Origin: Planctomycetota bacterium
GTDB lineage: Bacteria; Planctomycetota; PLA2; JAEUHO01
Assembly (NCBI GenBank): GCA_965222115.1
Contig: CBDCTJ010000007.1
Coordinates: 2,656,001 to 2,720,000 of the forward strand
Reading direction: 5' to 3'
Length of the DNA stretch: 64,000 bases
Positions 1-64,000 of this stretch are shown here, one piece after another. A program made the position numbers and the translations under genes. Within the stretch, counting starts at the first letter, position 1. The number at the start of each line of letters is the position of its first letter. A model generated the notes under the pieces. That model was not told the origin of the DNA, ran no database searches, and saw only the letters and a list, made by a program, of their open reading frames with translations.

Positions 1-421
1 TCTTGTTGGTCTTGTACTGGGGATGAAATGCAAGGCCTAGCAGCCCGCCTTGCGCCTTTTGACCGGCAATCACGCGTCGCAAATCCAAGAACACGCTGGC
101 GCGGGGGACGGGACCCGAGCCACGATACTTTTGGATCATCTTGATGCGGCCTGACTGTTCGATCACGTACAGCATGTCGGTGCCATCGCCCGCGTGCGTG
201 ACGAAGACGGGTGCCTCCCATTCGGAGTCGGGCCACGCTTCGATCAATTCCACGCCCTTCATGGGGGTTGGTTCGGCGGCTTCGGCGATCCCCGAGCGGC
301 TGGTAAAGCACGCCAACGCAACCAGGCACCCAAGGCTGAGCAACCCCAGCGACCGGCTTCCATGCTGGCGCGGCCCCGCATCCGGTGTGACACATCGGGG
401 TCGATTTCTAATCTGAATCAT
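1..421 (-). CDS. PQQ-dependent sugar (glucose/sorbosone) dehydrogenase family protein, N-terminal part, runs off the window start
   Basis: Not in the ORF track. Manual minus-strand translation gives a signal-like segment, then PVFVTHAGDGTDMLYVIEQSGRI and GGLLGLAFHPQYKTNK, typical of the GSDH beta-propeller family. Start uncertain. Confidence 0.8.
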   Translation of the reverse strand, partial: MIQIRNRPRCVTPDAGPRQHGSRSLGLLSLGCLVALACFTSRSGIAEAAEPTPMKGVELIEAWPDSEWEAPVFVTHAGDGTDMLYVIEQSGRIKMIQKYRGSGPVPRASVFLDLRRVIAGQKAQGGLLGLAFHPQYKTNK

Positions 422-665
422 GGGGCCTCCGCGCAGTTGGTTCCGCGGGGATGGTACCGAGAAACGCGTCCGACCGAAACGCTGCAATTCGGCGTTTCAG
501 CGTGGCAGTCGAGACGGCTCAAGGGGAGACAGGGATGACGCTGGAGTCCGGTCGCGGGGCCGGGTTTAGCGTGAGGCGAAACGAGTCGGCTTGTTACCCT
601 TCCCGGGCATTTGTCCACCCCCGCCGAGGCGGGAGGGCGACGCCGCCGTCGGACGGGAGTTTCGC

Positions 666-1181
666 TTGTACTTCGAGTTCGCCAACGTGCTCGTATTCAC
701 CGTATTGGGCGTCGCGTTCGTGGCCCTCAATTTGGTGATTGCGCGTCTCCTGCGGCCCAAGGGCCGCAAAGAAGGCAGCAAACACGAGATCTATGAATGC
801 GGCGAACCCACGGTGGGCCAGGCCTGGATTCGATTCGACATTCGCTTCTACACCGTGGCGCTCATGTTTGTCGTGTTCGACGTGGAAGTGGCGCTGCTGT
901 TTCCGTGGGGGGTGATCTTCCGCGACCTTGCGGAGCGCGGCCTTGGCACCCTGGCGATGATCGAGGCAGGCACGTTCATTGCCATCTTGATGGTTGGCCT
1001 CGCCTATGTCTGGGCGCGGGGCGATATCGACTGGACGCCCAAGGAAGACGAGATGGAGCTTCGCGGTGAAGGTTCCGATTATGCGCAGCGCAGCAGCATG
1101 ACTCACGCCAGCAGTAGCGAGCCGCTGCCGGTCGAGGCGGAACCCGTCGGTGCGGGCGCCGCCGTGGATCGGGGGAGTTAG
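666..1181 (+). CDS. nuoA: NADH-quinone oxidoreductase subunit A
   Basis: [20 protein letters not shown] and LFPW motifs; 3 TM helices; TTG start at 666 after GGGAG; acidic C-terminal extension. Confidence 0.93.
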
Positions 1182-1183
1182 TA

Positions 1184-1732
1184 ATGGCCGAATACGAGGT
1201 CGATCCCGAACTGCAACAGTCGTTGATCCTCACCAAAGTGGAGTGGGTTAAGGACTGGGGACGTCGGCACGCCCTCTGGCCCATGGCCTTCGGACTGGCG
1301 TGTTGTGCCATGGAGATGATGGCTACGGCAGCCACAAAGTACGACTTGGATCGCTTCGGTGCCGGTGTGTTTCGCGCGTCGCCGCGGCAAAGCGACCTCA
1401 TGATTGTTGCAGGTACCGTCACGCACAAGATGGCGCCACGCGTGAAGCGACTCTACGAGCAGATGCCCAATCCGAAGTACGTCATTGCCATGGGCGCATG
1501 CACGGTGGGGGGCGGTCCGTATGTCAAATACGGGTATCACGTGGTACAGGGCGTTGACTTGGTGGTTCCGGTCGACATCTATCTGCCCGGTTGCCCTCCT
1601 CGCCCCGAGGCGTTGATCGACGCCATTCGAAAGCTTCAGTTCCGCATTCTGGAACACGGTGGCTCCACACTTACGGAACTGCCCAAGGGTTCTCGCCCGC
1701 CATCCACGGAGGACAATCCTAGCGCCGCGTAG
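1184..1732 (+). CDS. nuoB: NADH-quinone oxidoreductase subunit B
   Basis: [22 protein letters not shown] and PGCPPRPE motifs. Confidence 0.97.
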
Positions 1733-1747
1733 GTTTTCCTTGCGTGT

Positions 1748-2341
1748 ATGCGATTCGTCATGAGCAAAGACACCGAACCATTGATCGCAGACCCGGTAAC
1801 CGAAGAAGCCCTCGGTCTAATCAAGCGCTCGTTTGCGGATGCCGTTGTTGCATCCGAGATCGGTGGATTGCATCCGTGGATTCAAGTCACTGCCGACAGC
1901 TTGCGCGACGTCTGCACATTGCTCAAGGCCGACGCCAGTGTGCGCATGGACTGCTTGCATTTGATTTCGGCCGTTGATTGGCCTAAGGCGGGCGACGCAG
2001 GTGAAATCGAAGTGGTCTATCACCTCTGTTCCTACGCGCGCAAGCCCAGTGCCGACTATCGCAAACGCGATCCACTGAAGGCCAAGAACGATCCGTGGAT
2101 TGCGCTGAAAGTTCGTGTGCCGCGTGACGCGCCCCACGTGCCCAGCGTAATGGACATCTGGACCGGTGCCGACTGGCACGAGCGTGAGACCTACGATCTC
2201 GTCGGCGTTGAGTTTACGGGTCGCCAAGGTCTACAACGCATTCTCTTGCCAGAGGACTGGCCGGGTCATCCCCTCTTGAAGGACTGGGAATTCCCCGCCG
2301 ATTATCACGGCATTCCTATCATTTCGCCGGAGGACCTGTGA
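1748..2341 (+). CDS. nuoC: NADH-quinone oxidoreductase subunit C
   Basis: ADWHERETYDLVGVEF and RILLPEDWPGHPLLKD motifs. Confidence 0.95.
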   Translation: MRFVMSKDTEPLIADPVTEEALGLIKRSFADAVVASEIGGLHPWIQVTADSLRDVCTLLKADASVRMDCLHLISAVDWPKAGDAGEIEVVYHLCSYARKPSADYRKRDPLKAKNDPWIALKVRVPRDAPHVPSVMDIWTGADWHERETYDLVGVEFTGRQGLQRILLPEDWPGHPLLKDWEFPADYHGIPIISPEDL

Positions 2342-3591
2342 ACACAGACGCTTCCGACACGCACGAGGCTGCGAGCCAGACGCCTTACGCCGGCACCGCC
2401 GGTGCGCCGGATGTGTATAGTGGCGCGGGCGAGCCCGAGAGTCAGGTACACGAGCGTCAATTGCTCGTTGGTCGTGACCTGCGTACCGAAGACATGGTGC
2501 TCAACATTGGCCCGCAGCACCCCGCCACGCACGGTGTGTTGCGTGTGGTCATCAAGACCGACGGCGAGATCGTCAAGGCGCTCCAACCCCACGTCGGCAA
2601 TCTCCATCGCTGTGTTGAGAAGATCGGCGAGAGCATTCCCTACTACCAGTGGCTGCCCTATGTCGATCGTATGGACTACCTCGCGGCCATGTGCAATGAA
2701 CACGTGGCGTGCATGGCCATTGAGCGTTTGGCCGGGTTAGAGATTCCGCGTCGCGCCGAGTTTTGTCGCGTCATCGTCGCCGAAGTGCAACGCATCTTGA
2801 GCCACTTGATGGCCATTGGTGTGTATGGCCTCGACTTGGGCGCCTTCACACCCTTCCTGCATCAGTTCCGCGAGCGTGAACGCGGCCTCGACCTCTTGGA
2901 TCACATTTCCGGCGGTCGCCTGCTCTACCACTACATTCAAATTGGTGGAGTGAAGCGCGACTTTGATCGCGAATGGATCGATGAACTCGAGGCGTTCCTC
3001 GATGCCGTTGAGAAGCGCGTGCCGGAATACAACACGTTGTTGATGCACAATCACATCTTCCAAGAGCGCACGTGCAACATCGGCCTTATTGATCGCGACA
3101 TGGCCACGCGTTGGGGCGTTACGGGCCCCGCGTTGCGTGCCGCAGGCGTTGACTGGGACGTGCGTCGTGACGCACCCTACAGCATCTACGACGAGTTTGA
3201 ATTCGACGTCCCACATGGCCACAGCGGCATTGCCGGTGTGCAGGGTGACTGCTTCCAGCGCCACTGGATCCGATTCCGTGAAGTGGAAGAGTCCGTCAAG
3301 ATCATTCGCCAAGCGTTGGCGGCGATGCCTGAGGGGCCCACGCGCGCTACGTTGCCGAAGAGCTTTAAGCCGCCCACGGGTGAGGTCTATGTGCGCGGCG
3401 AGAACCCGCGCGGTGAACTCGCCTGCTACATGGTGAGTGAGGGCAAAGACACCGCCTATCGCATACGTTGCCGTGGACCGTCGTTTAGCAACATTGCCGT
3501 GATTTGTGAGGTAGCCGAAGGCGTCTTGATCGCCGACTTGGTCGCTCTGATTGGAAGTCTCGACATCGTCCTAGGTGAGGTTGACCGCTGA
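2338..3591 (+). CDS. nuoD: NADH-quinone oxidoreductase subunit D
   Basis: NIGPQHPATHGVLR, DRMDY, ENPRGE and GSLDIVLGEVDR motifs. Confidence 0.97.
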   Translation: MNTDASDTHEAASQTPYAGTAGAPDVYSGAGEPESQVHERQLLVGRDLRTEDMVLNIGPQHPATHGVLRVVIKTDGEIVKALQPHVGNLHRCVEKIGESIPYYQWLPYVDRMDYLAAMCNEHVACMAIERLAGLEIPRRAEFCRVIVAEVQRILSHLMAIGVYGLDLGAFTPFLHQFRERERGLDLLDHISGGRLLYHYIQIGGVKRDFDREWIDELEAFLDAVEKRVPEYNTLLMHNHIFQERTCNIGLIDRDMATRWGVTGPALRAAGVDWDVRRDAPYSIYDEFEFDVPHGHSGIAGVQGDCFQRHWIRFREVEESVKIIRQALAAMPEGPTRATLPKSFKPPTGEVYVRGENPRGELACYMVSEGKDTAYRIRCRGPSFSNIAVICEVAEGVLIADLVALIGSLDIVLGEVDR

Positions 3592-3592
3592 G

Positions 3593-4714
3593 ATGCAGGA
3601 TTGGATTGACTCCCTCATCCGCGATACGTCTTGGATGCAGAGCCTGCCCAAGGGGTTGCTCTACACCGTAGGCATCATCATCGCCGCCAAACTGATCCTC
3701 GTCATGGTCAGTTTGCTGGCGGGTGAAACGGTATGGCTTGAACGGCGCGTGTCAGGACGCATGCAGGCGCGCATTGGACCCAACCGCGTGGGGCCGCAGG
3801 GACTGCTGCAGTTCTTGGCGGACGGTCTGAAGCTGCTCTCCAAGGAGGACGTGGTGCCGAGCACGGCCGACAAACCGGTGTTCCTGTTGGCGCCGCTCAT
3901 TGTTTTCATGGGTGCGTTTGCTGGCTTTGCGGTGTTGCCATTGGGCTACGGCCTTGTACCCGCCGACATGAATGTGGGCTTGTTCGTGATACTTGCCATT
4001 ACCAGCGTCGAGGTGGTCGGCGTGATCATGGCGGGGTGGGCGAGCAACTCGAAGTGGGCGGTGTTGGGTTCGATGCGCGAAGTGGCCCAGATGATTAGCT
4101 ACGAAATGCCGCTCAGCATCTCGGCGTTGGTGGTTGTGATCCTTGCCGGGACGATGAACCTCACCGACATCGTGCTGCAACAAGAAGGCATGCTTTGGAA
4201 CTGGTACGTCTTCCGTGGACCGTTTGCCTTTGCCGCGTTCTTCGTGTTCTTCACGTCAGCGCTGGCTAGCCTCAAGCGCGCGCCGTTTGACTTGCCCGAG
4301 GCGGAATCGGAACTCGTTGCGGGCTTCCACACGGAGTACACGGGATTTCGCTTCGCGGTGTTTTTCCTCGCCGAATACTCCGCCATGATTCTGTTCGCGG
4401 TGCTCACCACGTTGCTCTTCTTGGGGGGATGGTCGCCTGGCTTCCCCATCGACTTGTCGGGTCCGGGCGCGCGCTGGATTGGGTTTGGCATTGTGATGGC
4501 CAAGTCCATATTCCTGCTCTTCACCATGATTTGGATTCGCTGGAGCCTTCCGCGCTTCCGCATCGATAAGGTCATGTATCTCTGTTACAAGGTCTTGCTG
4601 CCCTTCAGTGTGATTTGCATTGTCGGTGCGGCGCTTCAGGTGTTGCTTGGTGCCCACCTTGGCGCAGCGGAAGGCAATGCATTTGCACGTTGGCTTGCGG
4701 GAGGTGCCCCATGA
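3593..4714 (+). CDS. nuoH: NADH-quinone oxidoreductase subunit H
   Basis: ERRVSGRMQARIGPNRVGP and RAPFDLPEAESELVAGFHTEY motifs; follows nuoD directly. Confidence 0.96.
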   Translation: MQDWIDSLIRDTSWMQSLPKGLLYTVGIIIAAKLILVMVSLLAGETVWLERRVSGRMQARIGPNRVGPQGLLQFLADGLKLLSKEDVVPSTADKPVFLLAPLIVFMGAFAGFAVLPLGYGLVPADMNVGLFVILAITSVEVVGVIMAGWASNSKWAVLGSMREVAQMISYEMPLSISALVVVILAGTMNLTDIVLQQEGMLWNWYVFRGPFAFAAFFVFFTSALASLKRAPFDLPEAESELVAGFHTEYTGFRFAVFFLAEYSAMILFAVLTTLLFLGGWSPGFPIDLSGPGARWIGFGIVMAKSIFLLFTMIWIRWSLPRFRIDKVMYLCYKVLLPFSVICIVGAALQVLLGAHLGAAEGNAFARWLAGGAP

Positions 4715-5254
4715 GCGCGGCCGGCAGCTACTTAAAGAATGTGCGCAATGGCATTACGTCCACAGCCAAGGGCATGTGGCTTACGTGGAAGCACTTCTTT
4801 ACCAAGCCCACAACGATTCAGTACCCCGATGTAGGCGAAGAGACCTACTTCAGCCCCTATGAGCGCGGGCTGCACGAGTTTGAGCCCGAGAAATGCATTG
4901 TGTGCTTCCTGTGCGCGAAGGCCTGTCCCGTGGATTGCATTCGCATTGAGGACGGTGGGAAGGGGCCCAAACGGCAAGATCTTGGCGGTCTACGAGATTG
5001 ACTACAGCAAGTGCCTGTTTTGCTCATTGTGCATCGATCCGTGTCCCGTGGACTGCATTCATATGGGCCAGCAGTACGACTTGTCCGCGTTCCAACGCGA
5101 TCAAGGCGGCGTGAAGATCGACTTCACAAACGGCGAGGGGTATTGGCGCACGGCCGAGACCAGTGCACACCCCGAGGCAGGCCTACGGATGCACTTAAAG
5201 GGTCCGCATCTCAAGGAAGCCAACGGCGAATCGGCGGAAGGGGGGGCGGAATGA
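4711..5254 (+). CDS. nuoI: NADH-quinone oxidoreductase subunit I, split by a +1 frameshift near 4950-4972
   Basis: TIQYP and CIVCFLCAKACP in the frame ending at 5001; second cluster motif IDYSKCLFCSLCIDPCP in the +1 frame ending at 5254. Confidence 0.88.
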
Positions 5255-5814
5255 TAATCCATGTGCCCTCCCAGCTTGCCGGACTCCCCATTCCCGACTT
5301 GACCCCCTACATCTTCCCCGGGGTGTTTTATGCGCTCGCGGCCATGTGTGTGATTGGTGGCATCGTTGCCGCGACGGCCCCAAAGATCGTGCACGCGGCA
5401 TTTGGACTCATGCTCGCGTTCTTTGGGGTTGCCGGGCTCTACGCCATGCTCGGTGCCGACTTCTTAACGTTTGCCCAAGTGATTGTCTACGTAGGTGGCA
5501 TCCTGGTGCTGTTGGTTTTCGGCATTTTGCTCACCGGTCGTACACGGCTGAGCCTCGGCTTAGAGAAACTGCCCAATGTTGCCCTGCCTATCATTACGGG
5601 CGGGGTGGTGTTCCTTGGACTCATCATCGCCATTTCGAGCAGCACGTTTAACGCCACCGCCACACCGGCTGAACCGAAAGCCACCACGGCAGCCATTGGA
5701 CGGGCGTTCCTCGATCCCGACCAGTATCTGATTCCGTTTGAGCTTGCATCGGTGTTGCTGCTCGCGGCACTTGTGGGCGCGGCCTACTTGGCACGAAGGA
5801 GGCGCGCAGGATGA
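5251..5814 (+). CDS. nuoJ: NADH-quinone oxidoreductase subunit J
   Basis: AQVIVYVGGILVL and PFELASVLLLAALVGA motifs. Confidence 0.94.
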   Translation: MIIHVPSQLAGLPIPDLTPYIFPGVFYALAAMCVIGGIVAATAPKIVHAAFGLMLAFFGVAGLYAMLGADFLTFAQVIVYVGGILVLLVFGILLTGRTRLSLGLEKLPNVALPIITGGVVFLGLIIAISSSTFNATATPAEPKATTAAIGRAFLDPDQYLIPFELASVLLLAALVGAAYLARRRRAG

Positions 5815-6119
5815 CCATTGGTCTGTACCACTTCCTGGTCGTGGGTGCAGCGCTATTTTGCGCCGGGCTCATTACCGTCATGGCGCGTCGCAACGCCATC
5901 GCGATTTTGATCGGCATTGAGTTGATGCTCAATGCGGCCAATCTCAACCTCGTTGCGTTTGATCGCTACGGCCCCGGACTGATTCGCGGTCAGTTGTTCG
6001 CGCTGTTCGTATTGGTCATTGCCGCTGCCGAGGCAGCCGTGGCGCTGGCCATCATTCTCAACGTCTTTGACGGACGCGATCGCATTGATGTCGATCAAGT
6101 CCAGAAACTCAAGGGGTAG
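5811..6119 (+). CDS. nuoK: NADH-quinone oxidoreductase subunit K
   Basis: IELMLNAANLN and AAAEAAVALA motifs. Confidence 0.96.
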   Translation: MTIGLYHFLVVGAALFCAGLITVMARRNAIAILIGIELMLNAANLNLVAFDRYGPGLIRGQLFALFVLVIAAAEAAVALAIILNVFDGRDRIDVDQVQKLKG

Positions 6120-6129
6120 TGCCCGACCG

Positions 6130-8115
6130 ATGTTGACACTCGCCCTCCTCATTCTGATTGCCCCGCTCGTAGGGTTCTGCCTGCAGTACAGCTTTGGCAG
6201 AAAGCTCCCGCGCCAAGGGGACTGGCTCACCGTCATTACGATTGGCGTGTCGCTCGCCTGTTCCGTCATGATCTTCTTTAAGACGATGGGTGGCGAGACA
6301 TTCTCAAAGGCATGGGACTGGTTCAATCCTGGCGGTGCGGGCGATTCGGCGTGGTCGATTGGCATTCACATCGACGGCTTGACTGCGGTCATGTTGGTCG
6401 TCGTCACGTTGGTGGCGTTCCTCGTTCACGTGTTCAGTATGGGCTACATGAAGGGGGATAAGAAGTATTGGGCGTTCTTCGCCTGGCTTCAGATGTTCTC
6501 CGTGTCCATGTTGATCTTGGTGTTGGCCAACAACCTGCTTCACCTCTTCATGGGTTGGGAGCTTGTGGGGCTTTGCTCCTACAAACTGATTGGCTTCTGG
6601 AACGAAAAACCTGATCCCTGCAATGCGTCCCGCAAGGCGTTCATCACCACGCGTATTGGCGACGTGGGCATGTTGATTGCCATCATGGCCATCTACAAAC
6701 ATGTGGGCTCGTTTGAGTTCGATGTTGTGCGCGAGGCAGTGGCCACAGGCACGTTCGGCGGCACTTGGCTCACAATTTCGGGACTAGGTCTTTTCTTCGC
6801 CGCGATGGGGAAGAGCGCGCAGTTGCCACTGCATGTGTGGTTGCCCGATGCGATGGAAGGCCCCACACCCGTCAGTGCATTGATTCACGCTGCCACCATG
6901 GTCGCGGCCGGTGTGTATTTGATTGGGCGCTTCATGCCCATTCTCACACCCGAGGCCCTTGTGGTCATCGCCACAGTCGGTGCCGTTACGGCGCTCATGG
7001 CCGGGTTCATTGCCCTTGCGCAAGACGACATCAAGCGTGTGTTGGCCTATTCAACGATCAGCCAACTCGGCTACATGTTCCTGGGGCTGGGCGTGGGCGC
7101 GTGGCACGCAGCGTTGTTCCACTTGACCACGCACGCCTTCTTCAAGGCGCTCATGTTCTTGGGTTCCGGTAGCGTGATTCACGCCTGCCATCACGAGCAG
7201 GACATGCGAAAAATGGGCGGGCTCTGGAAGAAGATGCCCATTACCGGTACCACGTTTTTCTTCGGTGTGTTGGCCATTGCCGGCGTGCCGTTTATTTCGG
7301 GCTTCTATTCGAAGGACGCGATTCTTGCGGGTGCCTATCACCGCTATCCCGCGCTGTTCTACATCGGTCTCTGTGCCGCCGTGCTCACGGCGTTCTACAT
7401 GATGCGACTGTTCGTGATGACGTTCATGGGCAAGCCCAAGGACAAGCACGTCTACGACCACGCTCATGAGTCGCCCTTCTCCATGACGTTCCCGCTCATC
7501 GTGCTCGGCGTATTGGCGGTGGCCGCCGGATGGGGCGCGTGGCACGGCACATTGCTAAACCCAGAACTTGTCGCCGATGCAAGTGGAATCGCTGCGGTTG
7601 GGCAACCCGCCGCGTCGCACCCCGGCGTTGCCACGGTCGGCGATCTCGCGCACTTTGAGCACAGCACCACGGTGGCCACGATGGCAATCATCGCCGGGCT
7701 GGGTGGGCTGCTAATGGGCTTTTTGATCTTTGGCGTCATGACGGCGCGGGTACCCGCCATCAAGAAGCCCTTTGCCGCCCTTGAGCGCGCCTTCCATAAC
7801 AAGTTCTATTTCGACGAGCTGTACCGTGAGGTGATTTTGCGTCCGGCGTATGCCATTGCGAATCTCTTCAATGCGGCCGATGCCTATGGCGTCGATGGCT
7901 TGGTCAATGCGACCGGTCGCGGCGGCAAACGCGCGGCCACGTTGTCGGGTTCCGTTGACGACCATGTGGTGGACGGCGTCGTGCGCGGCACCGGCACCGT
8001 TTCGCAGGCCTTGGGCGCGGGCGTAAGTGCCACGCAAAGCGGCAAGGTGCGACTGTATCTCTCCCTCAGCGTGGGTGCGTTGGCGCTCGCCTTACTCCTG
8101 CGTTGGGTGTTTTAG
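6130..8115 (+). CDS. nuoL: NADH-quinone oxidoreductase subunit L
   Basis: GKSAQLPLHVWLPDAMEGPTPVSALIHAATMV and HAFFKALMFL motifs. Confidence 0.97.
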   Translation: MLTLALLILIAPLVGFCLQYSFGRKLPRQGDWLTVITIGVSLACSVMIFFKTMGGETFSKAWDWFNPGGAGDSAWSIGIHIDGLTAVMLVVVTLVAFLVHVFSMGYMKGDKKYWAFFAWLQMFSVSMLILVLANNLLHLFMGWELVGLCSYKLIGFWNEKPDPCNASRKAFITTRIGDVGMLIAIMAIYKHVGSFEFDVVREAVATGTFGGTWLTISGLGLFFAAMGKSAQLPLHVWLPDAMEGPTPVSALIHAATMVAAGVYLIGRFMPILTPEALVVIATVGAVTALMAGFIALAQDDIKRVLAYSTISQLGYMFLGLGVGAWHAALFHLTTHAFFKALMFLGSGSVIHACHHEQDMRKMGGLWKKMPITGTTFFFGVLAIAGVPFISGFYSKDAILAGAYHRYPALFYIGLCAAVLTAFYMMRLFVMTFMGKPKDKHVYDHAHESPFSMTFPLIVLGVLAVAAGWGAWHGTLLNPELVADASGIAAVGQPAASHPGVATVGDLAHFEHSTTVATMAIIAGLGGLLMGFLIFGVMTARVPAIKKPFAALERAFHNKFYFDELYREVILRPAYAIANLFNAADAYGVDGLVNATGRGGKRAATLSGSVDDHVVDGVVRGTGTVSQALGAGVSATQSGKVRLYLSLSVGALALALLLRWVF

Positions 8116-8233
8116 CGTGAAAGCGAAGGCGTGAAGTCAATGACAACCGTGCTCGATGACCAGATCCGCAGTCACGTGCGCCGTCCCTCGGCGGACGGCG
8201 CTCCGCGTTCACGAAGGATCGTAGGGTTCTAAG

Positions 8234-9730
8234 ATGCTCACAATCACCGTATTCCTCCCCGTGCTAGGCGTACTGCTCTGCTGGATCTCTCCGGAGAAAG
8301 CAGCCAAGTCGATCAATGTGCTGTGTTGCGCGGTTGTGTTCGTGCTTACCGCCGTGATCGCCATGAACACGGGTGACACCGGCTACAGCCTCGTCGAACG
8401 AGTTGACTGGATTTCGAGCGTTGGCATTGAGTACTACCTGGGTGTTGATGGGCTCGGCGTTGCTCTGCTCTTGCTTACCAGTTTCGTTTCGCTGGTTTCG
8501 GCTATCGCCTCATGGAACATCAAGACCATGTCGCGCGGCTATCACATGATGTTCCTGTTGTTGTTGACCGGAATGCTCGGCGTGTTTGTGGCGCTCGACC
8601 TCTTCCTGTTCTATTGCTTCTGGGAGCTCATGCTCCTGCCGATGTTCTTCCTGATCGGTATCTGGGGCGGACCCAATCGGAAGTACGCGTCGATCAAGTT
8701 CTTCCTCTACACCTTGGCAGGCTCCGTGCTCCTGCTCGCCGGCATTATCTTGGTGCGCCTCAAGCTGGGAACGTGGTCAATCCCCCAAATCTCCGAGATC
8801 GCCAAGACGGCCGGGGCGGGTGGCGTTCTCGAGAATTCAACGCTCAGCCTGTTGGCATTCATCGGCATGTTTATTGGCTTCGCCGTCAAGATCCCTTCGT
8901 TCCCGTTCCACACGTGGCTTCCGGATGCCCACGTGCAGGCACCCACGCCCATCTCGATGATTCTTGCCGGCGTGCTGCTGAAAATGGGTGGCTATGGGCT
9001 GATGCGCATCGCCTATCCCTTCTTCCCCGATGCGGCGGTTGCGTGTGGCGCATTTATCTCGGCGATCTCAGTAATTGCGATTGTTTATGGCGCGTTTGTG
9101 GCGATGGCGCAGACCGACTTCAAGAAGATGATCGCCTACTCCTCGGTGAGCCATATGGGCTTTGTCACCTTGGGACTTGCAGCAGGCACCGCGGAAGGTA
9201 TCAACGGCGCGATGTACATGATGCTCGCGCACGGCACCATCAGCGCCATGCTCTTTATGATTGTGGGCGTCATATACGACCGCGCCCATCATCGCGACAT
9301 CGATCGTTTCGGCGGGCTCATGACGCCCATGCCCAAGTATTCGATGTGGGCCACGTTCGCCTTTTTCGCAAGTTTGGGGCTGCCCCTCTTGAGCGGGTTT
9401 ATCGCCGAACTCACCACTTTTGTAGGTGCGTTCAAGGGACCCCATGTGTGGGCGGCCGTCATCTCGTTGCTCGGTGTGGTGATCACGGCGGCCTACTACC
9501 TGATTACGCTCCAGAAGGTCTATCTCGGGAAGACGCCCGAGGTGTACATGGACAAGAAGTCCTATCCCGACCTGAGTGCGCGTGAGTTGGCCGTGTTGGT
9601 GCCGCTCGGCGTGGTTACGCTCGTCATGGGTGTGATGCCAAGCCTCGCCATGGACCTCTATAGTGGCTTCGTTGGTGGCCTGGAGGAGCTGCTCACTGCG
9701 GCCATTACCACCACGCGGGGAGGTGTGTAG
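8234..9730 (+). CDS. nuoM: NADH-quinone oxidoreductase subunit M
   Basis: PFHTWLPDAHVQAPT, LLKMGGYG and IAYSSVSHMG motifs. Confidence 0.97.
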   Translation: MLTITVFLPVLGVLLCWISPEKAAKSINVLCCAVVFVLTAVIAMNTGDTGYSLVERVDWISSVGIEYYLGVDGLGVALLLLTSFVSLVSAIASWNIKTMSRGYHMMFLLLLTGMLGVFVALDLFLFYCFWELMLLPMFFLIGIWGGPNRKYASIKFFLYTLAGSVLLLAGIILVRLKLGTWSIPQISEIAKTAGAGGVLENSTLSLLAFIGMFIGFAVKIPSFPFHTWLPDAHVQAPTPISMILAGVLLKMGGYGLMRIAYPFFPDAAVACGAFISAISVIAIVYGAFVAMAQTDFKKMIAYSSVSHMGFVTLGLAAGTAEGINGAMYMMLAHGTISAMLFMIVGVIYDRAHHRDIDRFGGLMTPMPKYSMWATFAFFASLGLPLLSGFIAELTTFVGAFKGPHVWAAVISLLGVVITAAYYLITLQKVYLGKTPEVYMDKKSYPDLSARELAVLVPLGVVTLVMGVMPSLAMDLYSGFVGGLEELLTAAITTTRGGV

Positions 9731-9736
9731 TTCCCG

Positions 9737-11224
9737 ATGGTTGATCTCTCACCCATCTCCCCGGCCATTGTGCTCACCATCGGCTTGCTGGCGGTGATCA
9801 TTGCCGATCTCGTTACGCGCGGCAAGCGCCCCACGATACCGATCGCGATAGCCATTATTTCGCTGGCCGTGAGCGTGGTGCTTGCTTGGACGCTCAAGGA
9901 CCAAGACAAGACCGTGCTCGGTGTCTTGCGCGCCGATCGATTCGGCAATGTGTTTACGCTTATCTGTTGCATTACCGGATTGATTACGGTCATTGCCACC
10001 ACCCGCGGTGAAGCGTTCCGTACACCGGGCGGTGAGTATCTCACCTTGATCCTGGCCGCAGTCATCGGTATGTCGCTGCTATCGATGTCGGTGGATCTGC
10101 TCACGCTTTATTTGGCGTTTGAAACCGTTTCGATTCCCAGCTACGTCCTGGTGGGCATGCGCCGGGCCGACGTGCGTGCCAACGAAGCGAGTCTCAAGTA
10201 TGTACTTTTTGGGGCCGTGTCATCGGGCGTGATGCTCTATGGCCTGTCCATGTTTGTGGGACTCGCCGGAACCACAACGCTCGACGGGCTGTCCGTAGCC
10301 ATCCAAAACGGCGCGGCTTCGCAACCCATCTTCTGGGTGGCGAGCTTGATGGTGTTGGCTGGATTCGCGTTCAAGATCTCAGCCGTACCGTTTCACTTTT
10401 GGGCACCGGATGTTTACGGGGGCGCCCCGGCAGCCGTTGGCGGCTTTTTGGCCGTTGCAAGTAAGGCGGCGGGCTTTGCGGCGCTCGTTCGCGTCGTGGC
10501 GGCAACCTTACCCAATGTGCTTCCAGCGGAAAACCCCATCACGGCGTTCTTGCCGGATGGCAATTTCCTCATGAAAGCCATCGCGGTTTGCGCAATTCTC
10601 ACAATGACGTTTGGCAACTTGGCAGCGCTCAAGCAGCGTGAAATCAAGCGACTCTTGGCGTGGTCGAGCATTGCCCACGCGGGCTACATCTTGCTGGCGA
10701 TATCCGTGTGGGGCAAAGACGCGATTGCGGGCCTTGTGCTCTATCTCGTCGCCTACTTGTTGATGAATCTCGCGGCGTTTTTCGTGGCGGGTATCGCCAT
10801 TCGGGAAACGGGGACCGGCAAAATTTCGGCGTTCCGTGGCCTCGCCAAGCGCAATGTGTGGCTCGCCGCCTCACTCACGCTCTGCCTGTTTAGCCTCACG
10901 GGACTGCCGCCCTTCTTTGGTTTCATCGGCAAGTTGCAGATCTTTACGGCCATCTTTGAAAAGGGCTACGCGTGGCTCGGCGTCATCGGCCTCGTCAATG
11001 GCGTCATTTCGCTTTACTACTATGCCAAAGTTGCCATGGCCATGTGGCCGTTCGATAGCGATGAGACGTCGCCCCAGCACGCGCCCATACGCCTGTCCTT
11101 GGTTGATGGCGTGTTGTGTGCCGTATTGGCGCTGCCGTTGCTTGGCTTCTTTGTGTGGTGGGGGCCCCTCTGGGAGTGGGCGCAGACCGTCGTGCCCACC
11201 CTCGCGGGAGGGATGCCGTCATGA
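9737..11224 (+). CDS. nuoN: NADH-quinone oxidoreductase subunit N
   Basis: EASLKY, FKISAVPFHFWAPDVYGGAP and KRLLAWSSIAHAGY motifs. Confidence 0.96.
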   Translation: MVDLSPISPAIVLTIGLLAVIIADLVTRGKRPTIPIAIAIISLAVSVVLAWTLKDQDKTVLGVLRADRFGNVFTLICCITGLITVIATTRGEAFRTPGGEYLTLILAAVIGMSLLSMSVDLLTLYLAFETVSIPSYVLVGMRRADVRANEASLKYVLFGAVSSGVMLYGLSMFVGLAGTTTLDGLSVAIQNGAASQPIFWVASLMVLAGFAFKISAVPFHFWAPDVYGGAPAAVGGFLAVASKAAGFAALVRVVAATLPNVLPAENPITAFLPDGNFLMKAIAVCAILTMTFGNLAALKQREIKRLLAWSSIAHAGYILLAISVWGKDAIAGLVLYLVAYLLMNLAAFFVAGIAIRETGTGKISAFRGLAKRNVWLAASLTLCLFSLTGLPPFFGFIGKLQIFTAIFEKGYAWLGVIGLVNGVISLYYYAKVAMAMWPFDSDETSPQHAPIRLSLVDGVLCAVLALPLLGFFVWWGPLWEWAQTVVPTLAGGMPS

Positions 11225-12495
11225 CCGACACGCTACCTGGACTCTCGCCCGAATTGCGGCGTCGCCTCAACACCCTCTTCTCGCGTTCGTATTACAGCGC
11301 GGCGGGGTACGTATTCGAGTCGCAACCCTATCTCGTTGATACCGACCTCCCGGTCATGAACCGTCTTGCCGACGTGCGCGAGGATGATCGCCAACATGCA
11401 CTGTTGCTTGCCGGCCTCACCGAAATGTACGACCTCGTGCCTGAACCTGGCGCGTTTCCCTATTGGCACCGTGATCTCAATTACCTGACGGCTCCCTATA
11501 TGGCGGGCTTCGTAGTCGAGTCACTGGAAGACGATATTGCGCTCTACAAGGAAACGATTAGCGCGTTTCCGGAGGAAATGCGCGTTGCCCACACGGCTCT
11601 GCGTACGATTCTTCGAGAGAAGGAGACGACGCTCGGCGAGTTGCGAGCCGTCGCTGCCAATGCGAAAGCGCGCGAAGCAGAGACGTATGCGGAGAAGATC
11701 GTTGCCGTCAAGAAGGCGCGCGCCGATCGGTTGGCGGCGGAAAAAGCCGCCAAAGCTGCCGCGCGCAAGAAGAAGTCTGCCAAACCTGTCAAGGTCACCC
11801 TCGACTACGATCCCACGGAAGGCATGCCCGATCCTCACGAAGCGGGCATTTCCATGGAAGAGAATGCGCGACGAAAGATTGCGCGCCTGAAAGCTGTCAA
11901 AGAAGCCATGGCGAAGGCAGCCGCTGGTGTCGGCGCAGCATCCAGCGGACCGGTGTATGTGGATCTCAGCAAGTATCCCGATCCCGCCGAACCGGGCATC
12001 TCCATGGAGGAGAACGCCAAGCGCAAGATCGCGCGCTTGAAGGCACTCAAAGATGCGGGGCCCGGCGCCATTGCAGGGAAACCGCCTGCCGGTGTGACCG
12101 CGGCTGCAGGCGGCGACGACAACTTCGGTCTGCCCGATCCCAATGAAAAGGGCATCAGTCCTAAGGAACGAGCCAAGCGCACCATGATGATCAAACGTGC
12201 GCGCAAAAAGGCCGAAGCGGAAGGCGGAGCCGCCTCACCCACAAGCGATCCGGCCGCAGGCATGCCCGACCCCAACGAGCCTGGCATCTCGTCGAAAGAG
12301 AAAGCCAAGCGCACCATGATGATCAAACGTGCGCAAAAGAAGGCCGAAGCAGCAGGTGGTGCGGGCGCCGCCGCACCTGCGAGTGATCCCGCCGCCGGAA
12401 TGCCGGATCCCGATGAACCGGGTATCTCGCCGAAGGAGAAGGCGAAGCGCACGATGATGATTAAGCGGGCACGGAAGAAGGCGGAAGAGGGGTAG
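11221..12495 (+). CDS. Hypothetical protein: putative ferritin-like N-terminal helical domain plus five C-terminal PDPxExGIS-basic-helix repeats
   Basis: Start overlaps the nuoN stop (ATGA); EDDRQH helix resembles a ferritin-like ExxH; five ~30-aa repeats visible. The fold assignment is inference. Confidence 0.75.
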   Translation: MTDTLPGLSPELRRRLNTLFSRSYYSAAGYVFESQPYLVDTDLPVMNRLADVREDDRQHALLLAGLTEMYDLVPEPGAFPYWHRDLNYLTAPYMAGFVVESLEDDIALYKETISAFPEEMRVAHTALRTILREKETTLGELRAVAANAKAREAETYAEKIVAVKKARADRLAAEKAAKAAARKKKSAKPVKVTLDYDPTEGMPDPHEAGISMEENARRKIARLKAVKEAMAKAAAGVGAASSGPVYVDLSKYPDPAEPGISMEENAKRKIARLKALKDAGPGAIAGKPPAGVTAAAGGDDNFGLPDPNEKGISPKERAKRTMMIKRARKKAEAEGGAASPTSDPAAGMPDPNEPGISSKEKAKRTMMIKRAQKKAEAAGGAGAAAPASDPAAGMPDPDEPGISPKEKAKRTMMIKRARKKAEEG

Positions 12496-12542
12496 GGGAT
12501 TCGATCATGGGCTCATGCGCGGCGACGCCATTCGCTCGTTTC

Positions 12543-12716
12543 CCCGTCACCCGAAACCCGAACTCAAGTGTGAGCGTCCGGTGATCGATTCGCGCCAGTT
12601 CGTGGACGTCAAGAGCAAATGGCTTTGCCATTTGCGCGAAGACCGTGAGTAAGCACCAGCAGATCTCTGATCCGCGCAGTGCGCATCGATCGGTGGACGT
12701 GGACGTACAAGTGGAC
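12543..12716 (+). repeat. Structured repeat module R, copy 1 (full; 1 internal GTGGAC)
   Basis: CCCGTCA CCCGAAA ladder, CTCAAGTGTGAGCGTCC, GATCGATTCGCGCC, GCAAATGGC-TTT-GCCATTTGC hairpin, GAGTAAGCACCAGC, GATCTCTGATCCGCGCAGTGCGCATCGA..GTGGACG. Confidence 0.9.
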
Positions 12717-12736
12717 AAAAGCGTGTATCGGAGAAG

Positions 12737-12782
12737 GACCCCAACGGGGTCACGTGTAATAGCCTGGGGTTTTAACCCCAGG
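12737..12782. repeat. REP-like double palindrome
   Basis: GACCCC-AAC-GGGGTC (12737-12751) and CCTGGGGTT-TT-AACCCCAGG (12763-12782). Confidence 0.6.
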
Positions 12783-12878
12783 TATAGTCGTCTCTTCTCT
12801 TTAGCGTTCTGTAGGGACGCCGCCCGACTGCATGCAAGTCCGAGTGAGCTCCTGCGATTTCTAATCTGCGCAGAACGC

Positions 12879-13041
12879 ACCGAACTGCTTGCTGTATGAC
12901 TTGAAAGTGCACGGGGCAACACCCTTTGGGAAGTGCTACGTGCATGCCCCACTCGCCACGAGGGCGAGGGCACGCACTCGCATTCCCGCGGGTGTTTCCT
13001 CGTGGAGCTTCTCGTATGTCATACAGCAAACAGTTCTCGGT
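12879..13041 (+). promoter_or_regulatory. Long leader hairpin (type A) overlapping the start of the four-helix-bundle gene
   Basis: 12882-12900 pairs with 13018-13036 (18/19); nested stems CACGGGGCAACACCC/GGGTGTTTCCTCGTG, GTGCATGCCC/GGGCACGCAC and CTCGCC/GGCGAG. Confidence 0.8.
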
Positions 13042-13402
13042 TACTTCCACGGCGGGTCGGCTTGAACGATTCGATGTGTATCGAATCGCACGTCGTGTCG
13101 CGGCCAGTATTCACCAGCTCTGTGGATCGCTGCCTCGAGGCAACGCCGAGCTTGCAAGCCAAGCTCGACGAGCCTCTACAGCCGTCGTCCTCAACATCGC
13201 GGAGGGTATCGGCCGCGCTGGCGCGGGCGCCAAACACCGCTCGTTCTCAATTGCTCGCGGTGAGTGCGTCGAGGCCGCCGCGGCACTCGACCTCATGCAG
13301 GCGATGGGCATTATCACAGGAGCCAGCGCCGCACCGACGCTTCATGATCTAGATCGCGTCCGCGCGATGCTGAATGCGCTGATCCGCCGCTGGCGGGAGT
13401 GA
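13016..13402 (+). CDS. Four-helix-bundle protein (bAvd / 23S rRNA IVP-like family), subfamily A copy 1
   Basis: 128 aa; RFDVY...LASQARRASTAVVLNIAEGIGR...FSIARGECVE matches the family signature; GGAG upstream of the ATG. Confidence 0.9.
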   Translation: MSYSKQFSVTSTAGRLERFDVYRIARRVAASIHQLCGSLPRGNAELASQARRASTAVVLNIAEGIGRAGAGAKHRSFSIARGECVEAAAALDLMQAMGIITGASAAPTLHDLDRVRAMLNALIRRWRE

Positions 13403-13468
13403 GGCACGCCCATTCGCAGCGAACCTCGCAAAAAGTGCCGGGTGTAATTTTGCACCGGTTAGCGCACT

Positions 13469-13845
13469 CCCGCCACCCGTCACCCGTTCCCCGAAACCCG
13501 TCACCCGGACTCAAGTGTGAGCGTCCGATAATCGATTCGTGTCGCGTTCAAAACGTGGACGTGGACGTGGACGTGGACGTGGACGTGGACGTGGACGTGG
13601 ACGTGGACGTGGACGTGGACGTGGACGTGGACGTGGACGTGGACGTGGACGTGGACGTGGACGTGGACGTGGACGTGGACGTGGACGTGGACGTGGACGT
13701 GGACGTGGACGTGGACGTGGACGTGGACGTGGACGTGGACGTGGACGTGGACGTCGAGAGCAGATGGGCGAAGCCCGTTTGCACGAGACCCTGAGCAAGC
13801 ACCAGAGGATCTGTGATCCGCGCGGTGCGCATCGAAGGGTGGACG
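13469..13845 (+). repeat. Module R copy 2 (full) containing (GTGGAC)33 at 13555-13752
   Basis: Five-heptamer ladder, CTCAAGTGTGAGCGTCC, perfect 198-bp hexamer array, GATGGGC-GAA-GCCCGTT hairpin, conserved 3' tail. Confidence 0.95.
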
Positions 13846-13858
13846 CCCTCGATGCCTA

Positions 13859-14551
13859 TCACGCACGGCGTGGCGGGCCGTCGAGGATGTCGGCGTGTGG
13901 CGCGTCTCTTATTGTCTTTCGTTCCGCTCCGCGTTCGCGGAGATGAAGAGTCAGGTCGACTACGATCTTCGCGATGACGAGAACAGCCAGGATGCCGATG
14001 GTGCTGTTGAAGAGCAAGACAACAAAGTTACCTAAAATAATGGCGAACTGCATGATAAAGATTCGCGTGTACGCCGCGGCCATGGGATCGAAGGATGCGT
14101 CCGCTGCCTGGACAACGTTCTTCTTAAAGTTCAAGGCATACGAAATGCCGTGGCTAACAAACATCGCGCCTATCACCAGAAGCCAGTGCGGTTCCAGTCT
14201 ACCAAGTGTATCGATCGTGTAGTTGAAGAACGAGTGGGACTTGGGTCGCGAAATCAGGATGCTGTTTGACCATGAAGGTCTCGTCAGTATCCACAGGAAC
14301 AATGCGTGTCCCACCATAAACCCACCGAAGTGCAGCGTGAAGAAGGACACGTCAAAGAACGCATTCCTTTTCCTCTTGAGTGAGAACAACTTCAGAATGG
14401 AGTAGAATCCGATGACGGCAGATTCGGCCCAGTATAGATAGAGCACCATGGCGAGGTCCCACCCCCCTGCCAGCACGCCGTAGAGTGGAATCAAGTTGAC
14501 GGCAATCAGTGTGAAGATTGCGAGTGGATGGGAGCGTGCAAATTGCGTCAT
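13859..14551 (-). CDS. Membrane protein, DUF6498-like
   Basis: NLIPLYGVLAGGW...LYWAESAVIG, FFTLHFGGF..GH and YTRIFIMQ pattern; multiple TM helices. Confidence 0.75.
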   Translation of the reverse strand: MTQFARSHPLAIFTLIAVNLIPLYGVLAGGWDLAMVLYLYWAESAVIGFYSILKLFSLKRKRNAFFDVSFFTLHFGGFMVGHALFLWILTRPSWSNSILISRPKSHSFFNYTIDTLGRLEPHWLLVIGAMFVSHGISYALNFKKNVVQAADASFDPMAAAYTRIFIMQFAIILGNFVVLLFNSTIGILAVLVIAKIVVDLTLHLRERGAERKTIRDAPHADILDGPPRRA

Positions 14552-14713
14552 GATCGCGAGACTCCTGAATCGGGAATGCATGTCAAGCGCAGTTCGAGTA
14601 TCGGGGGCATCGCATGGCGCAAAATTTCAGTTTCAGCATCCGAGGCGAATTTCTAGCCCCCTGCGGTGCGCTTCGGAAGGGACTCCGGTACGTGATTCGG
14701 TAAGCTCTCGACC

Positions 14714-15709
14714 ATGGCCAGCAGTTTCGGAAGCGTGTTCTGTTCGACGTATGCCCTCGCTACATTCGAGAGCGGGGGCTGGAGTCCATGGACGCTTGCG
14801 CCTGTGGCACCCATCTCGATTCATCCGGGGGCGCACGGGCTGCACTACGGAAGCAGTTGTTTCGAAGGGCTCAAGGCGTATCGCCGCGACGACGGACGAG
14901 TACACATCTTTCGCCTTGACCGGCATGTTGAACGCATGCAGGCGAGCGCAGAGGCTTTGCGGCTGCCCGTTCCCGATGCCTCGCAATTTCACGACATGAT
15001 CTATGCGTTGGTTGATCGGTGCCGCGATGAGGTTCCGGTCTATCCAGGCGCCCTCTACATTCGACCGATTCTCTTTGGCACGTTGGAGTCGGTTGGCGCG
15101 GCCGGATCCGCGAGCGACGAAGCGCAACTCGTTGTTTTGGTGTGTCCCGTGGGAGACTACTTTGAGGGCGGTATGCGACCGCTTCGTATAGCCACTGTCA
15201 CCGATCGTGCACGCGCCGCACCTGGATTCGGTTGCGTAAAGACGGGTTCGAACTATGCCGCGGCGCTGCGCCCTGTCCTCACCGCGAAGCGAGACCATGA
15301 CGCCGATCAAGTGTTGTTTTGTCCAGATGGCAACGTTCAGGAGACAGGCGCCGCCAACTTCATCGTGATTCACAACAAGACGGTGATTACCAAACCACTG
15401 GACGACACGATCTTGCACGGCGTCACCCGCGACTCCCTGCTGACGATTGCACCTTCACTTGGCTTCAATGTAGAAGAACGCGAGTTCTCCGTGGATGAGC
15501 TACTTACGTGGGCGCCGAACGCAGAAGCAGGTTTGTCCGGTACCGCGGCCGTACTTGCGCCGGTTGGCGTGCTCATTCACGAGGGCAAAGAGCACGTGGT
15601 GGGTGATGGGAGCATTGGTCCGAACGTCAGAAAGCTGCGTGAAGCATTGACCGCGATTCAATCCGGCGATGCCGAAGATGAGTACGGGTGGTTGCTGTCC
15701 GTGACGTAA
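14714..15709 (+). CDS. ilvE: Branched-chain amino acid aminotransferase (PLP class IV)
   Basis: LHYGSSCFEGLKAYR, LYIRP, KTGSNY, ETGAAN and ILHGVTRDS motifs. Confidence 0.93.
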   Translation: MASSFGSVFCSTYALATFESGGWSPWTLAPVAPISIHPGAHGLHYGSSCFEGLKAYRRDDGRVHIFRLDRHVERMQASAEALRLPVPDASQFHDMIYALVDRCRDEVPVYPGALYIRPILFGTLESVGAAGSASDEAQLVVLVCPVGDYFEGGMRPLRIATVTDRARAAPGFGCVKTGSNYAAALRPVLTAKRDHDADQVLFCPDGNVQETGAANFIVIHNKTVITKPLDDTILHGVTRDSLLTIAPSLGFNVEEREFSVDELLTWAPNAEAGLSGTAAVLAPVGVLIHEGKEHVVGDGSIGPNVRKLREALTAIQSGDAEDEYGWLLSVT

Positions 15710-15752
15710 CGCATGCATGTGCTACTCGACATATGTCCCGCGCTCATCGTTT

Positions 15753-15834
15753 CCCTTTTCCCGTTTCCCGTCACCCGGAATCCAGATTTGTGCCGGGTGC
15801 ATTTTCGCGCGCGGTGTGCATCGAAGGGTAGACG
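15753..15834 (+). repeat. Module R copy 3 (partial: heptamers plus 3' tail)
   Basis: CCCGTTT CCCGTCA CCCGGAA ... GCGCGGTGTGCATCGAAGGGTAGACG. Confidence 0.75.
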
Positions 15835-15835
15835 C

Positions 15836-16210
15836 TCATGGAACGTTGAATCGCCGCTGGAGGACGAACAACATCGCGGCGGTTCGCTCCAGCGTGTTCA
15901 TGACTCGCGAAACTTTGAGTTCACTCGAGAGACGGAGTAGGAGCGCGTGATGTAGAGCCGCGATGGCTTCGGTGCATTCGGCGTGTGCAATGTCGTAGGC
16001 CCTGCGCTTCTCGGCTGCCCGCCGTTTCGATAGGCCTTCGGCGACGTTTAGGGCAACGCTGGTGCTTGCGCGCCTGAGTTGATCGGCAAGTTTTGCGTTG
16101 CCTCGTGGCCACTCGGCGCAGATGGCGACGCACTCGACTGCCGCGGCCTGCGAAGCACGGTAGACGTCGAAGCGTTTGAGGTACTCGAGCGTTGAAGACG
16201 CGCTTGTCAT
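15836..16210 (-). CDS. Four-helix-bundle protein, subfamily B copy 1
   Basis: 124 aa; RFDVY...LADQLRRASTSVALNVAEG...YDIAHAECTE; GGAG SD 7 nt upstream. Confidence 0.9.
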   Translation of the reverse strand: MTSASSTLEYLKRFDVYRASQAAAVECVAICAEWPRGNAKLADQLRRASTSVALNVAEGLSKRRAAEKRRAYDIAHAECTEAIAALHHALLLRLSSELKVSRVMNTLERTAAMLFVLQRRFNVP

Positions 16211-16366
16211 GATGGAACTCCAGTTGAAGGGAACGCAAGCCGTTTGCTCGCGTGTGCCCTTCGCAAAAGAGCCGAAGGCGAAGGAGGGCACACGCGAGCG
16301 GGTCGTACAAACAGAGCCCGCGTGACAGCGACAACTCGTTCCCAAACTGGAGTTCCATCACAAGCG
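16201..16366 (-). promoter_or_regulatory. Long leader hairpin (type B) sequestering the SD and start codon
   Basis: 16201-16225 pairs with 16345-16366 with a 3-nt bulge at the start codon; inner stems GGGAACG/CGTTCCC and GCTCGCGTGTGCCCT/AGGGCACACGCGAGC. Confidence 0.82.
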
Positions 16367-16417
16367 GCGCCTGCGCGTACCGAACGCGCTATGGCAACCG
16401 GCGGTGCTGTCCAAGGC

Positions 16418-16657
16418 CCAGTCACCCTTCACCCGTTACCCGTTACCCGTAAACCGAATCCCAGACTCAAGGGTGAGCGTCGGATGGACGATTCGCGCCG
16501 TCTTTACGTGGACGTGGACGTGGACGTGGACGTGGACGTGGACGTGGACGTGGACGTGGACGTGGACGTGGACGTGGACGTGGACGTGGACGTGGACGTG
16601 GACGTGGACGTGGACGTGGACGTGGACGTGGACGTGGACGTGGACGTGGACGTGGAA
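16418..16657 (+). repeat. Module R copy 4 (5' half) with (GTGGAC)24 at 16508-16651
   Basis: Heptamer ladder, CTCAAGGGTGAGCGTCGG, GATTCGCGCC, perfect 144-bp array. Confidence 0.95.
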
Positions 16658-16673
16658 TCAGATTGGGTGCATC

Positions 16674-17474
16674 TTAGTCGTCGTCTTTCTTGGGTACGTC
16701 TTTCTCAATCCACGACGTAATCATGTACCGCACTTCGACCCATGAAAGCGTGATTGTGTACTCGCGCGTTAGATGCTCATAGGTTACGAGGTACTTTGCT
16801 TGTAGGGAGTCGTTTTCACCGGGCCCAAACGATGTGCGCATGAGATTCTTGAACGCGCCTTGTTTTCCATCGACGAGATCGATCTTGGTTGGCAGTGACT
16901 CACGCTCAATCATATCGCCCGATACGAACTTCGAGATGGTTTGAGGATTGCCTTGCGCGACCTGCTCAACGGCGCCGCGCATGGCGTCCTGTTCGAGCAG
17001 TTTCCGCTGTTCATCGCGGGCAGTGATTACGTGCTCAGCCTGTGCGGCGCGAGGGGTTAACGTGTAACGTGCGATTAGCCAGCGGCCGCCTGTGGCTGGA
17101 TTTCGCCTAAGATGAAACGTGGAATCAAGGATGACGTGTTCGCAACTCAGCGTAGCAAGTACCGTCTTTCGCGCCTTGCCTCCTGTTTCCGACACCTCCT
17201 CGATTCGAATGTCGTTTACCGCTCTCACGTTTCCGAATTGGGCTTGATACTGTTTCCGCTGTTCGCCGAATGCATGGGGGTGCCAATACACAAGAAGGGG
17301 CTTAGCGACATGTGGAAGTGTTTCGATGGAGTCATGCACCGCGTTGGACAACAGCGCCTTTGCGAATTCGGTAACGATGACCTCATGGGCGTCCTTCGTG
17401 GTTAGCGAGCTGATGGCGGCGAATAGCACACACGCCAACAACGTAAGCCCAAGCGCCTTGAATACGGGACCCAC
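16674..17474 (-). CDS. Hypothetical exported or membrane-anchored protein
   Basis: 266-aa ORF with an N-terminal hydrophobic helix; directly downstream of the dehydrogenase gene. Confidence 0.7.
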   Translation of the reverse strand: MGPVFKALGLTLLACVLFAAISSLTTKDAHEVIVTEFAKALLSNAVHDSIETLPHVAKPLLVYWHPHAFGEQRKQYQAQFGNVRAVNDIRIEEVSETGGKARKTVLATLSCEHVILDSTFHLRRNPATGGRWLIARYTLTPRAAQAEHVITARDEQRKLLEQDAMRGAVEQVAQGNPQTISKFVSGDMIERESLPTKIDLVDGKQGAFKNLMRTSFGPGENDSLQAKYLVTYEHLTREYTITLSWVEVRYMITSWIEKDVPKKDDD

Positions 17475-17485
17475 GGCGCGGCCTC

Positions 17486-18517
17486 CTACGAAGATGCCTT
17501 CGGCTGCTTCTTCACTTCTTCAACGATCGCGCGCGTGATGTCATCGGTGGTGCCATTCCCGCCTAGGTCAGGCGTCAATGCTTCCTTGCGATGGCTCGTT
17601 ACGGCGGCGACACCACGGCGAATGCGATGGTACGCATCTACATCACCCAAGTGATGACACATCATGGCAGCACTGAGAATCATTGCGATTGGATTGGCGA
17701 CACCTTTGCCCGCAATGTCTGGGGCGGTGCCGTGGATCGCCTCAAACACGGCGCACTCTGCCCCGTAGTTTCCGCCCGGAGCCAAACCGAGGCCGCCAAT
17801 CAGGCCGGCCGCCAGGTCGCTCACAATGTCCCCGTATAGATTTTCAAGAAGAAGAACGTCGTAACGGCCGGGATTGGTCACTAGGTGCATGCACAACGCG
17901 TCAACGAGGACATCGGTAAACTCGACGGTGCCCCTAAACGGTTCCGATGATTCTTCTGCACAGCGCAAGAACAGGCCATCCGCCTTCTTCATGATGTTTG
18001 CCTTGTGAACGGCAGTGACCTTCTTACGCTCCCAGCGCTTGGCGTAGGAAAACGCGAACTCGGCGATGCGACGACTGGCGCGATCTGTAATAACCTTTAG
18101 TGAGGTGACGACGCCCGGTGCAACCTCGTTCTCCATGCCGGCATAAAGGTCTTCCGTGTTCTCACGAACGATGACCAAATCGACGGGACCGTGCGACGTC
18201 TCGAGACCGGGAACCGTTTTCACCGGACGAACATTGGCGAACAGTTCGAGCGCTTTCCGCAGTCGAACGTTGGCAGATACGTGGCCACCGCCACTTGGCG
18301 TGGTCGTGGGTCCCTTGAGCGCTACCCCAATGTCCCGAACGAGATCCACCGTCTTTGTAGGCATGGCGTCGCCGTGCTTCTCAAGGGCGCACAGGCCGAG
18401 ATCAGCCTCGATCCAGTCAAAGTTCATCTCAGCAGCATCAAGCACGCGACGCGCTGATGCAGCCACCTCCGGGCCGATACCGTCGCCGGGTAGATAGACA
18501 ACACGTGTACCGCTCAT
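17486..18517 (-). CDS. Isocitrate/isopropylmalate dehydrogenase family protein (NAD-dependent IDH-like)
   Basis: PGDGIGPEV, IVRENTEDLY, VHKANIMK, NLYGDIVSDL and FEAIHGTAPDIAGKG motifs. Confidence 0.92.
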   Translation of the reverse strand: MSGTRVVYLPGDGIGPEVAASARRVLDAAEMNFDWIEADLGLCALEKHGDAMPTKTVDLVRDIGVALKGPTTTPSGGGHVSANVRLRKALELFANVRPVKTVPGLETSHGPVDLVIVRENTEDLYAGMENEVAPGVVTSLKVITDRASRRIAEFAFSYAKRWERKKVTAVHKANIMKKADGLFLRCAEESSEPFRGTVEFTDVLVDALCMHLVTNPGRYDVLLLENLYGDIVSDLAAGLIGGLGLAPGGNYGAECAVFEAIHGTAPDIAGKGVANPIAMILSAAMMCHHLGDVDAYHRIRRGVAAVTSHRKEALTPDLGGNGTTDDITRAIVEEVKKQPKASS

Positions 18518-18655
18518 GCGGGGTATCCTCCGAACACACCGCGTGGGGCGCGCGAAAAAAGGCTTTGTGAACGACGCAAAGTATCGAGCATTTCGCGGCG
18601 CGTAGCGAATTGTCCAGGCGCCCAATGCGCCCATTTCTGATGGAGACCGCCGATC

Positions 18656-20524
18656 ATGGAGCGCCGGCCCGGAGCTTTCCGACGCGTGCTGTCGGCGTTG
18701 CTGGGACAGGTCGTTCCCGCGTCACTCGGTCTCGTCGCTGGCTCGTTGGCACTAACCTTCGTCCCACTCAACAACCACGGCATTGGCGCCTGCATTGCGA
18801 CGTTTCTGCTGGTTTGGTTCTCCGCTGCCTGGGGCCTTGCACGCGTCCGCGAAAACAAACAATGGCGGCGTCTCTACCGTCTCGCCGTTTTCGGCCACGT
18901 ACTGTTTTGGTCCTACGTAGGCATCGCTGGATCTTCACTTCGTGCGCCCGGCGTGCCCCAAGTGCGACCCGGGACGCACGATGGCGCTGACATGGGTCAG
19001 ATTCGCGCGGGCGTCGGTGAAGCGGCGTTTGTCATTCCCAGGGATGTGACGCTTGGTGGTTGGGGTATGCGACCCCGTCGCTATCGTGTTCCCGCCTTTG
19101 GAGGTATAGGGATTCTGGGGCGCCTAAGTCAAGACTTCATGGCCGGGACGGGTGGCGACGGCATGCCGCGCAAGCCGCTCTTCTTTTCGGCCGCGAAAGA
19201 GGATGCGCCCCAGACGTTGGAACGCGTTGGCGCGCGCGCCATTTCGATTTCGTGTGGAGACGGCGTGCCAATGACGTGGGTGCGTCTAGATTTGGTCACG
19301 GTGTCGCCGGGACTCGTTGCAGACATTCTCACACGCGTCAAGAAGTCTCACCCGCGTGTGACGCCTGATCGTCTTGTGGTGGCCGCATCACATACGCACA
19401 GTTGTATGGCCGGGTATAGCGAGCAACGCCTCTCCGCGCTTGCGGGTACGGACCATCTTCGTTCAGACGTTCGAAAGGCAGTCGCCGACGCGGCTCTTCA
19501 GGCCATTTCTATCGCCTGGTCAACCCGCTCGGCTGCTCAGCTAGCACCGTTTATGACGCATGATCGTTTGGCAGATGGACGTAGCGCGCTTGCCCGCAAT
19601 CGGCGTAAGAAGAATGACACCGACATTGACGATCGCGTCTTTGGGATACGTGTCGACTCGCAGGCTAGGGAGACGATTGCGATTCTGCTGAACTACGCCG
19701 TTCATCCAACGGTCCTAAAACGACATACATGTTCCCTTCACCGAGACTTGGTGGGGTCCGTAGAGGAGGCGGTTAGTAAGACGATTCCCAGTCGACCGAT
19801 GACACTCTTCTTGAATGGCGCGCAGGGCGATATTGGACCTGCACGCATCGAGGGGTATTCGGATGAGTTTCGTGCCGACGCGCTTGCCGAACGATTTGCC
19901 CGCGTCCTAAAGGACACGGTCACTTCCGCGGCGCCATACACCCATGGACGTATGCACACCGCGTTTGCAACGTGCGATCCAGGGTCCCCCTTTGCGATTG
20001 TTGCTGGTGAAGACCGCGCGGGTTGGGCGGAGCGATTTCGGTCGGGATACGTCGAGGGATCCACGAGTCAGTCGATCTGTGACGTGCTTTCGTATCCTGG
20101 CAACGCGCTTCTTTGGAGTATTGGGCTATCTGAAGCGCGCGTTGCATTCGATTTTGGTGGAGGCGGTGCAACGATGGTCTCACTGGATCCATCGATGGAA
20201 CAAACCGAGCTGCAGGTCGGCGCGTGGATACTTGAGCTGGGTGATTCGACCAATGTGAGGTTTCGTACAGTAGGTGTGTGGCAGCCCGGCGAAGCAACAC
20301 AGGCGCTGGGCAAGTCATGGCGCGCCATGGCCGCGTCACGTGGCTACGACCATTGCATGATTGCCGGACTGGCTGGGGGTGCGTGTGCCTACTTGACCAC
20401 GCCAGAAGAGTATGACGCCGGGGGCTACGAGGCACTTGCCACCCTCTATGGCCCCCGCGGCGGCGAGTTGATCGGTGCGGCGTTTGAGGGTGCGTTGGAT
20501 GCGTGTGATCCGAAGGGTGAATAG
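18656..20524 (+). CDS. Neutral/alkaline ceramidase-like hydrolase with N-terminal TM helices
   Basis: ASHTHS, NYAVHPT, FLNGAQGD and YLTTPEEYDAGGYE motifs; three N-terminal hydrophobic segments. Confidence 0.8.
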   Translation: MERRPGAFRRVLSALLGQVVPASLGLVAGSLALTFVPLNNHGIGACIATFLLVWFSAAWGLARVRENKQWRRLYRLAVFGHVLFWSYVGIAGSSLRAPGVPQVRPGTHDGADMGQIRAGVGEAAFVIPRDVTLGGWGMRPRRYRVPAFGGIGILGRLSQDFMAGTGGDGMPRKPLFFSAAKEDAPQTLERVGARAISISCGDGVPMTWVRLDLVTVSPGLVADILTRVKKSHPRVTPDRLVVAASHTHSCMAGYSEQRLSALAGTDHLRSDVRKAVADAALQAISIAWSTRSAAQLAPFMTHDRLADGRSALARNRRKKNDTDIDDRVFGIRVDSQARETIAILLNYAVHPTVLKRHTCSLHRDLVGSVEEAVSKTIPSRPMTLFLNGAQGDIGPARIEGYSDEFRADALAERFARVLKDTVTSAAPYTHGRMHTAFATCDPGSPFAIVAGEDRAGWAERFRSGYVEGSTSQSICDVLSYPGNALLWSIGLSEARVAFDFGGGGATMVSLDPSMEQTELQVGAWILELGDSTNVRFRTVGVWQPGEATQALGKSWRAMAASRGYDHCMIAGLAGGACAYLTTPEEYDAGGYEALATLYGPRGGELIGAAFEGALDACDPKGE

Positions 20525-20593
20525 GTGGCGGGAAGGAAGTAGATCCTGCGAAACAGGCCGGATGGAGTCTGAAGGATTCGTGCGTATTTCCTT

Positions 20594-20764
20594 ACCGTTA
20601 CCCGAAACCCGAAACCCGGGCTCAAGTGTGAGCGCTCAATGATCGATTCACGCCGGGTCGTCGAGAGTGAATGGCTTTGCCATTTGCACGAAGACCCTGA
20701 GTAAGCACCAGCGGATCTCTGATCCGCGCAGTGCGCATCAAAGGGTGCGCATCGAAGGGTGGAC
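20594..20764 (+). repeat. Module R copy 5 (full; no internal GTGGAC)
   Basis: CCCGAAA ladder, CTCAAGTGTGAGC, ATGGC-TTT-GCCAT hairpin, GCGGATC-TCT-GATCCGC, duplicated GTGCGCATC.AAGGG tail. Confidence 0.9.
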
Positions 20765-20807
20765 CTCAAGTAGCGTAATAGTCGTATGCGTTCGGTACCG
20801 ATGGACC

Positions 20808-20965
20808 ACCGAACTGTTTGCTGTGTGACGTGAACGCGCACTGGGCAACACCCTTTGAGAAGTGCTACGTGCATGCCCCATTCGCCATGAGGGCGAGGGC
20901 ACGCACTCGCATTCCCGCGGGTGTTTCCTCGTGGAGTTTCTCGTATGTCACACAGCAAACAGTTC
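20808..20965 (+). promoter_or_regulatory. Long leader hairpin (type A), second copy
   Basis: 20811-20829 is the perfect reverse complement of 20947-20965; same nested stems as 12879-13041. Confidence 0.82.
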
Positions 20966-21331
20966 TCGATTACTTCCACGGCAGGTCGGCTTGAACGTTT
21001 CGACGTGTATCGAATCGCACGCCGTGCCGCGGCCAGCATTCACCAGCTTTGTGGATCCCTGCCGCGAGGCAACGCCGAGCTTGCAAGCCAAGCTCGACGA
21101 GCCTCTACAGCCGTCGTCCTCAACATCGCCGAGGGCATCGGGCGCGCTGGCGCAGGCGCCAAGCACCGTTCGTTCTCCATCGCTCGCGGCGAGTGCGTCG
21201 AGGCCACCGCGGCACTCGACCTCATGCACGCGATGGGAATCCTTACAGGCGCCCACGCCGCGCCAACGCTTCGCGACCTTGACCGCGTTCGCGCAATGTT
21301 GAACGCGCTCATCCGGCGCTGGAGGGAATGA
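20945..21331 (+). CDS. Four-helix-bundle protein, subfamily A copy 2
   Basis: 128 aa; 8 substitutions relative to 13016-13402 by eye. Confidence 0.9.
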   Translation: MSHSKQFSITSTAGRLERFDVYRIARRAAASIHQLCGSLPRGNAELASQARRASTAVVLNIAEGIGRAGAGAKHRSFSIARGECVEATAALDLMHAMGILTGAHAAPTLRDLDRVRAMLNALIRRWRE

Positions 21332-21339
21332 GGGGGTGT

Positions 21340-21572
21340 CCCGTTACCCGAGACCCGTTACCCGGACTCAAGTGTGAGCCTCTGATGATCGATTCGCGCC
21401 GTTCGTGGACGTGGACGTGGACGTGGACGTGGACGTGGACGTGGACGTGGACGTGGACGTGGACGTGGACGTGGACGTGGACGTGGACGTGGACGTGGAC
21501 GTGGACGTGGACGAAACCCTGAGTAAGCACCAACGGATCTCTGATCCGCGCGGTGCGCACCGAACGGTGGAC
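21340..21572 (+). repeat. Module R copy 6 with (GTGGAC)18 at 21405-21512
   Basis: Heptamer ladder, CTCAAGTGTGAGC, perfect 108-bp array, CCCTGAGTAAGCACC...GTGGAC tail; first 3' hairpin deleted. Confidence 0.95.
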
Positions 21573-21578
21573 ATGATG

Positions 21579-22283
21579 CTAGTTCAGTTCCGGTCGTGTC
21601 CCTGGAGGCACAGGAGGGTCACTTGCGTAGGCTTGTTTTTCTAGATACGAAACGAGCTGGGTGAAGCGTTTCAAGATGTCGGGCTCGGCCAATAACGCAT
21701 AGCGTTCATTAGGTTCAAGATCGCTAGCCGTGGCGACGGCATCCGCGTAGCGGCCCGGGCTCGCGTCCACGCCGCGGGTTTGATTGGCCATGCGGCGCAT
21801 TTCCCAAATGATGTTTTGACGGCCCGGGAGCATGTCGAGTGCGCGCTTCATAGCCTTTGCGATGTCGCCCGATTGATCGGGGCGCATGGTGTCACCAATG
21901 ACTTCGACGCGCGCGCGACGATACGGGTCGTGTGGAATCTCATCGACAATGCGGGCGCGGAAAAGTCCGTAGAGCAAAATGTCGCACTTACCGGTGGGCT
22001 GTTCGTGGTGGCGAAATATTTGCCCCACCGTAATGACGTCGTGAATCGGTGGGTTGCCGAGGTAGGAATCGTCAGCGTCGTCCCAGCCGGGCTTGAGCAG
22101 CGCGGTGGCGATGAGGCCGTCGTCTTCGAGGGCGTCGGTCACCATCTTCACGTAACGCCGTTCATAGACTTTGAGGGGCGCAAGGCCATCAGGAAAGAGC
22201 ACCAGATTAGGTAGGGGAAACAGGCGTACGTCCCCGGAGAAGTTCTCCAGCACCATCTTCAAATTCAGGGGCGGCTTCTGCAT
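21579..22283 (-). CDS. Lon peptidase N-terminal (substrate-binding) domain protein
   Basis: LFPLPNLVLFP...PLKVYERRYVKMV motif; no ATPase or protease domain. Confidence 0.88.
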   Translation of the reverse strand: MQKPPLNLKMVLENFSGDVRLFPLPNLVLFPDGLAPLKVYERRYVKMVTDALEDDGLIATALLKPGWDDADDSYLGNPPIHDVITVGQIFRHHEQPTGKCDILLYGLFRARIVDEIPHDPYRRARVEVIGDTMRPDQSGDIAKAMKRALDMLPGRQNIIWEMRRMANQTRGVDASPGRYADAVATASDLEPNERYALLAEPDILKRFTQLVSYLEKQAYASDPPVPPGTRPELN

Positions 22284-22322
22284 CGCCGTACTATACCCGC
22301 TGGTTCACCCCGGAGTCGGTCC

Positions 22323-23147
22323 ATGCAACATGACGCGCTCGAGTCGCTGCTGCGCGATGTTCGCGAGGGCTCGGTCGATGTGGCCACCGCCATGGGGCGC
22401 ATTTCGGGCGTTACAAACGCTGCACCAGCCTTTCAAGCAGAAGCAGTGATTGCGCGCTTGGACGCGAATCGTGCCGATCGCTGTGGATTCCCGGAAGTGA
22501 TCTATGGTGAATCCAAAGAGCCGAGCGACTTGGCTCGACTTGTACGGGCGGCCCTGGACGCGTCCGGTTCGTTGCTGGTTACGCGTGCGGATAGGCGACG
22601 ATTTGAGGCGGTCTTGAACGCCGTACCGGTCGCGATGTATCACGAACGCGCTCGCTGCATCACCGTCATGCCTGAGGCTCCGACGGAATCTCGAACGGGC
22701 GTATTGATCGCCTGTGCCGGTACAAGTGATGTGCCGGTGGCTGAAGAGGCGCGGGTCACGGCCTCAATGATGGGGGAGGCACCCGAAACGCGCTACGACG
22801 TGGGCGTGGCAGGACTTCAACGAATCCTGGCAGAGCTCGACACGCTACGAATGTCGCGCGTCATTGTGGTCGTAGCGGGTATGGACGGGGCGCTTCCGAG
22901 TGTGGTCGCGGGACTGACCGCGGCGCCCGTTATCGCAGTACCCACGAGTGTTGGGTACGGCGCGGCATGGCAGGGCGTGGCGCCCCTGCTCACCATGCTA
23001 AATGCCTGCGCTCCCGGCGTGTCCGTGGTCAATATCGACAATGGCTTCGGTGCAGGCTACCTGGCCGCAACCATCAACGCCATGGCTTCCGCGCATCCAG
23101 AACATGCGAGCCACCAATCTCTGAAGCGTGCGGTGCCCTCCGAGTAG
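22323..23147 (+). CDS. larB: Nickel pincer cofactor biosynthesis protein LarB
   Basis: GFPEVIYGESK, AGTSDVPVAEEA, VAGMDGALPSVV, PTSVGYG and VNIDNGFGA motifs. Confidence 0.92.
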   Translation: MQHDALESLLRDVREGSVDVATAMGRISGVTNAAPAFQAEAVIARLDANRADRCGFPEVIYGESKEPSDLARLVRAALDASGSLLVTRADRRRFEAVLNAVPVAMYHERARCITVMPEAPTESRTGVLIACAGTSDVPVAEEARVTASMMGEAPETRYDVGVAGLQRILAELDTLRMSRVIVVVAGMDGALPSVVAGLTAAPVIAVPTSVGYGAAWQGVAPLLTMLNACAPGVSVVNIDNGFGAGYLAATINAMASAHPEHASHQSLKRAVPSE

Positions 23148-23157
23148 CCTCTCGGGC

Positions 23158-24339
23158 ATGAATGCACCCTCACCGGCCACCCTCGTTCTTGCCGACGGGT
23201 CGGTCTTTCACGGACGACACTTCGGCGCCGACAAAGCGCGCGCGGGCGAAGTCGTGTTCAACACGGCCATGACCGGATACCAAGAGATCGCGACCGATCC
23301 GTCGTACGCGGGGCAAATTGTCTGCATGACGTACCCCCACATCGGCAATACCGGCGTGAATGACGAAGACCTCGAAGCGGCCCACCCGTGGATCGAGGCC
23401 TTCGTCGTGCGCGAACATTCGCCGATTGCCAGCAACTTTCGTTCGAACAACACCTTGGATGGATGGCTCAAGGCACACGACATCATTGGCATAGAAGGTG
23501 TTGATACGCGGCGCCTCACGCGTCATGTACGAACTATGGGAGCCATTGGCGGTGTCGTCGGCGGACCGGGAAGCAAGACCGACGCACTTTTGGAACAAGC
23601 GAAAGCGTTGCCTTCAATGGCCGGCATGGATCTTGTGACCACGGTGACATGCAAAGAGCCGTATTCCTTTGGTGAAGCGTGGCCCGAGCCATGGTTCCCT
23701 TCGCCAGAACACATCGGACAAGGACGCGACGGTGTTGGGCCTTCGAAGGCCGATTCGCTCTCGCCCAAGTCGGTCGTTGTCATGGACTTTGGTGTGAAAC
23801 GCAACATTCTTCGTTCACTTCGTACCTTTGGCTTAGAGCCTTACGTGGTTCCTGCCTCGACCTCAGCCGCCGACATTTTGGCGCGTAATCCCGACGGCGT
23901 GTTTTTTAGCAATGGTCCGGGAGATCCCGCCGCCGTTACCTATGCCATTGACACCATCAAGGAACTGCTGGGCAAGGTTCCCACATTCGGGATTTGCCTC
24001 GGGCACCAACTGATGGCGTTGGCGGCGGGGGCAAAGACCCGCAAGCTCAAGTTCGGTCACCGCGGCGCCAACCATCCCATTCGCGAACACGCCACGGGTC
24101 GCATAGAAATCACGAGCCAAAATCACGGCTTTGTGGTGGAAGAAGAGAGCCTGGGCGGCACCCCATTCAAGCCTACGCACACCAACCTCAACGACAACAC
24201 CAATGCCGGCATGGCCAGCGAGGCCCTACGCGCATTCGCCGTCCAGTACCACCCCGAGGCCGCCCCCGGTCCACGCGACGCCGGGCATCTGTTTTATCGC
24301 TTTCGCCAGCTGATTGAAGGTAGTGCAACGTTGGTGTGA
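23158..24339 (+). CDS. carA: Carbamoyl-phosphate synthase small subunit
   Basis: GEVVFNTAMTGYQE, SNGPGDP, GICLGHQL and VQYHPEA motifs. Confidence 0.97.
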   Translation: MNAPSPATLVLADGSVFHGRHFGADKARAGEVVFNTAMTGYQEIATDPSYAGQIVCMTYPHIGNTGVNDEDLEAAHPWIEAFVVREHSPIASNFRSNNTLDGWLKAHDIIGIEGVDTRRLTRHVRTMGAIGGVVGGPGSKTDALLEQAKALPSMAGMDLVTTVTCKEPYSFGEAWPEPWFPSPEHIGQGRDGVGPSKADSLSPKSVVVMDFGVKRNILRSLRTFGLEPYVVPASTSAADILARNPDGVFFSNGPGDPAAVTYAIDTIKELLGKVPTFGICLGHQLMALAAGAKTRKLKFGHRGANHPIREHATGRIEITSQNHGFVVEEESLGGTPFKPTHTNLNDNTNAGMASEALRAFAVQYHPEAAPGPRDAGHLFYRFRQLIEGSATLV

Positions 24340-24363
24340 CCCCAGTGAGCTTCCTCGCGGTTG

Positions 24364-24466
24364 CCCGTTACCCGTGATGCGCGGCCCGACACCCGTTACC
24401 CGATACCCGGACTCAAACGTGAGCGTACGATGGTCGATCTGTGCAGCGCGCATCGAACGGTGGACG
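24364..24466 (+). repeat. Module R copy 7 (internally collapsed)
   Basis: Heptamer ladder, GGACTCAAACGTGAGCGTAC, joined to GCGCATCGAACGGTGGACG. Confidence 0.85.
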
Positions 24467-24467
24467 G

Positions 24468-24842
24468 TCAGGGACCGCCGAATTTGTGTTGAAGCACGAA
24501 CAACATGGCGGCGGCGCGTTCTAGGGTGTTCATCGCCTGCGACGTTGCGCGCTCGCTTGCGATTCCAAGCAGCTGGGCGTGATGCAGCGCAGCGATCGCT
24601 TCGGTGCACTCGGCGTGGGCGATGTCGTATGCCTTGCGCTTCTCGGCGGGGCGGCGCTTCGCCAGCCCCTCTGCGACGTTGAGTGCAACGCTGGTACTAG
24701 CGCGCCGGAGTTGATCGGCGAGTTTTGCGTGGCCTCGAGGCCATGTTGCGCAGAGCGCGACGCACTCGACTGCTGCTGCCTGCGAAGCACGGTAGACATC
24801 GAAGCGTTTGAGGTAATGGAGCGTGGAAGACGCGCTTGTCAT
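24468..24842 (-). CDS. Four-helix-bundle protein, subfamily B copy 2
   Basis: 124 aa; LADQLRRASTSVALNVAEG; antisense to the flanking carA and purA. Confidence 0.9.
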   Translation of the reverse strand: MTSASSTLHYLKRFDVYRASQAAAVECVALCATWPRGHAKLADQLRRASTSVALNVAEGLAKRRPAEKRKAYDIAHAECTEAIAALHHAQLLGIASERATSQAMNTLERAAAMLFVLQHKFGGP

Positions 24843-25000
24843 GATGGAACTCCAGCGTGAAGGGAACGCAAGCCGTTTGCTCGCGTGTGCCCTTCACAAA
24901 AGAGCCGAAGGCGAAGGAGGGCACACGCGAGCGGGTCGTACAAAAAGTCCCCTCGTGACAGCGACAACTCGTTCTCAAGCTGGAGTTCCATCACAAGCGC
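24832..25000 (-). promoter_or_regulatory. Long leader hairpin (type B), second copy
   Basis: GCGCTTGT-cat-GATGGAACTCCAGC pairs with GCTGGAGTTCCATC-ACAAGCGC. Confidence 0.82.
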
Positions 25001-25041
25001 AGCCCGCGCGTAACGGTCGCGCATGCCTTGCCCGCGGCCCG

Positions 25042-25220
25042 CCCGGAATCCGTCACCCGTATCCCGTCATCCGGACTCAAATGTGGACATCCGATGATCG
25101 ATTCACGCCGGTTCGTGGACGTGGACGTGGAGAGCAGATGGGCGAAGCCCATTTGCGCGAAGACCCTGAGTAAGCACCAGCGGATCTCTGATCCGCGCAG
25201 TGCGCATCGAAGGGTGGACG
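25042..25220 (+). repeat. Module R copy 8 (full; (GTGGAC)2)
   Basis: Heptamers, GGACTCAAATGTG, GATGATCGATTCACGCC, GCAGATGGGC-GAA-GCCCATTTGC, conserved tail. Confidence 0.92.
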
Positions 25221-25250
25221 CAAATTGGTGCCGGGCGCGAACGTGCGTGC

Positions 25251-25351
25251 CCCGCGACCCGTTCCCCCGTACCCCGAGCCCCGATTCCCGTCACCCATCA
25301 CTCGTTACCCGACACCCGGTCGCCAGTGTGAGCGTTCAATGAACGACTTGC
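25251..25351 (+). repeat. Module R copy 9 (5' fragment, degenerate)
   Basis: About nine degenerate CCCGNNN units, then CAGTGTGAGCGTTCAATGAACGA. Confidence 0.75.
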
Positions 25352-25454
25352 AGTGCAAATTGCCACCGGGAGCGAACTCCGCGAATTGCGCTCATTTTGA
25401 GTCGTTCCCCGTCATCTGCCCGGGTAGAATCCGCTTTTACACGGAGAATGCGCC

Positions 25455-26777
25455 ATGAGCGTAACCTGTGTCTTTGGTATGCACTGGGGCGACGAGGGTA
25501 AGGGGCGCATTGTAGACCTGCTCGCCGCGCAGTCCGATGTGGTTGTCCGTTTTCAGGGTGGCGCAAACGCGGGCCACACCGTCATTGTGGACGACCAAAA
25601 ATATGTGCTTCACCTCCTGCCCTCGGGCGTGATTCAACCCAGCACGATCAATGTGATCGGAAACGGCGTCGTGGTGGATCCCGAAGTCGTGCTGGCCGAA
25701 ATCGACGAGCTTGTGGGCCGTGGGATCAAGCTCGATGGGCGTCTATTCATCTCGGACCGCGCCCACGTTGTGCTGCCGCATCACAAGTTGCTTGACCGTG
25801 CGTTTGAGGCGTTGCGTGGCGATGGCGCGCTGGGCACGACCTTTCGCGGCATCGGACCTGCATATTCGGACAAAGCGAGCCGAGACGGCGTGCGGATCGT
25901 TGACTTGCTTGAGACCAAACGTTTTGCTCCGGCGCTCACCATGGCGAAGCGCTACGGCGATCCGATTCTTGAGAAGGTGGGCATGGACCCCATCGACGTG
26001 GACGCGTCGGCAAAACAACTGTCCGCGTGGGGGAAACGATTGCGCCCCTTTGTTCGCGACACGGTTTCGTTTCTTCTTGATCAGCAAGAGAAGGGCGTGC
26101 GCATCTTGCTCGAAGGTGCGCAAGGGTACGCACTCGACATCGATCACGGCACTTATCCGTTTGTTACGTCAAGTAGTACGTGCCCGGCGGGTGCGGCTGC
26201 AGGCACGGGGTTGCCGCCGCGCGCGATCGACGAAATGGTTGGTGTTGTTAAGGCCTATAGCACGCGCGTGGGCGCTGGACCATTTCCCACGGCAGCGGAA
26301 CCGTCGGTCGCGGAACATCTTGGCAAGCACGGCGCCGAATTTGGCGCTACGACCGGGCGACCACGGGGCTGCGGCTGGTTCGATGGCGTGATCGCGAAGC
26401 GTGCCATTGAAACGCAGGGCGTCGATTCTGTTTGCCTCATGAAGATGGACGTGCTCTCGGGACTCACCGAAATCAAGGTGTGCACGGCCTACACATACCA
26501 AGGAGAAACGCTTACTGCGCCGCCGGCTTGGATTGGTGACTGGGACGACCTGAAACCGGTCTATACCACCTATGACGGTTGGAACGAGGACATTTCTGGC
26601 GTTCGGCACTTCATCGACTTGCCGGTCGCGGCGCAACATTACGTACATGCGATTGAATCGTTCCTCAACACGCCCATATCCATTGTGAGCGTGGGGCCGG
26701 AACGCGATCAGTTTATTGACATGACGCGTCCGCATCAATCTGTAAAAAACGTGGGTTCCAAAGTACAGGCCGGATAG
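25455..26777 (+). CDS. purA: Adenylosuccinate synthase
   Basis: WGDEGKG, GGANAGHT, DIDHGTYPFVTSS and EFGATTGRPR motifs. Confidence 0.98.
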   Translation: MSVTCVFGMHWGDEGKGRIVDLLAAQSDVVVRFQGGANAGHTVIVDDQKYVLHLLPSGVIQPSTINVIGNGVVVDPEVVLAEIDELVGRGIKLDGRLFISDRAHVVLPHHKLLDRAFEALRGDGALGTTFRGIGPAYSDKASRDGVRIVDLLETKRFAPALTMAKRYGDPILEKVGMDPIDVDASAKQLSAWGKRLRPFVRDTVSFLLDQQEKGVRILLEGAQGYALDIDHGTYPFVTSSSTCPAGAAAGTGLPPRAIDEMVGVVKAYSTRVGAGPFPTAAEPSVAEHLGKHGAEFGATTGRPRGCGWFDGVIAKRAIETQGVDSVCLMKMDVLSGLTEIKVCTAYTYQGETLTAPPAWIGDWDDLKPVYTTYDGWNEDISGVRHFIDLPVAAQHYVHAIESFLNTPISIVSVGPERDQFIDMTRPHQSVKNVGSKVQAG

Positions 26778-26806
26778 CGGCCTGGCACGAAAGAGGCACG
26801 TCGCGC

Positions 26807-27715
26807 ATGACCAGCGATTCCACGTCTACGTCAAAGAGCAGTCGCGATGTGCGCGTGCGACTCGTCGTAGCACCCATCGTCTTGGCCGTCGTATTGGGCA
26901 CGATCTGGCTCGCTGAACACTTCGAGTCGCGCCTTCCACTTCATCTCTTGATCATGTTTTTTGCCATTGGTTCAGGCATTGAGTTTGTGCGCATGCTTGC
27001 GCCGTCAGGGACAAGCGAGCGCCTCAAGGGCGGAGCGTTGGCGTGGATCACGTGCGGACTGCTTGCGGGGGTGGGTTTGATCGAGCTTCTGCGGCCCACG
27101 TCAAGTTACGTCGCCGATGCGGGTCTGCGCATGGAACTGCGCGTACTCATCGTCATCGCATTCACCTGGTGCATCTTGGTGGGCAAGTACTTCTTGGATA
27201 CACGTCACAAATCCACGTCCGAAATTGGCCGCGTCTTTCTGCCCGTGCTCTACATCGGCCTACCGCTCTCGCTAGCATGTGAAATTTGTGCTGGCCCTCT
27301 TGCGGCGCGTCGGGTCATGTGGGTGGTCTTGGTCGCCAAAGCGTGTGACATCGGTGGCTGGGTATTTGGCAAGCTGTTTGGCAAGCACAAAATGGTGCCC
27401 ACCGTGTCGCCAGGAAAGTCGTGGGAAGGCACCACGGGGGGCATTGTCCTGAGCATCGCCGCGGCGGTATTCCTTCCCGACCTATTCGGATTGCCTGAGT
27501 CCGAGTGGTCCGTAGCGATGCGCGTGGGATTCGGATTCATGGTGGGGGCGGCCACCATCTTGGTGGGCGTCACGCAAAGCGGATGGAAACGCCGTGCAGG
27601 CGTCAAGGACTCAAGCGCCCTGATTCCGGAGATGGGCGGCATCCTCGACATGACCGATTCGCTGCTCTTTGCGGTTCCGGTGGCGTATCTGTGGTATCGA
27701 TTTGTGGTGGCGTAG
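26807..27715 (+). CDS. cdsA: Phosphatidate cytidylyltransferase
   Basis: SPGKSWEG and KRRAGVKDS..IPEMGGILD motifs; polytopic membrane protein. Confidence 0.9.
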   Translation: MTSDSTSTSKSSRDVRVRLVVAPIVLAVVLGTIWLAEHFESRLPLHLLIMFFAIGSGIEFVRMLAPSGTSERLKGGALAWITCGLLAGVGLIELLRPTSSYVADAGLRMELRVLIVIAFTWCILVGKYFLDTRHKSTSEIGRVFLPVLYIGLPLSLACEICAGPLAARRVMWVVLVAKACDIGGWVFGKLFGKHKMVPTVSPGKSWEGTTGGIVLSIAAAVFLPDLFGLPESEWSVAMRVGFGFMVGAATILVGVTQSGWKRRAGVKDSSALIPEMGGILDMTDSLLFAVPVAYLWYRFVVA

Positions 27716-27778
27716 TTGAACGCGTTAGAGTGGCCGGCCCTTTCGAAGACATATCATCAAAAGCACCACGAGTTCCAC

Positions 27779-28846
27779 ATGCCCCAAGTCCGCATCGCCA
27801 ACACCGGAGAAGCCGCGCAGCGCGTGTTGTTTGGTCCTATGGACAAACATCTGCGCCGGATTCGTGAGCATTTCGGCGTGCGCATAAGCGCTCGCAACGA
27901 AGTACTCACGCTTGAGGGCGACGATGTGGACGCGGTTGAAGATGTCGCGCGACGATTGAAGCGCGTGTTGGGTCGCATGAATGGGCGCACCGAGCCACCT
28001 GAGAACGAAGTCGAAGAGATTTTGCTTGGATCCGGAAAGCCATCGTCGAGTCGCAAGATTCGAACCTCAAACGGACCACGCACGGGCACAGGCCAAGCGC
28101 CTCACCGCATGTCGAAGACCACGGCGCGTGATCACGGCGGTTCGATTGCACCCAAACCAAAGACGCCGGGCCAAGAACGCTACATCGATGCCATCCGAGA
28201 GCACGACGTCGTGTTTGCCTTGGGGCCGGCGGGCACGGGCAAAACGTTTTTGGCAGTCGTAGAAGCCGTGCGTTGCCTACGAGACGGCACGGCCCGCAAG
28301 ATTATCCTCACGCGTCCCGCGGTGGAGGCAGGTGAGAAGCTAGGATTTTTGCCGGGTGATTTTCAAGCGAAGATCAATCCCTATTTACGACCGCTCTATG
28401 ATGCGCTGGGCGAGTTGCTAACGCACGCCGAAGTACAACGCTACTTCGAGGCCGACGTGATTGAAATTGTGCCGTTGGCCTATATGCGCGGTCGCACCTT
28501 GAAAGAGGCATTCATCATTCTTGACGAGGCGCAGAATACGACTCCCGCGCAGATGAAGATGTTTCTCACACGTATGGGCGAACGATCCAAAGTCGTCGTA
28601 AATGGCGACGCATCCCAGGTGGACTTGCCCGGTGGAACTACATCATCGGGGCTGAGTCAAAGCGTTCGCATTCTTGAGGATGTTCCCGGAATCGCCGTGG
28701 TTCGCTTCGCACCAACCGACATATTGCGTCATCCGTTGGTTCAACGCATTGTGGATGCCTATGACCGCGAAGACGATCGACGAGCAGCGAATGAGTCATC
28801 AAGCGACGCAGACGATGTGAGCGACGACGAATCGCAAGGCGCATGA
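27779..28846 (+). CDS. phoH: PhoH family ATPase
   Basis: [31 protein letters not shown] and DEAQN motifs. Confidence 0.95.
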
Positions 28847-29310
28847 GTGGCGGTTCCCCAACGGCTTCCGTATCGATTGTCGATTGCGTAGAGATTCCCG
28901 GAGGTAAGTCGGTTTTCGAGCGACGCATGCAAGCTGTGGCACACATGGCGGCTGCCTATGCCGGGTGTTCGTTGGAGCTCGTCTATGTGGTGCTTGGGGA
29001 CGACGAGATGCGCGCGCAGAACAAAGCTGCGCTCAACCATGACTATCCAACCGATGTGCTCTCCTTTGACATGGGTCACACACACGACATACGTCACGGC
29101 GAGATCCTTGTGTCGGCCGACACCGCCGTTCGTGAAGCAGCATCTCGCGCACACAGTGGGGCAGATGAGTTGTGCCTGTATGCAGTTCACGGCACACTCC
29201 ACTTCGTGGGGTACGACGATCACGATCCCGCCGATCGAAGACGAATGCGTGCTGCCGAGAGGCGATGGCTACGCCGATTGGGTTGCAATGCAATCTACGG
29301 ACGTCGGTAA
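28843..29310 (+). CDS. ybeY: rRNA maturation RNase YbeY
   Basis: PTDVLSF and [12 protein letters not shown] motifs; follows phoH. Confidence 0.92.
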
Positions 29311-29395
29311 TCGCCCCCGCCCTACTCACGCCCCCCGCGAATGATTGCCCTTTACGCCTCTCTCTCCGAGGATAGGGCGTCCTTCGGAGATCGTC

Positions 29396-30589
29396 ATGTC
29401 GAGTCAGCAGCACCTTGTCGAACGCGTCTTAGAAATGGGCGTGGCCACCCGTGAGCAGGTGGATGAGGCCCTTGAAATTTGCAGTCGGCTCAGTGAAATG
29501 GGCATGAAGTCGCGCTCCGTGATCGACGTTCTTTTCGAAAAGGAATACATCGACAAGGAAGTTTTCGATCGGCTCCAGCGCGAAGCCAAGCGTGTGGAGG
29601 GCAAAGAGCAAATTGCCGGCTATCGCCTCCTCGATCGTCTCGGTGAGGGCGCGATGGGTGCCGTCTATCGTGCAAAGCAGCTTTCGCTGGATAGAGAAGT
29701 GGCTGTCAAGGTTCTCGACCCCGAACTGGCGAGCAATGACGAGTACGTCAAGCGTTTCATGAGCGAGGCGCGCGCCGTGGCCCGACTCAATCACACAAAC
29801 ATTATCAGCGGCATCGATGTGGGCGACGCAGACGGCATCAAATATCTCGTTATGGAGTATGCCGACGGAATGACGGTGAGTTCCCTGCTTGAACGCGGCG
29901 GTGCGCTCGATGAAGAGCGCGCGTTGTGGGTTGTGCTCCAAATGGCTCGTGCCTTAGATCACGCGCATCGCAACAACTTGGTTCACCGCGACGTCAAACC
30001 CGACAACATCATCATCACGAAAGATGGCGTCGCGAAGCTGTGTGACTTGGGTCTTGCCCGATTGGAAAGCGCGGAGGGTGAGGCGCCCCAACGTATGGGC
30101 ACCCCCGCCTACATTTCGCCCGAGCAGGCTCGCGGCGATGTAACCGTGGACGAACGTACCGATCTCTATAGCTTGGGCGCCACGTGGTTTCACATGGTAA
30201 CCGGTCGCCCGCCCTACACCGGCAACGACGCAGGTGCTGTACTCGCCAAACACCTCACGGAACCCGTGCCCCACGTGCGAACAATCGATCCCACGATTAG
30301 CGAGATGAGCGATGAACTGGTCTTTGGTCTGCTCCAAAAGCGCCGCGGCGACCGAACCGAGTCCGCCAGCGTTTTGATTCCGCAGTTGGAATCCGCCATT
30401 CGCGAATTGCAGTTGGCTCGTGGTGCCAGCCCCTCCAGTGCGATGGGCGTAGCAGCGAAAGCAAAACCAGCCGCCGGTTCCATCAAGGTTCCTGTGCGTC
30501 CCGCAGCCCCGGAACCGCGCTCCGCGGATGTTCCCAGTCGTCCAAGTGCTCCGATCGCTCCAAGACCAAGGCGTCGGCGAAGGCGTTAG
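29396..30589 (+). CDS. Hanks-type Ser/Thr protein kinase
   Basis: LGEGAMGAVY, VAVK, HRDVKPDN, DLGLA and GTPAYISPEQ motifs; Pro/Arg-rich tail. Confidence 0.95.
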   Translation: MSSQQHLVERVLEMGVATREQVDEALEICSRLSEMGMKSRSVIDVLFEKEYIDKEVFDRLQREAKRVEGKEQIAGYRLLDRLGEGAMGAVYRAKQLSLDREVAVKVLDPELASNDEYVKRFMSEARAVARLNHTNIISGIDVGDADGIKYLVMEYADGMTVSSLLERGGALDEERALWVVLQMARALDHAHRNNLVHRDVKPDNIIITKDGVAKLCDLGLARLESAEGEAPQRMGTPAYISPEQARGDVTVDERTDLYSLGATWFHMVTGRPPYTGNDAGAVLAKHLTEPVPHVRTIDPTISEMSDELVFGLLQKRRGDRTESASVLIPQLESAIRELQLARGASPSSAMGVAAKAKPAAGSIKVPVRPAAPEPRSADVPSRPSAPIAPRPRRRRRR

Positions 30590-30645
30590 GGTTCGCCTCC
30601 TAGCGGACAGTTTTCTGCACGTGGTTCCCGACTCTGTTTTCAGCG

Positions 30646-30759
30646 CCCGTATGCCGTTACCCGTTACCCGAGACCCGATACCCGATACCCGATACCCGAT
30701 ACCCGGTCTCAAGTGTGAGCATCCGATGATCGATTCGAGGCACGTTTAAGACGTGGACG
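30646..30759 (+). repeat. Module R copy 10 (5' half; 1 GTGGAC)
   Basis: Eight heptamers including (CCCGATA)4, CTCAAGTGTGAGCATCCGATGATCGATTCG, ends in GTGGACG. Confidence 0.9.
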
Positions 30760-30760
30760 A

Positions 30761-31135
30761 TCACGGTTCGTCGAATCGGCGCTGAAGTACGAACAACATG
30801 GCGGCGGATCGCTCCAAGCTGTTCATGACGAGTGAGATTGCGGCTTCGCTGGCGAGACCAAGCAATAGCGCGTGGTGTAGAGCGGCAATGGCCTCGGTGC
30901 ATTCGGCGTGTGCGATGTCGTAGGCCCTGCGCTTTTCGGCTGGCCGCCGTTTCGATAGGCCTTCAGCGACGTTTAGCGCAACGCTGGTACTTGCGCGCCT
31001 GAGTTGATCGGCGAGCTTTGCGTGGCCGCGAGGCCATGCGGCGCAGATTGCGACGCACTCGATCGCCGCGGCTTGCGAAGTACGGTAGACATCGAAGCGT
31101 TTGAGGTACTCGAGCGTAGAAGAGGCGCTTGTCAT
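30761..31135 (-). CDS. Four-helix-bundle protein, subfamily B copy 3
   Basis: 124 aa; same signature as the other B copies. Confidence 0.9.
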   Translation of the reverse strand: MTSASSTLEYLKRFDVYRTSQAAAIECVAICAAWPRGHAKLADQLRRASTSVALNVAEGLSKRRPAEKRRAYDIAHAECTEAIAALHHALLLGLASEAAISLVMNSLERSAAMLFVLQRRFDEP

Positions 31136-31291
31136 GATGGAACTCCAGATGAAGGGAACGCAAGCAGTTTGCTCGCGTGTGCCCTTCGCAAAAAAGCCGA
31201 AGGCGAAGGAGGGCACACGCGAGCGGGTCGTACAAAAAGAACCCGCGTGAAAACGACAACTCGTTCCCAAGCTGGAGTTCCATCACAAGCG
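31126..31291 (-). promoter_or_regulatory. Long leader hairpin (type B), third copy
   Basis: CGCTTGT-cat-GATGGAACTCCAG pairs with CTGGAGTTCCATC-ACAAGCG; inner stem conserved. Confidence 0.82.
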
Positions 31292-31342
31292 GCGCCCGCG
31301 CGTACCGTTTGCGCTGGAGCTACCGGCGGTGCTGTCCAAAGT

Positions 31343-31598
31343 CCCGTCACCCGTTACCCGTCACCCGTTACCCGTCACCCGTTCCCCGTGACCCGTACTC
31401 AAGGGCGGGCATCCGATGAACGATTTGCGCCGTCTTAACGTGGACGTGGACGTGGACGTGGACGTGGACGTGGACGTGGACGTGGACGTGGACGTGGACG
31501 TGGACGTGGACGTGGACGTGGACGTGGACGTGGACGTGGACGTGGACGTGGACGTGGACGTGGACGTGGACGTGGACGTGGACGTGGACGTGGACGTG
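31343..31598 (+). repeat. Module R copy 11 (5' half) with (GTGGAC)26 at 31440-31595
   Basis: Seven CCCGT(C/T)A-type heptamers, CTCAAGGGCGGGCATCCGATGAACGATTTGCGCC, perfect 156-bp array. Confidence 0.95.
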
Positions 31599-31610
31599 CG
31601 ATCTGCAATA

Positions 31611-31675
31611 CCCGTTACCCGAACCCCGTCACCCGCTACCCGGGCTCAAGTGTGAGGCTCCGATGATCGATGCGC
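31611..31675 (+). repeat. Module R copy 12 (5' fragment)
   Basis: Four heptamers plus GGGCTCAAGTGTGAGGCTCCGATGATCGATGCGC abutting the next gene's stop. Confidence 0.85.
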
Positions 31676-34342
31676 CTACTTATCCTCTTCTTGCGCAGGT
31701 ATCACGTACGCCCCCTGATGAACATCTGACGTGGTCATGGCGACGGTCTTTACAATCAGCCCTTCCCAGCCTTCGGCAGTGGAAAGCGTGATTTTGGCGC
31801 CGACTTTGCCGTCCTTTATGACGCCGCTTACGCGTGCAATGGCCCAGTCGTTCATGCGCTTGTGGTTCTCGCGAATGGTGGGGAAGGCCTCGGGGTCAAG
31901 CACGTTGGCGACACGCTTGGGTTTGTAGGCATTGGCGGTGCGAGGAAATTCGACGGAGATCTGCACGGGGGTGTCGTCAGGAAGGTCTGCCTTCGCGAGA
32001 ATGTTTAGGGTGACGGGCTCTTCGCCGCGTGCGGCGGTCACGTGAATATTGTTCTTTGGGAAGGCGATCTTTGTGGCGGGATCACCGAGCAAGATAAACA
32101 TCTCAGACGCTTCGCGCACCAGGCGGTCGGGGCTCACGCCGCCAACCATCATCTTGATGCCGAATCGAATCGCGGTAAGTCCGGGATCCGGCTTGGTGGG
32201 GGCGATGCACTCATCAATCGCATTGCGAATGACATCGCCCAGCCGCATGTTACCACCATCGCCGTGGAGGTAGCGGGTCATAGCGCGCGCAATGAGCGTA
32301 TTGGCCGCTGGGTGGCAGATGCGCGTTGCACCCCAAAAGGCAATCGGCCCCTGCGGGCGTTTCATGAGCGCCTCGCCGATACCGTCCCCGCGCTTCTGCT
32401 TTCGATCAAACTGCGCCGTTGTGCAGGCCAGCACCAATACGATGGGCTTTGTTCCCTTTACGTCAATCTGGGGTGCATGGCGGACGGTGAGAATGGGGAA
32501 GCGCCTTCCTCCCGCTTGAAGTTCATCAAAGCCCTCCGCAAAGCCGTGCCCAACGTAGGTATAGAACAGCGCTCCGTCGTTGACGCCCTTGATGACCTTT
32601 GCGTTGAACTCGGGCGGCGGCCAAAGAAACGGCGAACGCGCGCTCGCGAAGGTAACTTCGATGTCGTAGGCAGGCGGAATGCCATCGGCAACGACTTTGC
32701 GAAATGCGCTCTCCAGTAGCGTATCGACAATGGGGCCAAAGCGCCCTTCCGATGTGATGAATCGCATCATGCGCCGAGAAGCGTGCTTCGGCGGCGCGTT
32801 TTCATACTTAATCAGGCGATCGACAAATGCTTGTACATCCTTCGGCTCGCGAAACGGCAACCGACCCAAGGCGGGGCCCCCCGTGTGAACCACGCCACCC
32901 ACAGGACGTGTGTAGAGCCGATCTGAAGCAGTAGCGCCGTTGTACATCGTGCGGGCCATCGGTGTGGGGATGGTCCATGTCTTGGTAAAATCGGTGCGGT
33001 CATAGACTGCATCGCCGACAAGCAGTACATATTTGAGCGGTACATCTTTACGCTGCATCAAATGCACAATGAAGGCGCGGAGCGCTTCGGGTGTGTGCTC
33101 GCCATAGCCGAATCGGCTGTAGATCTCCGCGATGGACACGACGGTTGAGGGCGTACCCGTTTTCCCGCGATGATCCACAAGCGGCTTTACCGCGTCCAAG
33201 AGTTCGGGCACAGCAACGATGACGTGTTGTGTGCCCGAGGGAACCAGGAACTGATCTTCGGGTGCGAGTGTTCGTTTTGTCGGCGTCACTTCCGTTGCGT
33301 TTGTTGCCGCATACAGCACCGCATCGCTGGGAACATCAGGTATCAGATACGCGCCGTCCCGGGATCGCCAACGTGCAGGCATCGGGTAGGTGGACCCACG
33401 GCTGAGTACGAACGCAATGCCCTTGTCGGGTGCAGGCACCCGATCGCCGGAGGCAACGGGCACACGCGCGAAGGGCTCGTAGGTAAGTTGCTCCTCAACG
33501 GCCCCCATGGGTCCCACCAAATGAAACCCATCGATCCAAATCGAACCGTAACCAGCGGACATGTCATTTCGCGCGCGCGGAGGAAGCGATTTCGTCACGT
33601 CTCGAAGACGAATCGATTCGCGCATGTTGGGAATGGCCTTCGCGGGGACCTTCCACTCGAGGACGGCACCCCCCGACGCGCGCTGCGTTGTTGCAACACC
33701 GAGGTCCACATTGTTCCACGCCGCTTTAAGACTCACGGGGCCCGTGTGGGTTGCATACACATGTGCGCGCAAGATCTGTTCCTTGCCCCGTGCGGCGCCC
33801 ATGCCACCGAGCAACATGGAGCCCTCGCCAAGTGATTCCAGGCCCATCGCAAACCACACGGGACGATTGCCCGCATACACGGTTGGATCCGCCGAGGCAA
33901 GGGCGCCTAAGTAGTGGTCCGGTGCGTGAACGCGACGAAGAATTCGGGATTCGTTTCCGGTTGCAGGAACCGGATTTGGCTCCTCGGCCGTCCGATCCAC
34001 ATAGGAGGTGTGTTCGATTCGATACGTAGCTACACGACTGTGGGGTCCAGACGTAGACAGCGCCAAAAACACCAATTCGCCGTCCGCCAATATGCTCGGT
34101 ACGGGCACACCGCGCCGCGTGACGACAAGGTCCGATGGCTTCCCAGCGTCCAATGCACTCAACGCCTTGGTGGACACACGGTAAAACCCGTCAGTTGCCA
34201 CACGGATTTCGCCCACATTCCGAGTTTGCTGCTTGGCCACCTCTTTCGCTTCGCCACGCTGGGGTGTCCACACCACCGTGCCGATCGCTGCGACGAGCAA
34301 GAGAGACACGGGGAGCTCGAAGCGGGTACGGAGAAATCGCAT
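31676..34342 (-). CDS. C25 family (gingipain-like) cysteine peptidase, exported
   Basis: Signal peptide; YVLLVGD, ASDRLY, LGRLP, catalytic YVGHG and LACTT, and LLGDPA motifs. Confidence 0.88.
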   Translation of the reverse strand: MRFLRTRFELPVSLLLVAAIGTVVWTPQRGEAKEVAKQQTRNVGEIRVATDGFYRVSTKALSALDAGKPSDLVVTRRGVPVPSILADGELVFLALSTSGPHSRVATYRIEHTSYVDRTAEEPNPVPATGNESRILRRVHAPDHYLGALASADPTVYAGNRPVWFAMGLESLGEGSMLLGGMGAARGKEQILRAHVYATHTGPVSLKAAWNNVDLGVATTQRASGGAVLEWKVPAKAIPNMRESIRLRDVTKSLPPRARNDMSAGYGSIWIDGFHLVGPMGAVEEQLTYEPFARVPVASGDRVPAPDKGIAFVLSRGSTYPMPARWRSRDGAYLIPDVPSDAVLYAATNATEVTPTKRTLAPEDQFLVPSGTQHVIVAVPELLDAVKPLVDHRGKTGTPSTVVSIAEIYSRFGYGEHTPEALRAFIVHLMQRKDVPLKYVLLVGDAVYDRTDFTKTWTIPTPMARTMYNGATASDRLYTRPVGGVVHTGGPALGRLPFREPKDVQAFVDRLIKYENAPPKHASRRMMRFITSEGRFGPIVDTLLESAFRKVVADGIPPAYDIEVTFASARSPFLWPPPEFNAKVIKGVNDGALFYTYVGHGFAEGFDELQAGGRRFPILTVRHAPQIDVKGTKPIVLVLACTTAQFDRKQKRGDGIGEALMKRPQGPIAFWGATRICHPAANTLIARAMTRYLHGDGGNMRLGDVIRNAIDECIAPTKPDPGLTAIRFGIKMMVGGVSPDRLVREASEMFILLGDPATKIAFPKNNIHVTAARGEEPVTLNILAKADLPDDTPVQISVEFPRTANAYKPKRVANVLDPEAFPTIRENHKRMNDWAIARVSGVIKDGKVGAKITLSTAEGWEGLIVKTVAMTTSDVHQGAYVIPAQEEDK

Positions 34343-34425
34343 CGGCGTATCCTACGGGCCCGGCAGGCACATGATTCACCGTGGCAATTGCGAGCCGAGA
34401 GTGTTGGTCGTTCTAGGCTAGCCAC

Positions 34426-34608
34426 ATGTACTACGTTGGCCGCGCATTGCAGTTCTTCGGACTGATTCTCGTACCGTTCGCGCTGTACTACGGCCTCAAG
34501 GGCGGTGCGGCAAGGGGAGTGGCCCAGCGTGAACTCATGATGTTGGCAGCCGGGGCGCTCGCCTTCTGGCTCGGACGAGGGATCGAGGGGAAGTACGGCG
34601 GGTCGTGA
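34426..34608 (+). CDS. Small two-TM membrane protein
   Basis: 60-aa ORF with two hydrophobic helices (GRALQFFGLILVP), fills an intergenic gap. Confidence 0.65.
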   Translation: MYYVGRALQFFGLILVPFALYYGLKGGAARGVAQRELMMLAAGALAFWLGRGIEGKYGGS

Positions 34609-34618
34609 ATCAACGCGA

Positions 34619-35098
34619 CTAGCTGGCCGCGGCGGCTTCCTGTTCCTTCTTGAGGCGGATGATTTCTTCGGCCTCTTCGCTGGTGCGCGGGTGGAGCTGG
34701 ATCGCTTCCTTGATGCACACCGTGGTGCAGAGCATGTCGCAGCCCTTGCAGGCGTCGGGATCTACATGGGCGACGTTGAAGAAGCCATCGTCCACTTTCA
34801 CGTAGTTGATGGCGTCGTAGGGACATACGTCGAAGCAGAAATCGCACGCCGTGCATCGATCCGTGTTGACAATGGCGAGACGCTCTTTGTCCTGGCGGCG
34901 CTTGAAACGTGTGGCCACGTCGCCATTGAAATCGAGAATGGCTTCCGGCGGGCACACGTAGCCGCACAGGCCGCAATCCACGCAGATATCGGGGTGAATC
35001 ACGTGCATTTCACCGCGCACGCCCGAGATGGCGGTCACGGGGCAGGCCTTTTCGCAGGCCGTACATCCGATGCAGGTGTCGATGATCTCGTATGCCAT
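34619..35098 (-). CDS. Polyferredoxin with four [4Fe-4S] motifs
   Basis: CIGCTACEKACP, CVDCGLCGYVCP, CTACDFCFDVCP and CKGCDMLCTTVC. Confidence 0.92.
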   Translation of the reverse strand: MAYEIIDTCIGCTACEKACPVTAISGVRGEMHVIHPDICVDCGLCGYVCPPEAILDFNGDVATRFKRRQDKERLAIVNTDRCTACDFCFDVCPYDAINYVKVDDGFFNVAHVDPDACKGCDMLCTTVCIKEAIQLHPRTSEEAEEIIRLKKEQEAAAAS

Positions 35099-35234
35099 GG
35101 AGTGGCGGTCTCACAGGGGGGCGGTGTTGAGGCCGTGAGCATACCGGGAGGAGGCAATCTCTGCACGATTCCCGCCCTTGGCCAGACGGCGGGTCCATCT
35201 GGGCATAATCTCTTGAAGACCGTAGGAGCCCGCC

Positions 35235-35714
35235 ATGAGTGCATCGTCCCGCCTGATTATCGCCCTGATACTCCGCATCCTGCTACTGCTATTTGCGGGC
35301 TGGTTCGCCTTCGCGCCCGATGCCCTACCGGAAGGGGTCTCGATCGTCTCTCGTATTGGGCTCGCCACGGCCTTCTTGGTGCTCATGATGCTGATCGGCG
35401 AGGTCGGAACCATGCGTATGCACATGGGCATGCTCGTAAGTGCGCTGCGGGCCGGTGGCACACCCGGCGCGTCGGCCGCGGCCGTTGCAGCGACCGCGAA
35501 TGCCATGGGTGTGGGCGCCAGTGGCGGGACGCGCAATGACGCCGCCTCAGTAGACATTCTGATCCAGGCCCTCAAGACCAACGACGCCGACGTTCGCGCA
35601 AAGGCCCACGCCCACCTCACGCGCCTCACCGGCCAGACGATGCCCGACGACGTAGCGACCTGGCAAAAGTGGTGGGACGACAATCGAGATACGTTTCAAG
35701 CCAAGCAATCATGA
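35235..35714 (+). CDS. Hypothetical membrane protein with a HEAT-like C-terminus
   Basis: Two TM helices; LIQALK...VRAKAHAHLTRLTGQ...WQKWW tail; AGGAG SD. Confidence 0.75.
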   Translation: MSASSRLIIALILRILLLLFAGWFAFAPDALPEGVSIVSRIGLATAFLVLMMLIGEVGTMRMHMGMLVSALRAGGTPGASAAAVAATANAMGVGASGGTRNDAASVDILIQALKTNDADVRAKAHAHLTRLTGQTMPDDVATWQKWWDDNRDTFQAKQS

Positions 35715-36289
35715 GTCTCGTAAAGTCCTACGACGGATTCGAAACCAAACGTCTGAGATTGCGCGAGCCGCAGCTTGGCGATGCCCCCGTCATGTTTCGC
35801 AGATGGACGTCGGATCCACAAGTGGCGCGCTACGTTACGTATGAAACGCACCGCGAGATCTCAGAAACGGAAGACTACCTCGAGCGCTGCAGAACATTTT
35901 GGAGCGACCCCACGAGCCCGCACGCACAATTCATCCTTGTCCGCAAAGTGGAACAGGATGCTGTTGGCTTTATGGACCTCAGTCACAAGCGATCCTGCAT
36001 TGGGCTCGGCTACGTATTGGCGCGGGACGTGTGGGGGCAGGGTCTCATGACAGAGTTGATTGACACACTTTCGTCAGATTTGCTCGGACGCAAAGCGATC
36101 TACCGCGTGGATGCTACCGTCGATGTGGAAAACATTGCTTCGGCCCGCGTGCTAGAGAAAGCGGGGTTTCAACGCGAAGCTGTGCTTCGAAAGTACGGCA
36201 TGTGTCCCACCATTGGCCCCGAACCACGAGACTTGTGGATGTATGCGCGGGTGAAAGCACGATCGACGGGCGAAAGCGTTACGGTATGA
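35711..36289 (+). CDS. GNAT N-acetyltransferase (RimJ/RimL family)
   Basis: ETKRLRLR, LGYVLARDVWGQGLMTE and NIASARVLEKAGFQRE motifs. Confidence 0.92.
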   Translation: MSLVKSYDGFETKRLRLREPQLGDAPVMFRRWTSDPQVARYVTYETHREISETEDYLERCRTFWSDPTSPHAQFILVRKVEQDAVGFMDLSHKRSCIGLGYVLARDVWGQGLMTELIDTLSSDLLGRKAIYRVDATVDVENIASARVLEKAGFQREAVLRKYGMCPTIGPEPRDLWMYARVKARSTGESVTV

Positions 36290-36855
36290 GGCATTTCGAG
36301 GGGTTCGAGACCAACCGAACACGACTTCGCCGACCGGCGATTGAAGACGCCTCAGCTATCTACGAAGGTTGGACGTCGGATTCTGTCGTCACCAAGTATC
36401 TGACATGGAAACCCCACACGGCGCTTCGGGACAGCGAAGGGTTTCTGCAACACTGCCTAGAGCTCTGGGAATCAGCGAAGGCGACGCGCAGTCCGTACAT
36501 GATTGTTGCGCACGAAGACGATCGAGTCTTGGGTATGGTGGACATCCGACTGGCTCCCCGTCGGATTGCATTTGGCTATGTACTCGCGCGGCGGGAGTGG
36601 GGAAAGGGCATTATGACCGAGGTCGTTGGTGCCGTGGCCGATGCGGCGCTTGCACTAGACGACACTGTACAAAACGACACTGTACTAGGCGAAATTGTCC
36701 GCGTCGAAGCAACGACGAGCATCAAGAATATACCGTCTCAGCGTGTATTAGAACGGGCAGGGTTCGAGAGGGAGGGAATATTACGGTGTTATATGCACCA
36801 CCCGAACATTAGCGACGAGCCGTCGGATGTGTACATGTATTCGCGGGTGGAATAG
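36286..36855 (+). CDS. GNAT N-acetyltransferase (RimJ/RimL family), tandem paralog
   Basis: ETNRTRLR, FGYVLARREWGKGIMTE and NIPSQRVLERAGFEREG motifs. Confidence 0.92.
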   Translation: MRHFEGFETNRTRLRRPAIEDASAIYEGWTSDSVVTKYLTWKPHTALRDSEGFLQHCLELWESAKATRSPYMIVAHEDDRVLGMVDIRLAPRRIAFGYVLARREWGKGIMTEVVGAVADAALALDDTVQNDTVLGEIVRVEATTSIKNIPSQRVLERAGFEREGILRCYMHHPNISDEPSDVYMYSRVE

Positions 36856-36888
36856 CTTGTTTAAGATCAGGGTGGGCGCGATGCGTAT

Positions 36889-36968
36889 GCCGTCACCCGA
36901 TACCCGTCAGCCGACACCCGGACTCCACTGTGAGCATCCGAAGATCGATTCGCATCGAACGGTGGACG
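36889..36968 (+). repeat. Module R copy 13 (solo, collapsed, no cargo gene)
   Basis: Four heptamers, GGACTCCACTGTGAGCATCCGAAGATCGATTCGCATCGAACGGTGGACG. Confidence 0.85.
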
Positions 36969-36995
36969 GAACTAGCTAGGCGAAGCGGTTGTTAT

Positions 36996-37817
36996 CTACC
37001 ACCGCCAATCACTCGCCGTAGGCAGAATGACAAACAACAGGAACGTTGCTAGTAGCGTGGCAATGCGCACACCGGCTTGAACTTCACCCGAGGGTTGCAC
37101 AAGGCCGCGAACCGGTAGGGGGAGCGCTTCTTCACCGCGGTTGTCCGAGCGCATGATGGACAGGCGCATTAGCAAATCGAACACGGAAATGCCCGCGACG
37201 AGAAACACGGCGATGCCGGTCTTGCCCATGAGTGCGCCCAATGCGAGAACCAGCAGTCGCTCGGCCCACGACCAAAGTGTTGGCCCTTCCGGCAAGCGTC
37301 CTTCGGTCGCATCCAATGCACGTGTAAGCGCAAGAAGCAGGACGGCGCCAAGGGCGATCAACAAAATGAGCGTGCGAAACGAAGAGCCGTCACTTGCGGC
37401 GTCCAAGATCATGCCGCCGATCAATGCGAGCGGAACCCCCTCACTCAAGAGTGAAACGAACGCGTCCTTACGTGTCTGATCGATTTTCATTTGTGCGCCG
37501 CGTCGTCGGCTCTCGGGTCGTGAAAACCACGCCAGCACAATCGCGGGAATCGCCAGCAGTGCGCCCACACCGGGATGCGCGAGGGCGAAGCAAGCACTTG
37601 ACAAGCCAGCAATGATGAGAGCTACCAGTACGAGGCGAATCGACGACCAGCCTCGCTTGGCTAGCCATCCCGATGCGTCTCGATGGATTCGCCGAAGCCA
37701 CGACAACTCCGGCGCGCCTACGGGTGCACCTGCAGGCGTAGGCGTCGTTGTCGGCGCTTGCTCTGGAGAGGGTGGAGACGTCTCGGAAACGCTGGGAGAT
37801 TCGTCGGGGTCAGTCAT
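36996..37817 (-). CDS. Hypothetical polytopic membrane protein
   Basis: Pro-rich N-terminus followed by about six hydrophobic segments; start uncertain. Confidence 0.65.
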   Translation of the reverse strand: MTDPDESPSVSETSPPSPEQAPTTTPTPAGAPVGAPELSWLRRIHRDASGWLAKRGWSSIRLVLVALIIAGLSSACFALAHPGVGALLAIPAIVLAWFSRPESRRRGAQMKIDQTRKDAFVSLLSEGVPLALIGGMILDAASDGSSFRTLILLIALGAVLLLALTRALDATEGRLPEGPTLWSWAERLLVLALGALMGKTGIAVFLVAGISVFDLLMRLSIMRSDNRGEEALPLPVRGLVQPSGEVQAGVRIATLLATFLLFVILPTASDWRW

Positions 37818-37861
37818 GGGTCCGGCAAGATAGCAGGCGCAATCCAGCAAGGAGGCAGACC

Positions 37862-39037
37862 GTGCAACCATGGCCCATCGCAACGCGTCTACAACGCATG
37901 GGAACCGAGGCGGCGTTTCGCGTGTTTGCACGTGCGAAGGCTCTGGAGGCCGGTGGGCGAGACATTGTCCACCTGGAGATGGGACAACCCGATTTTCCGA
38001 CGCCTGGCTTCATTACCGAAGCCGCGATTGCCGCGCTTAAGGATGGACACACGGGCTATGCGCCCGCGGCTGGGCTCCCTGCACTAAGAGAAGCGATTGC
38101 CTCGTATGTCTCTACGACCCGTTCGATTGAAGTGGGGGCAGATGAAGTCGTTGTGTTTCCCGGTGGGAAACCGGTGATTTTCGCAACCTACATGGCGCTA
38201 CTGGAGCCCGGCGACGAAGTCATTTATCCGGATCCCGGTTTTCCAATCTTCGAGTCGATGGCCGACGCGTTGGGGGCCGTGAAACGCCCATGGCATCCAG
38301 GGTCGGGTTCGACGCGTCGACCCAATTTGGATCAGCTCGCCGAGCTCATGGGGCCCAAGACAAAGTTATTGGTGCTCAACAGTCCCGGCAATCCAACGGG
38401 CATTGTTCATTCGCACGAAGAGCTGCATGCCATTGCGGCGCTCGCGATCGAGCACGACGTTCAAGTGCTCAGTGATGAAATCTACTCGCGCATAATCTTT
38501 GGCAAACAGCACCACAGCATTGCGGCCATCGACGGCATGCGCCAGCGCACCATTATTCTCGATGGCTTTAGCAAGACGTGGAGCATGACGGGCTGGCGAC
38601 TGGGCTACAGCGTTTCGCCAGTGCCCATGGCAGAAACGTTCGCCAAACTTATGACCAACGATGCGTCGTGCGCCGTGAACTTTGCCCAACACGGCGCGTT
38701 GGCCGCGTTGCGTGGCCCCACATCCGATGTGGAGCGCATGGTGAGTGCGTTCGCGTCGCGCGCCCGTGTGCTTTCGGGTGGATTGAACGACCTTCCCGGC
38801 GTCACATGCGACATGCCCGGGGGTTCGTTCTTTGCCTTTGCGGACGTGTCCGGTACCGGCATCGATGCCACGCGGTTGGCGGGTCGATTCCTGGAAGAAG
38901 GTGGCGTCGCGTGCGTCGAAGGACCGTCCTTTGGCGGTAATGGCGAAAGCCATATTCGCTTCTCGTTCGCCGCCGACGAGGCACGGATTCGCGAAGCCGT
39001 TGCACGTATGCGCCGCGTACTTGAGTCGCCGTCGTAG
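37862..39037 (+). CDS. Class I/II PLP-dependent aminotransferase (aspartate aminotransferase-like)
   Basis: GQPDFPTP, NSPGNPTG, SDEIY and GFSKTWSMTGWRLG motifs; GTG start after AGGAGG. Confidence 0.94.
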   Translation: MQPWPIATRLQRMGTEAAFRVFARAKALEAGGRDIVHLEMGQPDFPTPGFITEAAIAALKDGHTGYAPAAGLPALREAIASYVSTTRSIEVGADEVVVFPGGKPVIFATYMALLEPGDEVIYPDPGFPIFESMADALGAVKRPWHPGSGSTRRPNLDQLAELMGPKTKLLVLNSPGNPTGIVHSHEELHAIAALAIEHDVQVLSDEIYSRIIFGKQHHSIAAIDGMRQRTIILDGFSKTWSMTGWRLGYSVSPVPMAETFAKLMTNDASCAVNFAQHGALAALRGPTSDVERMVSAFASRARVLSGGLNDLPGVTCDMPGGSFFAFADVSGTGIDATRLAGRFLEEGGVACVEGPSFGGNGESHIRFSFAADEARIREAVARMRRVLESPS

Positions 39038-39136
39038 AACGCGCGTGTTCTCCGAGTCAGTCGTCGCGGGAGGCTCGCGGCCCACTACCATGGTGCCCAC
39101 AGCACGTCGCCCCATCGCGATCTTGAAGGAGTTCCC

Positions 39137-41347
39137 ATGTCGATGTCATTGTCTCAAAACATGCTGTCCCACCCAATTTTGAAGCTCGCGTGCCTTCCCG
39201 TGGCGCTTGTCGTGCTCACGCTCACTCTTCGTACCGGTCATGCTGAGGAGAAAGCTCCTTGGCGTCTCGAAGCTCGCATTCCCGGCACCACGCTCGCCTA
39301 CTTGGGCGTCAATGACATTGGCTCACTGTCGGAGAAACTGGGGAACACGTCGTTCGGCAGAATGATGCAAGAACCGGAGATGCAGGAGTTCCTGAAACCC
39401 CTGACGGATTTCGCGCAGTCGATGATGGACGACGCGGCGAGTGCCGCGCCGGGGCAAGGCGGACCGGTGCCTCCCATGCTCATGGATTTCTTCAAGCAGC
39501 TTCAAGGGCTCAAGGGTCAACTCGGAATTGCCCTGCTTGACTTGTCACAGGAAACGGGCACGCCGTCCCTCGTTGCAAGTCTCGATTTCGGCGGCAACGT
39601 CGGGGATTTCGTAACGTTTCTCAACCGCGTTCGGGGTGAAGTGGATCCGGGCGGTGAACACATCAAGAGCACCGAGCGTGACGGCCGTACATGGTGGACG
39701 CTTGATGGTGGCGATGTGCCCATCGTCGCCACCACGTTTGGATCCGCATTCGTGATCGGAACCGATGAGGCCACCGTGACCCAGACGATCGCGTCGCCGG
39801 GCGCTGAGTCACTCGCGTCGTCAGCCGCCTACACCAAGACGTTGGCGCGTATGGGTGGCCATTCGCAGTCGTTGATGCTCTACGGAAACGTCGCTGAAGT
39901 GATGGGTCGCTTCGGTTCGCAAATGGGCAAGCAGGCCGGCGGCATGATGAAGCTCTTGGGCGTTGACACAATTCACGCAGCAGCCTATGGCATGGCGTTC
40001 GTGGAAGAGGGCTTCCGCGACTCCGTGGTGGTGTATGCGCCCAATCCCACGCATGGCATCTTTTCGTTGATTCGTGGTCGCCCCTACGCGGGCGAAGCCG
40101 CCCCATTCGTTCCCAAGGACGCGGTCTATTACTCCGAAGGCGCGTTTGATGTCGAAGGACTGATGTCCAACATTCGCAAGTTCGCTGCAGAGATCGATCC
40201 CGGCGCGGAACAAGAGTTCTCCCAAGCACTCGATCATCTGCGTCAGGCGTTAGGTGTTGATGTCGAGAAGGACGTCATCAATCAATTGGACGGCAGCATG
40301 GCGTCGTACCTGTCGATGCCAATGACGGGAGGGCTATTTCCTGAATTCGTCTTTATGCTGAAGATGAAAGATGCCGCGGTGGCCCAACAAAATATGGAGC
40401 GGCTGGCAAATGGCATCGCGGGCATGGTGAATGAGAGTGGCGAAGCGATTTGCAGCGTAGAGTCACGTACCTATCACGACAAGCCCATGAATCTGTTCCA
40501 TCTCCAGGCAGCACGAGGGCGAGACGTACTCCCGTTCACGCCCACATGGAGCTTCATGGGCGACTGGATGATGGTGAGTCTCGTTCCGCACACTATGAAA
40601 GAATTGATTCTGCGCAGCAGAGAGACGGGCGAAAGCATCACAGCGAGTCCGGATTTTCAAAGTCTACTCAAGCACAAGCCCGATCACGCATCGTTCGTGA
40701 CCTACTACGATACGGCGTCCATTATGGGACTCATCTACGACACGGCCGTCCCGTTGTTGCAAACAGCGGTGAAGCCCAACATGATGCCGCGCGAGATGCC
40801 ACCGCTCGATTTCAGCAAGCTCCCTGCGGCACGCACGATGAAGCCCTACATGCACAGCATGGCGGCCTTCACCACCATGGACGATGAGGGACTTGCCGTA
40901 TCCGTGCAGGGACCCATGCCCATGATCATGGGCCAGATGGTGTTTATGGCCGGGCTTGGTGCAGCAACGTTCGCGGTGCGTAGTAGATCTTGGCAAAGTC
41001 GCGAACGAGACGTAATGAACGATGTGACCGAAGAAGAGATAGACCGTGTCGCGAAGTCCATGCACGATGGCAACACATTTATGCGAGCGATCAAGGCGTT
41101 TACGAAGCTGCACGGACGCCTACCGAAGTCGCTTTCGGAGCTAACACAAGCGTCGCAAGGTCAGAAGCCAATACTTCGCTACATACCGAGAGACTATTGG
41201 AATCGATCCTATGTGTATCGCCTAAAAGACGGTTCCTACGACATTTATTCCATGGGCCAAGACGGTATTGAGGGCACCAAGGACGACGATCATGTCGCGC
41301 CCATGGGAACGATAGGGCTCGCTCGCGACAAGGATTCGGGGAAGTAG
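39137..41347 (+). CDS. Exported DUF3352-like protein with a C-terminal GspG-like domain
   Basis: Signal peptide, long alpha/beta body, TM helix, then GRLPKSLSEL...PRDYWNRSYVY...SMGQDGIEGTKDD. The DUF label is tentative. Confidence 0.7.
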   Translation: MSMSLSQNMLSHPILKLACLPVALVVLTLTLRTGHAEEKAPWRLEARIPGTTLAYLGVNDIGSLSEKLGNTSFGRMMQEPEMQEFLKPLTDFAQSMMDDAASAAPGQGGPVPPMLMDFFKQLQGLKGQLGIALLDLSQETGTPSLVASLDFGGNVGDFVTFLNRVRGEVDPGGEHIKSTERDGRTWWTLDGGDVPIVATTFGSAFVIGTDEATVTQTIASPGAESLASSAAYTKTLARMGGHSQSLMLYGNVAEVMGRFGSQMGKQAGGMMKLLGVDTIHAAAYGMAFVEEGFRDSVVVYAPNPTHGIFSLIRGRPYAGEAAPFVPKDAVYYSEGAFDVEGLMSNIRKFAAEIDPGAEQEFSQALDHLRQALGVDVEKDVINQLDGSMASYLSMPMTGGLFPEFVFMLKMKDAAVAQQNMERLANGIAGMVNESGEAICSVESRTYHDKPMNLFHLQAARGRDVLPFTPTWSFMGDWMMVSLVPHTMKELILRSRETGESITASPDFQSLLKHKPDHASFVTYYDTASIMGLIYDTAVPLLQTAVKPNMMPREMPPLDFSKLPAARTMKPYMHSMAAFTTMDDEGLAVSVQGPMPMIMGQMVFMAGLGAATFAVRSRSWQSRERDVMNDVTEEEIDRVAKSMHDGNTFMRAIKAFTKLHGRLPKSLSELTQASQGQKPILRYIPRDYWNRSYVYRLKDGSYDIYSMGQDGIEGTKDDDHVAPMGTIGLARDKDSGK

Positions 41348-41408
41348 AACCGCCCCACTGGGCGCACCGTCTCGTGCGATAACACGCGCGAAGGTGGGGG
41401 GCAAGATC

Positions 41409-43514
41409 ATGAGTCTTCGGAATGCGCTTGTTGGCGGCTCGTTATTGGCGGTGCTTGCGCTCGTCGCAATTGGGCTGCGTGCGGGGAACGCGGGTGCCAA
41501 GGACGCGTGGGACTTGGCTTCTCGCGTCCCGGCTTCCACGGTGGCGTACGTGGCAATCGAAGACGTTGCGTCACTGGACGACCAGTTTGCGCAGACCTCA
41601 CTCGGTGAGTTTCTCGATGAACCCGAGATGAAGGCGTTCCTGGCGCCCGTGATTGAGCGCATCAAGCGATTTCGAGACGAATTGACGTCCGACGGGCGCG
41701 AGTCAGGGATGCCGCCCGAGTTGGTTTCGGTGCTAGAGCACGTGCTCACGCTAAAGGGCCAATTGAGTATTGCTCTCTTGGCGTTGGCGCCGGATGGCGG
41801 GCCTCCGTCCTTCGTGGCCAGCTTTGATGCCCAGGGCGATCTCGATGACTTCGTTGAGAGCATGGAACAATTGCGCGCGAGCGTAGATCCCTCGGGCGAA
41901 CGCGTTGCGAGCGAAGCGCGCGAGGGCCGTACCTGGTGGGCGTTAGACAGCGGCGGATTGTCGATGGCGGCAACCACCTTTGGTGCCACGTTCTTAGTTG
42001 GTTCGAGCGTAGAAGCGGTAAAACACGTCATCGATGCCCCACCTTCCGACTCGTTGGCGTTATCAGAAATCTATACGAAGACCTTGGCCCGCATGGGTAC
42101 GGATGCACGCTCACTGGTGCTCTTTGCCAACGCAGAGTCACTCGTCGCCGCGGGGGGTGAACCCGCTCAAGTCGCGGCACGCATATTCGGCGGCGAGGCG
42201 CTGCGCGGATTGGCCTATGGGATGTCGTTCGTTGAACGCGGATTTCGCGACTCTTTTGTAGTTTACGTGCCGAACGCAACCGGGGGTTTGTTCTCGTTGA
42301 TTCAGGCGCGACCGTATCGCGGCGAAACAGTGGCGTTGGCGCCGAAGAACGCCGTGTATTTTTCCGAGGGTTGTATTGTGCTGTCGGATGTAGTTGCAAG
42401 AATCCGTGCGTTCAACGATGAGCTCGACCCCGAAGCGAATCGTGCGGTGGAGCGGTTCGTAGACCGTCTTCGTCGACATCTGGACATAAACATCGAGGAC
42501 GAGGTTCTGTCTCAGCTCGAAGGCGGTTTGGCGAGTTACGTTGCGATGCCAGCCACGGGCGGGTTGTATCCCGAGGTCGTCATCATGGTGAAAGTCAAGG
42601 ATGCACAAACAGCGGCGCCGCGCATGATGCGCCTCGCAGGCGCCATCGCCGGCGCGCTCAACGAGGAAGGCGAAGTCCTCGCGAATGTCGAGTCACGAAC
42701 GTTTCGAGGTAAGCAGCTGCACCTTGTCAAGTTGCAAGCCGCTAAGGGCGACGACCTCGTCCCGCTAACGCCTACGTGGTCATTCATCGGCGATTGGATG
42801 GTGCTGAGTTTGGTCCCTCACACCATGAAGGAGCTGATTCTCCGCCACGAAGCCAAGGGCGAATCCCTTGCAGCCAACACGGAGTTTCAGCGATTGGTCA
42901 AGAGCCGACCCGCGCACACGTCGTTCGTGACCTATTACGACACGGCGGCAATGATGCGCATGCTTTATGATACCGCCGTGCCGTTGCTCCAAGCCGCGGG
43001 CAAGCCCAATATGCTGCCACGCGATTTCCCAATGCTCGACTTTACGAAGCTTCCTGCGGCGCGCGTAGTGAACAAGTATTTTGACGGCACGATGACATTT
43101 ACAACAATCGATGGAAAGGGGCTGGCAGTCTCTGTGCAGGGACCCATGCCAATGATCATGAGCCAATACACCTTCTTGCTCGCAGTTGCGGTCGGAATGA
43201 ACGTCGTGCGCGCATTGCCGCTCGGCGATCAAAAGGACGAGCTTGCAAGGACGCAGCTCTTTGCGTTCCGAAACGCAGTCAGTATGTACAAGCTTATGAA
43301 TAAGCGACTCCCCACATCGCTTGACGACCTCACGAAACCGGATGCGGACGGTGAGCGGTTCTTAGGTGACGACCGCATACCTCTGGATCCTTGGGGGCGC
43401 CCGTACATGTATCTTGCGACCGACCGAGCGTTTTCCATTGCATCTGCCGGGCCCGATGGAAAGTTCGGGACCGAGGACGACATCGCCTATCCAACGGAGA
43501 GTCGCACGAAGTGA
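41409..43514 (+). CDS. Paralog of the previous gene, with a C-terminal GspG-like domain
   Basis: Shares MPxTGGLxPE, PxTPTWSFxGDWMxxSLVPHTMKELILR and YDTAVPLLQ; C-terminus PLDPWGRPYMY...SAGPDGKFGTEDDI. Confidence 0.75.
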   Translation: MSLRNALVGGSLLAVLALVAIGLRAGNAGAKDAWDLASRVPASTVAYVAIEDVASLDDQFAQTSLGEFLDEPEMKAFLAPVIERIKRFRDELTSDGRESGMPPELVSVLEHVLTLKGQLSIALLALAPDGGPPSFVASFDAQGDLDDFVESMEQLRASVDPSGERVASEAREGRTWWALDSGGLSMAATTFGATFLVGSSVEAVKHVIDAPPSDSLALSEIYTKTLARMGTDARSLVLFANAESLVAAGGEPAQVAARIFGGEALRGLAYGMSFVERGFRDSFVVYVPNATGGLFSLIQARPYRGETVALAPKNAVYFSEGCIVLSDVVARIRAFNDELDPEANRAVERFVDRLRRHLDINIEDEVLSQLEGGLASYVAMPATGGLYPEVVIMVKVKDAQTAAPRMMRLAGAIAGALNEEGEVLANVESRTFRGKQLHLVKLQAAKGDDLVPLTPTWSFIGDWMVLSLVPHTMKELILRHEAKGESLAANTEFQRLVKSRPAHTSFVTYYDTAAMMRMLYDTAVPLLQAAGKPNMLPRDFPMLDFTKLPAARVVNKYFDGTMTFTTIDGKGLAVSVQGPMPMIMSQYTFLLAVAVGMNVVRALPLGDQKDELARTQLFAFRNAVSMYKLMNKRLPTSLDDLTKPDADGERFLGDDRIPLDPWGRPYMYLATDRAFSIASAGPDGKFGTEDDIAYPTESRTK

Positions 43515-43903
43515 GTAACTTGAGCGACAGCACGCCGCGCCTCAAGTTCGGCGTCTTGAAATGGGTCGCCCTGGTATTCGTTGTAGGTATGGCAATCGCC
43601 GTGCTGGGGCCCAATGTCTGGAACGGCAAGCAAAGCAAGAAGAGTCTGGCCAAGTCTCAGATTATTTTGTTTCGTGATGCATTGAGTCAATTCCGTCTAA
43701 AACATGAGCGACTTCCTGGCACACTTGATGAACTTGTGCGCGTCGGGCTGCTCAACGAAGATCCCGTTCCCGCAGATCCATGGGGGAATCCCTATTTGTA
43801 TCGCTCTGAGGATCGCACGTTCTACATTGCAAGCGCCGGCCCCGACGGCATATTTGAGAACGAGGACGACATCGTGTATCCAGAACTGAGGCACAACGGA
43901 TGA
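43511..43903 (+). CDS. Type II secretion GspG-like pseudopilin domain protein
   Basis: TM helix, then LPGTLDELV, PADPWGNPYLY and SAGPDGIFENEDDI; no canonical GFTLIE motif. Confidence 0.8.
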   Translation: MSNLSDSTPRLKFGVLKWVALVFVVGMAIAVLGPNVWNGKQSKKSLAKSQIILFRDALSQFRLKHERLPGTLDELVRVGLLNEDPVPADPWGNPYLYRSEDRTFYIASAGPDGIFENEDDIVYPELRHNG

Positions 43904-44970
43904 GTCGCTCGGGCGCCAGTGCACCCCGCGTGCCCGAAGGGATGCACGCAGCCGACTTCCGAAGCGATACGGTAACCAAACCATCGCAGGCCATGCGCGG
44001 CGCCATGGCCGCGGCGTTGGTCGGGGACGATGTGTTTGCCGACGATCCCACGGTGCTTGAACTTGAGCGCGAAGTCGCTGCGATGTTTGGGAAAGAGGCG
44101 TCGCTCTTTGTGCCGTCGGGAACACAAGGCAATCAGATCGCGGTGCGATTGCACACACGACCCGGTCAGGAAGTGGTCGTGGGGGAGAACAGCCACACAC
44201 TCGATTGGGAGCTTGCCGGTTTGGCGGCACTCTCCGGTGTGCAGGCCCGCGCAATTCCGGCGCCGGCGGGTCGTGTCGATGTTGATGCGGCGCGCATGAC
44301 TTTGCGTCACGCGGGAGGATTCCGACCCGCGTGTCGTCTACTCATTGTTGAGAACACACACAACTTCTGCGGTGGTGCAGTGGTTCCCTTGGATCACATG
44401 CGTGCCCTTTGGGATGCAGTTGTTGATGCAGGCGCCACGCTCCACATCGACGGCGCGCGCATTTGGAACGCGTCAGTCGCTAGCGACACGACGTTGGCCG
44501 ACTATGGCGCACTCTGTCACACCATGATGGTCTGTCTTAGCAAGGGGATCGGGGCGCCCATTGGTTCACTTTTGCTCGGCACCGAAGCGGCAATGACCGA
44601 GGCGCGCGAGATTCGCAAGCTCTTGGGAGGGGGCATGCGGCAGACGGGGGTGCTTGCGGCACCGGCCTTGGTGGGTCTTAAGGATTATCGCGAACGGCTG
44701 GCCGAGGATCATCGACGTGCGAGTGCTCTCGGTTCCGCGCTCGATTCGCTTGCCTCCGTCTCATTGCCTCTGGGCATGCCCGAGACCAACATATTGTTCG
44801 TTCAAGTCAACAATCACGATGCGCGCGAGGTTCAATCAGCGTTGGCGGGGGAAGGCGTGTTGGCCGTGGCGACAGCGATCGACAGGTTGCGGTTTGTCAC
44901 GCACTGCGATGTGAACGATGATGACGTCAAGCGTGCGGTGAGCGCCATGGCGTCGGCGCTGTCGGACTAG
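43900..44970 (+). CDS. ltaE: Low-specificity L-threonine aldolase
   Basis: DFRSDTVTKP, PSGTQGNQ, ENTHN, HIDGARIWNA, CLSKGIGAP and GGGMRQ motifs. Confidence 0.94.
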   Translation: MSRSGASAPRVPEGMHAADFRSDTVTKPSQAMRGAMAAALVGDDVFADDPTVLELEREVAAMFGKEASLFVPSGTQGNQIAVRLHTRPGQEVVVGENSHTLDWELAGLAALSGVQARAIPAPAGRVDVDAARMTLRHAGGFRPACRLLIVENTHNFCGGAVVPLDHMRALWDAVVDAGATLHIDGARIWNASVASDTTLADYGALCHTMMVCLSKGIGAPIGSLLLGTEAAMTEAREIRKLLGGGMRQTGVLAAPALVGLKDYRERLAEDHRRASALGSALDSLASVSLPLGMPETNILFVQVNNHDAREVQSALAGEGVLAVATAIDRLRFVTHCDVNDDDVKRAVSAMASALSD

Positions 44971-44979
44971 CACGGCGTC

Positions 44980-46140
44980 GTGGCGCGTGGTTCCCAAGCA
45001 GGGTGCGACGTCCTTCGATTTATTACGCGCCTCAATGTCGGAGGTCCGCTGCGACAACTCGAAGCGCTCTGCCCCGGGTTGGCGGAAACACATTGGCGCG
45101 GCCCCGTCATCCACGGCAGGGTCGAACCCCACGAAACAGACGGTGCGCATCGACTGCGCGAGCGCGGTGTGCATTTGATTTCGCTGCCAGGCCTCGCGCG
45201 CGGCATCCAACCTGTGACGGATCTCGTCACCCTTCGCCGCGCGTTGGGTGTCGTGCGTCGTTTGCGCCCACGCATTTTGCATTCGCATACATTCAAAGCC
45301 GGCGCGCTTGCGCGCGCGGTTGGGCGCATTGAGGGCATACCTACGGTCCACACGTTTCACGGACATCATTTTCTTGAACCGGGCGTTCGTGGCCGCGCGA
45401 TTCGCATGATTGAGCGTGGACTGATTCCTGCGCCGGATCATTTGATCGCACTCTCCACGCGTCAGCGCCGTGACTTAGCGCGTGTGTTTGGCGATTCCGT
45501 TCCGATCCATGTGATTTCACCGGGCATTTCCCTTCGAGCGCTGCACATCGACGCGATGGAAGAGGTGGACGACACGCCGTGGTCGAATCCGCGTGCCATG
45601 AAGTGGATTTGGACGGGCCGCATGGTTGGCGTGAAACGACTGCGCATATTGTTGGAAGCGCTCTCCAAGACCAAGCACACGCACGAGTTGTTGCTGATCG
45701 GGGATGGCCCCGAACGACCTGCTATAGGGGAGGCTGCGCGCGCCATGGGACTCGAACATCTCGTGATGTTCGCCGGTGCACTGCCTATCGCCGATGTGCC
45801 CCGCCTTGTCGCGCGGGCCGATGCGTTTGTGTTGAGCTCGCGATCCGAAGGAACACCGATTTCGGTGATCGAGGCCATGGCACTTGGCGTGCCGCCGGTC
45901 GTGCCCACGGTGGGAGGGCTGCCCGACGTGGTGGCGCACGAACGCACCGGCCTGTGGTTTGCCCCGGGCGACACACGTGACCTGGCGCGCGCCATGGATC
46001 GACTGGCCACACATCCGACGTTGCGCTTTCGACTCGGTGCGGCAGCACGAGAAGCGGCCCATGAACGATTTTCCGCGGCGCGTTTGGTCGCTGATACGTG
46101 TGCGCTCTACGACGAGGTCGCTGCGGGCGCCCACGCCTGA
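44980..46140 (+). CDS. Glycosyltransferase family 4
   Basis: ITRLNVGGP, HTFKAG, HTFHGH and SRSEGTPISVIEAMALG motifs. Confidence 0.92.
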   Translation: MARGSQAGCDVLRFITRLNVGGPLRQLEALCPGLAETHWRGPVIHGRVEPHETDGAHRLRERGVHLISLPGLARGIQPVTDLVTLRRALGVVRRLRPRILHSHTFKAGALARAVGRIEGIPTVHTFHGHHFLEPGVRGRAIRMIERGLIPAPDHLIALSTRQRRDLARVFGDSVPIHVISPGISLRALHIDAMEEVDDTPWSNPRAMKWIWTGRMVGVKRLRILLEALSKTKHTHELLLIGDGPERPAIGEAARAMGLEHLVMFAGALPIADVPRLVARADAFVLSSRSEGTPISVIEAMALGVPPVVPTVGGLPDVVAHERTGLWFAPGDTRDLARAMDRLATHPTLRFRLGAAAREAAHERFSAARLVADTCALYDEVAAGAHA

Positions 46141-46153
46141 GTACGATGGGCCC

Positions 46154-47119
46154 ATGACGTCAAGTCCCTCGCCCCATCCGCTTCGCGATCCTTCGTTGAA
46201 ATCCCCCGACGCCCCGCGCGAGCGGTTGGCGCCCTGGCTCAAGAAGCGCCTTCCCCGCGGCAACGAAGTCGCCGACGTTCGCAAGCTGATGGACGATTTG
46301 GAGCTGCACACCGTTTGTCAGAGTGCGCGCTGTCCCAACCTCAATGAGTGTTGGTCGCGCAGTGCGGCCACGTTCATGATCATGGGCGATATCTGCACGC
46401 GCACGTGTCGGTTCTGCACGGTGCCCAAGGGCAAACCGTTGCCGCTCGATCAAGATGAACCAACGAAAGTGGCTGAGGCCGCGGCGAAACTCAATCTGCG
46501 GCACGTCGTTGTGACGAGCGTGGATCGCGACGAGCTTCCCGATCAGGGCGCAGCGCATTTCGCGAAGACCATTCGCGCCATTCGTGAGCGCCTACCTGAA
46601 GCGGTCATCGAAGTATTGACGCCCGACTTTCGTGGCGAGGAATCTTGCATCGATATCGTTTGCAATGCACGCCCCGACATCTTCAATCACAATTTGGAGA
46701 CCGTGCCGCGGCTCTACAAACGCGTGCGTCCTGGTGCTGGCTACGAGCGCAGTCTGCGCCTCTTGGAGCGCGTCAAGGAGACCGACGACACGATCTTTAC
46801 AAAGTCGGGGCTCATGCTCGGGCTTGGTGAATCGAGCGACGATCTGTTGAGGGTCCTGCGTGATTTGCGCAAGGTCAAGGTCGATATCCTCACGTTGGGG
46901 CAGTACTTGCGACCGAGCTTGGCTCAGCTTCCGGTGGAGCGTTTCATTCCGCCAGAGGAGTTTTCGTCGTGGGAAACGAGAGCGTACGAACTTGGCTTTC
47001 TTTCGGCCGCGTGCGGTCCGTTCGTGCGCTCGTCCTACAACGCCGACAAAGTCTACGAAGTGCTTGGATCACGGTCCGGTGCAGGCAGCCACACAGTTGA
47101 AGGCAATGTAGCCAAGTGA
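46154..47119 (+). CDS. lipA: Lipoyl synthase
   Basis: CQSARCPNLNEC and CTRTCRFC cluster motifs; VRSSY. Confidence 0.97.
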   Translation: MTSSPSPHPLRDPSLKSPDAPRERLAPWLKKRLPRGNEVADVRKLMDDLELHTVCQSARCPNLNECWSRSAATFMIMGDICTRTCRFCTVPKGKPLPLDQDEPTKVAEAAAKLNLRHVVVTSVDRDELPDQGAAHFAKTIRAIRERLPEAVIEVLTPDFRGEESCIDIVCNARPDIFNHNLETVPRLYKRVRPGAGYERSLRLLERVKETDDTIFTKSGLMLGLGESSDDLLRVLRDLRKVKVDILTLGQYLRPSLAQLPVERFIPPEEFSSWETRAYELGFLSAACGPFVRSSYNADKVYEVLGSRSGAGSHTVEGNVAK

Positions 47120-48399
47120 GCGAGCGCGTCTGCTACATCGATGCGCCTGCCGGACTGTCCGGCGATATGTTTCTCGGCGCGTTGATCGACGCGGGTCTTT
47201 CGCCGGACGTACTAACAGCATTGCCCGCGCGACTTGGGCTTCCCCATGTCGAAGTACGAATCACCAAGACCGAGCGTGCCGCGTTCGCCGCGACCAAAGT
47301 CGATGTACTCGTAAACGACAAACACGTCACGCCCGCGATCGATGTTCACCAACGTGCCTTCGATTCACATGACGGGCACGACCACGACCACGGTCACAAT
47401 CACGTGCACCGCACCCTCGCCGATGTCCTGCACATCTTGAGCCACGCCGGTTCACTTGAAATCGGTCCGCTTGCGACGGCCGCGCGCGCCTTTCGGTTGC
47501 TTGCCGAAGCCGAGGCGGCTGTTCATGGCACCGACGTCGAGCGCGTTCATTTTCACGAAGTCGGCGCGGCTGACGCGATTGTCGATATCGCCGGTACGTG
47601 CATTGGATTCGCAGAGCTTGGCGTGTCTCGACTTGCGGTATCGCCCCTGCCTTGGGGCACCGGGACCGTACACGGCGCCCACGGTGAGATGCCGATTCCC
47701 GCTCCTGCAACCGTGCGATTGCTAACAGGACTGGCGACGTTTCCAAGTGGCGAGACGTATGAGCAAGTAACGCCCACCGGCGCGGCTCTTGTGCGTGCAC
47801 TCGTTACCGACGAGGCGCTCCCCAACGATTTTTGCCCGGAGCACGTGGGCATGGGCGCTGGTCATCATCCCGGTGGGCGGCTTGCGAACGTCTTGCGTCT
47901 CGTCATAGGTACCGTTGCCACTATCCGCAAGCCGGAAGCCGGCGAAGCCTTACTACTTGAAACCAATCTCGACGATTGCACGGGTGAGCAGATGGGCTAT
48001 GTCATTGAACGTGCACTCGCACTCGGCGCACTCGATGCGTGGGCTACTCCGTCCACGATGAAGAAAGGGCGCCCGGGCGTCGTGTTGAGCGTTCTCACCA
48101 ATCGAGCCCATCGCGAAACACTCGAAGCACTACTGTTCGAAGAAACCACCACCCTTGGCATTCGCGCGAGCACCGTGACGCGTTCAACGCTCCCACGACG
48201 TCTGCAGCAAGTCATGACGCCGTGGGGGCTAGTACAAGTCAAAGTACGTACACTGCCTTCGGGCGAAGAACGTGCATCGCCCGAGTATGAGGACTGTGCA
48301 ACGATTGCGCACACACACGGTGTGGCCCTACGCGACGTCATGGACGCCGCCATGCTTGCGTACCGAGAGGTAGCTACGTCGACATCGAACGAATCGTAG
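47116..48399 (+). CDS. larC: Nickel pincer cofactor nickel insertase LarC (single ORF)
   Basis: GLSGDMFLGALID, His-rich stretch, HFHEVGA, TPTGAAL, LETNLDD, MKKGRPG and PEYEDC motifs. Confidence 0.94.
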   Translation: MSERVCYIDAPAGLSGDMFLGALIDAGLSPDVLTALPARLGLPHVEVRITKTERAAFAATKVDVLVNDKHVTPAIDVHQRAFDSHDGHDHDHGHNHVHRTLADVLHILSHAGSLEIGPLATAARAFRLLAEAEAAVHGTDVERVHFHEVGAADAIVDIAGTCIGFAELGVSRLAVSPLPWGTGTVHGAHGEMPIPAPATVRLLTGLATFPSGETYEQVTPTGAALVRALVTDEALPNDFCPEHVGMGAGHHPGGRLANVLRLVIGTVATIRKPEAGEALLLETNLDDCTGEQMGYVIERALALGALDAWATPSTMKKGRPGVVLSVLTNRAHRETLEALLFEETTTLGIRASTVTRSTLPRRLQQVMTPWGLVQVKVRTLPSGEERASPEYEDCATIAHTHGVALRDVMDAAMLAYREVATSTSNES

Positions 48400-49444
48400 A
48401 CTCGATAGCGGCCAAGCACGGATCCAACGTCTCGACATCGAGTCCAAATGAGATGCGTATTGCGTCGGGGAGTTGGAAGTACTCGCCGGGAATTGCGATG
48501 ACGTCGTGTTGCGCGCGCAACGCGTCACAGAATGCATGTGAAGCAATACCCTGCTTGAGTGCGTCGATAAACAACACACCGGTGATGCCGCCATGAGGCT
48601 GGGTCCAGGACACGCCTTCCGTAGCCTCGACCCAAGCGTTCACGCGACGTGCGCGCTTAAAGCCCAGTCGTCGTGCATTGGCCGCATGTCCTGGGGCATC
48701 GCGAAGATAGGCCGCGGCGTGCAGCATAGGTTCGGGCGGTAGCACAGGGCACACCAAGTCATCCCATTCGGCAAGGCGCGTAATCACGTCAGGCGCGGCC
48801 AGCGTCCAACCGAATCGCAAGTGCTGCCGTCCGTGGACTTTGGTCAGACTATTCGTTACGACGAAACGAGGATGGCGCAGAGCGGCGGAGGGGCGCTCCA
48901 CGGGATCAAAGTCGGCATAGACCTCGTCGACCAATACATGCGCGTCGTATTTGTCGGCAATTCGTCCGAGCGCCTCGTAGTCCTCATCCGTTATGCGGCA
49001 GCCGCTTGGATTGTGTAGGTCCGTTACTGCAATCAGGTCCACGCCGCGCCGCGCTTCGTTCTCAAGCGCATCCAGATCGAATTTCCAATCGTTCTTTGGA
49101 TCGCGTTCTACGAACGCGAGATCGGCATTCACCGCACCCGCGAGTCGATGCAACGCCTCATAGGCCGGCCGTTCGGCAATCACGCGACCCGACTTCGCCA
49201 GCGCCAAGTAACAAACAAAGTTGGCGTGCGATGAGCCGCATGTGAGGTGAATTTGATCGTGCCCGACGTTGTATAGCTCGCCGAGGCGTGATTTTGCAGC
49301 CGTCGCGGGGCTGCCGTCCTTGGCCCACGAAGGGGCGTCATCCGGCAGCGGCATGCCACTCAACCCCATGGTGCGTGGGTGGGGTTCCACGAGATTTTGC
49401 TTCGCAAAGCGCATGTACGGAAACGGCGCATCGGCGTGTGGCAT
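48374..49444 (-). CDS. Class I/II PLP-dependent aminotransferase
   Basis: DLHNPSG, VDEVY and NSLTKVHG..LRFGW motifs; start uncertain. Confidence 0.87.
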   Translation of the reverse strand: MPHADAPFPYMRFAKQNLVEPHPRTMGLSGMPLPDDAPSWAKDGSPATAAKSRLGELYNVGHDQIHLTCGSSHANFVCYLALAKSGRVIAERPAYEALHRLAGAVNADLAFVERDPKNDWKFDLDALENEARRGVDLIAVTDLHNPSGCRITDEDYEALGRIADKYDAHVLVDEVYADFDPVERPSAALRHPRFVVTNSLTKVHGRQHLRFGWTLAAPDVITRLAEWDDLVCPVLPPEPMLHAAAYLRDAPGHAANARRLGFKRARRVNAWVEATEGVSWTQPHGGITGVLFIDALKQGIASHAFCDALRAQHDVIAIPGEYFQLPDAIRISFGLDVETLDPCLAAIESTIRSMST

Positions 49445-49587
49445 CCCGTCAGACGGCGACGAATGGCGCATTGGACCCTCCCAGGCTGATGCAATCATAG
49501 ATGCACGCGGCCGCCGCCGAGAGTCCTGTGTCCTGAATACAATGGCGGTGTCCAGGAGACGAATCCGCAATGTACGGAGGCTTCACG

Positions 49588-51000
49588 ATGGCCATGCCCA
49601 CATGCCGATCCGCTCGCCCATGCATCGCAATGGGGACCCTTGTCGCTATCGCCGTCTTGGCCATCAGCAGCCTTGTTTGGGCCGACGTACCAGGCGAGTC
49701 GCCAACGGAGGCACCCAAGAAGGTCGATGCACCTGAGTCAGAGAAGGACGCACCGAAGAAAGAGAATGCCGCCACTAACAAAGAAGACGTATCGGGCGCG
49801 AAGCCAGAGGGTGAAACCAAAGATCCTCTCGCGCAGCCCTTAGATGCCCCCAAGCCGCCTAAGGACGTGGAGCCGCCTAGCAAGACGCGTGTTGTGGTGC
49901 CGAAGGGGCCGGACAAGAACGCGGACGGAATCATCGGTATCGTGCGCGGACAAAATGTGAATCTGCGCGTGGGTCCGCGCCGAGGACCGCATCGAATTGC
50001 GCAACTCAACCGCGGCGCGGTCGTCGTCATTGTTGAGCGAATTGATGACTGGTTGGGCATACATGTACCGGTTGGATTTCCTGCCGTCGCGTCCATGCGT
50101 TATCTAAAGCCGGTGGCCGAAGGTCGCGTGCAGATCGATGCCACCAATCTCAATTTGCGGGTGGCGATTCCCGGTTCAGGTAGGGCAGCGCCCCCTGCAT
50201 TTCGCGACCACCCCAAGCCTGGTGCTGTCGTTCCCGTGATTCGAACGGAGGGGGATTGGGCCTGGGTGTTGGCTCCCGAGTATGTCCGCGCCTACATCAG
50301 CGCGCGCTATGTGAAGGAACTGGGTCCTGCTCGCGAGCACCAAGACGTTCTCGCCAAGGCCCGCGAGTTTCGCAAGAAGAACATTGCGATTCTTGATGCG
50401 CGTCGCAAAGAGCACGTTTCACGCGTATCGGCCAATCGACTGCGCGAAGTCATCGGACACGTGCAGCGTGAGTTGGCAGAACTACGCCGCAAGAACACCC
50501 TCGATCAAGCGCCGGTCATCGCGTTGAGGGATCACTTACGCGATGGACTTAAGGCGCACGCAAGTGCATTACCCCGCGTGCGGCGACTTGCAACTGCGAT
50601 GTATTTAGACCTGGAGGCCGAAGCTGCGCTGCGCGCGGCACGTGCCGACGAAGCCCTGGCCAGCGGGCCACCTACCGGGAAGGCCAGTCCAGCACCAAGA
50701 AAGCCGACACCGCACGCTGTGGGGCCCGTGGCCCTCACAGGTATCCCGCGTTTTGAACCCACGGAAAACAATCAGGGCGAATGGGTCCTGTGGCAGCGCG
50801 AGGCACCTTCCCACGTATTGCGTCCTGCACCGGGCGTGAATGTGAGCTTTCCCGATTTGCGCCGCTACGACGGAAAGCAAACCAAAGTCGTGGGCAAGCA
50901 GACCAAGCATCGTGTATTCGGCTTGCCGCTCGTCATGGTCCACACGCTTGAGCCGTTGCCCGAACCCGTCGTTCGAAAGAACCCCACCGGCACGCGTTAA
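49588..51000 (+). CDS. Exported protein with tandem bacterial SH3-like domains
   Basis: Signal or TM segment, Pro/Lys linker, NVNLRVGP...DDWLGI and NLNLRV...GDWAWV...YISARYV repeats. Confidence 0.75.
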   Translation: MAMPTCRSARPCIAMGTLVAIAVLAISSLVWADVPGESPTEAPKKVDAPESEKDAPKKENAATNKEDVSGAKPEGETKDPLAQPLDAPKPPKDVEPPSKTRVVVPKGPDKNADGIIGIVRGQNVNLRVGPRRGPHRIAQLNRGAVVVIVERIDDWLGIHVPVGFPAVASMRYLKPVAEGRVQIDATNLNLRVAIPGSGRAAPPAFRDHPKPGAVVPVIRTEGDWAWVLAPEYVRAYISARYVKELGPAREHQDVLAKAREFRKKNIAILDARRKEHVSRVSANRLREVIGHVQRELAELRRKNTLDQAPVIALRDHLRDGLKAHASALPRVRRLATAMYLDLEAEAALRAARADEALASGPPTGKASPAPRKPTPHAVGPVALTGIPRFEPTENNQGEWVLWQREAPSHVLRPAPGVNVSFPDLRRYDGKQTKVVGKQTKHRVFGLPLVMVHTLEPLPEPVVRKNPTGTR

Positions 51001-52223
51001 CTTTCGGCTCGCTCCTTACGGAGTTGCTCATCTCGCTCACGCGCTGCCTGGCTGCGCTCAAGTGCCTCTGGATCCGCCGCGTGTTCGATCGCCGAACGCT
51101 CCTCACCCGCCGTGTAGCGTGCAGCGAAGGCCTCATGCCAGTCATCAAATGTTCCCGCCTCAATCTCTTTGCGTGCGCGCCGGACGAGATTCAGGAGGAA
51201 CGCCAGGTTGTGCAGGGATCCAAGTGTGATTGCGGACTGTTCGCGGGACTTGAATAGATGGCGCAGGTAGCCTCGGGAGTAGTTGCGACTGACGGCGTGG
51301 GGGGTTTCCGCATCAATCGGGCGGTCATCGCGCTCGTACTTGCGCGCACCTATGCGAATCACGCCGTCGTGCGTATAGAGATAACCCCGGCGACCATTGC
51401 GAGTAGGTAGCACGCAATCGAACATGTCAATCCCCGATGCGATGGCATGGAGCATGTCTAACGGATGTCCCACGCCCATGAGGTAACGCGGTTTGTTGGG
51501 TGGCAATCGTCTCGCCGTGTGCTTGACCACCCGGTACTGAGTCTCCTTCGACTCGCCAACAGCCAATCCGCCAATCGCGTAGCCAGGCAACTCCAGCGCT
51601 ACAAGTGCGTCCGTCGACAGTTCGCGAAGCGCCTCGTCATCCCCGCCCTGCACAATCCCAAAAAGCAGTTGGTCGTTACGCGTACGCGCCCTCATGGCAA
51701 GTTCCGTCCAGCGCGTCGTGCGGTGAACAGCCGCCTCCATGTCATCGCGTGAAGCCGGTAGACCCACACAGTGATCAAACGCCATGATGATGTCGGCACC
51801 GAGGGCTTCTTGAATGGCGATCGAGCGAGCAGGCGTTAGATTCATGATGGATCCGTCAAGATGACTCTTCACCTTGACGCCGTCTTCACGAAGCTTCACC
51901 AGCGCGCCCAGCGAAAAGACTTGATAGCCACCTGAATCCGTCAACCACGGGCGCTGCCAACCTGTAAAGCCATGCAACCCGCCCATGTCCTCAATGAGTG
52001 CTTCACCGGGGCGCTGATGCAAGTGGTAGGTGTTGGCGACGAGCAAATCGGGGCGTAGCTCGTCCAACTGCTCATTCGTCACGCCCTTGAGCGAAGCGCG
52101 CGTCGCGACCGGCATAAAGGCCGGGGTTTGCACGGTGCCATGCGCGGTTTCGAAGGTCGTCACGCGTGCGTCACCGCACTTGGCGAGGCAATGAAATGAC
52201 GGCGAATGGGATGTGGGGGACAC
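50997..52223 (-). CDS. tgt: Queuine tRNA-ribosyltransferase
   Basis: TPAFMPV, NTYHL, TDSGGYQVFSL, FGIVQGG, RYLMGVG and DMFDCVLPTR motifs. Confidence 0.96.
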   Translation of the reverse strand: MSPTSHSPSFHCLAKCGDARVTTFETAHGTVQTPAFMPVATRASLKGVTNEQLDELRPDLLVANTYHLHQRPGEALIEDMGGLHGFTGWQRPWLTDSGGYQVFSLGALVKLREDGVKVKSHLDGSIMNLTPARSIAIQEALGADIIMAFDHCVGLPASRDDMEAAVHRTTRWTELAMRARTRNDQLLFGIVQGGDDEALRELSTDALVALELPGYAIGGLAVGESKETQYRVVKHTARRLPPNKPRYLMGVGHPLDMLHAIASGIDMFDCVLPTRNGRRGYLYTHDGVIRIGARKYERDDRPIDAETPHAVSRNYSRGYLRHLFKSREQSAITLGSLHNLAFLLNLVRRARKEIEAGTFDDWHEAFAARYTAGEERSAIEHAADPEALERSQAARERDEQLRKERAES

Positions 52224-52291
52224 GAGTTGCCTAGTTCACAGTCCCTTGAAGAAGCTGCTGTCCGTTACCCTGATGCTGCGTGATAGGACGC

Positions 52292-52897
52292 CTAATCGCG
52301 CAGCGGCTTCATCTTGCTCGCGAGCCGCCACCCGCCGTCAACAAATACGAACGACCAAAGCTTCATGCCCGCCAATTCACCCGGCTCAACGAATTTGACC
52401 GAGTAGAGTTTGACTGGGTTCTTCATCGCCTTCAGTGCCGACACCTGAAGACCTGTGGCAAGCGTGCTCGAAGCGTTATCGACTGAGATAACATCCACCA
52501 CCGTCTTACCCGATTCATGGACGCCCTTAAACAAGGACGTAAGCTGGCCAATACTCTCGGCTGCCTTGTCGTAATCGTCGCCGAGCTTGGACCCCATCTC
52601 CTCTCCAAAGACGTGCTTAAACCAGGCCTTGTGGTTCGGGATGAGCAGCGCTTTACAGTCGTCTACGACGTCTTCACCTGCAGCCACCTTCTTCAAAATG
52701 GCGACCATATGGTCCCGAAGTCCGGTATTGGATTCTGTGACGGAGGTCGATTCGGGAGCGACCGCCGTACCGCTTGACGACGTAGTTGCGGCGTTGTCCC
52801 CTTTGGACGTGCCTGACGTGTCATCGCCGCCGCATCCGATCGAAATGGCGGCAAGGAAAAGGAGGGACAAAACGGTGCGTGGAGTGGAGTTGTGCAT
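52292..52897 (-). CDS. Hypothetical lipoprotein
   Basis: Lipobox-like SIGC after a hydrophobic stretch; Ser/Thr linker. Confidence 0.75.
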   Translation of the reverse strand: MHNSTPRTVLSLLFLAAISIGCGGDDTSGTSKGDNAATTSSSGTAVAPESTSVTESNTGLRDHMVAILKKVAAGEDVVDDCKALLIPNHKAWFKHVFGEEMGSKLGDDYDKAAESIGQLTSLFKGVHESGKTVVDVISVDNASSTLATGLQVSALKAMKNPVKLYSVKFVEPGELAGMKLWSFVFVDGGWRLASKMKPLRD

Positions 52898-52962
52898 GCG
52901 TCTACCATAATCACGCTGTGGGCGCGTCGTCAACGACTCGTCACCGTCCCAAAGGAGGCAAG

Positions 52963-53694
52963 ATGGCTGCAAAACGTGGATCAACGAAACGCGCGTCCGC
53001 AACGCGTACCCGGAAGGCGCCCTTCGGACCCGGACTCATGCGGTTTCTCAAGGAGCTACAGGCCAACAACACGCGCGATTGGTTTGCCGAGAACAAAGAG
53101 CGCTACGAGACGCACGTCCGCGAACCTGCCTTGGCATTTATTCGCGCGATGGAAAAGCCGCTTGAGAAGATCTCGCCCCACTTCGTGGCGAGCGATCGCA
53201 AGGTCGGGGGATCGCTGATGCGCGTGCATCGAGACGTCCGCTTCTCCAAGGACAAGTCCCCCTACAAGACCAACCTCGGCATTCAGTTTCGGCACGAGTC
53301 TGGCAAGGATGTCCACGCGCCGGGCTTCTACCTTCACGTCGATCCAACGAATGTCTTTTTGGGCGCCGGTATGTGGCACCCGGATGCATCGGCCCTTAAA
53401 GCCATGCGCGAGGCGATCGATGCCGATGGCGCCGCCTGGAAGCGGGCTTCGCGAGCCAAGCGCCTACGTGACAACTGGGAACTCGCAGGGGACAGCCTCA
53501 AGCGCGCACCCAAGGGTTATCCAATAGACCATCCATTGATCGAGGATCTGCGGCGCAAGGACCACATTGCGGTCTGCAACCTCAAAAAATCGGATGTGAC
53601 GCGCGCCGATCTCGTGACGTTCCTTGCGCAGCGCTTTCGAGACGTTCGCAGCTACATGGCATTCCAGGCAGAGGCGTTGGGGCTACCTTTTTGA
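52963..53694 (+). CDS. DUF2461 (TIGR02453) family protein
   Basis: FLKELQANNTRDWF, RVHRDVRFSKDKSPYKT and LKRAPKGY motifs; AGGAGG SD. Confidence 0.9.
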   Translation: MAAKRGSTKRASATRTRKAPFGPGLMRFLKELQANNTRDWFAENKERYETHVREPALAFIRAMEKPLEKISPHFVASDRKVGGSLMRVHRDVRFSKDKSPYKTNLGIQFRHESGKDVHAPGFYLHVDPTNVFLGAGMWHPDASALKAMREAIDADGAAWKRASRAKRLRDNWELAGDSLKRAPKGYPIDHPLIEDLRRKDHIAVCNLKKSDVTRADLVTFLAQRFRDVRSYMAFQAEALGLPF

Positions 53695-53863
53695 ACGCAT
53701 GTGAACCGCGCCGCGAAGCCTTGCGCCGCAGTGTGCCGTTGGGCCGCGGAGTTTGGGGCCACGCGTTTGGGCGCTGTTGGGTGGGGGGCGCGCATGCTCA
53801 TTTTCTGCTCGCGAGTTGGACTTTTTTGGTGCGGCAAAACCCCTGCGCGGGGAAGATCACGGC

Positions 53864-55207
53864 GTGAACGGTCGCACCCCCGAGTCTGCCCCGAACGCTG
53901 TGGATCCCGCTGTAACGCCGGAGGCCGCGCTTCGTCGTCGCGCGTCCACCGTCCAGGCGCCTTCGTCCGCGACGGATTCGCGGCGAGCGGCCACCGGCCC
54001 GGTGCCACTTATGGATCCGTCGCGAGTGTATGCTTCGTGGGGCCCCGAAGCAGAAACCGAAGTCGTTCAGATTCTTCGAAGCCAGCGCTACGTGCGTGGC
54101 ATCCATGTAGAGCGACTTGAAGCGGAGTTTGCGGCCTATGTGGGCGTGCGCCACGCCATCGCGCTCGATTCCTGCACCGACGCGCTCACGCTGGCATTGC
54201 AAGCCTGTTTCGAGGGACGTCCCGCAAGTCAGCGTGAGGTGATCCTTCCGTCATTTACATTCATCGCCACCGCGGGGGCTGTTGTCAACGCGGGTGGCAT
54301 CCCACGCTTCGCCGATGTCGATCTCGATACGCATTGTATTGATCCCAAGAGCGTGGATGCGCTGCTCGGTCCCCAAACCGCGGCGATCATTCCCGTGCAT
54401 CTATTTGGTATGCCTGCGGATATGCATGCCCTCGATGAGGTGCTCATCGCGGCAGGACGGCGCGAGCACGTGTTCGTGCTGGAAGATGCCGCACAGTCCA
54501 TTCACGCCGATATCCGTCTGCCTGCCCAAAGTCACGCGAGGACGACAGGCGGCAGTAACGGGTCGAGTCACGCCGCAAATGGTGTTTCGCATGGCTCAGG
54601 CTCCGCGCTTCGAACAGGCGCCATCGGCGACGCGGGTACGTTCTCGTTCTACCCATCCAAGAACGTGGGCGCCGCGGGCGACGCCGGCATGTTGGTCACC
54701 AACAGCGAAGCCATCAATGGGTTGGCCCGTAGTCTTCGCAACCACGGGCAGGCCGACGTTGCGTACGAATACGAACGCGTGGGCACCAACAGCCGCATGG
54801 ACGAAATTCAAGCTGCAGTTCTGCGCATCAAACTGCTCCATGTCGCGGCGTGGACCGAGGCGCGTCAGGCGATTGCGGCTCGCTATGAGCAAGCTTTTTC
54901 ATCAACGCTCGCCGTACAGTGTCAGGGTAAGACGCCGGGCGCCCGCTCGGCCTATCACCTCTTTACGATCCGCGTGCCCGGGCGGGATCACGTGCGCGGT
55001 GCAATGGAGGAAGCGGGGATTGCAACGGGGATCTACTACCCCAATCCACTCCACAGCCAACACTGCTTTGCCTCCTACTCACAAGACCCGTGCCCCAACA
55101 CCGAGCGCCTCAGCGGGGAGGTGCTGTCGCTTCCGTGCTTCCCTGGCCTCTCCATCGATGAGCAGCAGCGAGTCATCGACGCCACATTGGACGCCATAGG
55201 CGATTAG
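53864..55207 (+). CDS. DegT/DnrJ/EryC1/StrS sugar aminotransferase
   Basis: FTFIATA, PVHLFG, EDAAQS, FSFYPSKNVGAAGDAG and NSRMDEIQAA motifs; start uncertain. Confidence 0.93.
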   Translation: MNGRTPESAPNAVDPAVTPEAALRRRASTVQAPSSATDSRRAATGPVPLMDPSRVYASWGPEAETEVVQILRSQRYVRGIHVERLEAEFAAYVGVRHAIALDSCTDALTLALQACFEGRPASQREVILPSFTFIATAGAVVNAGGIPRFADVDLDTHCIDPKSVDALLGPQTAAIIPVHLFGMPADMHALDEVLIAAGRREHVFVLEDAAQSIHADIRLPAQSHARTTGGSNGSSHAANGVSHGSGSALRTGAIGDAGTFSFYPSKNVGAAGDAGMLVTNSEAINGLARSLRNHGQADVAYEYERVGTNSRMDEIQAAVLRIKLLHVAAWTEARQAIAARYEQAFSSTLAVQCQGKTPGARSAYHLFTIRVPGRDHVRGAMEEAGIATGIYYPNPLHSQHCFASYSQDPCPNTERLSGEVLSLPCFPGLSIDEQQRVIDATLDAIGD

Positions 55208-55352
55208 CCCGACTGTTTTGGGTCCATGTTGACCCAGATCAACGTTTTTTGCTCGATGTTGATCGGCTTCGACGTATTTCAGGGTAAGCGCGCGCGAAAC
55301 GGCAGATCGTCGGCCATGGCACGGTGGGCATGGTGAGTGCGTAGCCGCAGGC

Positions 55353-55760
55353 ATGTTGACGGGCATACGCACCATGAAAGAACGTAGACGAGATCCCCGC
55401 ATCCCTGCGACTGCACTTGTGCGTCTGGCCTCGCGCGACGAGCCGGGCGACCGTGGGGCCGCGAACATTGTGGTGGCGAACCTGCTGGACGTGAGCGCAG
55501 GCGGACTCCGCGCCTCGTGCCCCACCGGCTCTCGCCTGGATGTGGGTTCGGAAGTGGTGGTCGAGATTCAACTTGACGAAGAGGGCGATCGCCGAGCCGC
55601 ACCACCCAGCGTTGATCTCCGCGGCACCGGCGTCGTCGTTCGCATGCGCAAGGCCGCCAGCGACGGGTCCGATGGAAAAGGCGGCGCTTGTGTCACGGCG
55701 CTTCGATTCATCGGCCCGCTCACAATGCGCGAACCGTTCGCAAACATGCTGCTTTTCTAG
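55353..55760 (+). CDS. PilZ domain protein
   Basis: RRRDPR (RxxxR) and DVSAGG (DxSxxG) c-di-GMP motifs. Confidence 0.85.
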   Translation: MLTGIRTMKERRRDPRIPATALVRLASRDEPGDRGAANIVVANLLDVSAGGLRASCPTGSRLDVGSEVVVEIQLDEEGDRRAAPPSVDLRGTGVVVRMRKAASDGSDGKGGACVTALRFIGPLTMREPFANMLLF

Positions 55761-55878
55761 TCGAGTGTTTGACGTCAAGGCTGTGAGGGCCAAAACGGCG
55801 AGCGCCCTCGATTGGCCTGAACCAACAAGGGCGCGTTGCATCCATCACGTGTAGCGGAAATTTCCGGTTGCGTTTGCG

Positions 55879-56442
55879 CTACCGCAGGGCGAGTAGCGTA
55901 AACCCATGATTCACGAGAATCGCAGTGGTCGATGAGAAGATCTGGACGATGATTCCCTCATTGCCATTGGCAAGTGTCCCTACTTGTACTTCAAGGTTAC
56001 GGCTGAGGCCGAACCCATGGGTCATCGTGGCGCTGAGGTAGGCTTGGTTTAGGAACTGCGCGCGCGCAAGTGCCGTGATGTTGGTGAGGTCGATCTCGTA
56101 GTAGCCCGGATTGGGGCGCGTAACGACGGGGATCATGTCACTCGTGGCAGCATAGCTTTCGACGTTGGCGCTAGCATCGACCTTGATCGCCAGACGCGGA
56201 CGAATCAAGTGGATGTTGTCCAGTTCCGACCTGTTCTGCGTAATGCGCGAATCGTTGTCATTCACCGCGCTGGCAATGGCCGTGAAGTTGGCGTTGACTT
56301 CATCCGCAGAGGCCACCGTGCCCGGTACAAACGTATGTGGCAGGGTCACGCTGCTTGCGAGGCTGACGCCCGCAATGATGGCAACGACGAGCAGTGACGG
56401 CATGAGCAATGAAGCAATGGGGGTAGGGCGTTGGGTGAACAT
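55879..56442 (-). CDS. Hypothetical secreted protein
   Basis: Signal-like helix, TFVPGTVASADEVNANF motif, short coiled coil, beta-rich C-terminus; AGGAG SD. Confidence 0.75.
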   Translation of the reverse strand: MFTQRPTPIASLLMPSLLVVAIIAGVSLASSVTLPHTFVPGTVASADEVNANFTAIASAVNDNDSRITQNRSELDNIHLIRPRLAIKVDASANVESYAATSDMIPVVTRPNPGYYEIDLTNITALARAQFLNQAYLSATMTHGFGLSRNLEVQVGTLANGNEGIIVQIFSSTTAILVNHGFTLLALR

Positions 56443-56487
56443 AGAAACTCCTTGATACGGCGGTACTGGCGAAAGGCGGGCGGCGGG

Positions 56488-56625
56488 CTACGCCCACTGC
56501 CCCTGATTCCACTGAAGGCTGTCCCAGTTGTTGGTGGGTACGTCGAAATCGGAACCACCGCCGCTGCTTCCACATCCAGCGAGGGTGAGGCAAACGAGGG
56601 CAAGGGCGAGAGCGAGCATACGCAT
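56488..56625 (-). CDS. Small lipoprotein (45 aa) with a Trp-periodic tail
   Basis: GGAG SD, MRMLALALALVCLTLAGC lipobox, tail WDSLQWNQGQWA. Confidence 0.72.
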   Translation of the reverse strand: MRMLALALALVCLTLAGCGSSGGGSDFDVPTNNWDSLQWNQGQWA

Positions 56626-56814
56626 GGGAATCTCCAAAGGCGCCGACACGCGTCGGACATAGGGGAGTGCCCGGAGTCCCAAGGAACTTGCAGAAATAAA
56701 GATTTTTGAATTTCGGGATGGGCTCTCGTCGAGTGGATGTGCGTGATATGACCTATCGCCAGCGACCGTAAATCCGCCTAGACTCTTCGCATCGAATCAC
56801 CGCGACCATTCGCC

Positions 56815-59800
56815 ATGCGCGTCATAGGGCCCATGCTCGGCGCGTTGCTGATCTTTGGCACATCGTCCGTCTCCTCCGTGTTTGGCGCTCCGCAAACCGA
56901 CGAACAGGTTGCCGATGCGGCGAATGAGATTCATGCGGCATGGTCGACGAAGGATGACGCGTTTGATGCGCTCGTTCGAAGAGGATTGCCCGATCGTTTT
57001 CAGGTGATTCTTGCCGTTGCACTGAATGCCCGCGATACGGAATCACGAAAGCAGGTTCTTGAGGCCATGGCGGCATCGCTGCGTCGTGACGATGCCCATG
57101 CGGGTGCCGCGACGGAGGCCGACTACTGGGCTCAAGCATCGGAGGCGCGCCTGAAGGTGGAGCGAAATCGGCTTCGCGCGCTGCAATCCTATAAGCATCG
57201 CTTGAATCAAGGAGCGGTCGATGCGCGCTTTGGTGACGGCTTGAGCGACGAGGATGCATCCAGTGTTCCTCGATCGGTGGTGCAACCTCTGGCGGTGTTG
57301 TTCAAGTTGCGTGCGCTGACGAAGGCGGATCGCACAGATGCCGCCCTCCGAGAAGCTCAACAACTCGCCATCACGGTGAGGATTCGGCGCTGGCACTACC
57401 TCGGCGTTCGCCTCGAACAGGCACGCGCGGAGGCCCTGCGCGCGGCGAAACGACCGAGCGAAGCCGTTGATGCCTACCGCCGAATGGCTGACCACGCTGC
57501 CTTGTTGAAAAGCAGTGAGCACGAGTCGCTCGCGCTTCAGTTTGCGATCGTCTTGCTGACCCATCAAGGCCGCATGGCACAACGCTACGCGCTGGGGCTC
57601 CGATTGCATGAACTGGCACTCCGTTCCGCACCCAAGTCAGCGCAGCTTGCAAGCGAGTTGTGGCTGACCGACTGCGAACACCGTCTTGGCGAATTTGGCA
57701 AAGGGGTCGCGCGCGCCAAACGTGTTATGGACGCGGCAAAGAAGATTGATGTCCCGGACGTGTACCGTCGCGCGCGTACACAACTTCTGTCGTTACGCCG
57801 ATCCCAGGGTCAGTTTGGTGAAGCGCTTAAAATCGCCGACGAGATCCGTAGTGAACCCGCATTTGCCGATCCGTCTACCCGCGACGTCCGTGATGTCATG
57901 GCGATCGCGCAGTTGTTTCGAGACGTCGGACAGGAATCCGAAGCCCTACGTCTATGCCAGACGGCGCTGACGCATGCCTCAAGCGCCCGGCAGCGGGCGC
58001 GCACGTCGAGCGCCATGCTGCTGGGATTGACAGCCTCGTTATTGAACCAAGTCGGCAAGCAGGACGAGTCGCGGGAACTGCACGAGCGAACCGCCAAAGT
58101 CTATCGATCGTTGAATCAGCCGCACAGGCTCATGGAATCCTTAACTGCGCTTGTCCAGTTCGATCTGGATAAGGGAGACATCGATGCGGCACGCAACCGA
58201 GCAGACGAGGTCCGGCGACTATCTGAACGTCTTTCACGCGGGAAACAAGCGAGCGCTCTGGAGCTGGTTGGGCGCGTGCAGTTTGCGGCAGGTCAGTTCG
58301 AGGCATGCGCCCTGACCCTTCGGTCCGCCCTCCAACTCACCAAATCCGACGAGTCTCAACCAGCGATCGATGCATACCGACTGGCGCTGCTCGGCAAGGC
58401 CCATGATCGCCTTGGACACGACGCGACGGCACTGAAGCTGCATCGAGGTGCCACGGAAACGCTTGTTCGCATCGCCACTGGAATAGGCGAACGCCATGCA
58501 CTGGCGCTACGCACACGGGCGCACGACGTGGCCATGGCGGGCGTGACGTGTGCACAGCGCTTACAGCGCCCGGGCGATCTTTGGTGGTTTCGCGAGGCGG
58601 GTCACTCACTCTTACTCGCAGATTTCATTGAGAATCGCGACGATCACTCGCAGGCCAATCTTCCTCCTCAAGCGCGTGCGGATGAAGAGACTGCCCTGCG
58701 CAGACTCTCTAGCGCGCAGACGCGTTTACTCTCCGGTATCGTGGGGGACGAGCGCCAAAGGGAAGCGCAAGAGACGTTTCGTGACGCACGCAAGCACTAT
58801 GAATCGATCGTGCAGCGCTCCGATCGTCTGCTCCGTGAACAGCGTGGGTGGCGTCGTGCGAAGCCTGTAGCGCTGGACGTATTTCAACGATATCTGGCAC
58901 CGCAACAAGCCGCGCTGGCCTACGTTCTGGCTGGTGATCGAATCTTGGGTTCTTGCATCACGAATCTGCGAGTTGCAACGCACGATCTTGGGCATGCAAA
59001 AGAAGTGACACGACTCGTTTCGGCGTGGCGTGACCTTGCTTCGGCGCCCGGTGGACCCACGAATACGCTCGGCGCAATACTCTACGACCGCCTCATGAGA
59101 CCTTTCGAGAAGGCATTGAATGCATGCTCGTCGATCCTCGTACTGCCGGCGGGTGCGCTTGCGAATCTTCCGTTCAGTGGTCTTGTGTGCGAGCGTAAGC
59201 ACAAGAACACTGGCGTGACGTACGTTCTCGATCGTTGGCGGGTGAGCTATGTACCGTCGGGCACGGTCTATGTCGCGTTGTCCACCGCCCGCTCTGAACG
59301 CAAAATGGGGACTGGCTTGTTGGCTGTGGGCGATCCGGACTACAGCGAGTCAGGCGCCCATTGGGTGGAGTCGCTAGGAGGCACGCAGGCGGAAATCCGT
59401 GCCATTGCGTCGCTTTACCCTAAGGATCAGCAACTCGTCTTGGCGGGTACGGACGCCACGGTCGCCAATTGGGAGCAAGCTCGCTCAAGTGACAAGGCGT
59501 GGCGCGCGGTGCATGTCGCGTGTCATGGACTCGTTGATACAGAACGACCCTGGTTGAGTGGTCTGGTGTTTTCGGGCGGGCACGTGTTGAGTATCGAGCA
59601 GGTGTGTAGACGCCGACTTCTGTCCGATGTTGTGGTGCTATCGGCATGTGAAACGGCCTACGGTACGAGCCGTCGAGGGGAGGGTGTTATGGCGATGACA
59701 CGTGCTTTCTTCCAGGCAGGTGTTCCTAGTGTGGTTGCATCGACGTGGGCCGTGTCTGATGCAGCTACGGGCGGGCTGATGGCGACGTTTCATCGATCAT

Positions 59801-59922
59801 GGCAGCAACCGCTAGCCCAAGCATCCTCAGCATTGAGAAACGCCCGCCTATCGCTACGTCGGCAACATGGTCATTATGCGCATCCCTACTTCTGGGCGCC
59901 ATTCGTGCTCTGGGGCAGATAG
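56815..59922 (+). CDS. TPR-CHAT (caspase-like) protease, probably exported
   Basis: Signal-like N-terminus, TPR-like helices, HVACHG and VVLSACET catalytic motifs, HPYFWAPF. Confidence 0.92.
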   Translation: MRVIGPMLGALLIFGTSSVSSVFGAPQTDEQVADAANEIHAAWSTKDDAFDALVRRGLPDRFQVILAVALNARDTESRKQVLEAMAASLRRDDAHAGAATEADYWAQASEARLKVERNRLRALQSYKHRLNQGAVDARFGDGLSDEDASSVPRSVVQPLAVLFKLRALTKADRTDAALREAQQLAITVRIRRWHYLGVRLEQARAEALRAAKRPSEAVDAYRRMADHAALLKSSEHESLALQFAIVLLTHQGRMAQRYALGLRLHELALRSAPKSAQLASELWLTDCEHRLGEFGKGVARAKRVMDAAKKIDVPDVYRRARTQLLSLRRSQGQFGEALKIADEIRSEPAFADPSTRDVRDVMAIAQLFRDVGQESEALRLCQTALTHASSARQRARTSSAMLLGLTASLLNQVGKQDESRELHERTAKVYRSLNQPHRLMESLTALVQFDLDKGDIDAARNRADEVRRLSERLSRGKQASALELVGRVQFAAGQFEACALTLRSALQLTKSDESQPAIDAYRLALLGKAHDRLGHDATALKLHRGATETLVRIATGIGERHALALRTRAHDVAMAGVTCAQRLQRPGDLWWFREAGHSLLLADFIENRDDHSQANLPPQARADEETALRRLSSAQTRLLSGIVGDERQREAQETFRDARKHYESIVQRSDRLLREQRGWRRAKPVALDVFQRYLAPQQAALAYVLAGDRILGSCITNLRVATHDLGHAKEVTRLVSAWRDLASAPGGPTNTLGAILYDRLMRPFEKALNACSSILVLPAGALANLPFSGLVCERKHKNTGVTYVLDRWRVSYVPSGTVYVALSTARSERKMGTGLLAVGDPDYSESGAHWVESLGGTQAEIRAIASLYPKDQQLVLAGTDATVANWEQARSSDKAWRAVHVACHGLVDTERPWLSGLVFSGGHVLSIEQVCRRRLLSDVVVLSACETAYGTSRRGEGVMAMTRAFFQAGVPSVVASTWAVSDAATGGLMATFHRSWQQPLAQASSALRNARLSLRRQHGHYAHPYFWAPFVLWGR

Positions 59923-59951
59923 ACGTCACCGCGAACTGATCGCTTCCACGC

Positions 59952-60893
59952 ATGGGCATCTATCATGCGGCGATGAACGAAGCACTCCCGCAATCAGCCC
60001 ATGCGTTGTTGCGTGCCGGGTTCGATGCGGGGCGTGTTGCGTTCGGCCCCCTGGATCTCACGTTCGACTCCTATGCGTCCGACGTGGTGCAACTCGTTCG
60101 ACGTGCTCGTGAGGCGCTGGGACTTGAGACAACCCCCGATGACCTCATCGTGGCGCTGAAGTACCGTGCACTGAAAGATCTCACGCTTGCGCGCGCGTGC
60201 GAAGCCGGATGCGAACGTGCATGGGGCGTCTTGGTCAGCGTTTACCAACCCCGGCTCGTCTCACACGTCCAACGTCGTGGCGGACGAGGGGCCACACCAT
60301 TACATACCGTGAGTGCCCTGTTATCGGATCTCGCACTTCGCCCTCCGTCGGGCAAGGGGCGCACGCAGATGGGGACCTATGCGGGCATGGGGGCACTTGG
60401 TGCATGGCTCGCTACGCAAGTTGCGCGGCGCCTATGGAAGGATCGCCGCCGACGAGATCGAGACGGTTCCACCTCGTTCGTAGATCGTGAGCGCGACGCC
60501 CGAGCTTCGCCGGTTTGGGCGGGCTCCGTGTCGGCCGAAACCGCGGCTGCATTGGAATTGGCGCTCGACGGCGCGTGGAAAGCCCTTACTGCCGAAGAGC
60601 GCACGTGCACGCTACTCAAGCATCGGCATGGATGTGCCCAACGGCGCATTGCGACCCTACTTGGCATGAAGGAATACCAAGTCAGTCGGATTGTCAAGCG
60701 CGCGAGCGAGAAGCTCAAAGCGGCAATCGTGCACGGGGTTCGGCGACCCTCGTCGGACGAATCGTCCACATGGGATCACTTAAAGGCGCGTCTGGAAAAT
60801 AAGCTTGCGACTTTTGAGGCGCTCGAGCCACTCCCAGGTGGCGCCCCGTCCACAGAAACGCTGCCCTCAGAAACGGACCCTTATGACCGATGA
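59952..60893 (+). CDS. ECF-type sigma-70 family factor (divergent)
   Basis: DLTLARAC..G.ERAW, YAGMGALGAWL region 2 and LTAEER...QRRIATLLG...VSR region 4 HTH. Confidence 0.8.
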   Translation: MGIYHAAMNEALPQSAHALLRAGFDAGRVAFGPLDLTFDSYASDVVQLVRRAREALGLETTPDDLIVALKYRALKDLTLARACEAGCERAWGVLVSVYQPRLVSHVQRRGGRGATPLHTVSALLSDLALRPPSGKGRTQMGTYAGMGALGAWLATQVARRLWKDRRRRDRDGSTSFVDRERDARASPVWAGSVSAETAAALELALDGAWKALTAEERTCTLLKHRHGCAQRRIATLLGMKEYQVSRIVKRASEKLKAAIVHGVRRPSSDESSTWDHLKARLENKLATFEALEPLPGGAPSTETLPSETDPYDR

Positions 60894-61815
60894 CCAGCTG
60901 ATAGCGGCTCTTCTTCGCCATCTTGACGCCGGGGGAGAACTCCCGGCGATGGATTTTCCCTACGATGACCTCTTGGCGGGACTCGCATCGGGAACGCTCC
61001 TCGACGATGAACGTGCAAAGGCCCTTCAGTTGCTGGACCGCGAGCCTGCATTCCGCGAATTGTTGGCTGAGATTTGCGAGACAGATGGTGAGGCCCAACC
61101 CAGCACGACGTCGGCGCCCAACGAGCCGCTCCGGCGCTGGTTCCCGTTGGGCGTGGCGGCGGCGCTGATCCTGGGTGTGGGCGCCGCGGTGTTCTTCCTC
61201 ACCCGCGAGCCTCGTCCCGCCACGCTCGAAGCGCAACTTGTTGCTTACGTGGATACGCTAACGCAGTCACACCCCAAGCTCTTCGAGGGATTCTCTCCCG
61301 CAACATCGAAGGATCGACTTGCGCCTTACGATCGCGTGCGTCGTGGAGCACCCACACTCATAGCGCCCCACGGTGCCTTGATTTCAGGACGACCCACATT
61401 TCGTTGGAAAGCGGTTCACGGCGCCACGTCTTATGTAGTGACGGTTGTGAGTGAGACGGGTGACACGCTCATCAAGGAATCTTGCGAGTCGACCGAACTC
61501 GCTTGGCCGGAGCATGAATCGGAACTTCCCCCGGGCAAGTATGTTTGGAAGTTGGTGGCGAAAACGCCCGCGCGCCGTGCAACGGCCGCCATGGCGATTC
61601 ATCGGTTGAGTCAAGATGAATCGCGTCGGTATCGCGAAGGGCTGGCGGCGATCAACGTGCGCGGCGGACCCCTAGCGTCTCTGACGGCATCGCAGTGGGC
61701 AGCCCACTGGGAACGTTGGTCCGAGGCGCATCAACTGCTGCAAGATGCACCAGATAACCATGCTCTAGTTCGGGAAACGCGAGCGTGGATTCGGTCCTAC
61801 CTCAAGCCCAAGTGA
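60883..61815 (+). CDS. Putative transmembrane anti-sigma factor
   Basis: Overlaps the sigma gene; N-terminal LLAGLASGTL...LLDREPAFRELL, one TM helix, extracytoplasmic RRG..LIAP..PTFRW domain. Confidence 0.65.
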   Translation: MTDDQLIAALLRHLDAGGELPAMDFPYDDLLAGLASGTLLDDERAKALQLLDREPAFRELLAEICETDGEAQPSTTSAPNEPLRRWFPLGVAAALILGVGAAVFFLTREPRPATLEAQLVAYVDTLTQSHPKLFEGFSPATSKDRLAPYDRVRRGAPTLIAPHGALISGRPTFRWKAVHGATSYVVTVVSETGDTLIKESCESTELAWPEHESELPPGKYVWKLVAKTPARRATAAMAIHRLSQDESRRYREGLAAINVRGGPLASLTASQWAAHWERWSEAHQLLQDAPDNHALVRETRAWIRSYLKPK

Positions 61816-61912
61816 GTTCGGCCAACATACACAGTGGTCCTTGCTGCAGTGTTCTTTGCTGCACGCCTCTCTGCTGCATGTAGACCGTAACGGCGCGACG
61901 CCGCATCGGTCT

Positions 61913-63379
61913 CTATGCCGTCCCGTTGCGACCGTTCCCGTTGCTGCCTACAGGATAGGTGGAGCGTGAACTGCCGGGACCGCTGCGAGACGCGCTGCCC
62001 TTCTTGTCGCGCCGGCTTCCCAACAGGCCGTATTTGCGCATCTTATTGAAGAGTGTCGTGCGATTGATCATGAGTGCCGCTGCGGTCTCTTGGCGGTTCC
62101 AGCCGTGACTGCGAAGCGTGCGTTCAATGATCTCGCGTTCGGGAATCTCCAGCGCCTTGCGCAGGGGAAGCACTTGTCCCGGCTCCGGTGCACTTACCGA
62201 GTGCGTGAGGCCCGGAGGCAAGAACTTGGTGGTCAACACATCCCCTTTGCAGAGGATGACGCCGCGCTCGATCACGTTTTCGAGCTCGCGAATGTTGCCG
62301 GGCCAGTGGTGGGCTTGCAGCACCGTGAGCGCGCTGTCCTCAATCGTCTCCACGTTCTTCTCGTTTTCGCTGGCGAAGCGATCAAGAAAATGTGCGGCAA
62401 GCAAAGGAATGTCGGCGATACGCTCGCGAAGTGGCGGCAGGTGAATGGGAATGATGTTGATGCGATAGAAAAGATCCTGCCGGAAGCGCCCCTGCTCCAC
62501 CGCTTCCGACAAGTCTTCGTTCGTAGCAAGGATCAAACGCACATCTACGTTGACTGTGGTCTCACTGCCGACCGGCTCAAAGCTTCGTTCTTGAAGCACG
62601 CGCAGCAGTTTGACTTGTAGGGCTGGGCTCGCGGTTCCAATCTCATCCAGGAAGAGCGTGCCGCCATCCGCCGCTTGAAAGCGACCCACGCGCTCGCCCG
62701 ATGCACCGGTAAACGCGCCCTTGGCGTGGCCAAAGAGTTCACTTTCAAGAAGGCCTTCGGGCAGCGCGCCGCAGTTGATCTCGACAAACGGCTTGTCGGC
62801 GCGACCCGACGACTCATGAATGCGTCGCGCGACAAGCGACTTGCCTGTGCCGCTTTCGCCGGTGATCAATACGGTTGCGCGTGTGGGGGCCGCAGCGTCC
62901 ACTGTTTCAAACACGCGTAAGAACGCGGGGTCCTGACCTATAGGGTCACCGGGGCGTGAGCCGCGCTTCGCATCGGCAAGTTGCGCGCGCAAGTTGCGAT
63001 TCTCATTGCGCAGTCGCGTGGACTCAAGCGCGCGCTCCACAACCATCACCATTTCTTCGTCGAGCACCGGTTTGGTCACATAGTCAAACGCGCCTTCGCG
63101 CATGCCGCGGACCGCATTCTCAATGGTGCCGTAGCCCGTGACCAGAATCACTTCTGTATGTGGGCTTTGCCGCTTGACGCGCGCCAACAACTCAAAACCA
63201 TCGGCCCCCGGCATATTGATATCCGAGATAATGAGATCGAAGGGCTGCGCATCCAGCAACGTCATTGCTTCATCAACGCGCGCGGCGGCCTCCACTTCAT
63301 GGCCGTGTTTACGCAGGAGAATGCGTAGGGTGCGCGGTACAAGTGGATCGTCATCCACAATGAGAATGTGAGCCGTCAT
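61913..63379 (-). CDS. Sigma-54-dependent response regulator (NtrC family)
   Basis: Receiver domain, GESGTGKS, GAFTGA, FLDEI, WPGNIRELEN and a Fis-type HTH. Confidence 0.96.
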   Translation of the reverse strand: MTAHILIVDDDPLVPRTLRILLRKHGHEVEAAARVDEAMTLLDAQPFDLIISDINMPGADGFELLARVKRQSPHTEVILVTGYGTIENAVRGMREGAFDYVTKPVLDEEMVMVVERALESTRLRNENRNLRAQLADAKRGSRPGDPIGQDPAFLRVFETVDAAAPTRATVLITGESGTGKSLVARRIHESSGRADKPFVEINCGALPEGLLESELFGHAKGAFTGASGERVGRFQAADGGTLFLDEIGTASPALQVKLLRVLQERSFEPVGSETTVNVDVRLILATNEDLSEAVEQGRFRQDLFYRINIIPIHLPPLRERIADIPLLAAHFLDRFASENEKNVETIEDSALTVLQAHHWPGNIRELENVIERGVILCKGDVLTTKFLPPGLTHSVSAPEPGQVLPLRKALEIPEREIIERTLRSHGWNRQETAAALMINRTTLFNKMRKYGLLGSRRDKKGSASRSGPGSSRSTYPVGSNGNGRNGTA

Positions 63380-64000
63380 TGTTCACGTTCCTTAGAGTTT
63401 GCAGGTTCTGCGTTCGTCGTGAGTCGCTCAGATGGGGGAGGAGGCGACGAAGGGTCCGCGCGATCCCTCGGCAGCACAATCCGCGCAACGGTGCCGCCAT
63501 CGCGGGGGCTCTCAACACTGAGGCTGCCCCCAAACTTCTCCACCAAACGAGCGGAAATCGGAAGACCGAGGCCCGTACCTTTGCCGGGTTCCTTGGTCGT
63601 ATAGAAAGGTTCGAAGATGCGTGCCAACACATCTTCAGAGATGCCAGTGCCGTGATCCACAACTTCAATATGGACCGCGGCGGCCTTCTTGAATGCACGC
63701 ACCAAAATCGCGTGGCCGTTGAGGTTGGCGTCATTGGCATTACGCATCAGATTGATGAGCACTTGGTGAATGCCCCGTGGCAATGTGAGTTCACTCACGC
63801 CCGGGTCGATCGACACCTCAATGGGTGAGGCATTGGTGCCCAGCGCCATGTTGACGGCCGCGACCGCACCTTGAATCACGGTATTCAAAGGCTCGGGTGT
63901 TTGTTCAATTGCGGCATTGCGAGAAAATTTCAGCAGACTCTGAACGATATTGGCCATACGCTGCAATCCCGCATGGGCCAAATCCAGGTACTCGGTAGCT
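63376..64000 (-). CDS. Sensor histidine kinase, C-terminal part (starts beyond the window)
   Basis: QVLINLMRNA, DHGTGI and FEPFYTTKEPGKGTGLGL boxes. Confidence 0.93.
   Translation of the reverse strand, partial: ATEYLDLAHAGLQRMANIVQSLLKFSRNAAIEQTPEPLNTVIQGAVAAVNMALGTNASPIEVSIDPGVSELTLPRGIHQVLINLMRNANDANLNGHAILVRAFKKAAAVHIEVVDHGTGISEDVLARIFEPFYTTKEPGKGTGLGLPISARLVEKFGGSLSVESPRDGGTVARIVLPRDRADPSSPPPPSERLTTNAEPANSKEREQ

Follow-up and report, generated by a model that had tools for sequence, protein, structure and literature searches.

Module R, which spans positions 12543-36968 of the analyzed window (64,000 nt of contig CBDCTJ010000007.1, hereafter C7, forward positions 2,656,001-2,720,000), is a genuine family of intergenic repeats that is rich in hairpins and microsatellites. 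Genome-wide mapping supports a replication-linked orientation of R in this genome, and its restriction to the vicinity of the terminus, with a mostly dif-pointing polarity, is unusual for a bacterial repeat. The explanation that we tentatively favor, with somewhat less than even confidence, is that R has long been resident as a BIME-like mosaic, built from small structured modules, and provides a multicopy gene family with its non-coding frame.

The original prediction held that all R copies lie on the + strand and that they occupy six loci from 12543 to 36968. Motif searches of the window bore out both points, as matches were found exclusively on the + strand for H1 (8 of 8, chance expectation 0.00), CCCTGAGTAAGCACCA (5 of 5, chance expectation 0.33), and the terminal GTGCGCATCGAAGGGTGGACG (8 of 8, chance expectation 0.02). 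R is modular, i.e. a left unit consists of heptamers, H1, a linker, and hexamers, and a right half consists of HP2, the core hairpin (M2+HP3), and T. The module map revealed that the two are joined, occur separately, or are fused into a short form. Tandem Repeats Finder showed that the (GTGGAC)n arrays are perfect, with 18-34 copies, and that the CCCGNNA heptamer arrays are imperfect. T is an imperfect inverted copy of the left-unit linker, and in the full form 76-281 nt of further structured sequence lie between the two. For the predicted pairing of the ends (CGTCC..TCGAT..GCGC with GCGC ATCGA..GGACG), the computed duplex energies range from −7.9 to −30.8 kcal/mol in 15 of the 17 elements, i.e. 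those parsed by script. At all six window loci, R starts 36-65 nt downstream of the stop of a co-oriented gene. An Rfam scan, which had been proposed as a check, matched no family to R: there were no matches at the gathering score across the whole window, and at E ≤ 10 the R modules in 12400-14000 had no match, only an adjoining sub-threshold Acido-Lenti-1.

Five PF05635 four-helix-bundle genes, which had been overlooked in the original prediction, are located among the R copies of the window. Two gene types can be differentiated, type A, which runs in the direction of R, and type B, which runs against it. The first R copy (12543..12699, +) is a full form without a hexamer array, composed of heptamers, H1, linker, HP2, core hairpin, and T. 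Downstream of it are a leader hairpin with the outer stem GAACTGCTTGCTGTATGAC / GTCATACAGCAAACAGTTC (12892..13035, +) and the corresponding type-A gene (PF05635 / TIGR02436; 13016..13402, +), the ATG of which, at 13016, is inside the 3′ strand of the outer stem. In the paralogous leader at 20821-20964, the stem is preserved via a two-sided change. The next R copy (13469..13845, +) contains six heptamers, H1, linker, (GTGGAC)33 at 13555-13752, core hairpin, and T. A partial R of heptamers and T (15760..15834, +) is followed by a type-B gene (15836..16210, −), the start codon of which is buried in a leader hairpin (about 16196-16360), and by a left unit of heptamers, H1, linker, and (GTGGAC)24 (16432..16656, +). 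A further full form without hexamer array, which served as nhmmer query (20586..20765, +), and an R copy with (GTGGAC)18 and without HP2 (21340..21573, +) enclose a type-A gene (20945..21331, +). At the next type-B gene (24468..24842, −), a short form, in which heptamers, H1, and linker run directly onto T to form a long imperfect palindrome (24385..24466, +), lies on one side, and an R copy (left unit, core hairpin, and T to 25220) with an extra left unit at 25266-25349 on the other (25050..25349, +). The last type-B gene is delimited here by its longest open reading frame (30761..31270, −), and its real start is probably internal to this frame. It lies between a left unit of seven heptamers, H1, and linker (30660..30741, +) and a left unit of eight heptamers and (GTGGAC)26, followed by five heptamers and H1 (31343..31662, +). 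A solo short form, with the left unit fused to T (36897..36968, +), completes the set.

Genome-wide, 28 R loci were found, 26 of them on contig C7 at most 500 kb from a dif-like site at C7:2,773,937, and a profile search of the genome gave no matches outside C7:2.27-3.07 Mb, C1, C3, and C5. R is co-oriented with the leading strand, i.e. points toward dif, at 24 of the 28 loci (binomial p = 1.8e-4, for loci that may be non-independent), and none of the 28 is of mixed strand. For left-unit matches the fraction is 34 of 37, compared with just 57-59% of the crudely called ORFs in the same region (194 of 338, 57%, left of dif). The orientation of R flips between C7:2,754,784 (+) and 2,813,528 (−), on either side of the dif-like site. 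This interval brackets the flip, between 2,772,912 and 2,775,896, of the GGTGGGGG octamer, which is 98% skewed (312 instances on the leading strand, 7 on the lagging strand). At convergent junctions, as given by the crude ORF calls, R follows the leading strand at 11 of 12 loci. The four exceptions among the 28 loci have a normally oriented surrounding context and are therefore not local inversions. Solo "family-2" cores of the same genome have no orientation bias (about 11 versus 8). Mapping all copies against the replichores thus favors the original claim that orientation follows the replication fork, in this genome. A strand-specific mechanism would not lead one to expect that R is confined to the terminus region.

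The genome contains 18 PF05635/TIGR02436 genes, all on C7 between 2,274,590 and 2,848,013, with PF05635 E-values of 1e-17 to 4e-19 and TIGR02436 scores of 72.6 and 61.8 bits (cut-off 24). According to the module map, all 18 have R modules on both sides, and left units in direct repeat flank each of them. The other genes between R copies are housekeeping genes, i.e. nuoLMN-type antiporter subunits, isocitrate dehydrogenase, carA, purA, cdsA, phoH, and ybeY. The notion of a MITE that encloses cargo genes is not supported; instead, R frames a resident PF05635 family. Neither a sigma-70-like promoter nor an intrinsic terminator was found at the one B/A locus examined. We know of no role for PF05635 ("23S rRNA IVS protein") apart from that in diversity-generating retroelements.

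The gene copies are old, with dS values of 0.64-0.70, and the median dN/dS is 0.064 for type A (21 pairs) and 0.129 for type B (45 pairs). The non-coding identity is 0.86 for the right half (16 copies) and 0.76 for H1 plus linker (37 copies), compared with a neutral identity of ~0.56 expected at that dS (Jukes-Cantor conversion). Both the R-framed genes and the non-coding modules are thus old and constrained, and have not spread recently.

The core of the right half, with which the arrays terminate, is a hairpin of ~50 nt with a conserved internal loop. Its fold is more stable on the + strand in 24 of the 32 copies of this genome (7 opposite) and in 39 of 47 external copies. Covariation among 65 cores was found for one P1 pair (UA 32, CG 26, UG 6) and for the base pair of P2 (CG 57, UA 7). 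The core is also multicopy in other phyla, including Bacteroidota and Acidobacteriota, where it sometimes adjoins small GIY-YIG genes, and in 18 external loci Rfam had no match to it at E ≤ 1. It is thus a candidate new structured motif, multicopy across phyla and not in Rfam. Its 5′ strand contains 11 nt identical to a Thermus 23S helix-13 construct given in PMC4227780.

R was compared with several known element classes. An IS200/IS605 element or a derived MITE is not supported, as there is no Y1 HUH TnpA encoded in R or flanked by R ends. The genome has two Y1_Tnp (PF01797) genes, at C7:1,411,691 and 1,066,506, each >0.8 Mb from any R, and no Y1, Y2, or small GIY-YIG gene adjoining any R copy was found in the genome. 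A REPIN-RAYT system is likewise not supported, as the RAYT-like Y1 gene at C7:1,066,506 is flanked not by R but by its own, distinct inverted repeats, which occur at 12 loci genome-wide. The Y1 flanks share only 12-13-mers with R (E ≥ 0.098); repeats of the RAYT-like gene adjoin two R loci (C3:440796 and C7:2654897). Alignments inspected by eye revealed neither a conserved target word (tetranucleotide) nor a target duplication at the R ends. The flanks vary between copies, the left end is blurred by the heptamer array, and GGAC-N-TCAAG recurs at module junctions. The attC boxes of integrons have the consensus GTTRRRY; an integron cassette array or CALIN does not fit the housekeeping genes between copies or an R consensus without such boxes. 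None of seven PF00589 matches is at an R locus, and the nearest, at C7:2,445,157, is within an integrase-plus-IS island. An insertion in 23S rRNA (IVS) was dismissed because the single 23S gene is at C7:2,146,135-2,149,887, outside the 2.27-2.85 Mb segment that contains every one of the 18 PF05635 genes. KOPS-type words were also rejected, as R words are unskewed genome-wide (GTGGACGT 172 versus 116, GGGTGGAC 76 versus 73), in contrast to GGTGGGGG.

A second genome of the same order, G026, also has 18 PF05635 genes and shares the divergent pairs and leader hairpins, and its arrays are of the G-tract and CGTGAA types. A replichore bias is absent: of its 16 loci, 15 have a clear local skew, and these split into 9 co-oriented and 6 opposed. 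The left-core nhmmer profile had no match in G026 at E ≤ 10, and the unit resembles R in architecture only.

In a rival reading, in line with the original one, a Y1 HUH transposase would mobilize R in trans as a non-autonomous transposon of the single-strand DNA type, either an IS200/IS605-derived MITE or a REPIN, and insertion would be into the lagging-strand template. The orientation bias and its flip at dif fit this reading, as do the paired ends and several hairpins of R, the two encoded Y1_Tnp proteins, one of them RAYT-like with its own flanking inverted repeats, and the two repeats of that family that adjoin R loci; moreover, IS608 and ISDra2 target the lagging-strand template, according to PMC6006769. 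However, neither distant Y1 gene has a piece of R nearby or shares more than 12-13-mers with it in its flanks, the copies, with dS about 0.65, are old as well as constrained and frame resident genes, a conserved target tetranucleotide was not seen, confinement to the terminus is unexpected, and G026 lacks the bias. We consider this reading unlikely. It is quite unlikely that the pattern reflects selection on chromosome architecture, under which ~30 recombining repeats within 700 kb would be allowed only as direct copies per replichore and inverted ones across dif; inverted copies inside a replichore would be disfavored because recombination would flip gene and skew orientation. This is the arrangement observed, old copies make long-term filtering plausible, and the short solo cores, on which recombination would act less readily, are unbiased. 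Yet R copies are short and only 76-86% identical and thus poor substrates themselves, four exceptions persist, mixed orientations are tolerated in G026, and the terminus confinement is left unexplained.

Still less probable, in our estimation, is that R is primarily an RNA element, i.e. a UTR, processing site, or stabilizer of the four-helix-bundle and upstream transcripts, which is co-oriented to avoid head-on conflicts like highly expressed genes. The conserved internal loop of the core and its 11-nt match to the helix-13 construct, the stronger folding of the + strand, the short distance of R from the preceding stop at all six window loci, and a co-oriented ORF upstream in all four exception loci would agree with such a role. 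The gene-strand bias of only 57-59%, compared with 86% for R, argues against it, and so do the 11 of 12 loci called convergent that follow replication, although R would lie downstream of a gene there in either orientation. Very improbable, finally, is a terminus-domain system of R and the four-helix-bundle proteins, in which R would provide putative polar protein-bound sites acting on forks or segregation, as a fork trap or Ter-domain organizer. The geometry is Ter-like, in that about 28 loci lie no more than 0.5 Mb from dif and have opposite polarity on its two sides, and next to the sites are 18 conserved genes for a protein that is a candidate to bind them. On the other hand, four sites are wrongly oriented, module content differs by locus, polarity is absent in G026, R words are unskewed genome-wide, and the KOPS-like word GGTGGGGG differs from R. 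If true, a fork trap or organizer would be built from an IVS/Avd-type protein family; we know of no such system in this phylum.

In the favored reading of R as a resident mosaic, the left unit, with its two microsatellites of variable length, would serve both genes of a divergent B/A pair as a common regulatory region, and the right half may act as an RNA 3′ hairpin. The top strand would be the folding strand, which in co-oriented loci would be the lagging-strand template, and this could underlie the orientation rule: either a single-strand hairpin process would generate copies on the lagging-strand template, or copies in the other orientation would not survive. R would thus work like single-strand hairpin elements such as IS200/IS605 and REPIN without being a member of either.

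With REP, BIME, and REPIN-RAYT systems, R shares short extragenic palindromic modules that are joined into mosaics, and REPINs reportedly also persist in the long term instead of spreading in bursts. In contrast, R is much longer, has two microsatellites, frames protein-coding genes, and flanks no RAYT. REPs are mostly downstream of genes, between convergent or unidirectional genes, as is R, and classical REP dimers are mostly head-to-head (both as stated in PMC3733652), whereas R is terminus-restricted and polar. IS200/IS605 elements and their MITE derivatives have similar hairpin-rich ends and a fork-tied orientation, with the folding strand on the lagging-strand template, but R has no associated TnpA/TnpB, no target word was seen by eye, and its copies are old, constrained, and interspersed with housekeeping genes. 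Ter sites, as in Tus/RTP fork traps, and KOPS also cluster around dif and reverse polarity there, a likeness of geometry (24 of 28 loci); the KOPS-like word of this genome, GGTGGGGG, is not part of R. As at simple-sequence contingency loci, perfect hexamer arrays (4-33 copies) and heptamer arrays are located just upstream of A and B genes. The 23S IVS elements that encode S23p / PF05635 resemble the R loci in protein family and in the combination of a small ORF with a long stem; PMC4990558 describes the IVS of Coxiella as a selfish element located in helix 45 of 23S rRNA. Here, all 18 genes are intergenic, and the stem buries the start codon and does not enclose the ORF; the 23S gene of this genome carries a LAGLIDADG ORF.

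The association of 18 conserved PF05635 paralogues with defined structured repeats provides concrete candidate binding partners for an uncharacterized protein family. To our knowledge, it is uncommon for a bacterial repeat family to combine restriction to the terminus region with polarity toward dif, and the clean replichore pattern of R allows replication-coupled insertion, orientation-dependent survival, and a function in the terminus domain to be tested against each other.

Three consensus pieces of module R, a hairpin- and microsatellite-rich intergenic repeat, were searched in the window. Hairpin H1 has eight matches (0.00 expected from shuffles), CCCTGAGTAAGCACCA has five (0.33 expected) and the terminal motif T has eight (0.02 expected). 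Every one of these matches is on the plus strand, in agreement with the original prediction that all copies of R in the window share this orientation. The pieces represent six loci, ranging from 12543 to 36968. R is modular, i.e. it consists of a left unit, a right half, and a short form. The left unit comprises a (CCCGNNA)n heptamer array, the hairpin H1, a conserved linker, and a (GTGGAC)n array. In the window the heptamer arrays are imperfect, and each (GTGGAC)n array is a perfect run of 18 to 34 copies. The right half is composed of hairpin HP2, the core hairpin (M2 plus HP3), and T, while in the short form the left unit is fused directly to T (24385–24466 and 36897–36968). The linker is an imperfect inverted repeat of T, and the proposed pairing of the ends of R was recovered, with duplex energies of −7.9 to −30.8 kcal/mol in 15 parsable elements out of 17.

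The genes separating the R loci are housekeeping genes, i.e. antiporter-type nuo subunits, isocitrate dehydrogenase, carA, purA, cdsA, phoH, ybeY, and a Ser/Thr kinase. The proposal that R encloses cargo genes was therefore abandoned, and an integron or CALIN was rejected on the same grounds. Five PF05635 genes are located among the R copies of the window and had previously been overlooked. The modules start at a recurrent GGAC-N-TCAAG word (e.g. 12556–12568, 12606–12616, and 20761–20772), which opens the left unit, the right half, and the cassette of the type-A genes described below. The cores of family 2, a group of diverged right-half copies, are bordered by TCAAG-like words at both sides. 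Recombination or cleavage may take place at the junction word. Immediately upstream of the first R copy lies an ORF without a Pfam match (11116–12495, plus strand), which has a tandem repeat at its end (138-nt unit, 2.4 copies, 12171–12496). A sub-threshold match to Acido-Lenti-1 (RF01687; 25 bits versus a gathering score of 37) at 12737–12782 on the minus strand is a small hairpin, which looks like an insertion of ~25 nt in comparison with the paralogous spacer at 20766–20810.

The genome assembly (4.55 Mb, seven contigs, 90% complete) was searched using nhmmer with a single R copy as query. The left unit yielded 37 matches, 35 on contig C7 (2,274,478 to 2,939,324), of which the window occupies 2,656,001–2,720,000, and two on C3. 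For the right half, 38 matches were found, 28 on C7 (2.276–3.067 Mb) and ten on C1, C3, and C5; 19 of these belong to family 2, are diverged, and contain the core without a left unit. In the four matching sequencing runs listed, all from one study and none of RNA, low-depth contigs break at the repeats, and their joints have short, repeat-typical sides. Contig C6 (48,116 bp) has a GC content of 0.40 versus 0.59 elsewhere in the assembly, and may be foreign, extrachromosomal, or a binning error.

All 18 matches to PF05635 are on C7, between 2,274,590 and 2,848,013, and in the module map each of these four-helix-bundle genes is framed by left units or full R copies in direct orientation. They are of two types that are ~40–43% identical to one another, type A being co-oriented with R and type B opposed to it, and several loci contain a divergent pair with the order B, left unit, A. 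Both types have a leader hairpin of ~150 nt, with the start codon inside its 3′ strand, and the outer leader stem is preserved by a two-sided change between two type-A copies. PADLOC returned no match for the A and B proteins, and no site emerged when one B/A locus was scanned for promoters and terminators.

The paralogous genes are 75–96% identical at the DNA level. The mean dS is 0.64 for type A (21 pairs, median dN/dS 0.064) and 0.70 for type B (45 pairs, median dN/dS 0.129). According to our Jukes-Cantor conversion, this divergence corresponds to a neutral identity of ~56%, versus 86% observed for 16 copies of the right half and 76% for 37 copies of H1 plus linker. The R family is therefore old, and its genes and non-coding parts have been constrained or homogenized, which argues against R being a recently active MITE.

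The core hairpin was searched as CCTGAGTAAGC-N20-30-GCGCATCGAAGG in a species-level genome collection, and this pattern was found at 40 loci. The hosts are Bacteroidota, Acidobacteriota, Ignavibacteriales, Balneolaceae, Gemmatimonadaceae, a Bdellovibrionales MAG, and one other Planctomycetota MAG. Among 401 sampled genomes of its own phylum, the pattern is present in one, the genome studied here. Four foreign genomes have 4 to 25 exact core copies each, including 50-nt tandem arrays. In 65 distinct cores the outer stem covaries (UA 32, CG 26, UG 6), as does an inner-stem base pair (CG 57, UA 7), and the internal loop is invariant. The plus strand has the better fold in 24 of 32 cores of this genome and in 39 of 47 foreign cores. 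The suggested Rfam scan was performed, and no family matches the core or covers R.

In PMC4227780, a 29-mer representing helix 13 of Thermus 23S rRNA is used beside the sarcin/ricin loop, and the 5′ strand of the core, CCUGAGUAAGC, is identical to that of this 29-mer. Helix 13 of the host itself differs, both in the present genome and in genome G415; the likeness is therefore at the motif level, and the core is not a copy of host rRNA. We infer that the core loop is a bulged-G (S-turn) motif, in which case the core would act as RNA.

Small GIY-YIG ORFs adjoin the core in 5 of the 33 foreign loci scanned for ORFs, and the Acidobacteriota loci have a same-strand tRNA upstream of the motif. In five loci from Acidobacteriota MAGs (L025, L031, L033, L044, and L046), tandem core hairpins with a period of ~90 nt are found downstream of a tRNA gene, and in L025 and L031 they are on both sides of a small same-strand GIY-YIG ORF. 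The core pattern of the Bdellovibrionales MAG (L023:601–644, plus strand) falls within an RNase P RNA gene of the minus strand (566–1030) that is ~100 nt longer than the model. Either chance or an insertion could account for this match.

R DNA was absent from 40 relatives, none of which is of the same genus, and metagenome contigs contained no close relative (best identities of 33–51% over partial matches). Homologues of type A are present in 4 of 30 relatives, with 33–44% identity. One genome of the same order and a different family, G026, has 18 copies, including divergent pairs. The spacer of its locus L067 contains, in order, (GGGWTC)n G-tract arrays, a hairpin, the linker GAGTGATCGACTCCCGCG, CGTGAA repeats, and leader hairpins that bury start codons; the linker pattern is found in 24 exact copies at 16 loci of G026. 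An nhmmer profile of the R left core detected nothing in nine loci from four relatives including G026, and therefore the likeness to R is architectural, as judged by eye.

No enzyme is tied to R. The two Y1_Tnp matches of the genome are both distant from R. One of them, a RAYT-like gene (C7:1066280–1067502), lies between inverted repeats of its own (60–115 nt, GC.TTTGCTCCCGGCAC-type), which occur at 12 loci genome-wide, two of them adjoining R loci. Short GTGCCGGG.G.AAAT words that by eye resemble this repeat are found ahead of many heptamer arrays. Two group II intron families with three copies each (C7 881482, 2631845, and 3037923; C3 81659; C7 1984989 and 1004494) account for six of the seven reverse transcriptase matches. 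With identities of 97–99.7% these families look recently active, unlike the old R copies, and intron ends were rejected as the source of R because the resident introns and R have nothing in common. In addition, the single 23S rRNA gene (C7:2146135–2149887) has 3753 nt versus 2925 model positions, and it probably contains an intron, because a LAGLIDADG endonuclease ORF is found inside it (L115:3801–4259, numbered in the extracted locus). Seven tyrosine recombinases were matched, the one nearest to an R piece being part of an integrase-plus-IS island. The sole GIY-YIG match is a 608-aa open frame, and small genes of this family are absent from the genome. An IS91-type rolling-circle element was rejected for want of a Y2_Tnp match, a weak argument since the control genomes were also blank. 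As a member of IS200/IS605, REPIN, integron, IVS-in-rRNA, or KOPS, R in each case falls short in one or more defining features. In the literature searched, we found no paper describing R.

The cumulative GC skew of C7 has a minimum near 0.58 Mb and a maximum near 2.76–2.78 Mb. Exactly at this maximum, and outside the window, is a dif-like site (C7:2773937–2773965, ..GATAA TCTATA TTATGTT..), called with a dif pattern and regarded as the replication terminus. After masking of the R loci, GGTGGGGG, an octamer, was counted 312 times on the leading versus seven times on the lagging strand and flips between C7 2,772,912 and 2,775,896, i.e. at the dif-like site, making it a strong candidate for an FtsK-orienting (KOPS-like) word. 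The R arrays themselves were rejected as KOPS. T was rejected as a dif-like Xer site because the XerC-side arm of the dif-like site differs.

Genome-wide, the R pieces form 28 loci, none of which has mixed strands. Leading-strand co-orientation was found for 24 of these loci (p = 1.8e-4, although the loci may not be independent), and the polarity switches across dif, the closest loci being plus at 2,754,784 and minus at 2,813,528. The predicted dependence of orientation on the replication fork was thus supported in this genome, while the associated assignment to IS200/IS605 was not. The four exceptions (2,443,632, 2,603,556, 2,727,961, and 2,743,933) are not local inversions, because the octamers surrounding all of them are normally oriented. 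The family-2 solo cores have no bias, about 11 versus 8 by our count. Apart from two loci on the unplaced contig C3, all R loci (26 of 28) are between 500 kb left and 165 kb right of dif.

A strand-specific process at the replication fork is the likeliest cause of the orientation of R, because in co-oriented loci the lagging-strand template is the top strand, which is the one that folds. This process may be either biased insertion or survival that depends on orientation in an element rich in hairpins and microsatellites. Avoidance of transcription-replication conflicts may also set the orientation, but the strand bias of R is larger than that of the genes, as leading-strand ORFs number 194 of 338 to the left of dif and 123 of 208 to its right, according to crude ORF calls. 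With the same crude calls, the rule is followed at 11 of 12 convergent, 11 of 13 tandem, and 2 of 3 divergent junctions. Alternatively, selection against inverted repeats inside one replichore may be responsible; against this, the loci of G026 are mixed with respect to local GC skew (20–80 kb), with nine co-oriented, six opposed, and one unclear. The replichore rule is therefore not general to systems of this kind. R may also have a true function in the terminus domain.

Taken together, the best description of R is that of a BIME-like mosaic framing a resident family of four-helix-bundle genes, and in this genome its orientation rule and its restriction to the terminus region are real.

Follow-up and report, generated by a model that had tools for sequence, protein, structure and literature searches.

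Repeat-framed cassettes encoding a four-helix-bundle protein behind a structured leader near the replication terminus of a Planctomycetota bacterium

To our knowledge, the PF05635/TIGR02436 protein family has no established role other than as Avd in retroelements, and what it does on its own has never been explained. A stretch of 64,000 nucleotides from the genome of an uncultured Planctomycetota bacterium (the window) raises this question in an unusual form. In a first-pass annotation of the window, five intergenic loci were proposed to consist of a structured leader and a gene of this family placed between direct copies of one repeat module, R, and were interpreted as a recently spread mobile or repeat-targeted cassette. 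What kind of element are these loci, how did they come to lie between other genes, and why have they been kept?

All five loci were recovered at the proposed positions with the plan R, leader and gene, R, each gene being flanked on both sides by direct copies of R (Table 1). The division into two subfamilies, A on the plus strand and B on the minus strand, and the intactness of all ORFs were likewise confirmed; the two A proteins of the window differ at 8 of 128 residues. The genes flanking the window cassettes include nuo, aminotransferase, icd, ceramidase-like, lonN, carA, purA, kinase and peptidase C25 genes. In the whole genome, 18 intact gene copies (8 A and 10 B) and one 28-codon remnant were counted, all on C7 between 2,274,560 and 2,848,043, a span of 575 kb adjoining the replication terminus that covers the final 0.5 Mb ahead of the terminus and 0.07 Mb past it. 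According to the module maps, the full form is a divergent pair, R-B(-)-R-A(+)-R, present at four loci, and the orientation relative to R is constant, A genes pointing one way and B genes the opposite way. The twin-hairpin insert of cassette 1 has a weak Acido-Lenti-1-like match (25 bits vs a gathering score of 37, E 0.055) and a 32-nt relative at C7:3067747.

Table 1. Features of the five cassettes, in window coordinates
Feature	Coordinates	Strand	Composition or remarks
R left of cassette 1	12543..12700	+	heptads 12543-12563, core C1 12562-12596, R3a 12612-12653, R3b 12654-12695
Extra twin-hairpin insert	12737..12782	-	only in the upstream region of cassette 1
Leader A rod, cassette 1	12882..13036	+	60 predicted pairs
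Gene A, cassette 1, 128 aa	13016..13402	+	PF05635/TIGR02436
R right of cassette 1	13469..13846	+	heptads 13469-13510, C1 13509-13545, (GTGGAC)33 13555-13752, R3 13750-13846
Partial R left of cassette 2	15753..15835	+	heptads, R3b-like end; abuts gene B stop codon
Gene B, cassette 2, 124 aa	15836..16210	-	PF05635/TIGR02436
Leader B, cassette 2	16211..16400	-	outer 13-19 bp helix enclosing 20-bp hairpin
R right of cassette 2	16420..16657	+	heptads, C1 16465-16500, (GTGGAC)24 16508-16651
R left of cassette 3	20594..20766	+	heptads, C1, R3a, R3b
Leader A rod, cassette 3	20811..20965	+	arms 20811-20829 / 20947-20965, 100% complementary
Gene A, cassette 3, 128 aa	20945..21331	+	PF05635/TIGR02436
R right of cassette 3	21340..21574	+	heptads, C1, (GTGGAC)18, R3b
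R left of cassette 4	24364..24467	+	heptads, core, R3b-like end
Gene B, cassette 4, 124 aa	24468..24842	-	PF05635/TIGR02436
Leader B, cassette 4	24842..25032	-	arms 24842-24860 / 24975-24993, 95% complementary
R right of cassette 4	25044..25351	+	heptads, C1, R3a, R3b to 25221; then second partial R 25253-25351
R left of cassette 5	30646..30760	+	heptads, C1
Gene B, cassette 5, 124 aa	30761..31135	-	PF05635/TIGR02436
Leader B, cassette 5	31124..31325	-	arms 31124-31148 / 31272-31296
R right of cassette 5	31343..31675	+	heptads, core, (GTGGAC)26 31440-31595; 15-nt junction motif; second R 31611-31675

Assignment of the proteins to TIGR02436 with an Avd-type fold is upheld by profile scores, structure prediction and structure comparison. 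The five window proteins scored 60.8-72.6 bits with the TIGR02436 profile (curated cut-off 24) and 62.8-70.2 bits with PF05635 (curated cut-off 33.8), and all 18 genome copies exceed the curated profile cut-off and have no internal stops. The AlphaFold2 model contains four long helices (pLDDT 90.6); Foldseek aligned it with XCC0516 (2GSC; TM 0.78-0.91) and with bAvd (4DWL; TM 0.70/0.83), and the profile comparison to 2GSC gave an E-value of 1e-17. The fold is the four-helix bundle of XCC0516 and of BT_0352 (2RLD), whose entries 2GSC and 2RLD hold five chains each. No PADLOC or PHROGs family was matched by the A and B proteins. Similarity to bAvd (4DWL, 8UBE), a pentamer bound to RNA and reverse transcriptase according to the entry titles, extends to fold, small size and basic character; however, sequence identity is only 12-14%, and the cassettes have no adjacent reverse transcriptase. 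Classification as the accessory protein of a diversity-generating retroelement (DGR) was rejected on the latter ground, as no PF00078 match lies in the window. By homology to XCC0516 and bAvd, the protein would be a nucleic-acid-binding oligomer, and its likeliest targets may be, as a conjecture, its own leader or the heptad arrays of R.

The leaders are conserved: mean pairwise identity is 91% in leader A and 84% in leader B, vs 68% and 67%, respectively, at third codon positions, a level similar to that of first and second codon positions. This comparison supports selection on the conserved non-coding parts. The hairpin described earlier is real and conserved, but its extent had been understated, each leader being predicted to form a rod of 60 pairs that takes in the Shine-Dalgarno site and the start codon. 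In leader A, a basal 19-bp helix (12882-12900 with 13018-13036 in cassette 1) extends over codons 2-7 and the final base of the ATG, and two of the 60 predicted pairs show compensatory changes, in one case linking a base of the leader with a Tyr/His codon. In leader B, with three compensatory changes among its 60 predicted pairs, the outer 13-19 bp helix covers the GGAG and stops one base short of the ATG. As modelled, both rods bury the ribosome-binding signals, and the helix would hold off translation until it is opened or cut. None of the window leaders matched Rfam 15 at the gathering score, and the only match among ten loci from this and related genomes was to mir-612 (35 bits vs a gathering score of 100). 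No promoter-like or terminator-like sites were found inside the two cassettes scanned.

The boundaries of the cassettes proved less uniform than the single repeat module first described. Direct copies do lie on both sides of each gene, but R is a lineage-specific mosaic that joins (CCCGNNA)n heptads, a core of 36 nt and a (GTGGAC)n tract of 1-33 units, sometimes followed by a double-hairpin module, R3a/R3b. R3, which folds as two hairpins whose z values range from -1.8 to -4.6, was found alone too, and on other contigs; solo R copies and R-R tandems are also present in the genome. Furthermore, R brackets unrelated genes, namely a PAP2-like ORF and a 1118-aa ORF, which makes it an intergenic repeat of general occurrence, not one reserved for cassette edges. 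Heptad arrays number 37 in the genome, 26 of them no more than 450 bp from one of the 18 genes; for the cores the corresponding figures are 36 and 23, and for the hexamer tracts 27 and 19. This exceeds chance, so that the flanking of these genes by R is non-random. One 3'-end variant of the core occurs mostly in R upstream of genes and the other mostly downstream, with exceptions at B3, A4, B9 and locus P1.

Modular intergenic repeats with hairpins or short tandem heptamers are known from the REP/BIME mosaics and the cyanobacterial STRR sequences. R resembles them in its modularity, hairpins, tandem heptamers, copy number, fixed module order and solo copies, but differs in its tie to one gene family, some 70% of the heptad, core and hexamer modules being found no further than 450 bp from the 18 genes, in its confinement to the terminus region, and in carrying a hexamer microsatellite that is perfect and reaches 33 units. 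The REP/BIME system with a linked RAYT was rejected as a classification, as the Y1 gene at C7:1,411,691 is not flanked by R.

The repeat is also polar with respect to replication. Heptad arrays are oriented 28+/1- before 2.77 Mb and 0+/5- after it, cores 25/2 and 0/7, and the flip coincides with the terminus, the GC-skew maximum lying at 2.76-2.78 Mb and the single loose dif-like palindrome within 2.70-2.85 Mb at 2,773,936. All 18 genes and 34 of the 37 heptad arrays fall within 2.27-2.945 Mb. This arrangement around the dif-like site could point to a chromosome-structure system, in which the oligomer binds the polar arrays and serves as an organiser of the Ter domain or as a replication fork trap; degenerate heptads with a fixed CCCG and variable spacer bases suit a protein-binding array better than slippage. 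Such a role nevertheless appears very improbable, since the distribution is lopsided (16 genes before the dif-like site vs 2 after), cassette B9, like several R3 copies, has the inverted orientation on the left arm, and PF05635 copies look scattered in complete genomes of other families, among the matches listed. G020 also speaks against it, a genome of another family with the plan R-gene(-)-R-gene(+)-R and a different R sequence, where array polarity, on our reading, agrees with the local GC skew at seven loci, disagrees at five and is unclear at two. By comparison with G020, the replication polarity of R may be a historical accident of the cassette-bearing genome.

Comparison with related genomes showed how the cassettes are placed. 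No PF05635 gene lies between carA and purA in any of eight relatives, six of which have a bare spacer of 100-172 bp, and the ceramidase-lonN junction is empty in the only relative that covers it. The cassettes are thus insertions into conserved housekeeping gene order and not an old, vertically inherited feature of these positions. The proposed recency of the spread, in contrast, is contradicted by the divergence of the copies: dS within the two subfamilies is 0.58 and 0.68 with dN/dS of 0.08 and 0.11, the closest two units are 6.3% apart, no identical copies exist, and differences across the 18 copies range from 6 to 21%. Judged from these substitution patterns and the leader identities, the copies are old, and each is kept by purifying selection on protein and leader; 18 paralogues each under selection argue for a cellular function and not for junk. 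Sequence distance follows chromosomal distance among A copies (r = 0.79) and shows no isolation by distance among B copies (r = -0.04); the distances of the A and B members of the four pairs agree only weakly (r = 0.25, 6 comparisons).

An ordinary paralogous family grown by local duplication, with R as a shared regulatory or terminator region and no cassette ever moved, would agree with the old divergence, the selection on each copy, the clustering in one region and the isolation by distance of the A copies. We regard this explanation as improbable: the neighbouring genes are not duplicated, single cassettes lie between differing housekeeping genes of conserved order whose spacers are empty in relatives, and R is also found by itself or flanking other genes.

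Repetitive and microsatellite sequence poses difficulties for assembly, and copies could in principle have been collapsed or invented. Short-read contigs from three runs of one study, possibly the source sample and thus perhaps the very sample assembled, run from carA into the B2 gene (23800-24656) and from R3b into purA (25191-26000), joining cassette 4 to its unique flanks on both sides without mismatch. Depth is 3-5 on these flanks and about 55 on the leader and R3, a ratio of 10-18x. The joins and the raised depth on shared parts, together with the distances among the 18 copies, therefore leave a negligible chance of an assembly artefact. No excision, circle or empty-site variants were seen in these contigs at a depth of 3-5, the sole joint being inside carA.

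An enzyme acting in trans could have moved the cassettes. As previously reported, neither the cassettes nor the window hold a transposase, reverse transcriptase or recombinase: a Pfam scan of the 52 window ORFs detected none, and genome-wide searches with PF01548, PF00078, PF01797 and PF00589 gave no match inside the window. No enzyme for cassette movement was identified. The whole genome contains two Y1, six IS110 and two Xer-like integrase matches; the seven PF00589 matches are neither in nor beside cassettes. Of seven PF00078 matches, the closest (C7:2,631,845) lies outside the window, near copy B4 alone (1.4 kb), and belongs to a set of three equally scoring copies. The question whether a mobility enzyme is flanked by R, raised by the first-pass annotation, had a negative answer for the Y1 gene at C7:1,411,691, whose flanks have no similarity to R; no RAYT linked to R was found. 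One IS110 copy does interrupt an R, with the heptads at 2,359,766 on one side and the core at 2,362,000 on the other, and looks like a passenger that hit R.

An active non-autonomous element, with R as the recognition site of a trans-acting enzyme (HUH/Y1, an IS110-type bridge-RNA recombinase, or Xer), would fit the insertions relative to related genomes, the presence of such enzymes in the genome, the replication-following polarity of R, as in elements transposing through single-stranded DNA, and the position of two cassettes directly beside tRNA genes or tRNA-like sequence. It seems unlikely in view of the distance between even the nearest copies, the unrelated Y1 flanks, the missing replication polarity in G020 and the purifying selection on each copy, which is unlike a dead non-autonomous element. 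In addition, inspection by eye of the outer junctions at 14 cassette loci and five solo R copies, in which short duplications could escape notice, showed no target duplication and no terminal inverted repeat, and the only inverted repeats found at the cassettes were the leader stems. Classification as a MITE or classical transposon was rejected on these two features. Integron cassettes are similar in being promoter-poor single-gene units, each with a structured repeat like a recombination site, in forming stacks (R-B-R-A-R) and in leaving solo sites; however, no IntI is nearby, the units are scattered over 575 kb instead of one array, the hairpin lies 5' over the start codon vs the 3' attC, and R measures 100-400 bp with microsatellites. 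An integron assignment was rejected on the position of the hairpin and the absence of PF00589 in or beside the cassettes.

The closest known system is the intervening sequence (IVS) of 23S rRNA, whose protein family is PF05635/TIGR02436. In Coxiella burnetii, a 428-nt IVS with an ORF of this family, described as decaying, is excised by RNase III, according to PMC4990558. Cassettes and IVS have in common the protein family, a unit of about 0.4-0.6 kb, the lack of an enzyme of their own, long helices at the unit edge or ORF start, and a patchy, lineage-specific occurrence. They differ in that IVS occupy helix 25 or 45 of 23S rRNA whereas the cassettes lie between protein-coding genes (no rRNA match was found in 11000-33000), in that the cassette helix closes over leader and start codon instead of the whole ORF, in the framing by direct, microsatellite-bearing repeats, and in the 18 intact copies under purifying selection, as opposed to the decay reported for the Coxiella ORF. 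Identity with a 23S IVS was rejected: the units are not in a 23S helix, and their flanks are not inverted around the ORF.

In other members of the phylum, PF05635 genes are placed between heptad arrays in inverted orientation, an arrangement like that of 23S rRNA intervening sequences; at five of six loci tested in other Planctomycetota, the gene lies between inverted arms of 28-50 nt that are 376-442 nt apart. The cassettes could accordingly be an RNA-level module similar to the IVS, with the helices as RNase III substrates, the protein made rarely or after processing, and R supplying processing or stability hairpins. The perfect 19-bp helices inside the leader rods, the two hairpins of R3 and the inverted arms of the other genomes speak for this possibility, yet here the helix does not enclose the ORF, flank complementarity has a mean z of +0.9 with none of 18 below -3, the sites are outside rRNA, and strong purifying selection says that the protein is made and used. 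We consider it doubtful for this genome.

The leader, too, has relatives. A related hairpin precedes PF05635 genes in three other genera of the order, with compensatory changes in 5 of 16 pairs, and its covariance model found matches in 5 of 40 genomes, only those with PF05635 expansions; the matches checked are directly upstream of PF05635 genes. The gene family itself is present in 149 of 301 Planctomycetota genomes sampled.

Taken as a whole, we favour, with a probability of roughly 0.55, a long-lived, host-retained, non-autonomous family of repeat-framed cassettes, maintained by selection and controlled at the step of translation, over a recently active transposon. We infer that the cassettes have been mobile and that both their spread and their decay proceeded by recombination between R copies: a unit with one R would loop out and re-enter at another R, and deletion between R copies would reduce pairs to single cassettes and finally to solo R. 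The fixed orientations of A and B, the solo copies, the R-R tandems, the core 3' variants and the distance trend of A are consistent with such recombination and a pair-sized ancestor. Against this reading stand the occurrence of R around unrelated genes, the exceptions to the core-variant rule, the weak A/B congruence and the polarity in G020. The arrival of R in a new spacer, with neither target duplication nor terminal inverted repeat, is unexplained by the preferred reading.

A broader and speculative proposal, to which we assign a low probability, is that PF05635 genes ride in a widespread class of RNA-protein cassettes bounded by heptad-type arrays. A ring oligomer might read the repeats, one per subunit, and the start-codon helix, thereby controlling its own synthesis and RNA processing; the cassettes would lodge in rRNA helices, as IVS, or in spacers, and here would be embedded in a replication-polar mosaic repeat marking the terminus. 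TRAP, which reads GAG repeats, offers an analogy for reading one repeat per subunit.

Long perfect microsatellites and a strictly replication-polar repeat confined to the terminus region are an unusual case for a bacterium. For the protein family, to which the retroelement role of Avd is inapplicable in these cassettes, three handles are now available. The first is a conserved leader, absent from Rfam, that is predicted to hide the translation start and recurs in several genera with compensatory changes. The second is the constant tie to short-period tandem arrays, which are direct and form a mosaic in this genome and take inverted form in other parts of the phylum; the association of such arrays with free-standing copies links these to the classical rRNA intervening sequences. 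The third is a set of 18 paralogues, each kept by selection, which provides a new entry point to a large and widespread family with solved structures.

The source genome (4.55 Mb in seven contigs, 59% G+C) has Planctomycetota MAGs as its nearest named records, with PurA identities of 61-64%. One contig, C6 (48,116 bp), has a G+C content of 39.7% versus 55-59% in the other six and may represent either contamination from binning or a replicon of foreign origin. All five four-helix-bundle reading frames claimed in the window by the first-pass annotation are intact and exceed the cut-offs of both TIGR02436 (60.8-72.6 versus 24 bits) and PF05635 (62.8-70.2 versus 33.8 bits). The proposed division into two subfamilies was borne out: subfamily A (128 aa, plus strand) has two copies that differ at 8 residues, subfamily B (124 aa, minus strand) has three, and A and B proteins are 41-44% identical. 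Structure prediction for protein A (AlphaFold2, pLDDT 90.6) yielded a four-helix bundle, which superposes on XCC0516 (2GSC, TM 0.78-0.91) and BT_0352 (2RLD) and, at greater distance, on bAvd (4DWL, TM 0.70/0.83); 2GSC was also found by sequence profile at E 1e-17. PADLOC and PHROGs profiles gave no match to A or B proteins, and a metagenome scan with protein A returned distant relatives only (33-51% identity), with no sister strain among the matches.

Intact copies number 18 in the genome (8 A and 10 B); they and a single A-gene remnant of 28 codons all lie on contig C7 (CBDCTJ010000007.1), of which the window covers 2,656,001-2,720,000. Four loci hold divergent pairs of the form R-B(-)-R-A(+)-R, where R is the repeat that frames the genes, and the remaining loci are single. 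Along C7 the cumulative GC skew is lowest near 0.58 Mb and peaks at 2.76-2.78 Mb, where a loose dif-like palindrome (ACATAA-N6-TTATCA), the only one in 2.70-2.85 Mb, is located; 16 genes are found in the 0.5 Mb leading up to this site and two (one pair) 73 kb beyond it. The strand of the R modules reverses at 2.77 Mb: the plus/minus counts before and after this point are 28/1 and 0/5 for heptad arrays, 25/2 and 0/7 for cores, and 19/1 and 1/4 for hexamer tracts, the exceptions being cassette B9 and several solo R3 copies. This polarity was not reproduced in G020, the single other genome with many copies, where on our reading array strand and local GC skew agree at 7 loci, disagree at 5 and are unclear at 2. 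The polarity may be a matter of history, reflecting either same-orientation local spread or selection against inter-repeat inversions within a replichore, and it need not be functional.

The cassettes had been described as bracketed by direct copies of one repeat module. The direct bracketing repeat stands, whereas the single module does not, as R is a mosaic whose parts keep a constant order: first 3-8 units of a degenerate heptad (CCCGNNA), then a core of 36 nt termed C1 and a perfect microsatellite with 1-33 units of (GTGGAC), followed in some copies by the two hairpins R3a and R3b (z -1.8 to -4.6), with GGGC/GCCC replacing GGC/GCC in the R3a stem of some copies. Read along the R strand, every unit is preceded by the hexamers (or R3b) that close one R and followed by the heptads that open another; A units run in the same direction as R and B units in the opposite one, with 2-5 nt between the B stop codon and the hexamer tract. 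The genome-wide counts from blastn and regular expressions are 37 for heptad arrays, 36 for cores, 27 for hexamer tracts, 20 for R3a and 40 for R3b; of these, 34, 33, 25, 16 and 25, respectively, lie within 2.27-2.945 Mb of C7, and 26, 23, 19, 7 and 11 lie at most 450 bp from one of the 18 genes. In these scans, R modules flank both sides of 17 of the 18 genes, counting a degenerate R between B2 and A3; A3 has no R on its right. The observation of repeat-bracketed cassettes is confirmed, well beyond chance. R-like copies also bracket a PAP2-like ORF (named from its motif by eye) and an ORF of 1118 aa, and R3b is also present on four other contigs; R has therefore to be regarded as a repeat of intergenic regions in general in this part of C7, with the four-helix-bundle unit as its commonest tenant. 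A DNA search with R in 39 other genomes of the order gave no match.

Of the two core variants, one tends to occur in R copies upstream of genes and the other in those downstream. Two R-R tandems carry a 15-nt motif between the hexamer tract and the next heptads; these are its only exact copies in the genome, and the motif may mark an empty slot. Several other readings of R were considered and rejected. Heptads and core showed no excess folding as RNA (z +1.0 and +0.7). G-quadruplex motifs on the expected strand are enriched in the region (6.4 per 100 kb versus 1.3-3.5), which merely restates the heptad arrays. The hairpin R3b has GGTGCGCAT in common with E. coli dif, but was rejected as a dif-like Xer site since it has no second arm.

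The insertion status of the cassettes was assessed in eight related MAG contigs, which share the gene order icd - ceramidase-like - lonN - purE-like - carA - purA - (uppS-like) - cdsA - phoH - ybeY - kinase (the uppS-like label is a reading of the translated ORF). At the carA-purA junction, where the first-pass annotation had suggested looking for empty sites, tblastn (E <= 1e-5) gave no PF05635 match at any of the eight related loci. Six of them have a spacer of 100-172 bp; carA is inverted in one relative, and one contains an unrelated 328-codon frame. In the source genome the spacer measures 1,116 bp and houses cassette 4. Similarly, the ceramidase-lonN spacer is 195 bp in the sole relative covering it versus 1,055 bp here, with cassette 3. 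The cassettes are therefore not old vertical neighbours. The proposed recent multi-copy spread did not hold, however: mean dS is 0.58 among A and 0.68 among B copies, with purifying selection on the proteins (dN/dS 0.08 and 0.11), and whole units (leader and gene) differ by 9-14% in A and 6-21% in B, the nearest pair being B4-B8 at 6.3%. In the protein tree, the A and B groups of the source genome are sister to each other (100/98) and every other genome's copies cluster by themselves, so that the expansions are lineage-specific. The PF05635 copy number ranges from 0 to 21 across 30 relatives, and the family occurs in 149 of 301 sampled Planctomycetota genomes, often in multiple copies.

The leaders located 5' of the genes show identities of 91% (A) and 84% (B), with stretches of 95-99%, in comparison with 68% and 67% at third codon positions and 91-97% at first and second ones. 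The claim of a structured leader was upheld, with the plain hairpin giving way to 60 predicted pairs that reach the translation start. In leader B, the outer helix of this fold is formed by GATGGAACTCCAGC with GCTGGAGTTCCATC (19-25 bp in the window copies), includes GGAG, stops one base short of the ATG and contains a 20-bp hairpin inside. Leader A is predicted to form one rod of 60 pairs (consensus -86 kcal/mol), in which the basal 19-22 pairs connect the start codon and codons 2-7 with positions -134 to -116. Compensatory changes are found at three pairs of leader B and two of leader A, one of the latter being a leader A/G change that matches a Tyr/His codon change; this evidence within the source genome is thin because the leader sequences are highly conserved. 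In 13 leaders of G020, G003 and G013, three other genomes of the same order, a predicted hairpin lies just 5' of the Shine-Dalgarno sequence with 16 pairs kept and five compensatory; compensatory support is stronger across genera than within the source genome.

A covariance model built from 12 leaders of the latter set was searched against 40 genomes of the order and matched five of them: G020 (41 matches), G003 (12), G323 (10), G243 (2) and G013 (2), these counts including both strands of the near-palindromic hairpin. G323 and G243 were matched though outside the model input, and the G020 and G003 matches lie directly 5' of PF05635 matches wherever coordinates were compared. Among the 40 genomes, the source genome gave no match, its leaders being diverged in sequence, and Rfam 15 has no family for any leader. 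Sigma-70-type promoters and intrinsic terminators were not found within cassettes 1 and 2; ECF-type promoter motifs, picked by eye, had unconvincing spacing and were set aside. Tandem leader duplicates occur in G020, and in G013 the leader hairpin of one gene is present four times in tandem with a period of ~90 nt, interleaved with C-rich hexamer arrays. Cassette 1 alone carries, 5' of leader A, a twin-hairpin insert of ~180 nt, which has a weak Acido-Lenti-1-like match (25 bits versus a gathering score of 37) and a 32-nt relative elsewhere on C7. The 459-aa ORF upstream of this cassette has no Pfam match and ends in three tandem coding repeats of 113-138 nt.

Positions of individual features of the cassette region and of related leaders
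Feature	Sequence	Position	Strand
All A and B copies and the A remnant	C7	2,274,560 to 2,848,043	
dif-like palindrome	C7	2,773,936	
tRNA-Leu(taa)	C7	2316395-2316479 (L100 996-1080)	
A remnant and IS110 segment	C7	2359601-2362098	
Reverse-transcriptase gene	C7	2631845-2632531	
15-nt R-R junction motif, first copy	window	31596-31610	
15-nt R-R junction motif, second copy	C7	2732283	
Twin-hairpin insert	window	12737-12782	-
32-nt relative of the twin-hairpin insert	C7	3067747	
459-aa ORF upstream of cassette 1, with tandem repeats at its 3' end	window	11808-12513	
Fourfold tandem leader hairpin, G013	L011	1917-2327	
Tandem duplicate leaders (example), G020	C29	272-358 and 444-530	

In agreement with the first-pass annotation, neither the cassettes nor the window contain a transposase, reverse transcriptase or recombinase: the 6 IS110-type, 7 PF00078 (two triplets of identical score and one more), 2 Y1 and 7 tyrosine-recombinase matches of the genome are all located elsewhere. 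The flanks of the Y1 gene at C7:1,411,691 are unrelated to R, and junction sequences on the outer side of 14 cassette loci and five solo R showed neither target duplication nor terminal inverted repeat. One segment of C7 comprises the 28-codon A remnant, heptads, three copies of a 323-bp tandem repeat, a gene for an IS110-family transposase (366 aa, minus strand), and then core and hexamers; this arrangement suggests an R into which IS110 has inserted. A reverse-transcriptase gene 1.4 kb from cassette B4, one of three copies of identical score, probably belongs to a group II intron. On the right of A copy 2, 6 nt separate the hexamer tract from the start of a tRNA-Leu gene, and the outer flank of pair 4 resembles, by eye, the 3' end of a tRNA gene.

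Dispersal and decay of the units probably proceeded by recombination between R copies. Such recombination would fit the fixed orientations of A and B, the occurrence of pairs, singles, solo R and R-R tandems, the core variants and the isolation by distance among A copies (r = 0.79); the lack of such a trend among B copies counts against it, as do the weak congruence of A and B distances within pairs (r = 0.25, n = 6) and the lack of an excision product in the contigs over cassette 4 (depth 3-5). The idea of reading co-movement of A and B from their distances was dropped. The earlier interpretation of repeat-framed, inserted cassettes with no catalyst of their own is retained, except for their age.

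In G020, which belongs to another family of the order, two PF05635 types likewise form divergent pairs, framed by direct copies of a repeat in which a core and GTGAAC-type hexamers accompany (ACCCGA)n or (CCCCGA)n arrays, and in G013 the genes have (CCCGAN)n and (TCCCCA)n arrays upstream. Conservation extends to the architecture and not to the sequences. At 20 PF05635 loci (L113-L132) of eight Planctomycetota genomes from other families (G054, G252, G125, G295, G109, G076, G042 and G041), the gene lies between degenerate tandem arrays with a period of 7-9. Scored by the best 56-nt window, a self-match of at least 0.6 was reached upstream of the gene in 11/20 loci, downstream in 8/20 and inside the CDS in 0/20, versus 9/374 control blocks of related contigs and 3/40 outer parts of the same loci. 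The two arrays of a locus are, in most of the 20, reverse complements of each other, and a search for inverted repeats in six loci gave, in five, arms of 28-50 nt that are 76-91% complementary and lie 376-442 nt apart. The z-score of the flank duplex averages -2.7 at the 20 loci (8/20 below -3) versus +0.9 in the source genome (0/18 below -3), and the start-codon hairpin leader is absent from the 20 loci.

A transcript across both inverted arrays could enclose the ORF in a long stem, by analogy with a 23S rRNA intervening sequence (IVS). The Coxiella IVS, according to PMC4990558, is 428 nt long, contains a PF05635-type ORF and is excised by RNase III, and the inverted-array layout of the other Planctomycetota loci corresponds to the layout described for such sequences. 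The cassettes of the source genome and G020 look like a derived form, with direct mosaic repeats and a start-codon helix instead of enclosing inverted arrays. The analysis shows how the units are built, how many copies exist, that they are inserted and under selection, and that their leaders can pair. For their mechanism, we infer that the helix over the Shine-Dalgarno sequence and start codon would block translation until opened or cut. The protein would, by homology, be a nucleic-acid-binding oligomer, with the heptads and the leader as candidate ligands, the heptads because a fixed CCCG core with free spacer bases suits a protein-binding array better than a slippage product.

Full-text searches of the literature gave no description of PF05635 cassettes that stand alone, nor of the leaders and repeat frames that go with them. 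The cassettes belong to the PF05635 "IVS protein" elements; they add to these a new candidate motif at the RNA level, and their repeat frame beside the terminus is unusual.

Follow-up and report, generated by a model that had tools for sequence, protein, structure and literature searches.

Proteins of the PF05635/TIGR02436 family, to which both the 23S rRNA intervening sequence (IVS) protein and the DGR protein Avd belong, are common and often multi-copy, and are best known from the selfish IVS. Avd binds RNA; apart from DGR Avd, we know of no function for members of this family. Upstream sequence that sequesters a ribosome-binding site is familiar from insertion sequences: IS10 combines fold-back inhibition with the antisense RNA-OUT, and IS200 carries a 5′ stem-loop occluding its Shine-Dalgarno (SD) sequence. 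In autoregulatory translational operators, including the MS2 coat-protein hairpin at the replicase start and ribosomal-protein leaders, a protein stabilises a weak hairpin. The attC site of integrons is an imperfect hairpin at the 3′ end of a cassette ORF, with R″ (RYYYAAC) and R′ (GTTRRRY) boxes.

The IVSs of Coxiella and Leptospira containing an S23p/PF05635 ORF are regarded as selfish, and their stem is described as an RNase III substrate (PMC4990558). The same source mentions heptamers (GACAGAT) upstream of the ORF start in the Coxiella IVS and reports that its ORF is decaying (PMC4990558). Here we describe repeated PF05635 genes with long leader hairpins in an uncultured planctomycete, in a stretch of 64 kb of DNA analysed as a whole (hereafter, the window).

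Leader hairpins and their genes

Two genes of type A, A1 (13016..13402, + strand) and A2 (20945..21331, + strand), encode proteins of 128 aa sharing 94% amino acid identity. The A1 product, a four-helix-bundle protein with a pI of about 11, matches PF05635 (E 2e-19), TIGR02436 (E 2.8e-20) and the PDB entry 2gsc (E 2.3e-6), a sequence relative with five chains; A2 matches PF05635 with a Pfam E of 4.8e-19. Family membership follows from PF05635 scores of 70.2 and 69.0 bits (cut-off 33.8) and a TIGR02436 score of 72.6 bits (cut-off 24). Genes of type B, encoding PF05635 proteins about 40–43% identical to type A, lie on the opposite strand at 15836..16210 (124 aa), 24468–24842 and 30761–31135 (the last also with a Pfam match). 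The genome contains 8 type A and 10 type B copies, all 18 dispersed over a 570-kb stretch of one contig. Divergence among the type A copies at codon positions 1/2/3 is 0.06/0.03/0.33, a pattern indicating that these genes are functional.

A composite repeat follows A1 (13469..13754, + strand), made of a heptamer array (CCCGTCA-like), a core of ~40 nt and a perfect hexamer array of 33.7 units. Similar heptamer-core-hexamer blocks bracket every four-helix-bundle gene; we regard them as context of the hairpin-gene units and not as an established part of the leader.

Both type A genes are preceded by a rod-like hairpin of ~160 nt, located at 12879..13045 for A1 (+ strand; inverted repeat I3; MFE −93.1 kcal/mol, z −8.31) and 20808..20974 for A2 (+ strand; inverted repeat I2; MFE −85.4 kcal/mol, z −6.86). 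None of 200 shuffles folded as stably in either case. An earlier reading made from the letters of the window, without searches (the sequence-only reading), had proposed this hairpin, and folding of both copies bore it out with every coordinate correct. The basal stem pairs upstream sequence with the ATG and codons 2–7 through arms of 19 nt: 12882–12900/13018–13036 in A1 (95% complementary, with a single mismatch C12888.A13030) and 20811–20829/20947–20965 in A2 (100% complementary). Given the start codons at 13016–13018 and 20945–20947, the 3′ arm extends from the G of the ATG through the end of codon 7. The GGAG motif assigned as SD from the sequence and the predicted fold (13004..13007, + strand, in A1; 20933–20936 in A2) lies 8 nt 5′ of the ATG, at the junction between an internal loop and the next stem. 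Basal stems form near-perfect duplexes of 19–21 bp, and the whole rod comprises ~60 pairs over 160 nt. The hairpin is kept in 8/8 type A copies of the genome, among which homology runs from the hairpin base to the stop codon.

An inverted-repeat scan of the whole window returned 10 pairs, the top five of which are exactly the five PF05635 leaders, with the two type A arm pairs in second and third place. The remaining three leaders precede the type B genes, all on the − strand: 16199..16370 (I5; MFE −121.2 kcal/mol for 241 nt, z −7.34), 24831..25003 (I4; opening energy 23.6 kcal/mol) and 31124..31296 (I1; opening energy 21.8 kcal/mol). According to a consensus fold of 10 copies, the type B leader repeats the type A architecture in an unrelated sequence; in 16199..16370, the SD (CUGGAG) and the flanks of the AUG are paired, and codons 2–4 pair with an upstream CGCUUGU.

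This architecture recurs, built from unrelated sequences, in type B and also in paralogues from four or five further genomes of the order. In the "type 2" leaders of genome G031, upstream sequence pairs with codons 2–5 and the SD. In leaders of G008, G019, G021, G025 and G031, the SD lies in the outer stem and the core of the hairpin covaries (15 pairs, 4 of them changed on both sides, with 19 such cells). A model of this latter leader found 34 distinct sites in 5/40 genomes of the order, and coordinate matching placed at least 29 of the 34 directly upstream of a PF05635 frame. The family itself is present in 149/301 sampled planctomycete genomes, and 22 canonical PF05635 genes from other planctomycete families possess no leader structure (mean z −0.34), so the hairpin has been added in this lineage and is not something that the protein family requires. 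Searches against Rfam 15 at gathering scores gave no match in the whole window, and the hairpins matched no family either window-wide or by E-value over 12400–16800. Rfam scans of 18 relatives' loci yielded nothing except RNase P RNA and a tRNA.

Selection on the pairing and on the first codons

The hairpin structure exists, is specific to these genes, and its pairing is under purifying selection; this pairing constrains the first codons and has reshaped them. The sequence-only reading had drawn attention to a compensatory change, A12896:T13022 in A1 versus G20825:C20951 in A2, which is indeed the same pair and exchanges Tyr3 for His3. Taken alone, one such A:T/G:C pair would be weak evidence for selection. 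Across the eight type A copies, however, codons 1–8 vary only in codon 3 (C/T) and codon 5 (A/T), and each variant is matched by a change in the 5′ arm and alters the residue (His3Tyr and Lys5Asn, respectively). Codon 3 is CAC (His) in 7/8 genomic copies and TAC (Tyr) only in A1; pair 20/148 is G:C in seven copies and A:U in one, while pair 11/156 is A:U in three, U:A in two and mismatched in three. With both variable sites compensated and both residue-changing, the proposal that structure is selected over amino acid identity is supported. The cost of changed first residues to the protein is small, because the Pfam domain begins at residue 18 and residues 1–17 lie outside it.

Rate comparisons extend this picture to silent positions. 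Third positions of type A are invariant in 6/7 of codons 2–8 versus 33/119 elsewhere (Fisher p 0.0035). Type A copies show a pairwise divergence of 0.35 across 62 four-fold sites, compared with 0.064 for the non-coding hairpin and about 0.49 for the 50 nt preceding it. Within the leader, divergence amounts to 0.041 in paired versus 0.167 in unpaired columns, and 14/99 paired versus 13/38 unpaired columns are variable (p 0.01); paired non-coding columns thus evolve ~8 times slower than four-fold sites. In type B, pairing ends at codon 4 and sequence variation resumes at codon 4, and its 10 copies provide three further compensated pairs. Six single A.C breaks are tolerated among the type A copies.

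In a covariation test, of the kind suggested together with the sequence-only reading, covariation for type A alone is weak and not significant (2/60 pairs compensated, a count reached by 46/500 shuffles; the covariation score itself was reached by 9/500). In the relatives' leader core the score was reached by 0/500 shuffles.

The locus is a clean natural case in which pairing, of RNA or of DNA, takes precedence over synonymous as well as non-synonymous choice where a gene begins, and in two paralogue types the constraint reaches as far as the stem does. A leader structure that is under demonstrable selection and dictates the first codons is a concrete handle on the PF05635/TIGR02436 family.

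Possible roles of the hairpin

As possible roles, the sequence-only reading had raised a translational switch, perhaps autoregulated, and a folded substrate of the element. On balance, we lean towards the hairpin being an mRNA leader that blocks translation initiation of the PF05635 gene. Opening energies, computed for positions −14 to +6, predict that the hairpin occludes the ribosome site: opening would cost 17.2–29.5 kcal/mol in the five leaders, compared to 8.0 ± 2.0 (maximum 12.6) in 22 control genes, and 2.9–11.0 kcal/mol in the five leaders without their 5′ arm. The hairpin would form the 5′ mRNA leader of a small basic four-helix-bundle protein, with its 5′ arm folding back onto the SD region, the start codon and codons 2–7. 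Whenever both arms are present in one transcript, a rod of about −90 kcal/mol would sequester the ribosome-binding site and block initiation, and expression would require that the 5′ arm be removed or opened. It is not obvious how a rod of −90 kcal/mol could open; both the activity of the sense RNA and the route by which the hairpin opens are inferred. RNase III may cut the long duplex, with subsequent loss of the 5′ arm; transcription may start inside the hairpin, in which case only read-through transcripts would be silenced; or the basic protein may itself bind the hairpin, creating feedback. An RNA thermometer, a weak SD-occluding hairpin melting within the physiological temperature range, does not fit −85 to −93 kcal/mol at 37 °C and ~60 pairs.

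We consider it unlikely that the palindrome instead gives rise to a stable antisense hairpin RNA directed against the mRNA 5′ end, to which it would pair like RNA-OUT of IS10, with the sense mRNA starting inside the palindrome and read-through fold-back as a second or side effect. The palindrome does cover exactly the SD, start and first codons, and the antisense strand folds as well as the sense strand or slightly better (by ~3–5 kcal/mol) in 16/18 leaders of this genome (G000) and as well or better in 17/23 relatives. Two of the eight type A copies also lack a conserved promoter-like sequence upstream of the hairpin. However, a sigma-70 consensus scan of 12400–13600, a consensus that planctomycete promoters may not fit, returned no promoter-like site on either strand. 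A strand-neutral count of wobble-compatible positions gives 21 sense versus 14 antisense for type A and 23 versus 16 for type B, so that A.C does not outnumber sense G.U in this genome; in the relatives, sense A.C mismatches (equal to antisense G.U) exceed sense G.U pairs, 78 versus 30, an excess that may stem from the A/C-rich coding flanks included in the compared segments. Thermodynamics and wobble counts do not separate a sense RNA from an antisense RNA or DNA. Strand-neutral folding would equally suit a hairpin acting as DNA, a single-strand fold or cruciform for a trans-acting recombinase or transposase that moves, or once moved, the hairpin-plus-gene unit. We see this as likewise unlikely, although homology between copies starts at the hairpin base and stops at the stop codon, the 18 copies are dispersed within their 570 kb and each is bracketed by composite repeats, and PF05635 genes are known as passengers of selfish 23S rRNA IVSs (PMC4990558). 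The copies are old (four-fold divergence about 0.35) and each is under purifying selection, unlike recently transposed elements; no transposase or integrase gene lies beside the units within the window. Nothing about a DNA substrate would call for overlap with the SD and the start codon, yet such overlap is seen in at least three unrelated leader sequences. Compared by eye with the consensus, the basal arms do not resemble attC R″/R′ boxes: 5′ ACCGAAC has one mismatch, and 3′ GTTCTCG does not fit GTTRRRY.

The hairpin could also serve RNA processing or stability, as a site for RNase III or a protective 5′-terminal stem that keeps the message of the small gene apart from read-through of neighbouring operons, with occlusion of the ribosome site incidental; we judge this quite improbable. 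The near-perfect basal duplex would be a plausible RNase III substrate, A1 lies downstream of the nuo operon in the same orientation and no terminator-like site was found in 12400–13600, and RNase III cleaves IVS stems that carry this gene family (PMC4990558). A processing stem, however, need not contain the SD and first codons, a feature that recurs in independent leader types; synonymous constraint tracks the paired codons exactly, and a cut in the basal stem would fall inside the reading frame. An inert palindrome left by duplication would account for there being just 2 compensated pairs in 8 copies along with several uncompensated mismatches. Slow evolution of the paired columns, frozen synonymous sites in the paired codons and recurrence of the architecture with different sequence in type B and other genomes make such a functionless relic extremely improbable, and the rate comparisons already contradict it.

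The translational-leader reading most likely describes the role of the hairpin, namely gating the translation of a repeated small gene in an uncultured planctomycete. The leader would then indicate that expression of the PF05635 gene is tightly gated. It is also a candidate RNA partner for the protein, linking the stand-alone genes to the long IVS stems.

Comparison with known systems

Unlike the attC site of an integron cassette, the planctomycete hairpin precedes its ORF, and the window contains no integrase gene. DGR Avd belongs to the same fold family (PF05635). The genome has 7 RVT_1 matches, of which the closest to A1 lies at a distance of about 36 kb; none adjoins type A or B genes, except for one ~1.4 kb from a type B copy; this one belongs to a multi-copy set typical of introns.

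Similarly to the MS2 and ribosomal-protein operators, the hairpin holds the SD and start of the gene that would be regulated, and the product is small, basic (pI about 11) and probably a nucleic-acid-binding protein. In contrast to those operators, the planctomycete hairpin is extremely stable already without protein.

The 23S rRNA IVS (PMC4990558) shares the protein family, a long stable stem adjoining the ribosome site of the ORF, and short tandem repeats beside it (hexamer and heptamer arrays here, heptamers in Coxiella). The two differ in that the planctomycete stem-loop lies ahead of the ORF, whereas the IVS stem consists of terminal repeats enclosing it, and in that strong purifying selection acts on the planctomycete genes, while the ORF of Coxiella is reported to be decaying. 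Both arms lie at the 5′ end with the ORF outside the loop, and the units do not sit in a 23S rRNA gene, where an IVS occupies helix 25 or 45; no rRNA match exists in the window, where their neighbours are nuo genes and other protein genes. We speculate, while considering it rather unlikely, that the rod is the RNA ligand of a four-helix-bundle pentamer, and that hairpin, gene and hexamer/heptamer arrays make up one self-contained cassette that shares its lineage with the 23S rRNA IVS, in which RNase III processing and protein binding decide whether any protein is made from the read-through of neighbouring operons. If true, this would give stand-alone PF05635 proteins their first defined nucleic-acid target and first testable function.

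IS10 and IS200 resemble the locus in that sequence ahead of a multi-copy, possibly selfish gene base-pairs with its ribosome site, so that transcripts entering from outside would be untranslated. As in IS10, one palindrome could also yield an antisense hairpin RNA; the internal or antisense promoter of IS10 has no counterpart in the sigma-70 consensus scan of 12400–13600, a consensus possibly ill-fitting for planctomycetes. The planctomycete gene is no transposase, and its stem, with about 60 pairs over 160 nt, is far longer. Sequestration of the ribosome site in read-through transcripts, as in IS10, is predicted here as well (17–30 kcal/mol with the 5′ arm versus 3–11 without it).

Four-helix-bundle genes, their leaders and the flanking repeats

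The host genome (4.55 Mb, 59% G+C) possesses 18 genes of the family PF05635 (23S_rRNA_IVP), which divide into 8 type A and 10 type B genes and are all located within one 570-kb stretch (2.27–2.85 Mb) of contig C7, from which the window is taken. Housekeeping genes of the window include the nuo operon, purA and carA; the nearest PurA sequences come from uncultured Planctomycetota MAGs (61–64% amino acid identity). Two type A genes lie in the window, A1 (13016–13402; PF05635 E 2e-19) and A2 (20945–21331; E 4.8e-19). Each encodes a basic protein of 128 aa (pI about 11), which also matches TIGR02436 ("four helix bundle protein") and, weakly, PDB 2gsc; type B proteins are 39–43% identical to those of type A. 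A DNA search of the genome recovered 8 full-length type A units at 86–100% identity, in all of which homology starts at the hairpin base and stops a few bases past the stop codon. PADLOC defence-system models produced no matches.

The hairpin that the sequence-only reading placed before both type A genes is correct and well beyond chance. Across the whole window, its basal stems (12882–12900/13018–13036 in A1; 20811–20829/20947–20965 in A2) rank second and third as local inverted repeats, and the leaders of three minus-strand type B genes fill the remaining places in the top five. The A1 leader folds at −93.1 kcal/mol (z −8.31) and that of A2 at −85.4 kcal/mol (z −6.86), with 0 of 200 shuffles as low in either case. 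Since the genes start at 13016 and 20945, the 3′ arm spans the G of the ATG to codon 7; the GGAG Shine–Dalgarno (SD) sequence borders on the next stem, as had been noticed, and lies 8 nt before the ATG. The difference between A12896:T13022 and G20825:C20951 is likewise real and exchanges TAC for CAC at codon 3. The type B leader is a ~165-nt rod of the same design and of a sequence unlike type A: the SD (CUGGAG) and the AUG flanks are paired, and an upstream heptamer pairs with codons 2–4. No Rfam family matches the hairpin in scans of the window, the hairpin region and the loci of relatives. A sub-threshold match to Acido-Lenti-1 (12737–12782, minus strand; 25 bits against a gathering threshold of 37, E 0.011) sits in an A1-only stretch upstream of the hairpin.

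A composite repeat brackets every four-helix-bundle gene. It consists of a CCCGTCA-like heptamer array (in the window at 13469–13507, 16431–16450, 30654–30705 and 31343–31396), a conserved core of ~40 nt and a perfect hexamer array (13553–13754, 16506–16656, 21404–21513 and 31438–31598; unit ACGTGG/GTGGAC, 18–34 copies, 100% matches). Type A and type B genes have opposite orientations relative to this repeat, and several PF05635 genes form divergent type B/type A pairs with one composite repeat between both leaders, for example 2345232(−)/2346069(+) and 2730875(−)/2731762(+) of C7. The repeat also stands alone: there are 12 cores in the window, and a loose scan allowing 3 mismatches finds about 80 genome-wide, enriched in C7 2.6–2.9 Mb (32 cores). 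Some composite repeats are followed by D7, a 92-nt repeat family with small internal hairpins, whose four copies (12604–12695, 13750–13841, 20656–20747 and 25125–25216) are 64–100% alike. A separate 138-nt tandem repeat (12171–12496; 2.4 copies, 77% matches) occupies the 3′ end of an ORF of 459 aa (11116–12495), for which no Pfam match was found. In other Planctomycetota families, degenerate tandem repeats with a period of 6–9 nt, mostly 7–8, lie just 5′ of the SD in 14 of 28 PF05635 genes (L175–L204), compared with 3 of 112 control windows taken from those loci; this protein family and short tandem arrays upstream of its genes are probably linked in general.

Selection on pairing and on the first codons

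The consensus of the eight type A copies comprises 60 pairs, with 97.5% of cells paired. The alignment stays at this size because no close relatives were found: a metagenome scan returned five loci with partial matches at 33–51% identity, none turned up in genome contigs, and the best non-self match within the same family is 41% identical. Two-sided changes affect 2 pairs only, a count reached by 46 of 500 column shuffles, and the covariation score is reached by 9 of 500. Covariation inside type A alone is thus thin. At the pair singled out by the sequence-only reading, seven copies have G:C and one has A:U. The second compensated pair, 11/156 (12888/13030 in A1), is A:U in three copies, U:A in two and mismatched in three, and with it codon 5 switches from AAA (Lys) to AAT (Asn) or back. 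The hairpin also tolerates six single A·C mismatches.

Rate comparisons are much stronger evidence for selection than this covariation. Pairwise divergence among the type A copies amounts to 0.35 at 62 four-fold sites and to 0.33, 0.06 and 0.03 at third, first and second codon positions, respectively. The non-coding part of the hairpin diverges by 0.064, and the 50 nt that precede the hairpin by about 0.49; within the non-coding hairpin, paired columns diverge by 0.041 and unpaired ones by 0.167, and 14 of 99 paired versus 13 of 38 unpaired columns are variable (p about 0.01). Of the third positions of codons 2–8, 6 of 7 do not vary, compared with 33 of 119 in the remaining gene (p 0.0035), and the two variable sites within codons 1–8 are both the compensated ones. 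Rates in type B follow this pattern: the leader diverges by 0.11 versus 0.34 at third positions and holds three compensated pairs; its stem stops inside codon 4, and synonymous variation starts again at codon 4, a boundary which provides an internal control. That pairing overrides codon choice is supported by the compensated pairs at the His3Tyr site and at Lys5Asn together with the frozen synonymous sites.

Leaders in related genomes

More distant PF05635 genes were matched in 13 of 27 genomes searched within the same order. In five genomes, four of the same family (G008, G019, G021 and G025) and one of another (G031), a shorter hairpin, rich in G+C and with the SD in its outer stem, stands before them. 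An alignment of 23 such leaders contains a 15-pair core with two-sided changes in 4 pairs (19 cells), and its covariation score is reached by 0 of 500 shuffles. One G031 group also pairs upstream sequence with codons 2–5 and so has the design of types A and B in a sequence unrelated to theirs. Several places in G031 have two leaders of the R1 type (modelled below) in tandem before a single PF05635 frame (C29 255–355 and 426–527; C68 698–797 and 902–1002; C39 67625–67727 and 67772–67872). Elsewhere among the relatives, one PF05635 gene adjoins an RNase P RNA gene (L039 3087–3324, minus strand) and another adjoins a tRNA gene (L020 1186–1271, plus strand).

R1, a covariance model of this leader, was run on 40 genomes of the order and matches 34 distinct places in 5 of them; coordinate comparison puts at least 29 of the places immediately before a PF05635 frame, and 2 more are at contig ends. 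The model does not match the type A and type B leaders of the host genome, so that A, B and R1-type leaders represent separate sequence families with a common design; the former two are either analogous to the R1 type or too diverged to match. An 8-mer common to the apical 3′ arm, noticed by eye, is insufficient for homology. The best R1 match in the window is weak (11144–11223, plus strand; 16.9 bits, E 0.03), consists of a small hairpin of high G+C content with GGGAGG and an ATG after it, near the end of nuoN, and is probably due to chance.

Of 38 order-level PF05635 genes listed, 34 could be scored, with a mean z of −2.6. Among 28 PF05635 loci from other planctomycete families, 6 have no callable start, and the 22 canonical genes scored display no leader structure (mean z −0.34; one z of −5.1), which makes the hairpin a lineage-specific addition.

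Predicted translational gating and comparison with known systems

Opening the region from −14 to +6 is predicted to cost 17.2–29.5 kcal/mol in the five leaders of the window, compared with 8.0 ± 2.0 kcal/mol (maximum 12.6) in 22 further genes there that start with ATG, and 2.9–11.0 kcal/mol in the leaders when the transcript begins at −75 and the 5′ arm is absent. Given these high energies, a transcript with both arms should be translationally silent. We hypothesize that the leader hairpin of the mRNA gates translation initiation of the four-helix-bundle gene; built on folding prediction and comparative logic, this is the best-supported reading and a moderately probable one. Candidate ways round a rod of −90 kcal/mol are processing by RNase III, a start within the hairpin and binding of the basic protein.

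Two other readings assign the palindrome a different role. It could give rise to an antisense RNA resembling RNA-OUT, which we consider unlikely. Neither folding energies nor wobble counts separate the strands. Antisense folds are slightly more stable for 16 of 18 leaders of the host genome and for 17 of 23 of the relatives. In strand-neutral counts of wobbles possible on one strand only, type A has 21 in sense and 14 in antisense, and type B 23 and 16; in relatives the count is 30 versus 78, in windows that contain A/C-rich coding flanks. A DNA-level role of the hairpin is equally improbable in our estimation, as a DNA substrate need not cover the SD and first codons, yet this coverage recurs in at least three leader sequences that are unrelated to one another. 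For this reason, we prefer action as sense RNA. A scan for the sigma-70 consensus, which planctomycete promoters may not fit, found no promoter-like or terminator-like sites in 12400–13600; by eye, six of the eight type A copies show a weakly conserved ATAA-like motif 5–10 nt 5′ of the hairpin base. The segment 12000–21900 is contained in four DNA runs of one study, and no RNA run containing it was found.

Identity with DGR Avd genes was rejected because no reverse transcriptase is adjacent. RVT_1 matches in the host genome number seven (C3:81659; C7:262294, 881482, 1004494, 1984989, 2631845 and 3037923). Six of them form two sets, each uniform in score, as is typical of group II introns present in several copies; one match is ~1.4 kb away from the nearest type B gene.

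In the portions of the literature consulted, including parts of PMC4990558, PMC2864571 and bioRxiv 10.64898/2026.10.21.760802, whose supplements may list nearby motifs, we found no description of a leader hairpin of PF05635/TIGR02436 genes. The nearest known biology is the 23S rRNA intervening sequence, which, according to PMC4990558, carries an ORF of the same family and has a long stem cut by RNase III and, in Coxiella, heptamer repeats before the start codon. The present units differ from it in lying outside rRNA and in having a stem that does not enclose the ORF. The closest functional analogues are IS10 fold-back inhibition, the IS200 leader stem and protein-bound translational operators; the element is a new lineage-specific case of a known cis-acting type, on a protein family of unassigned function.
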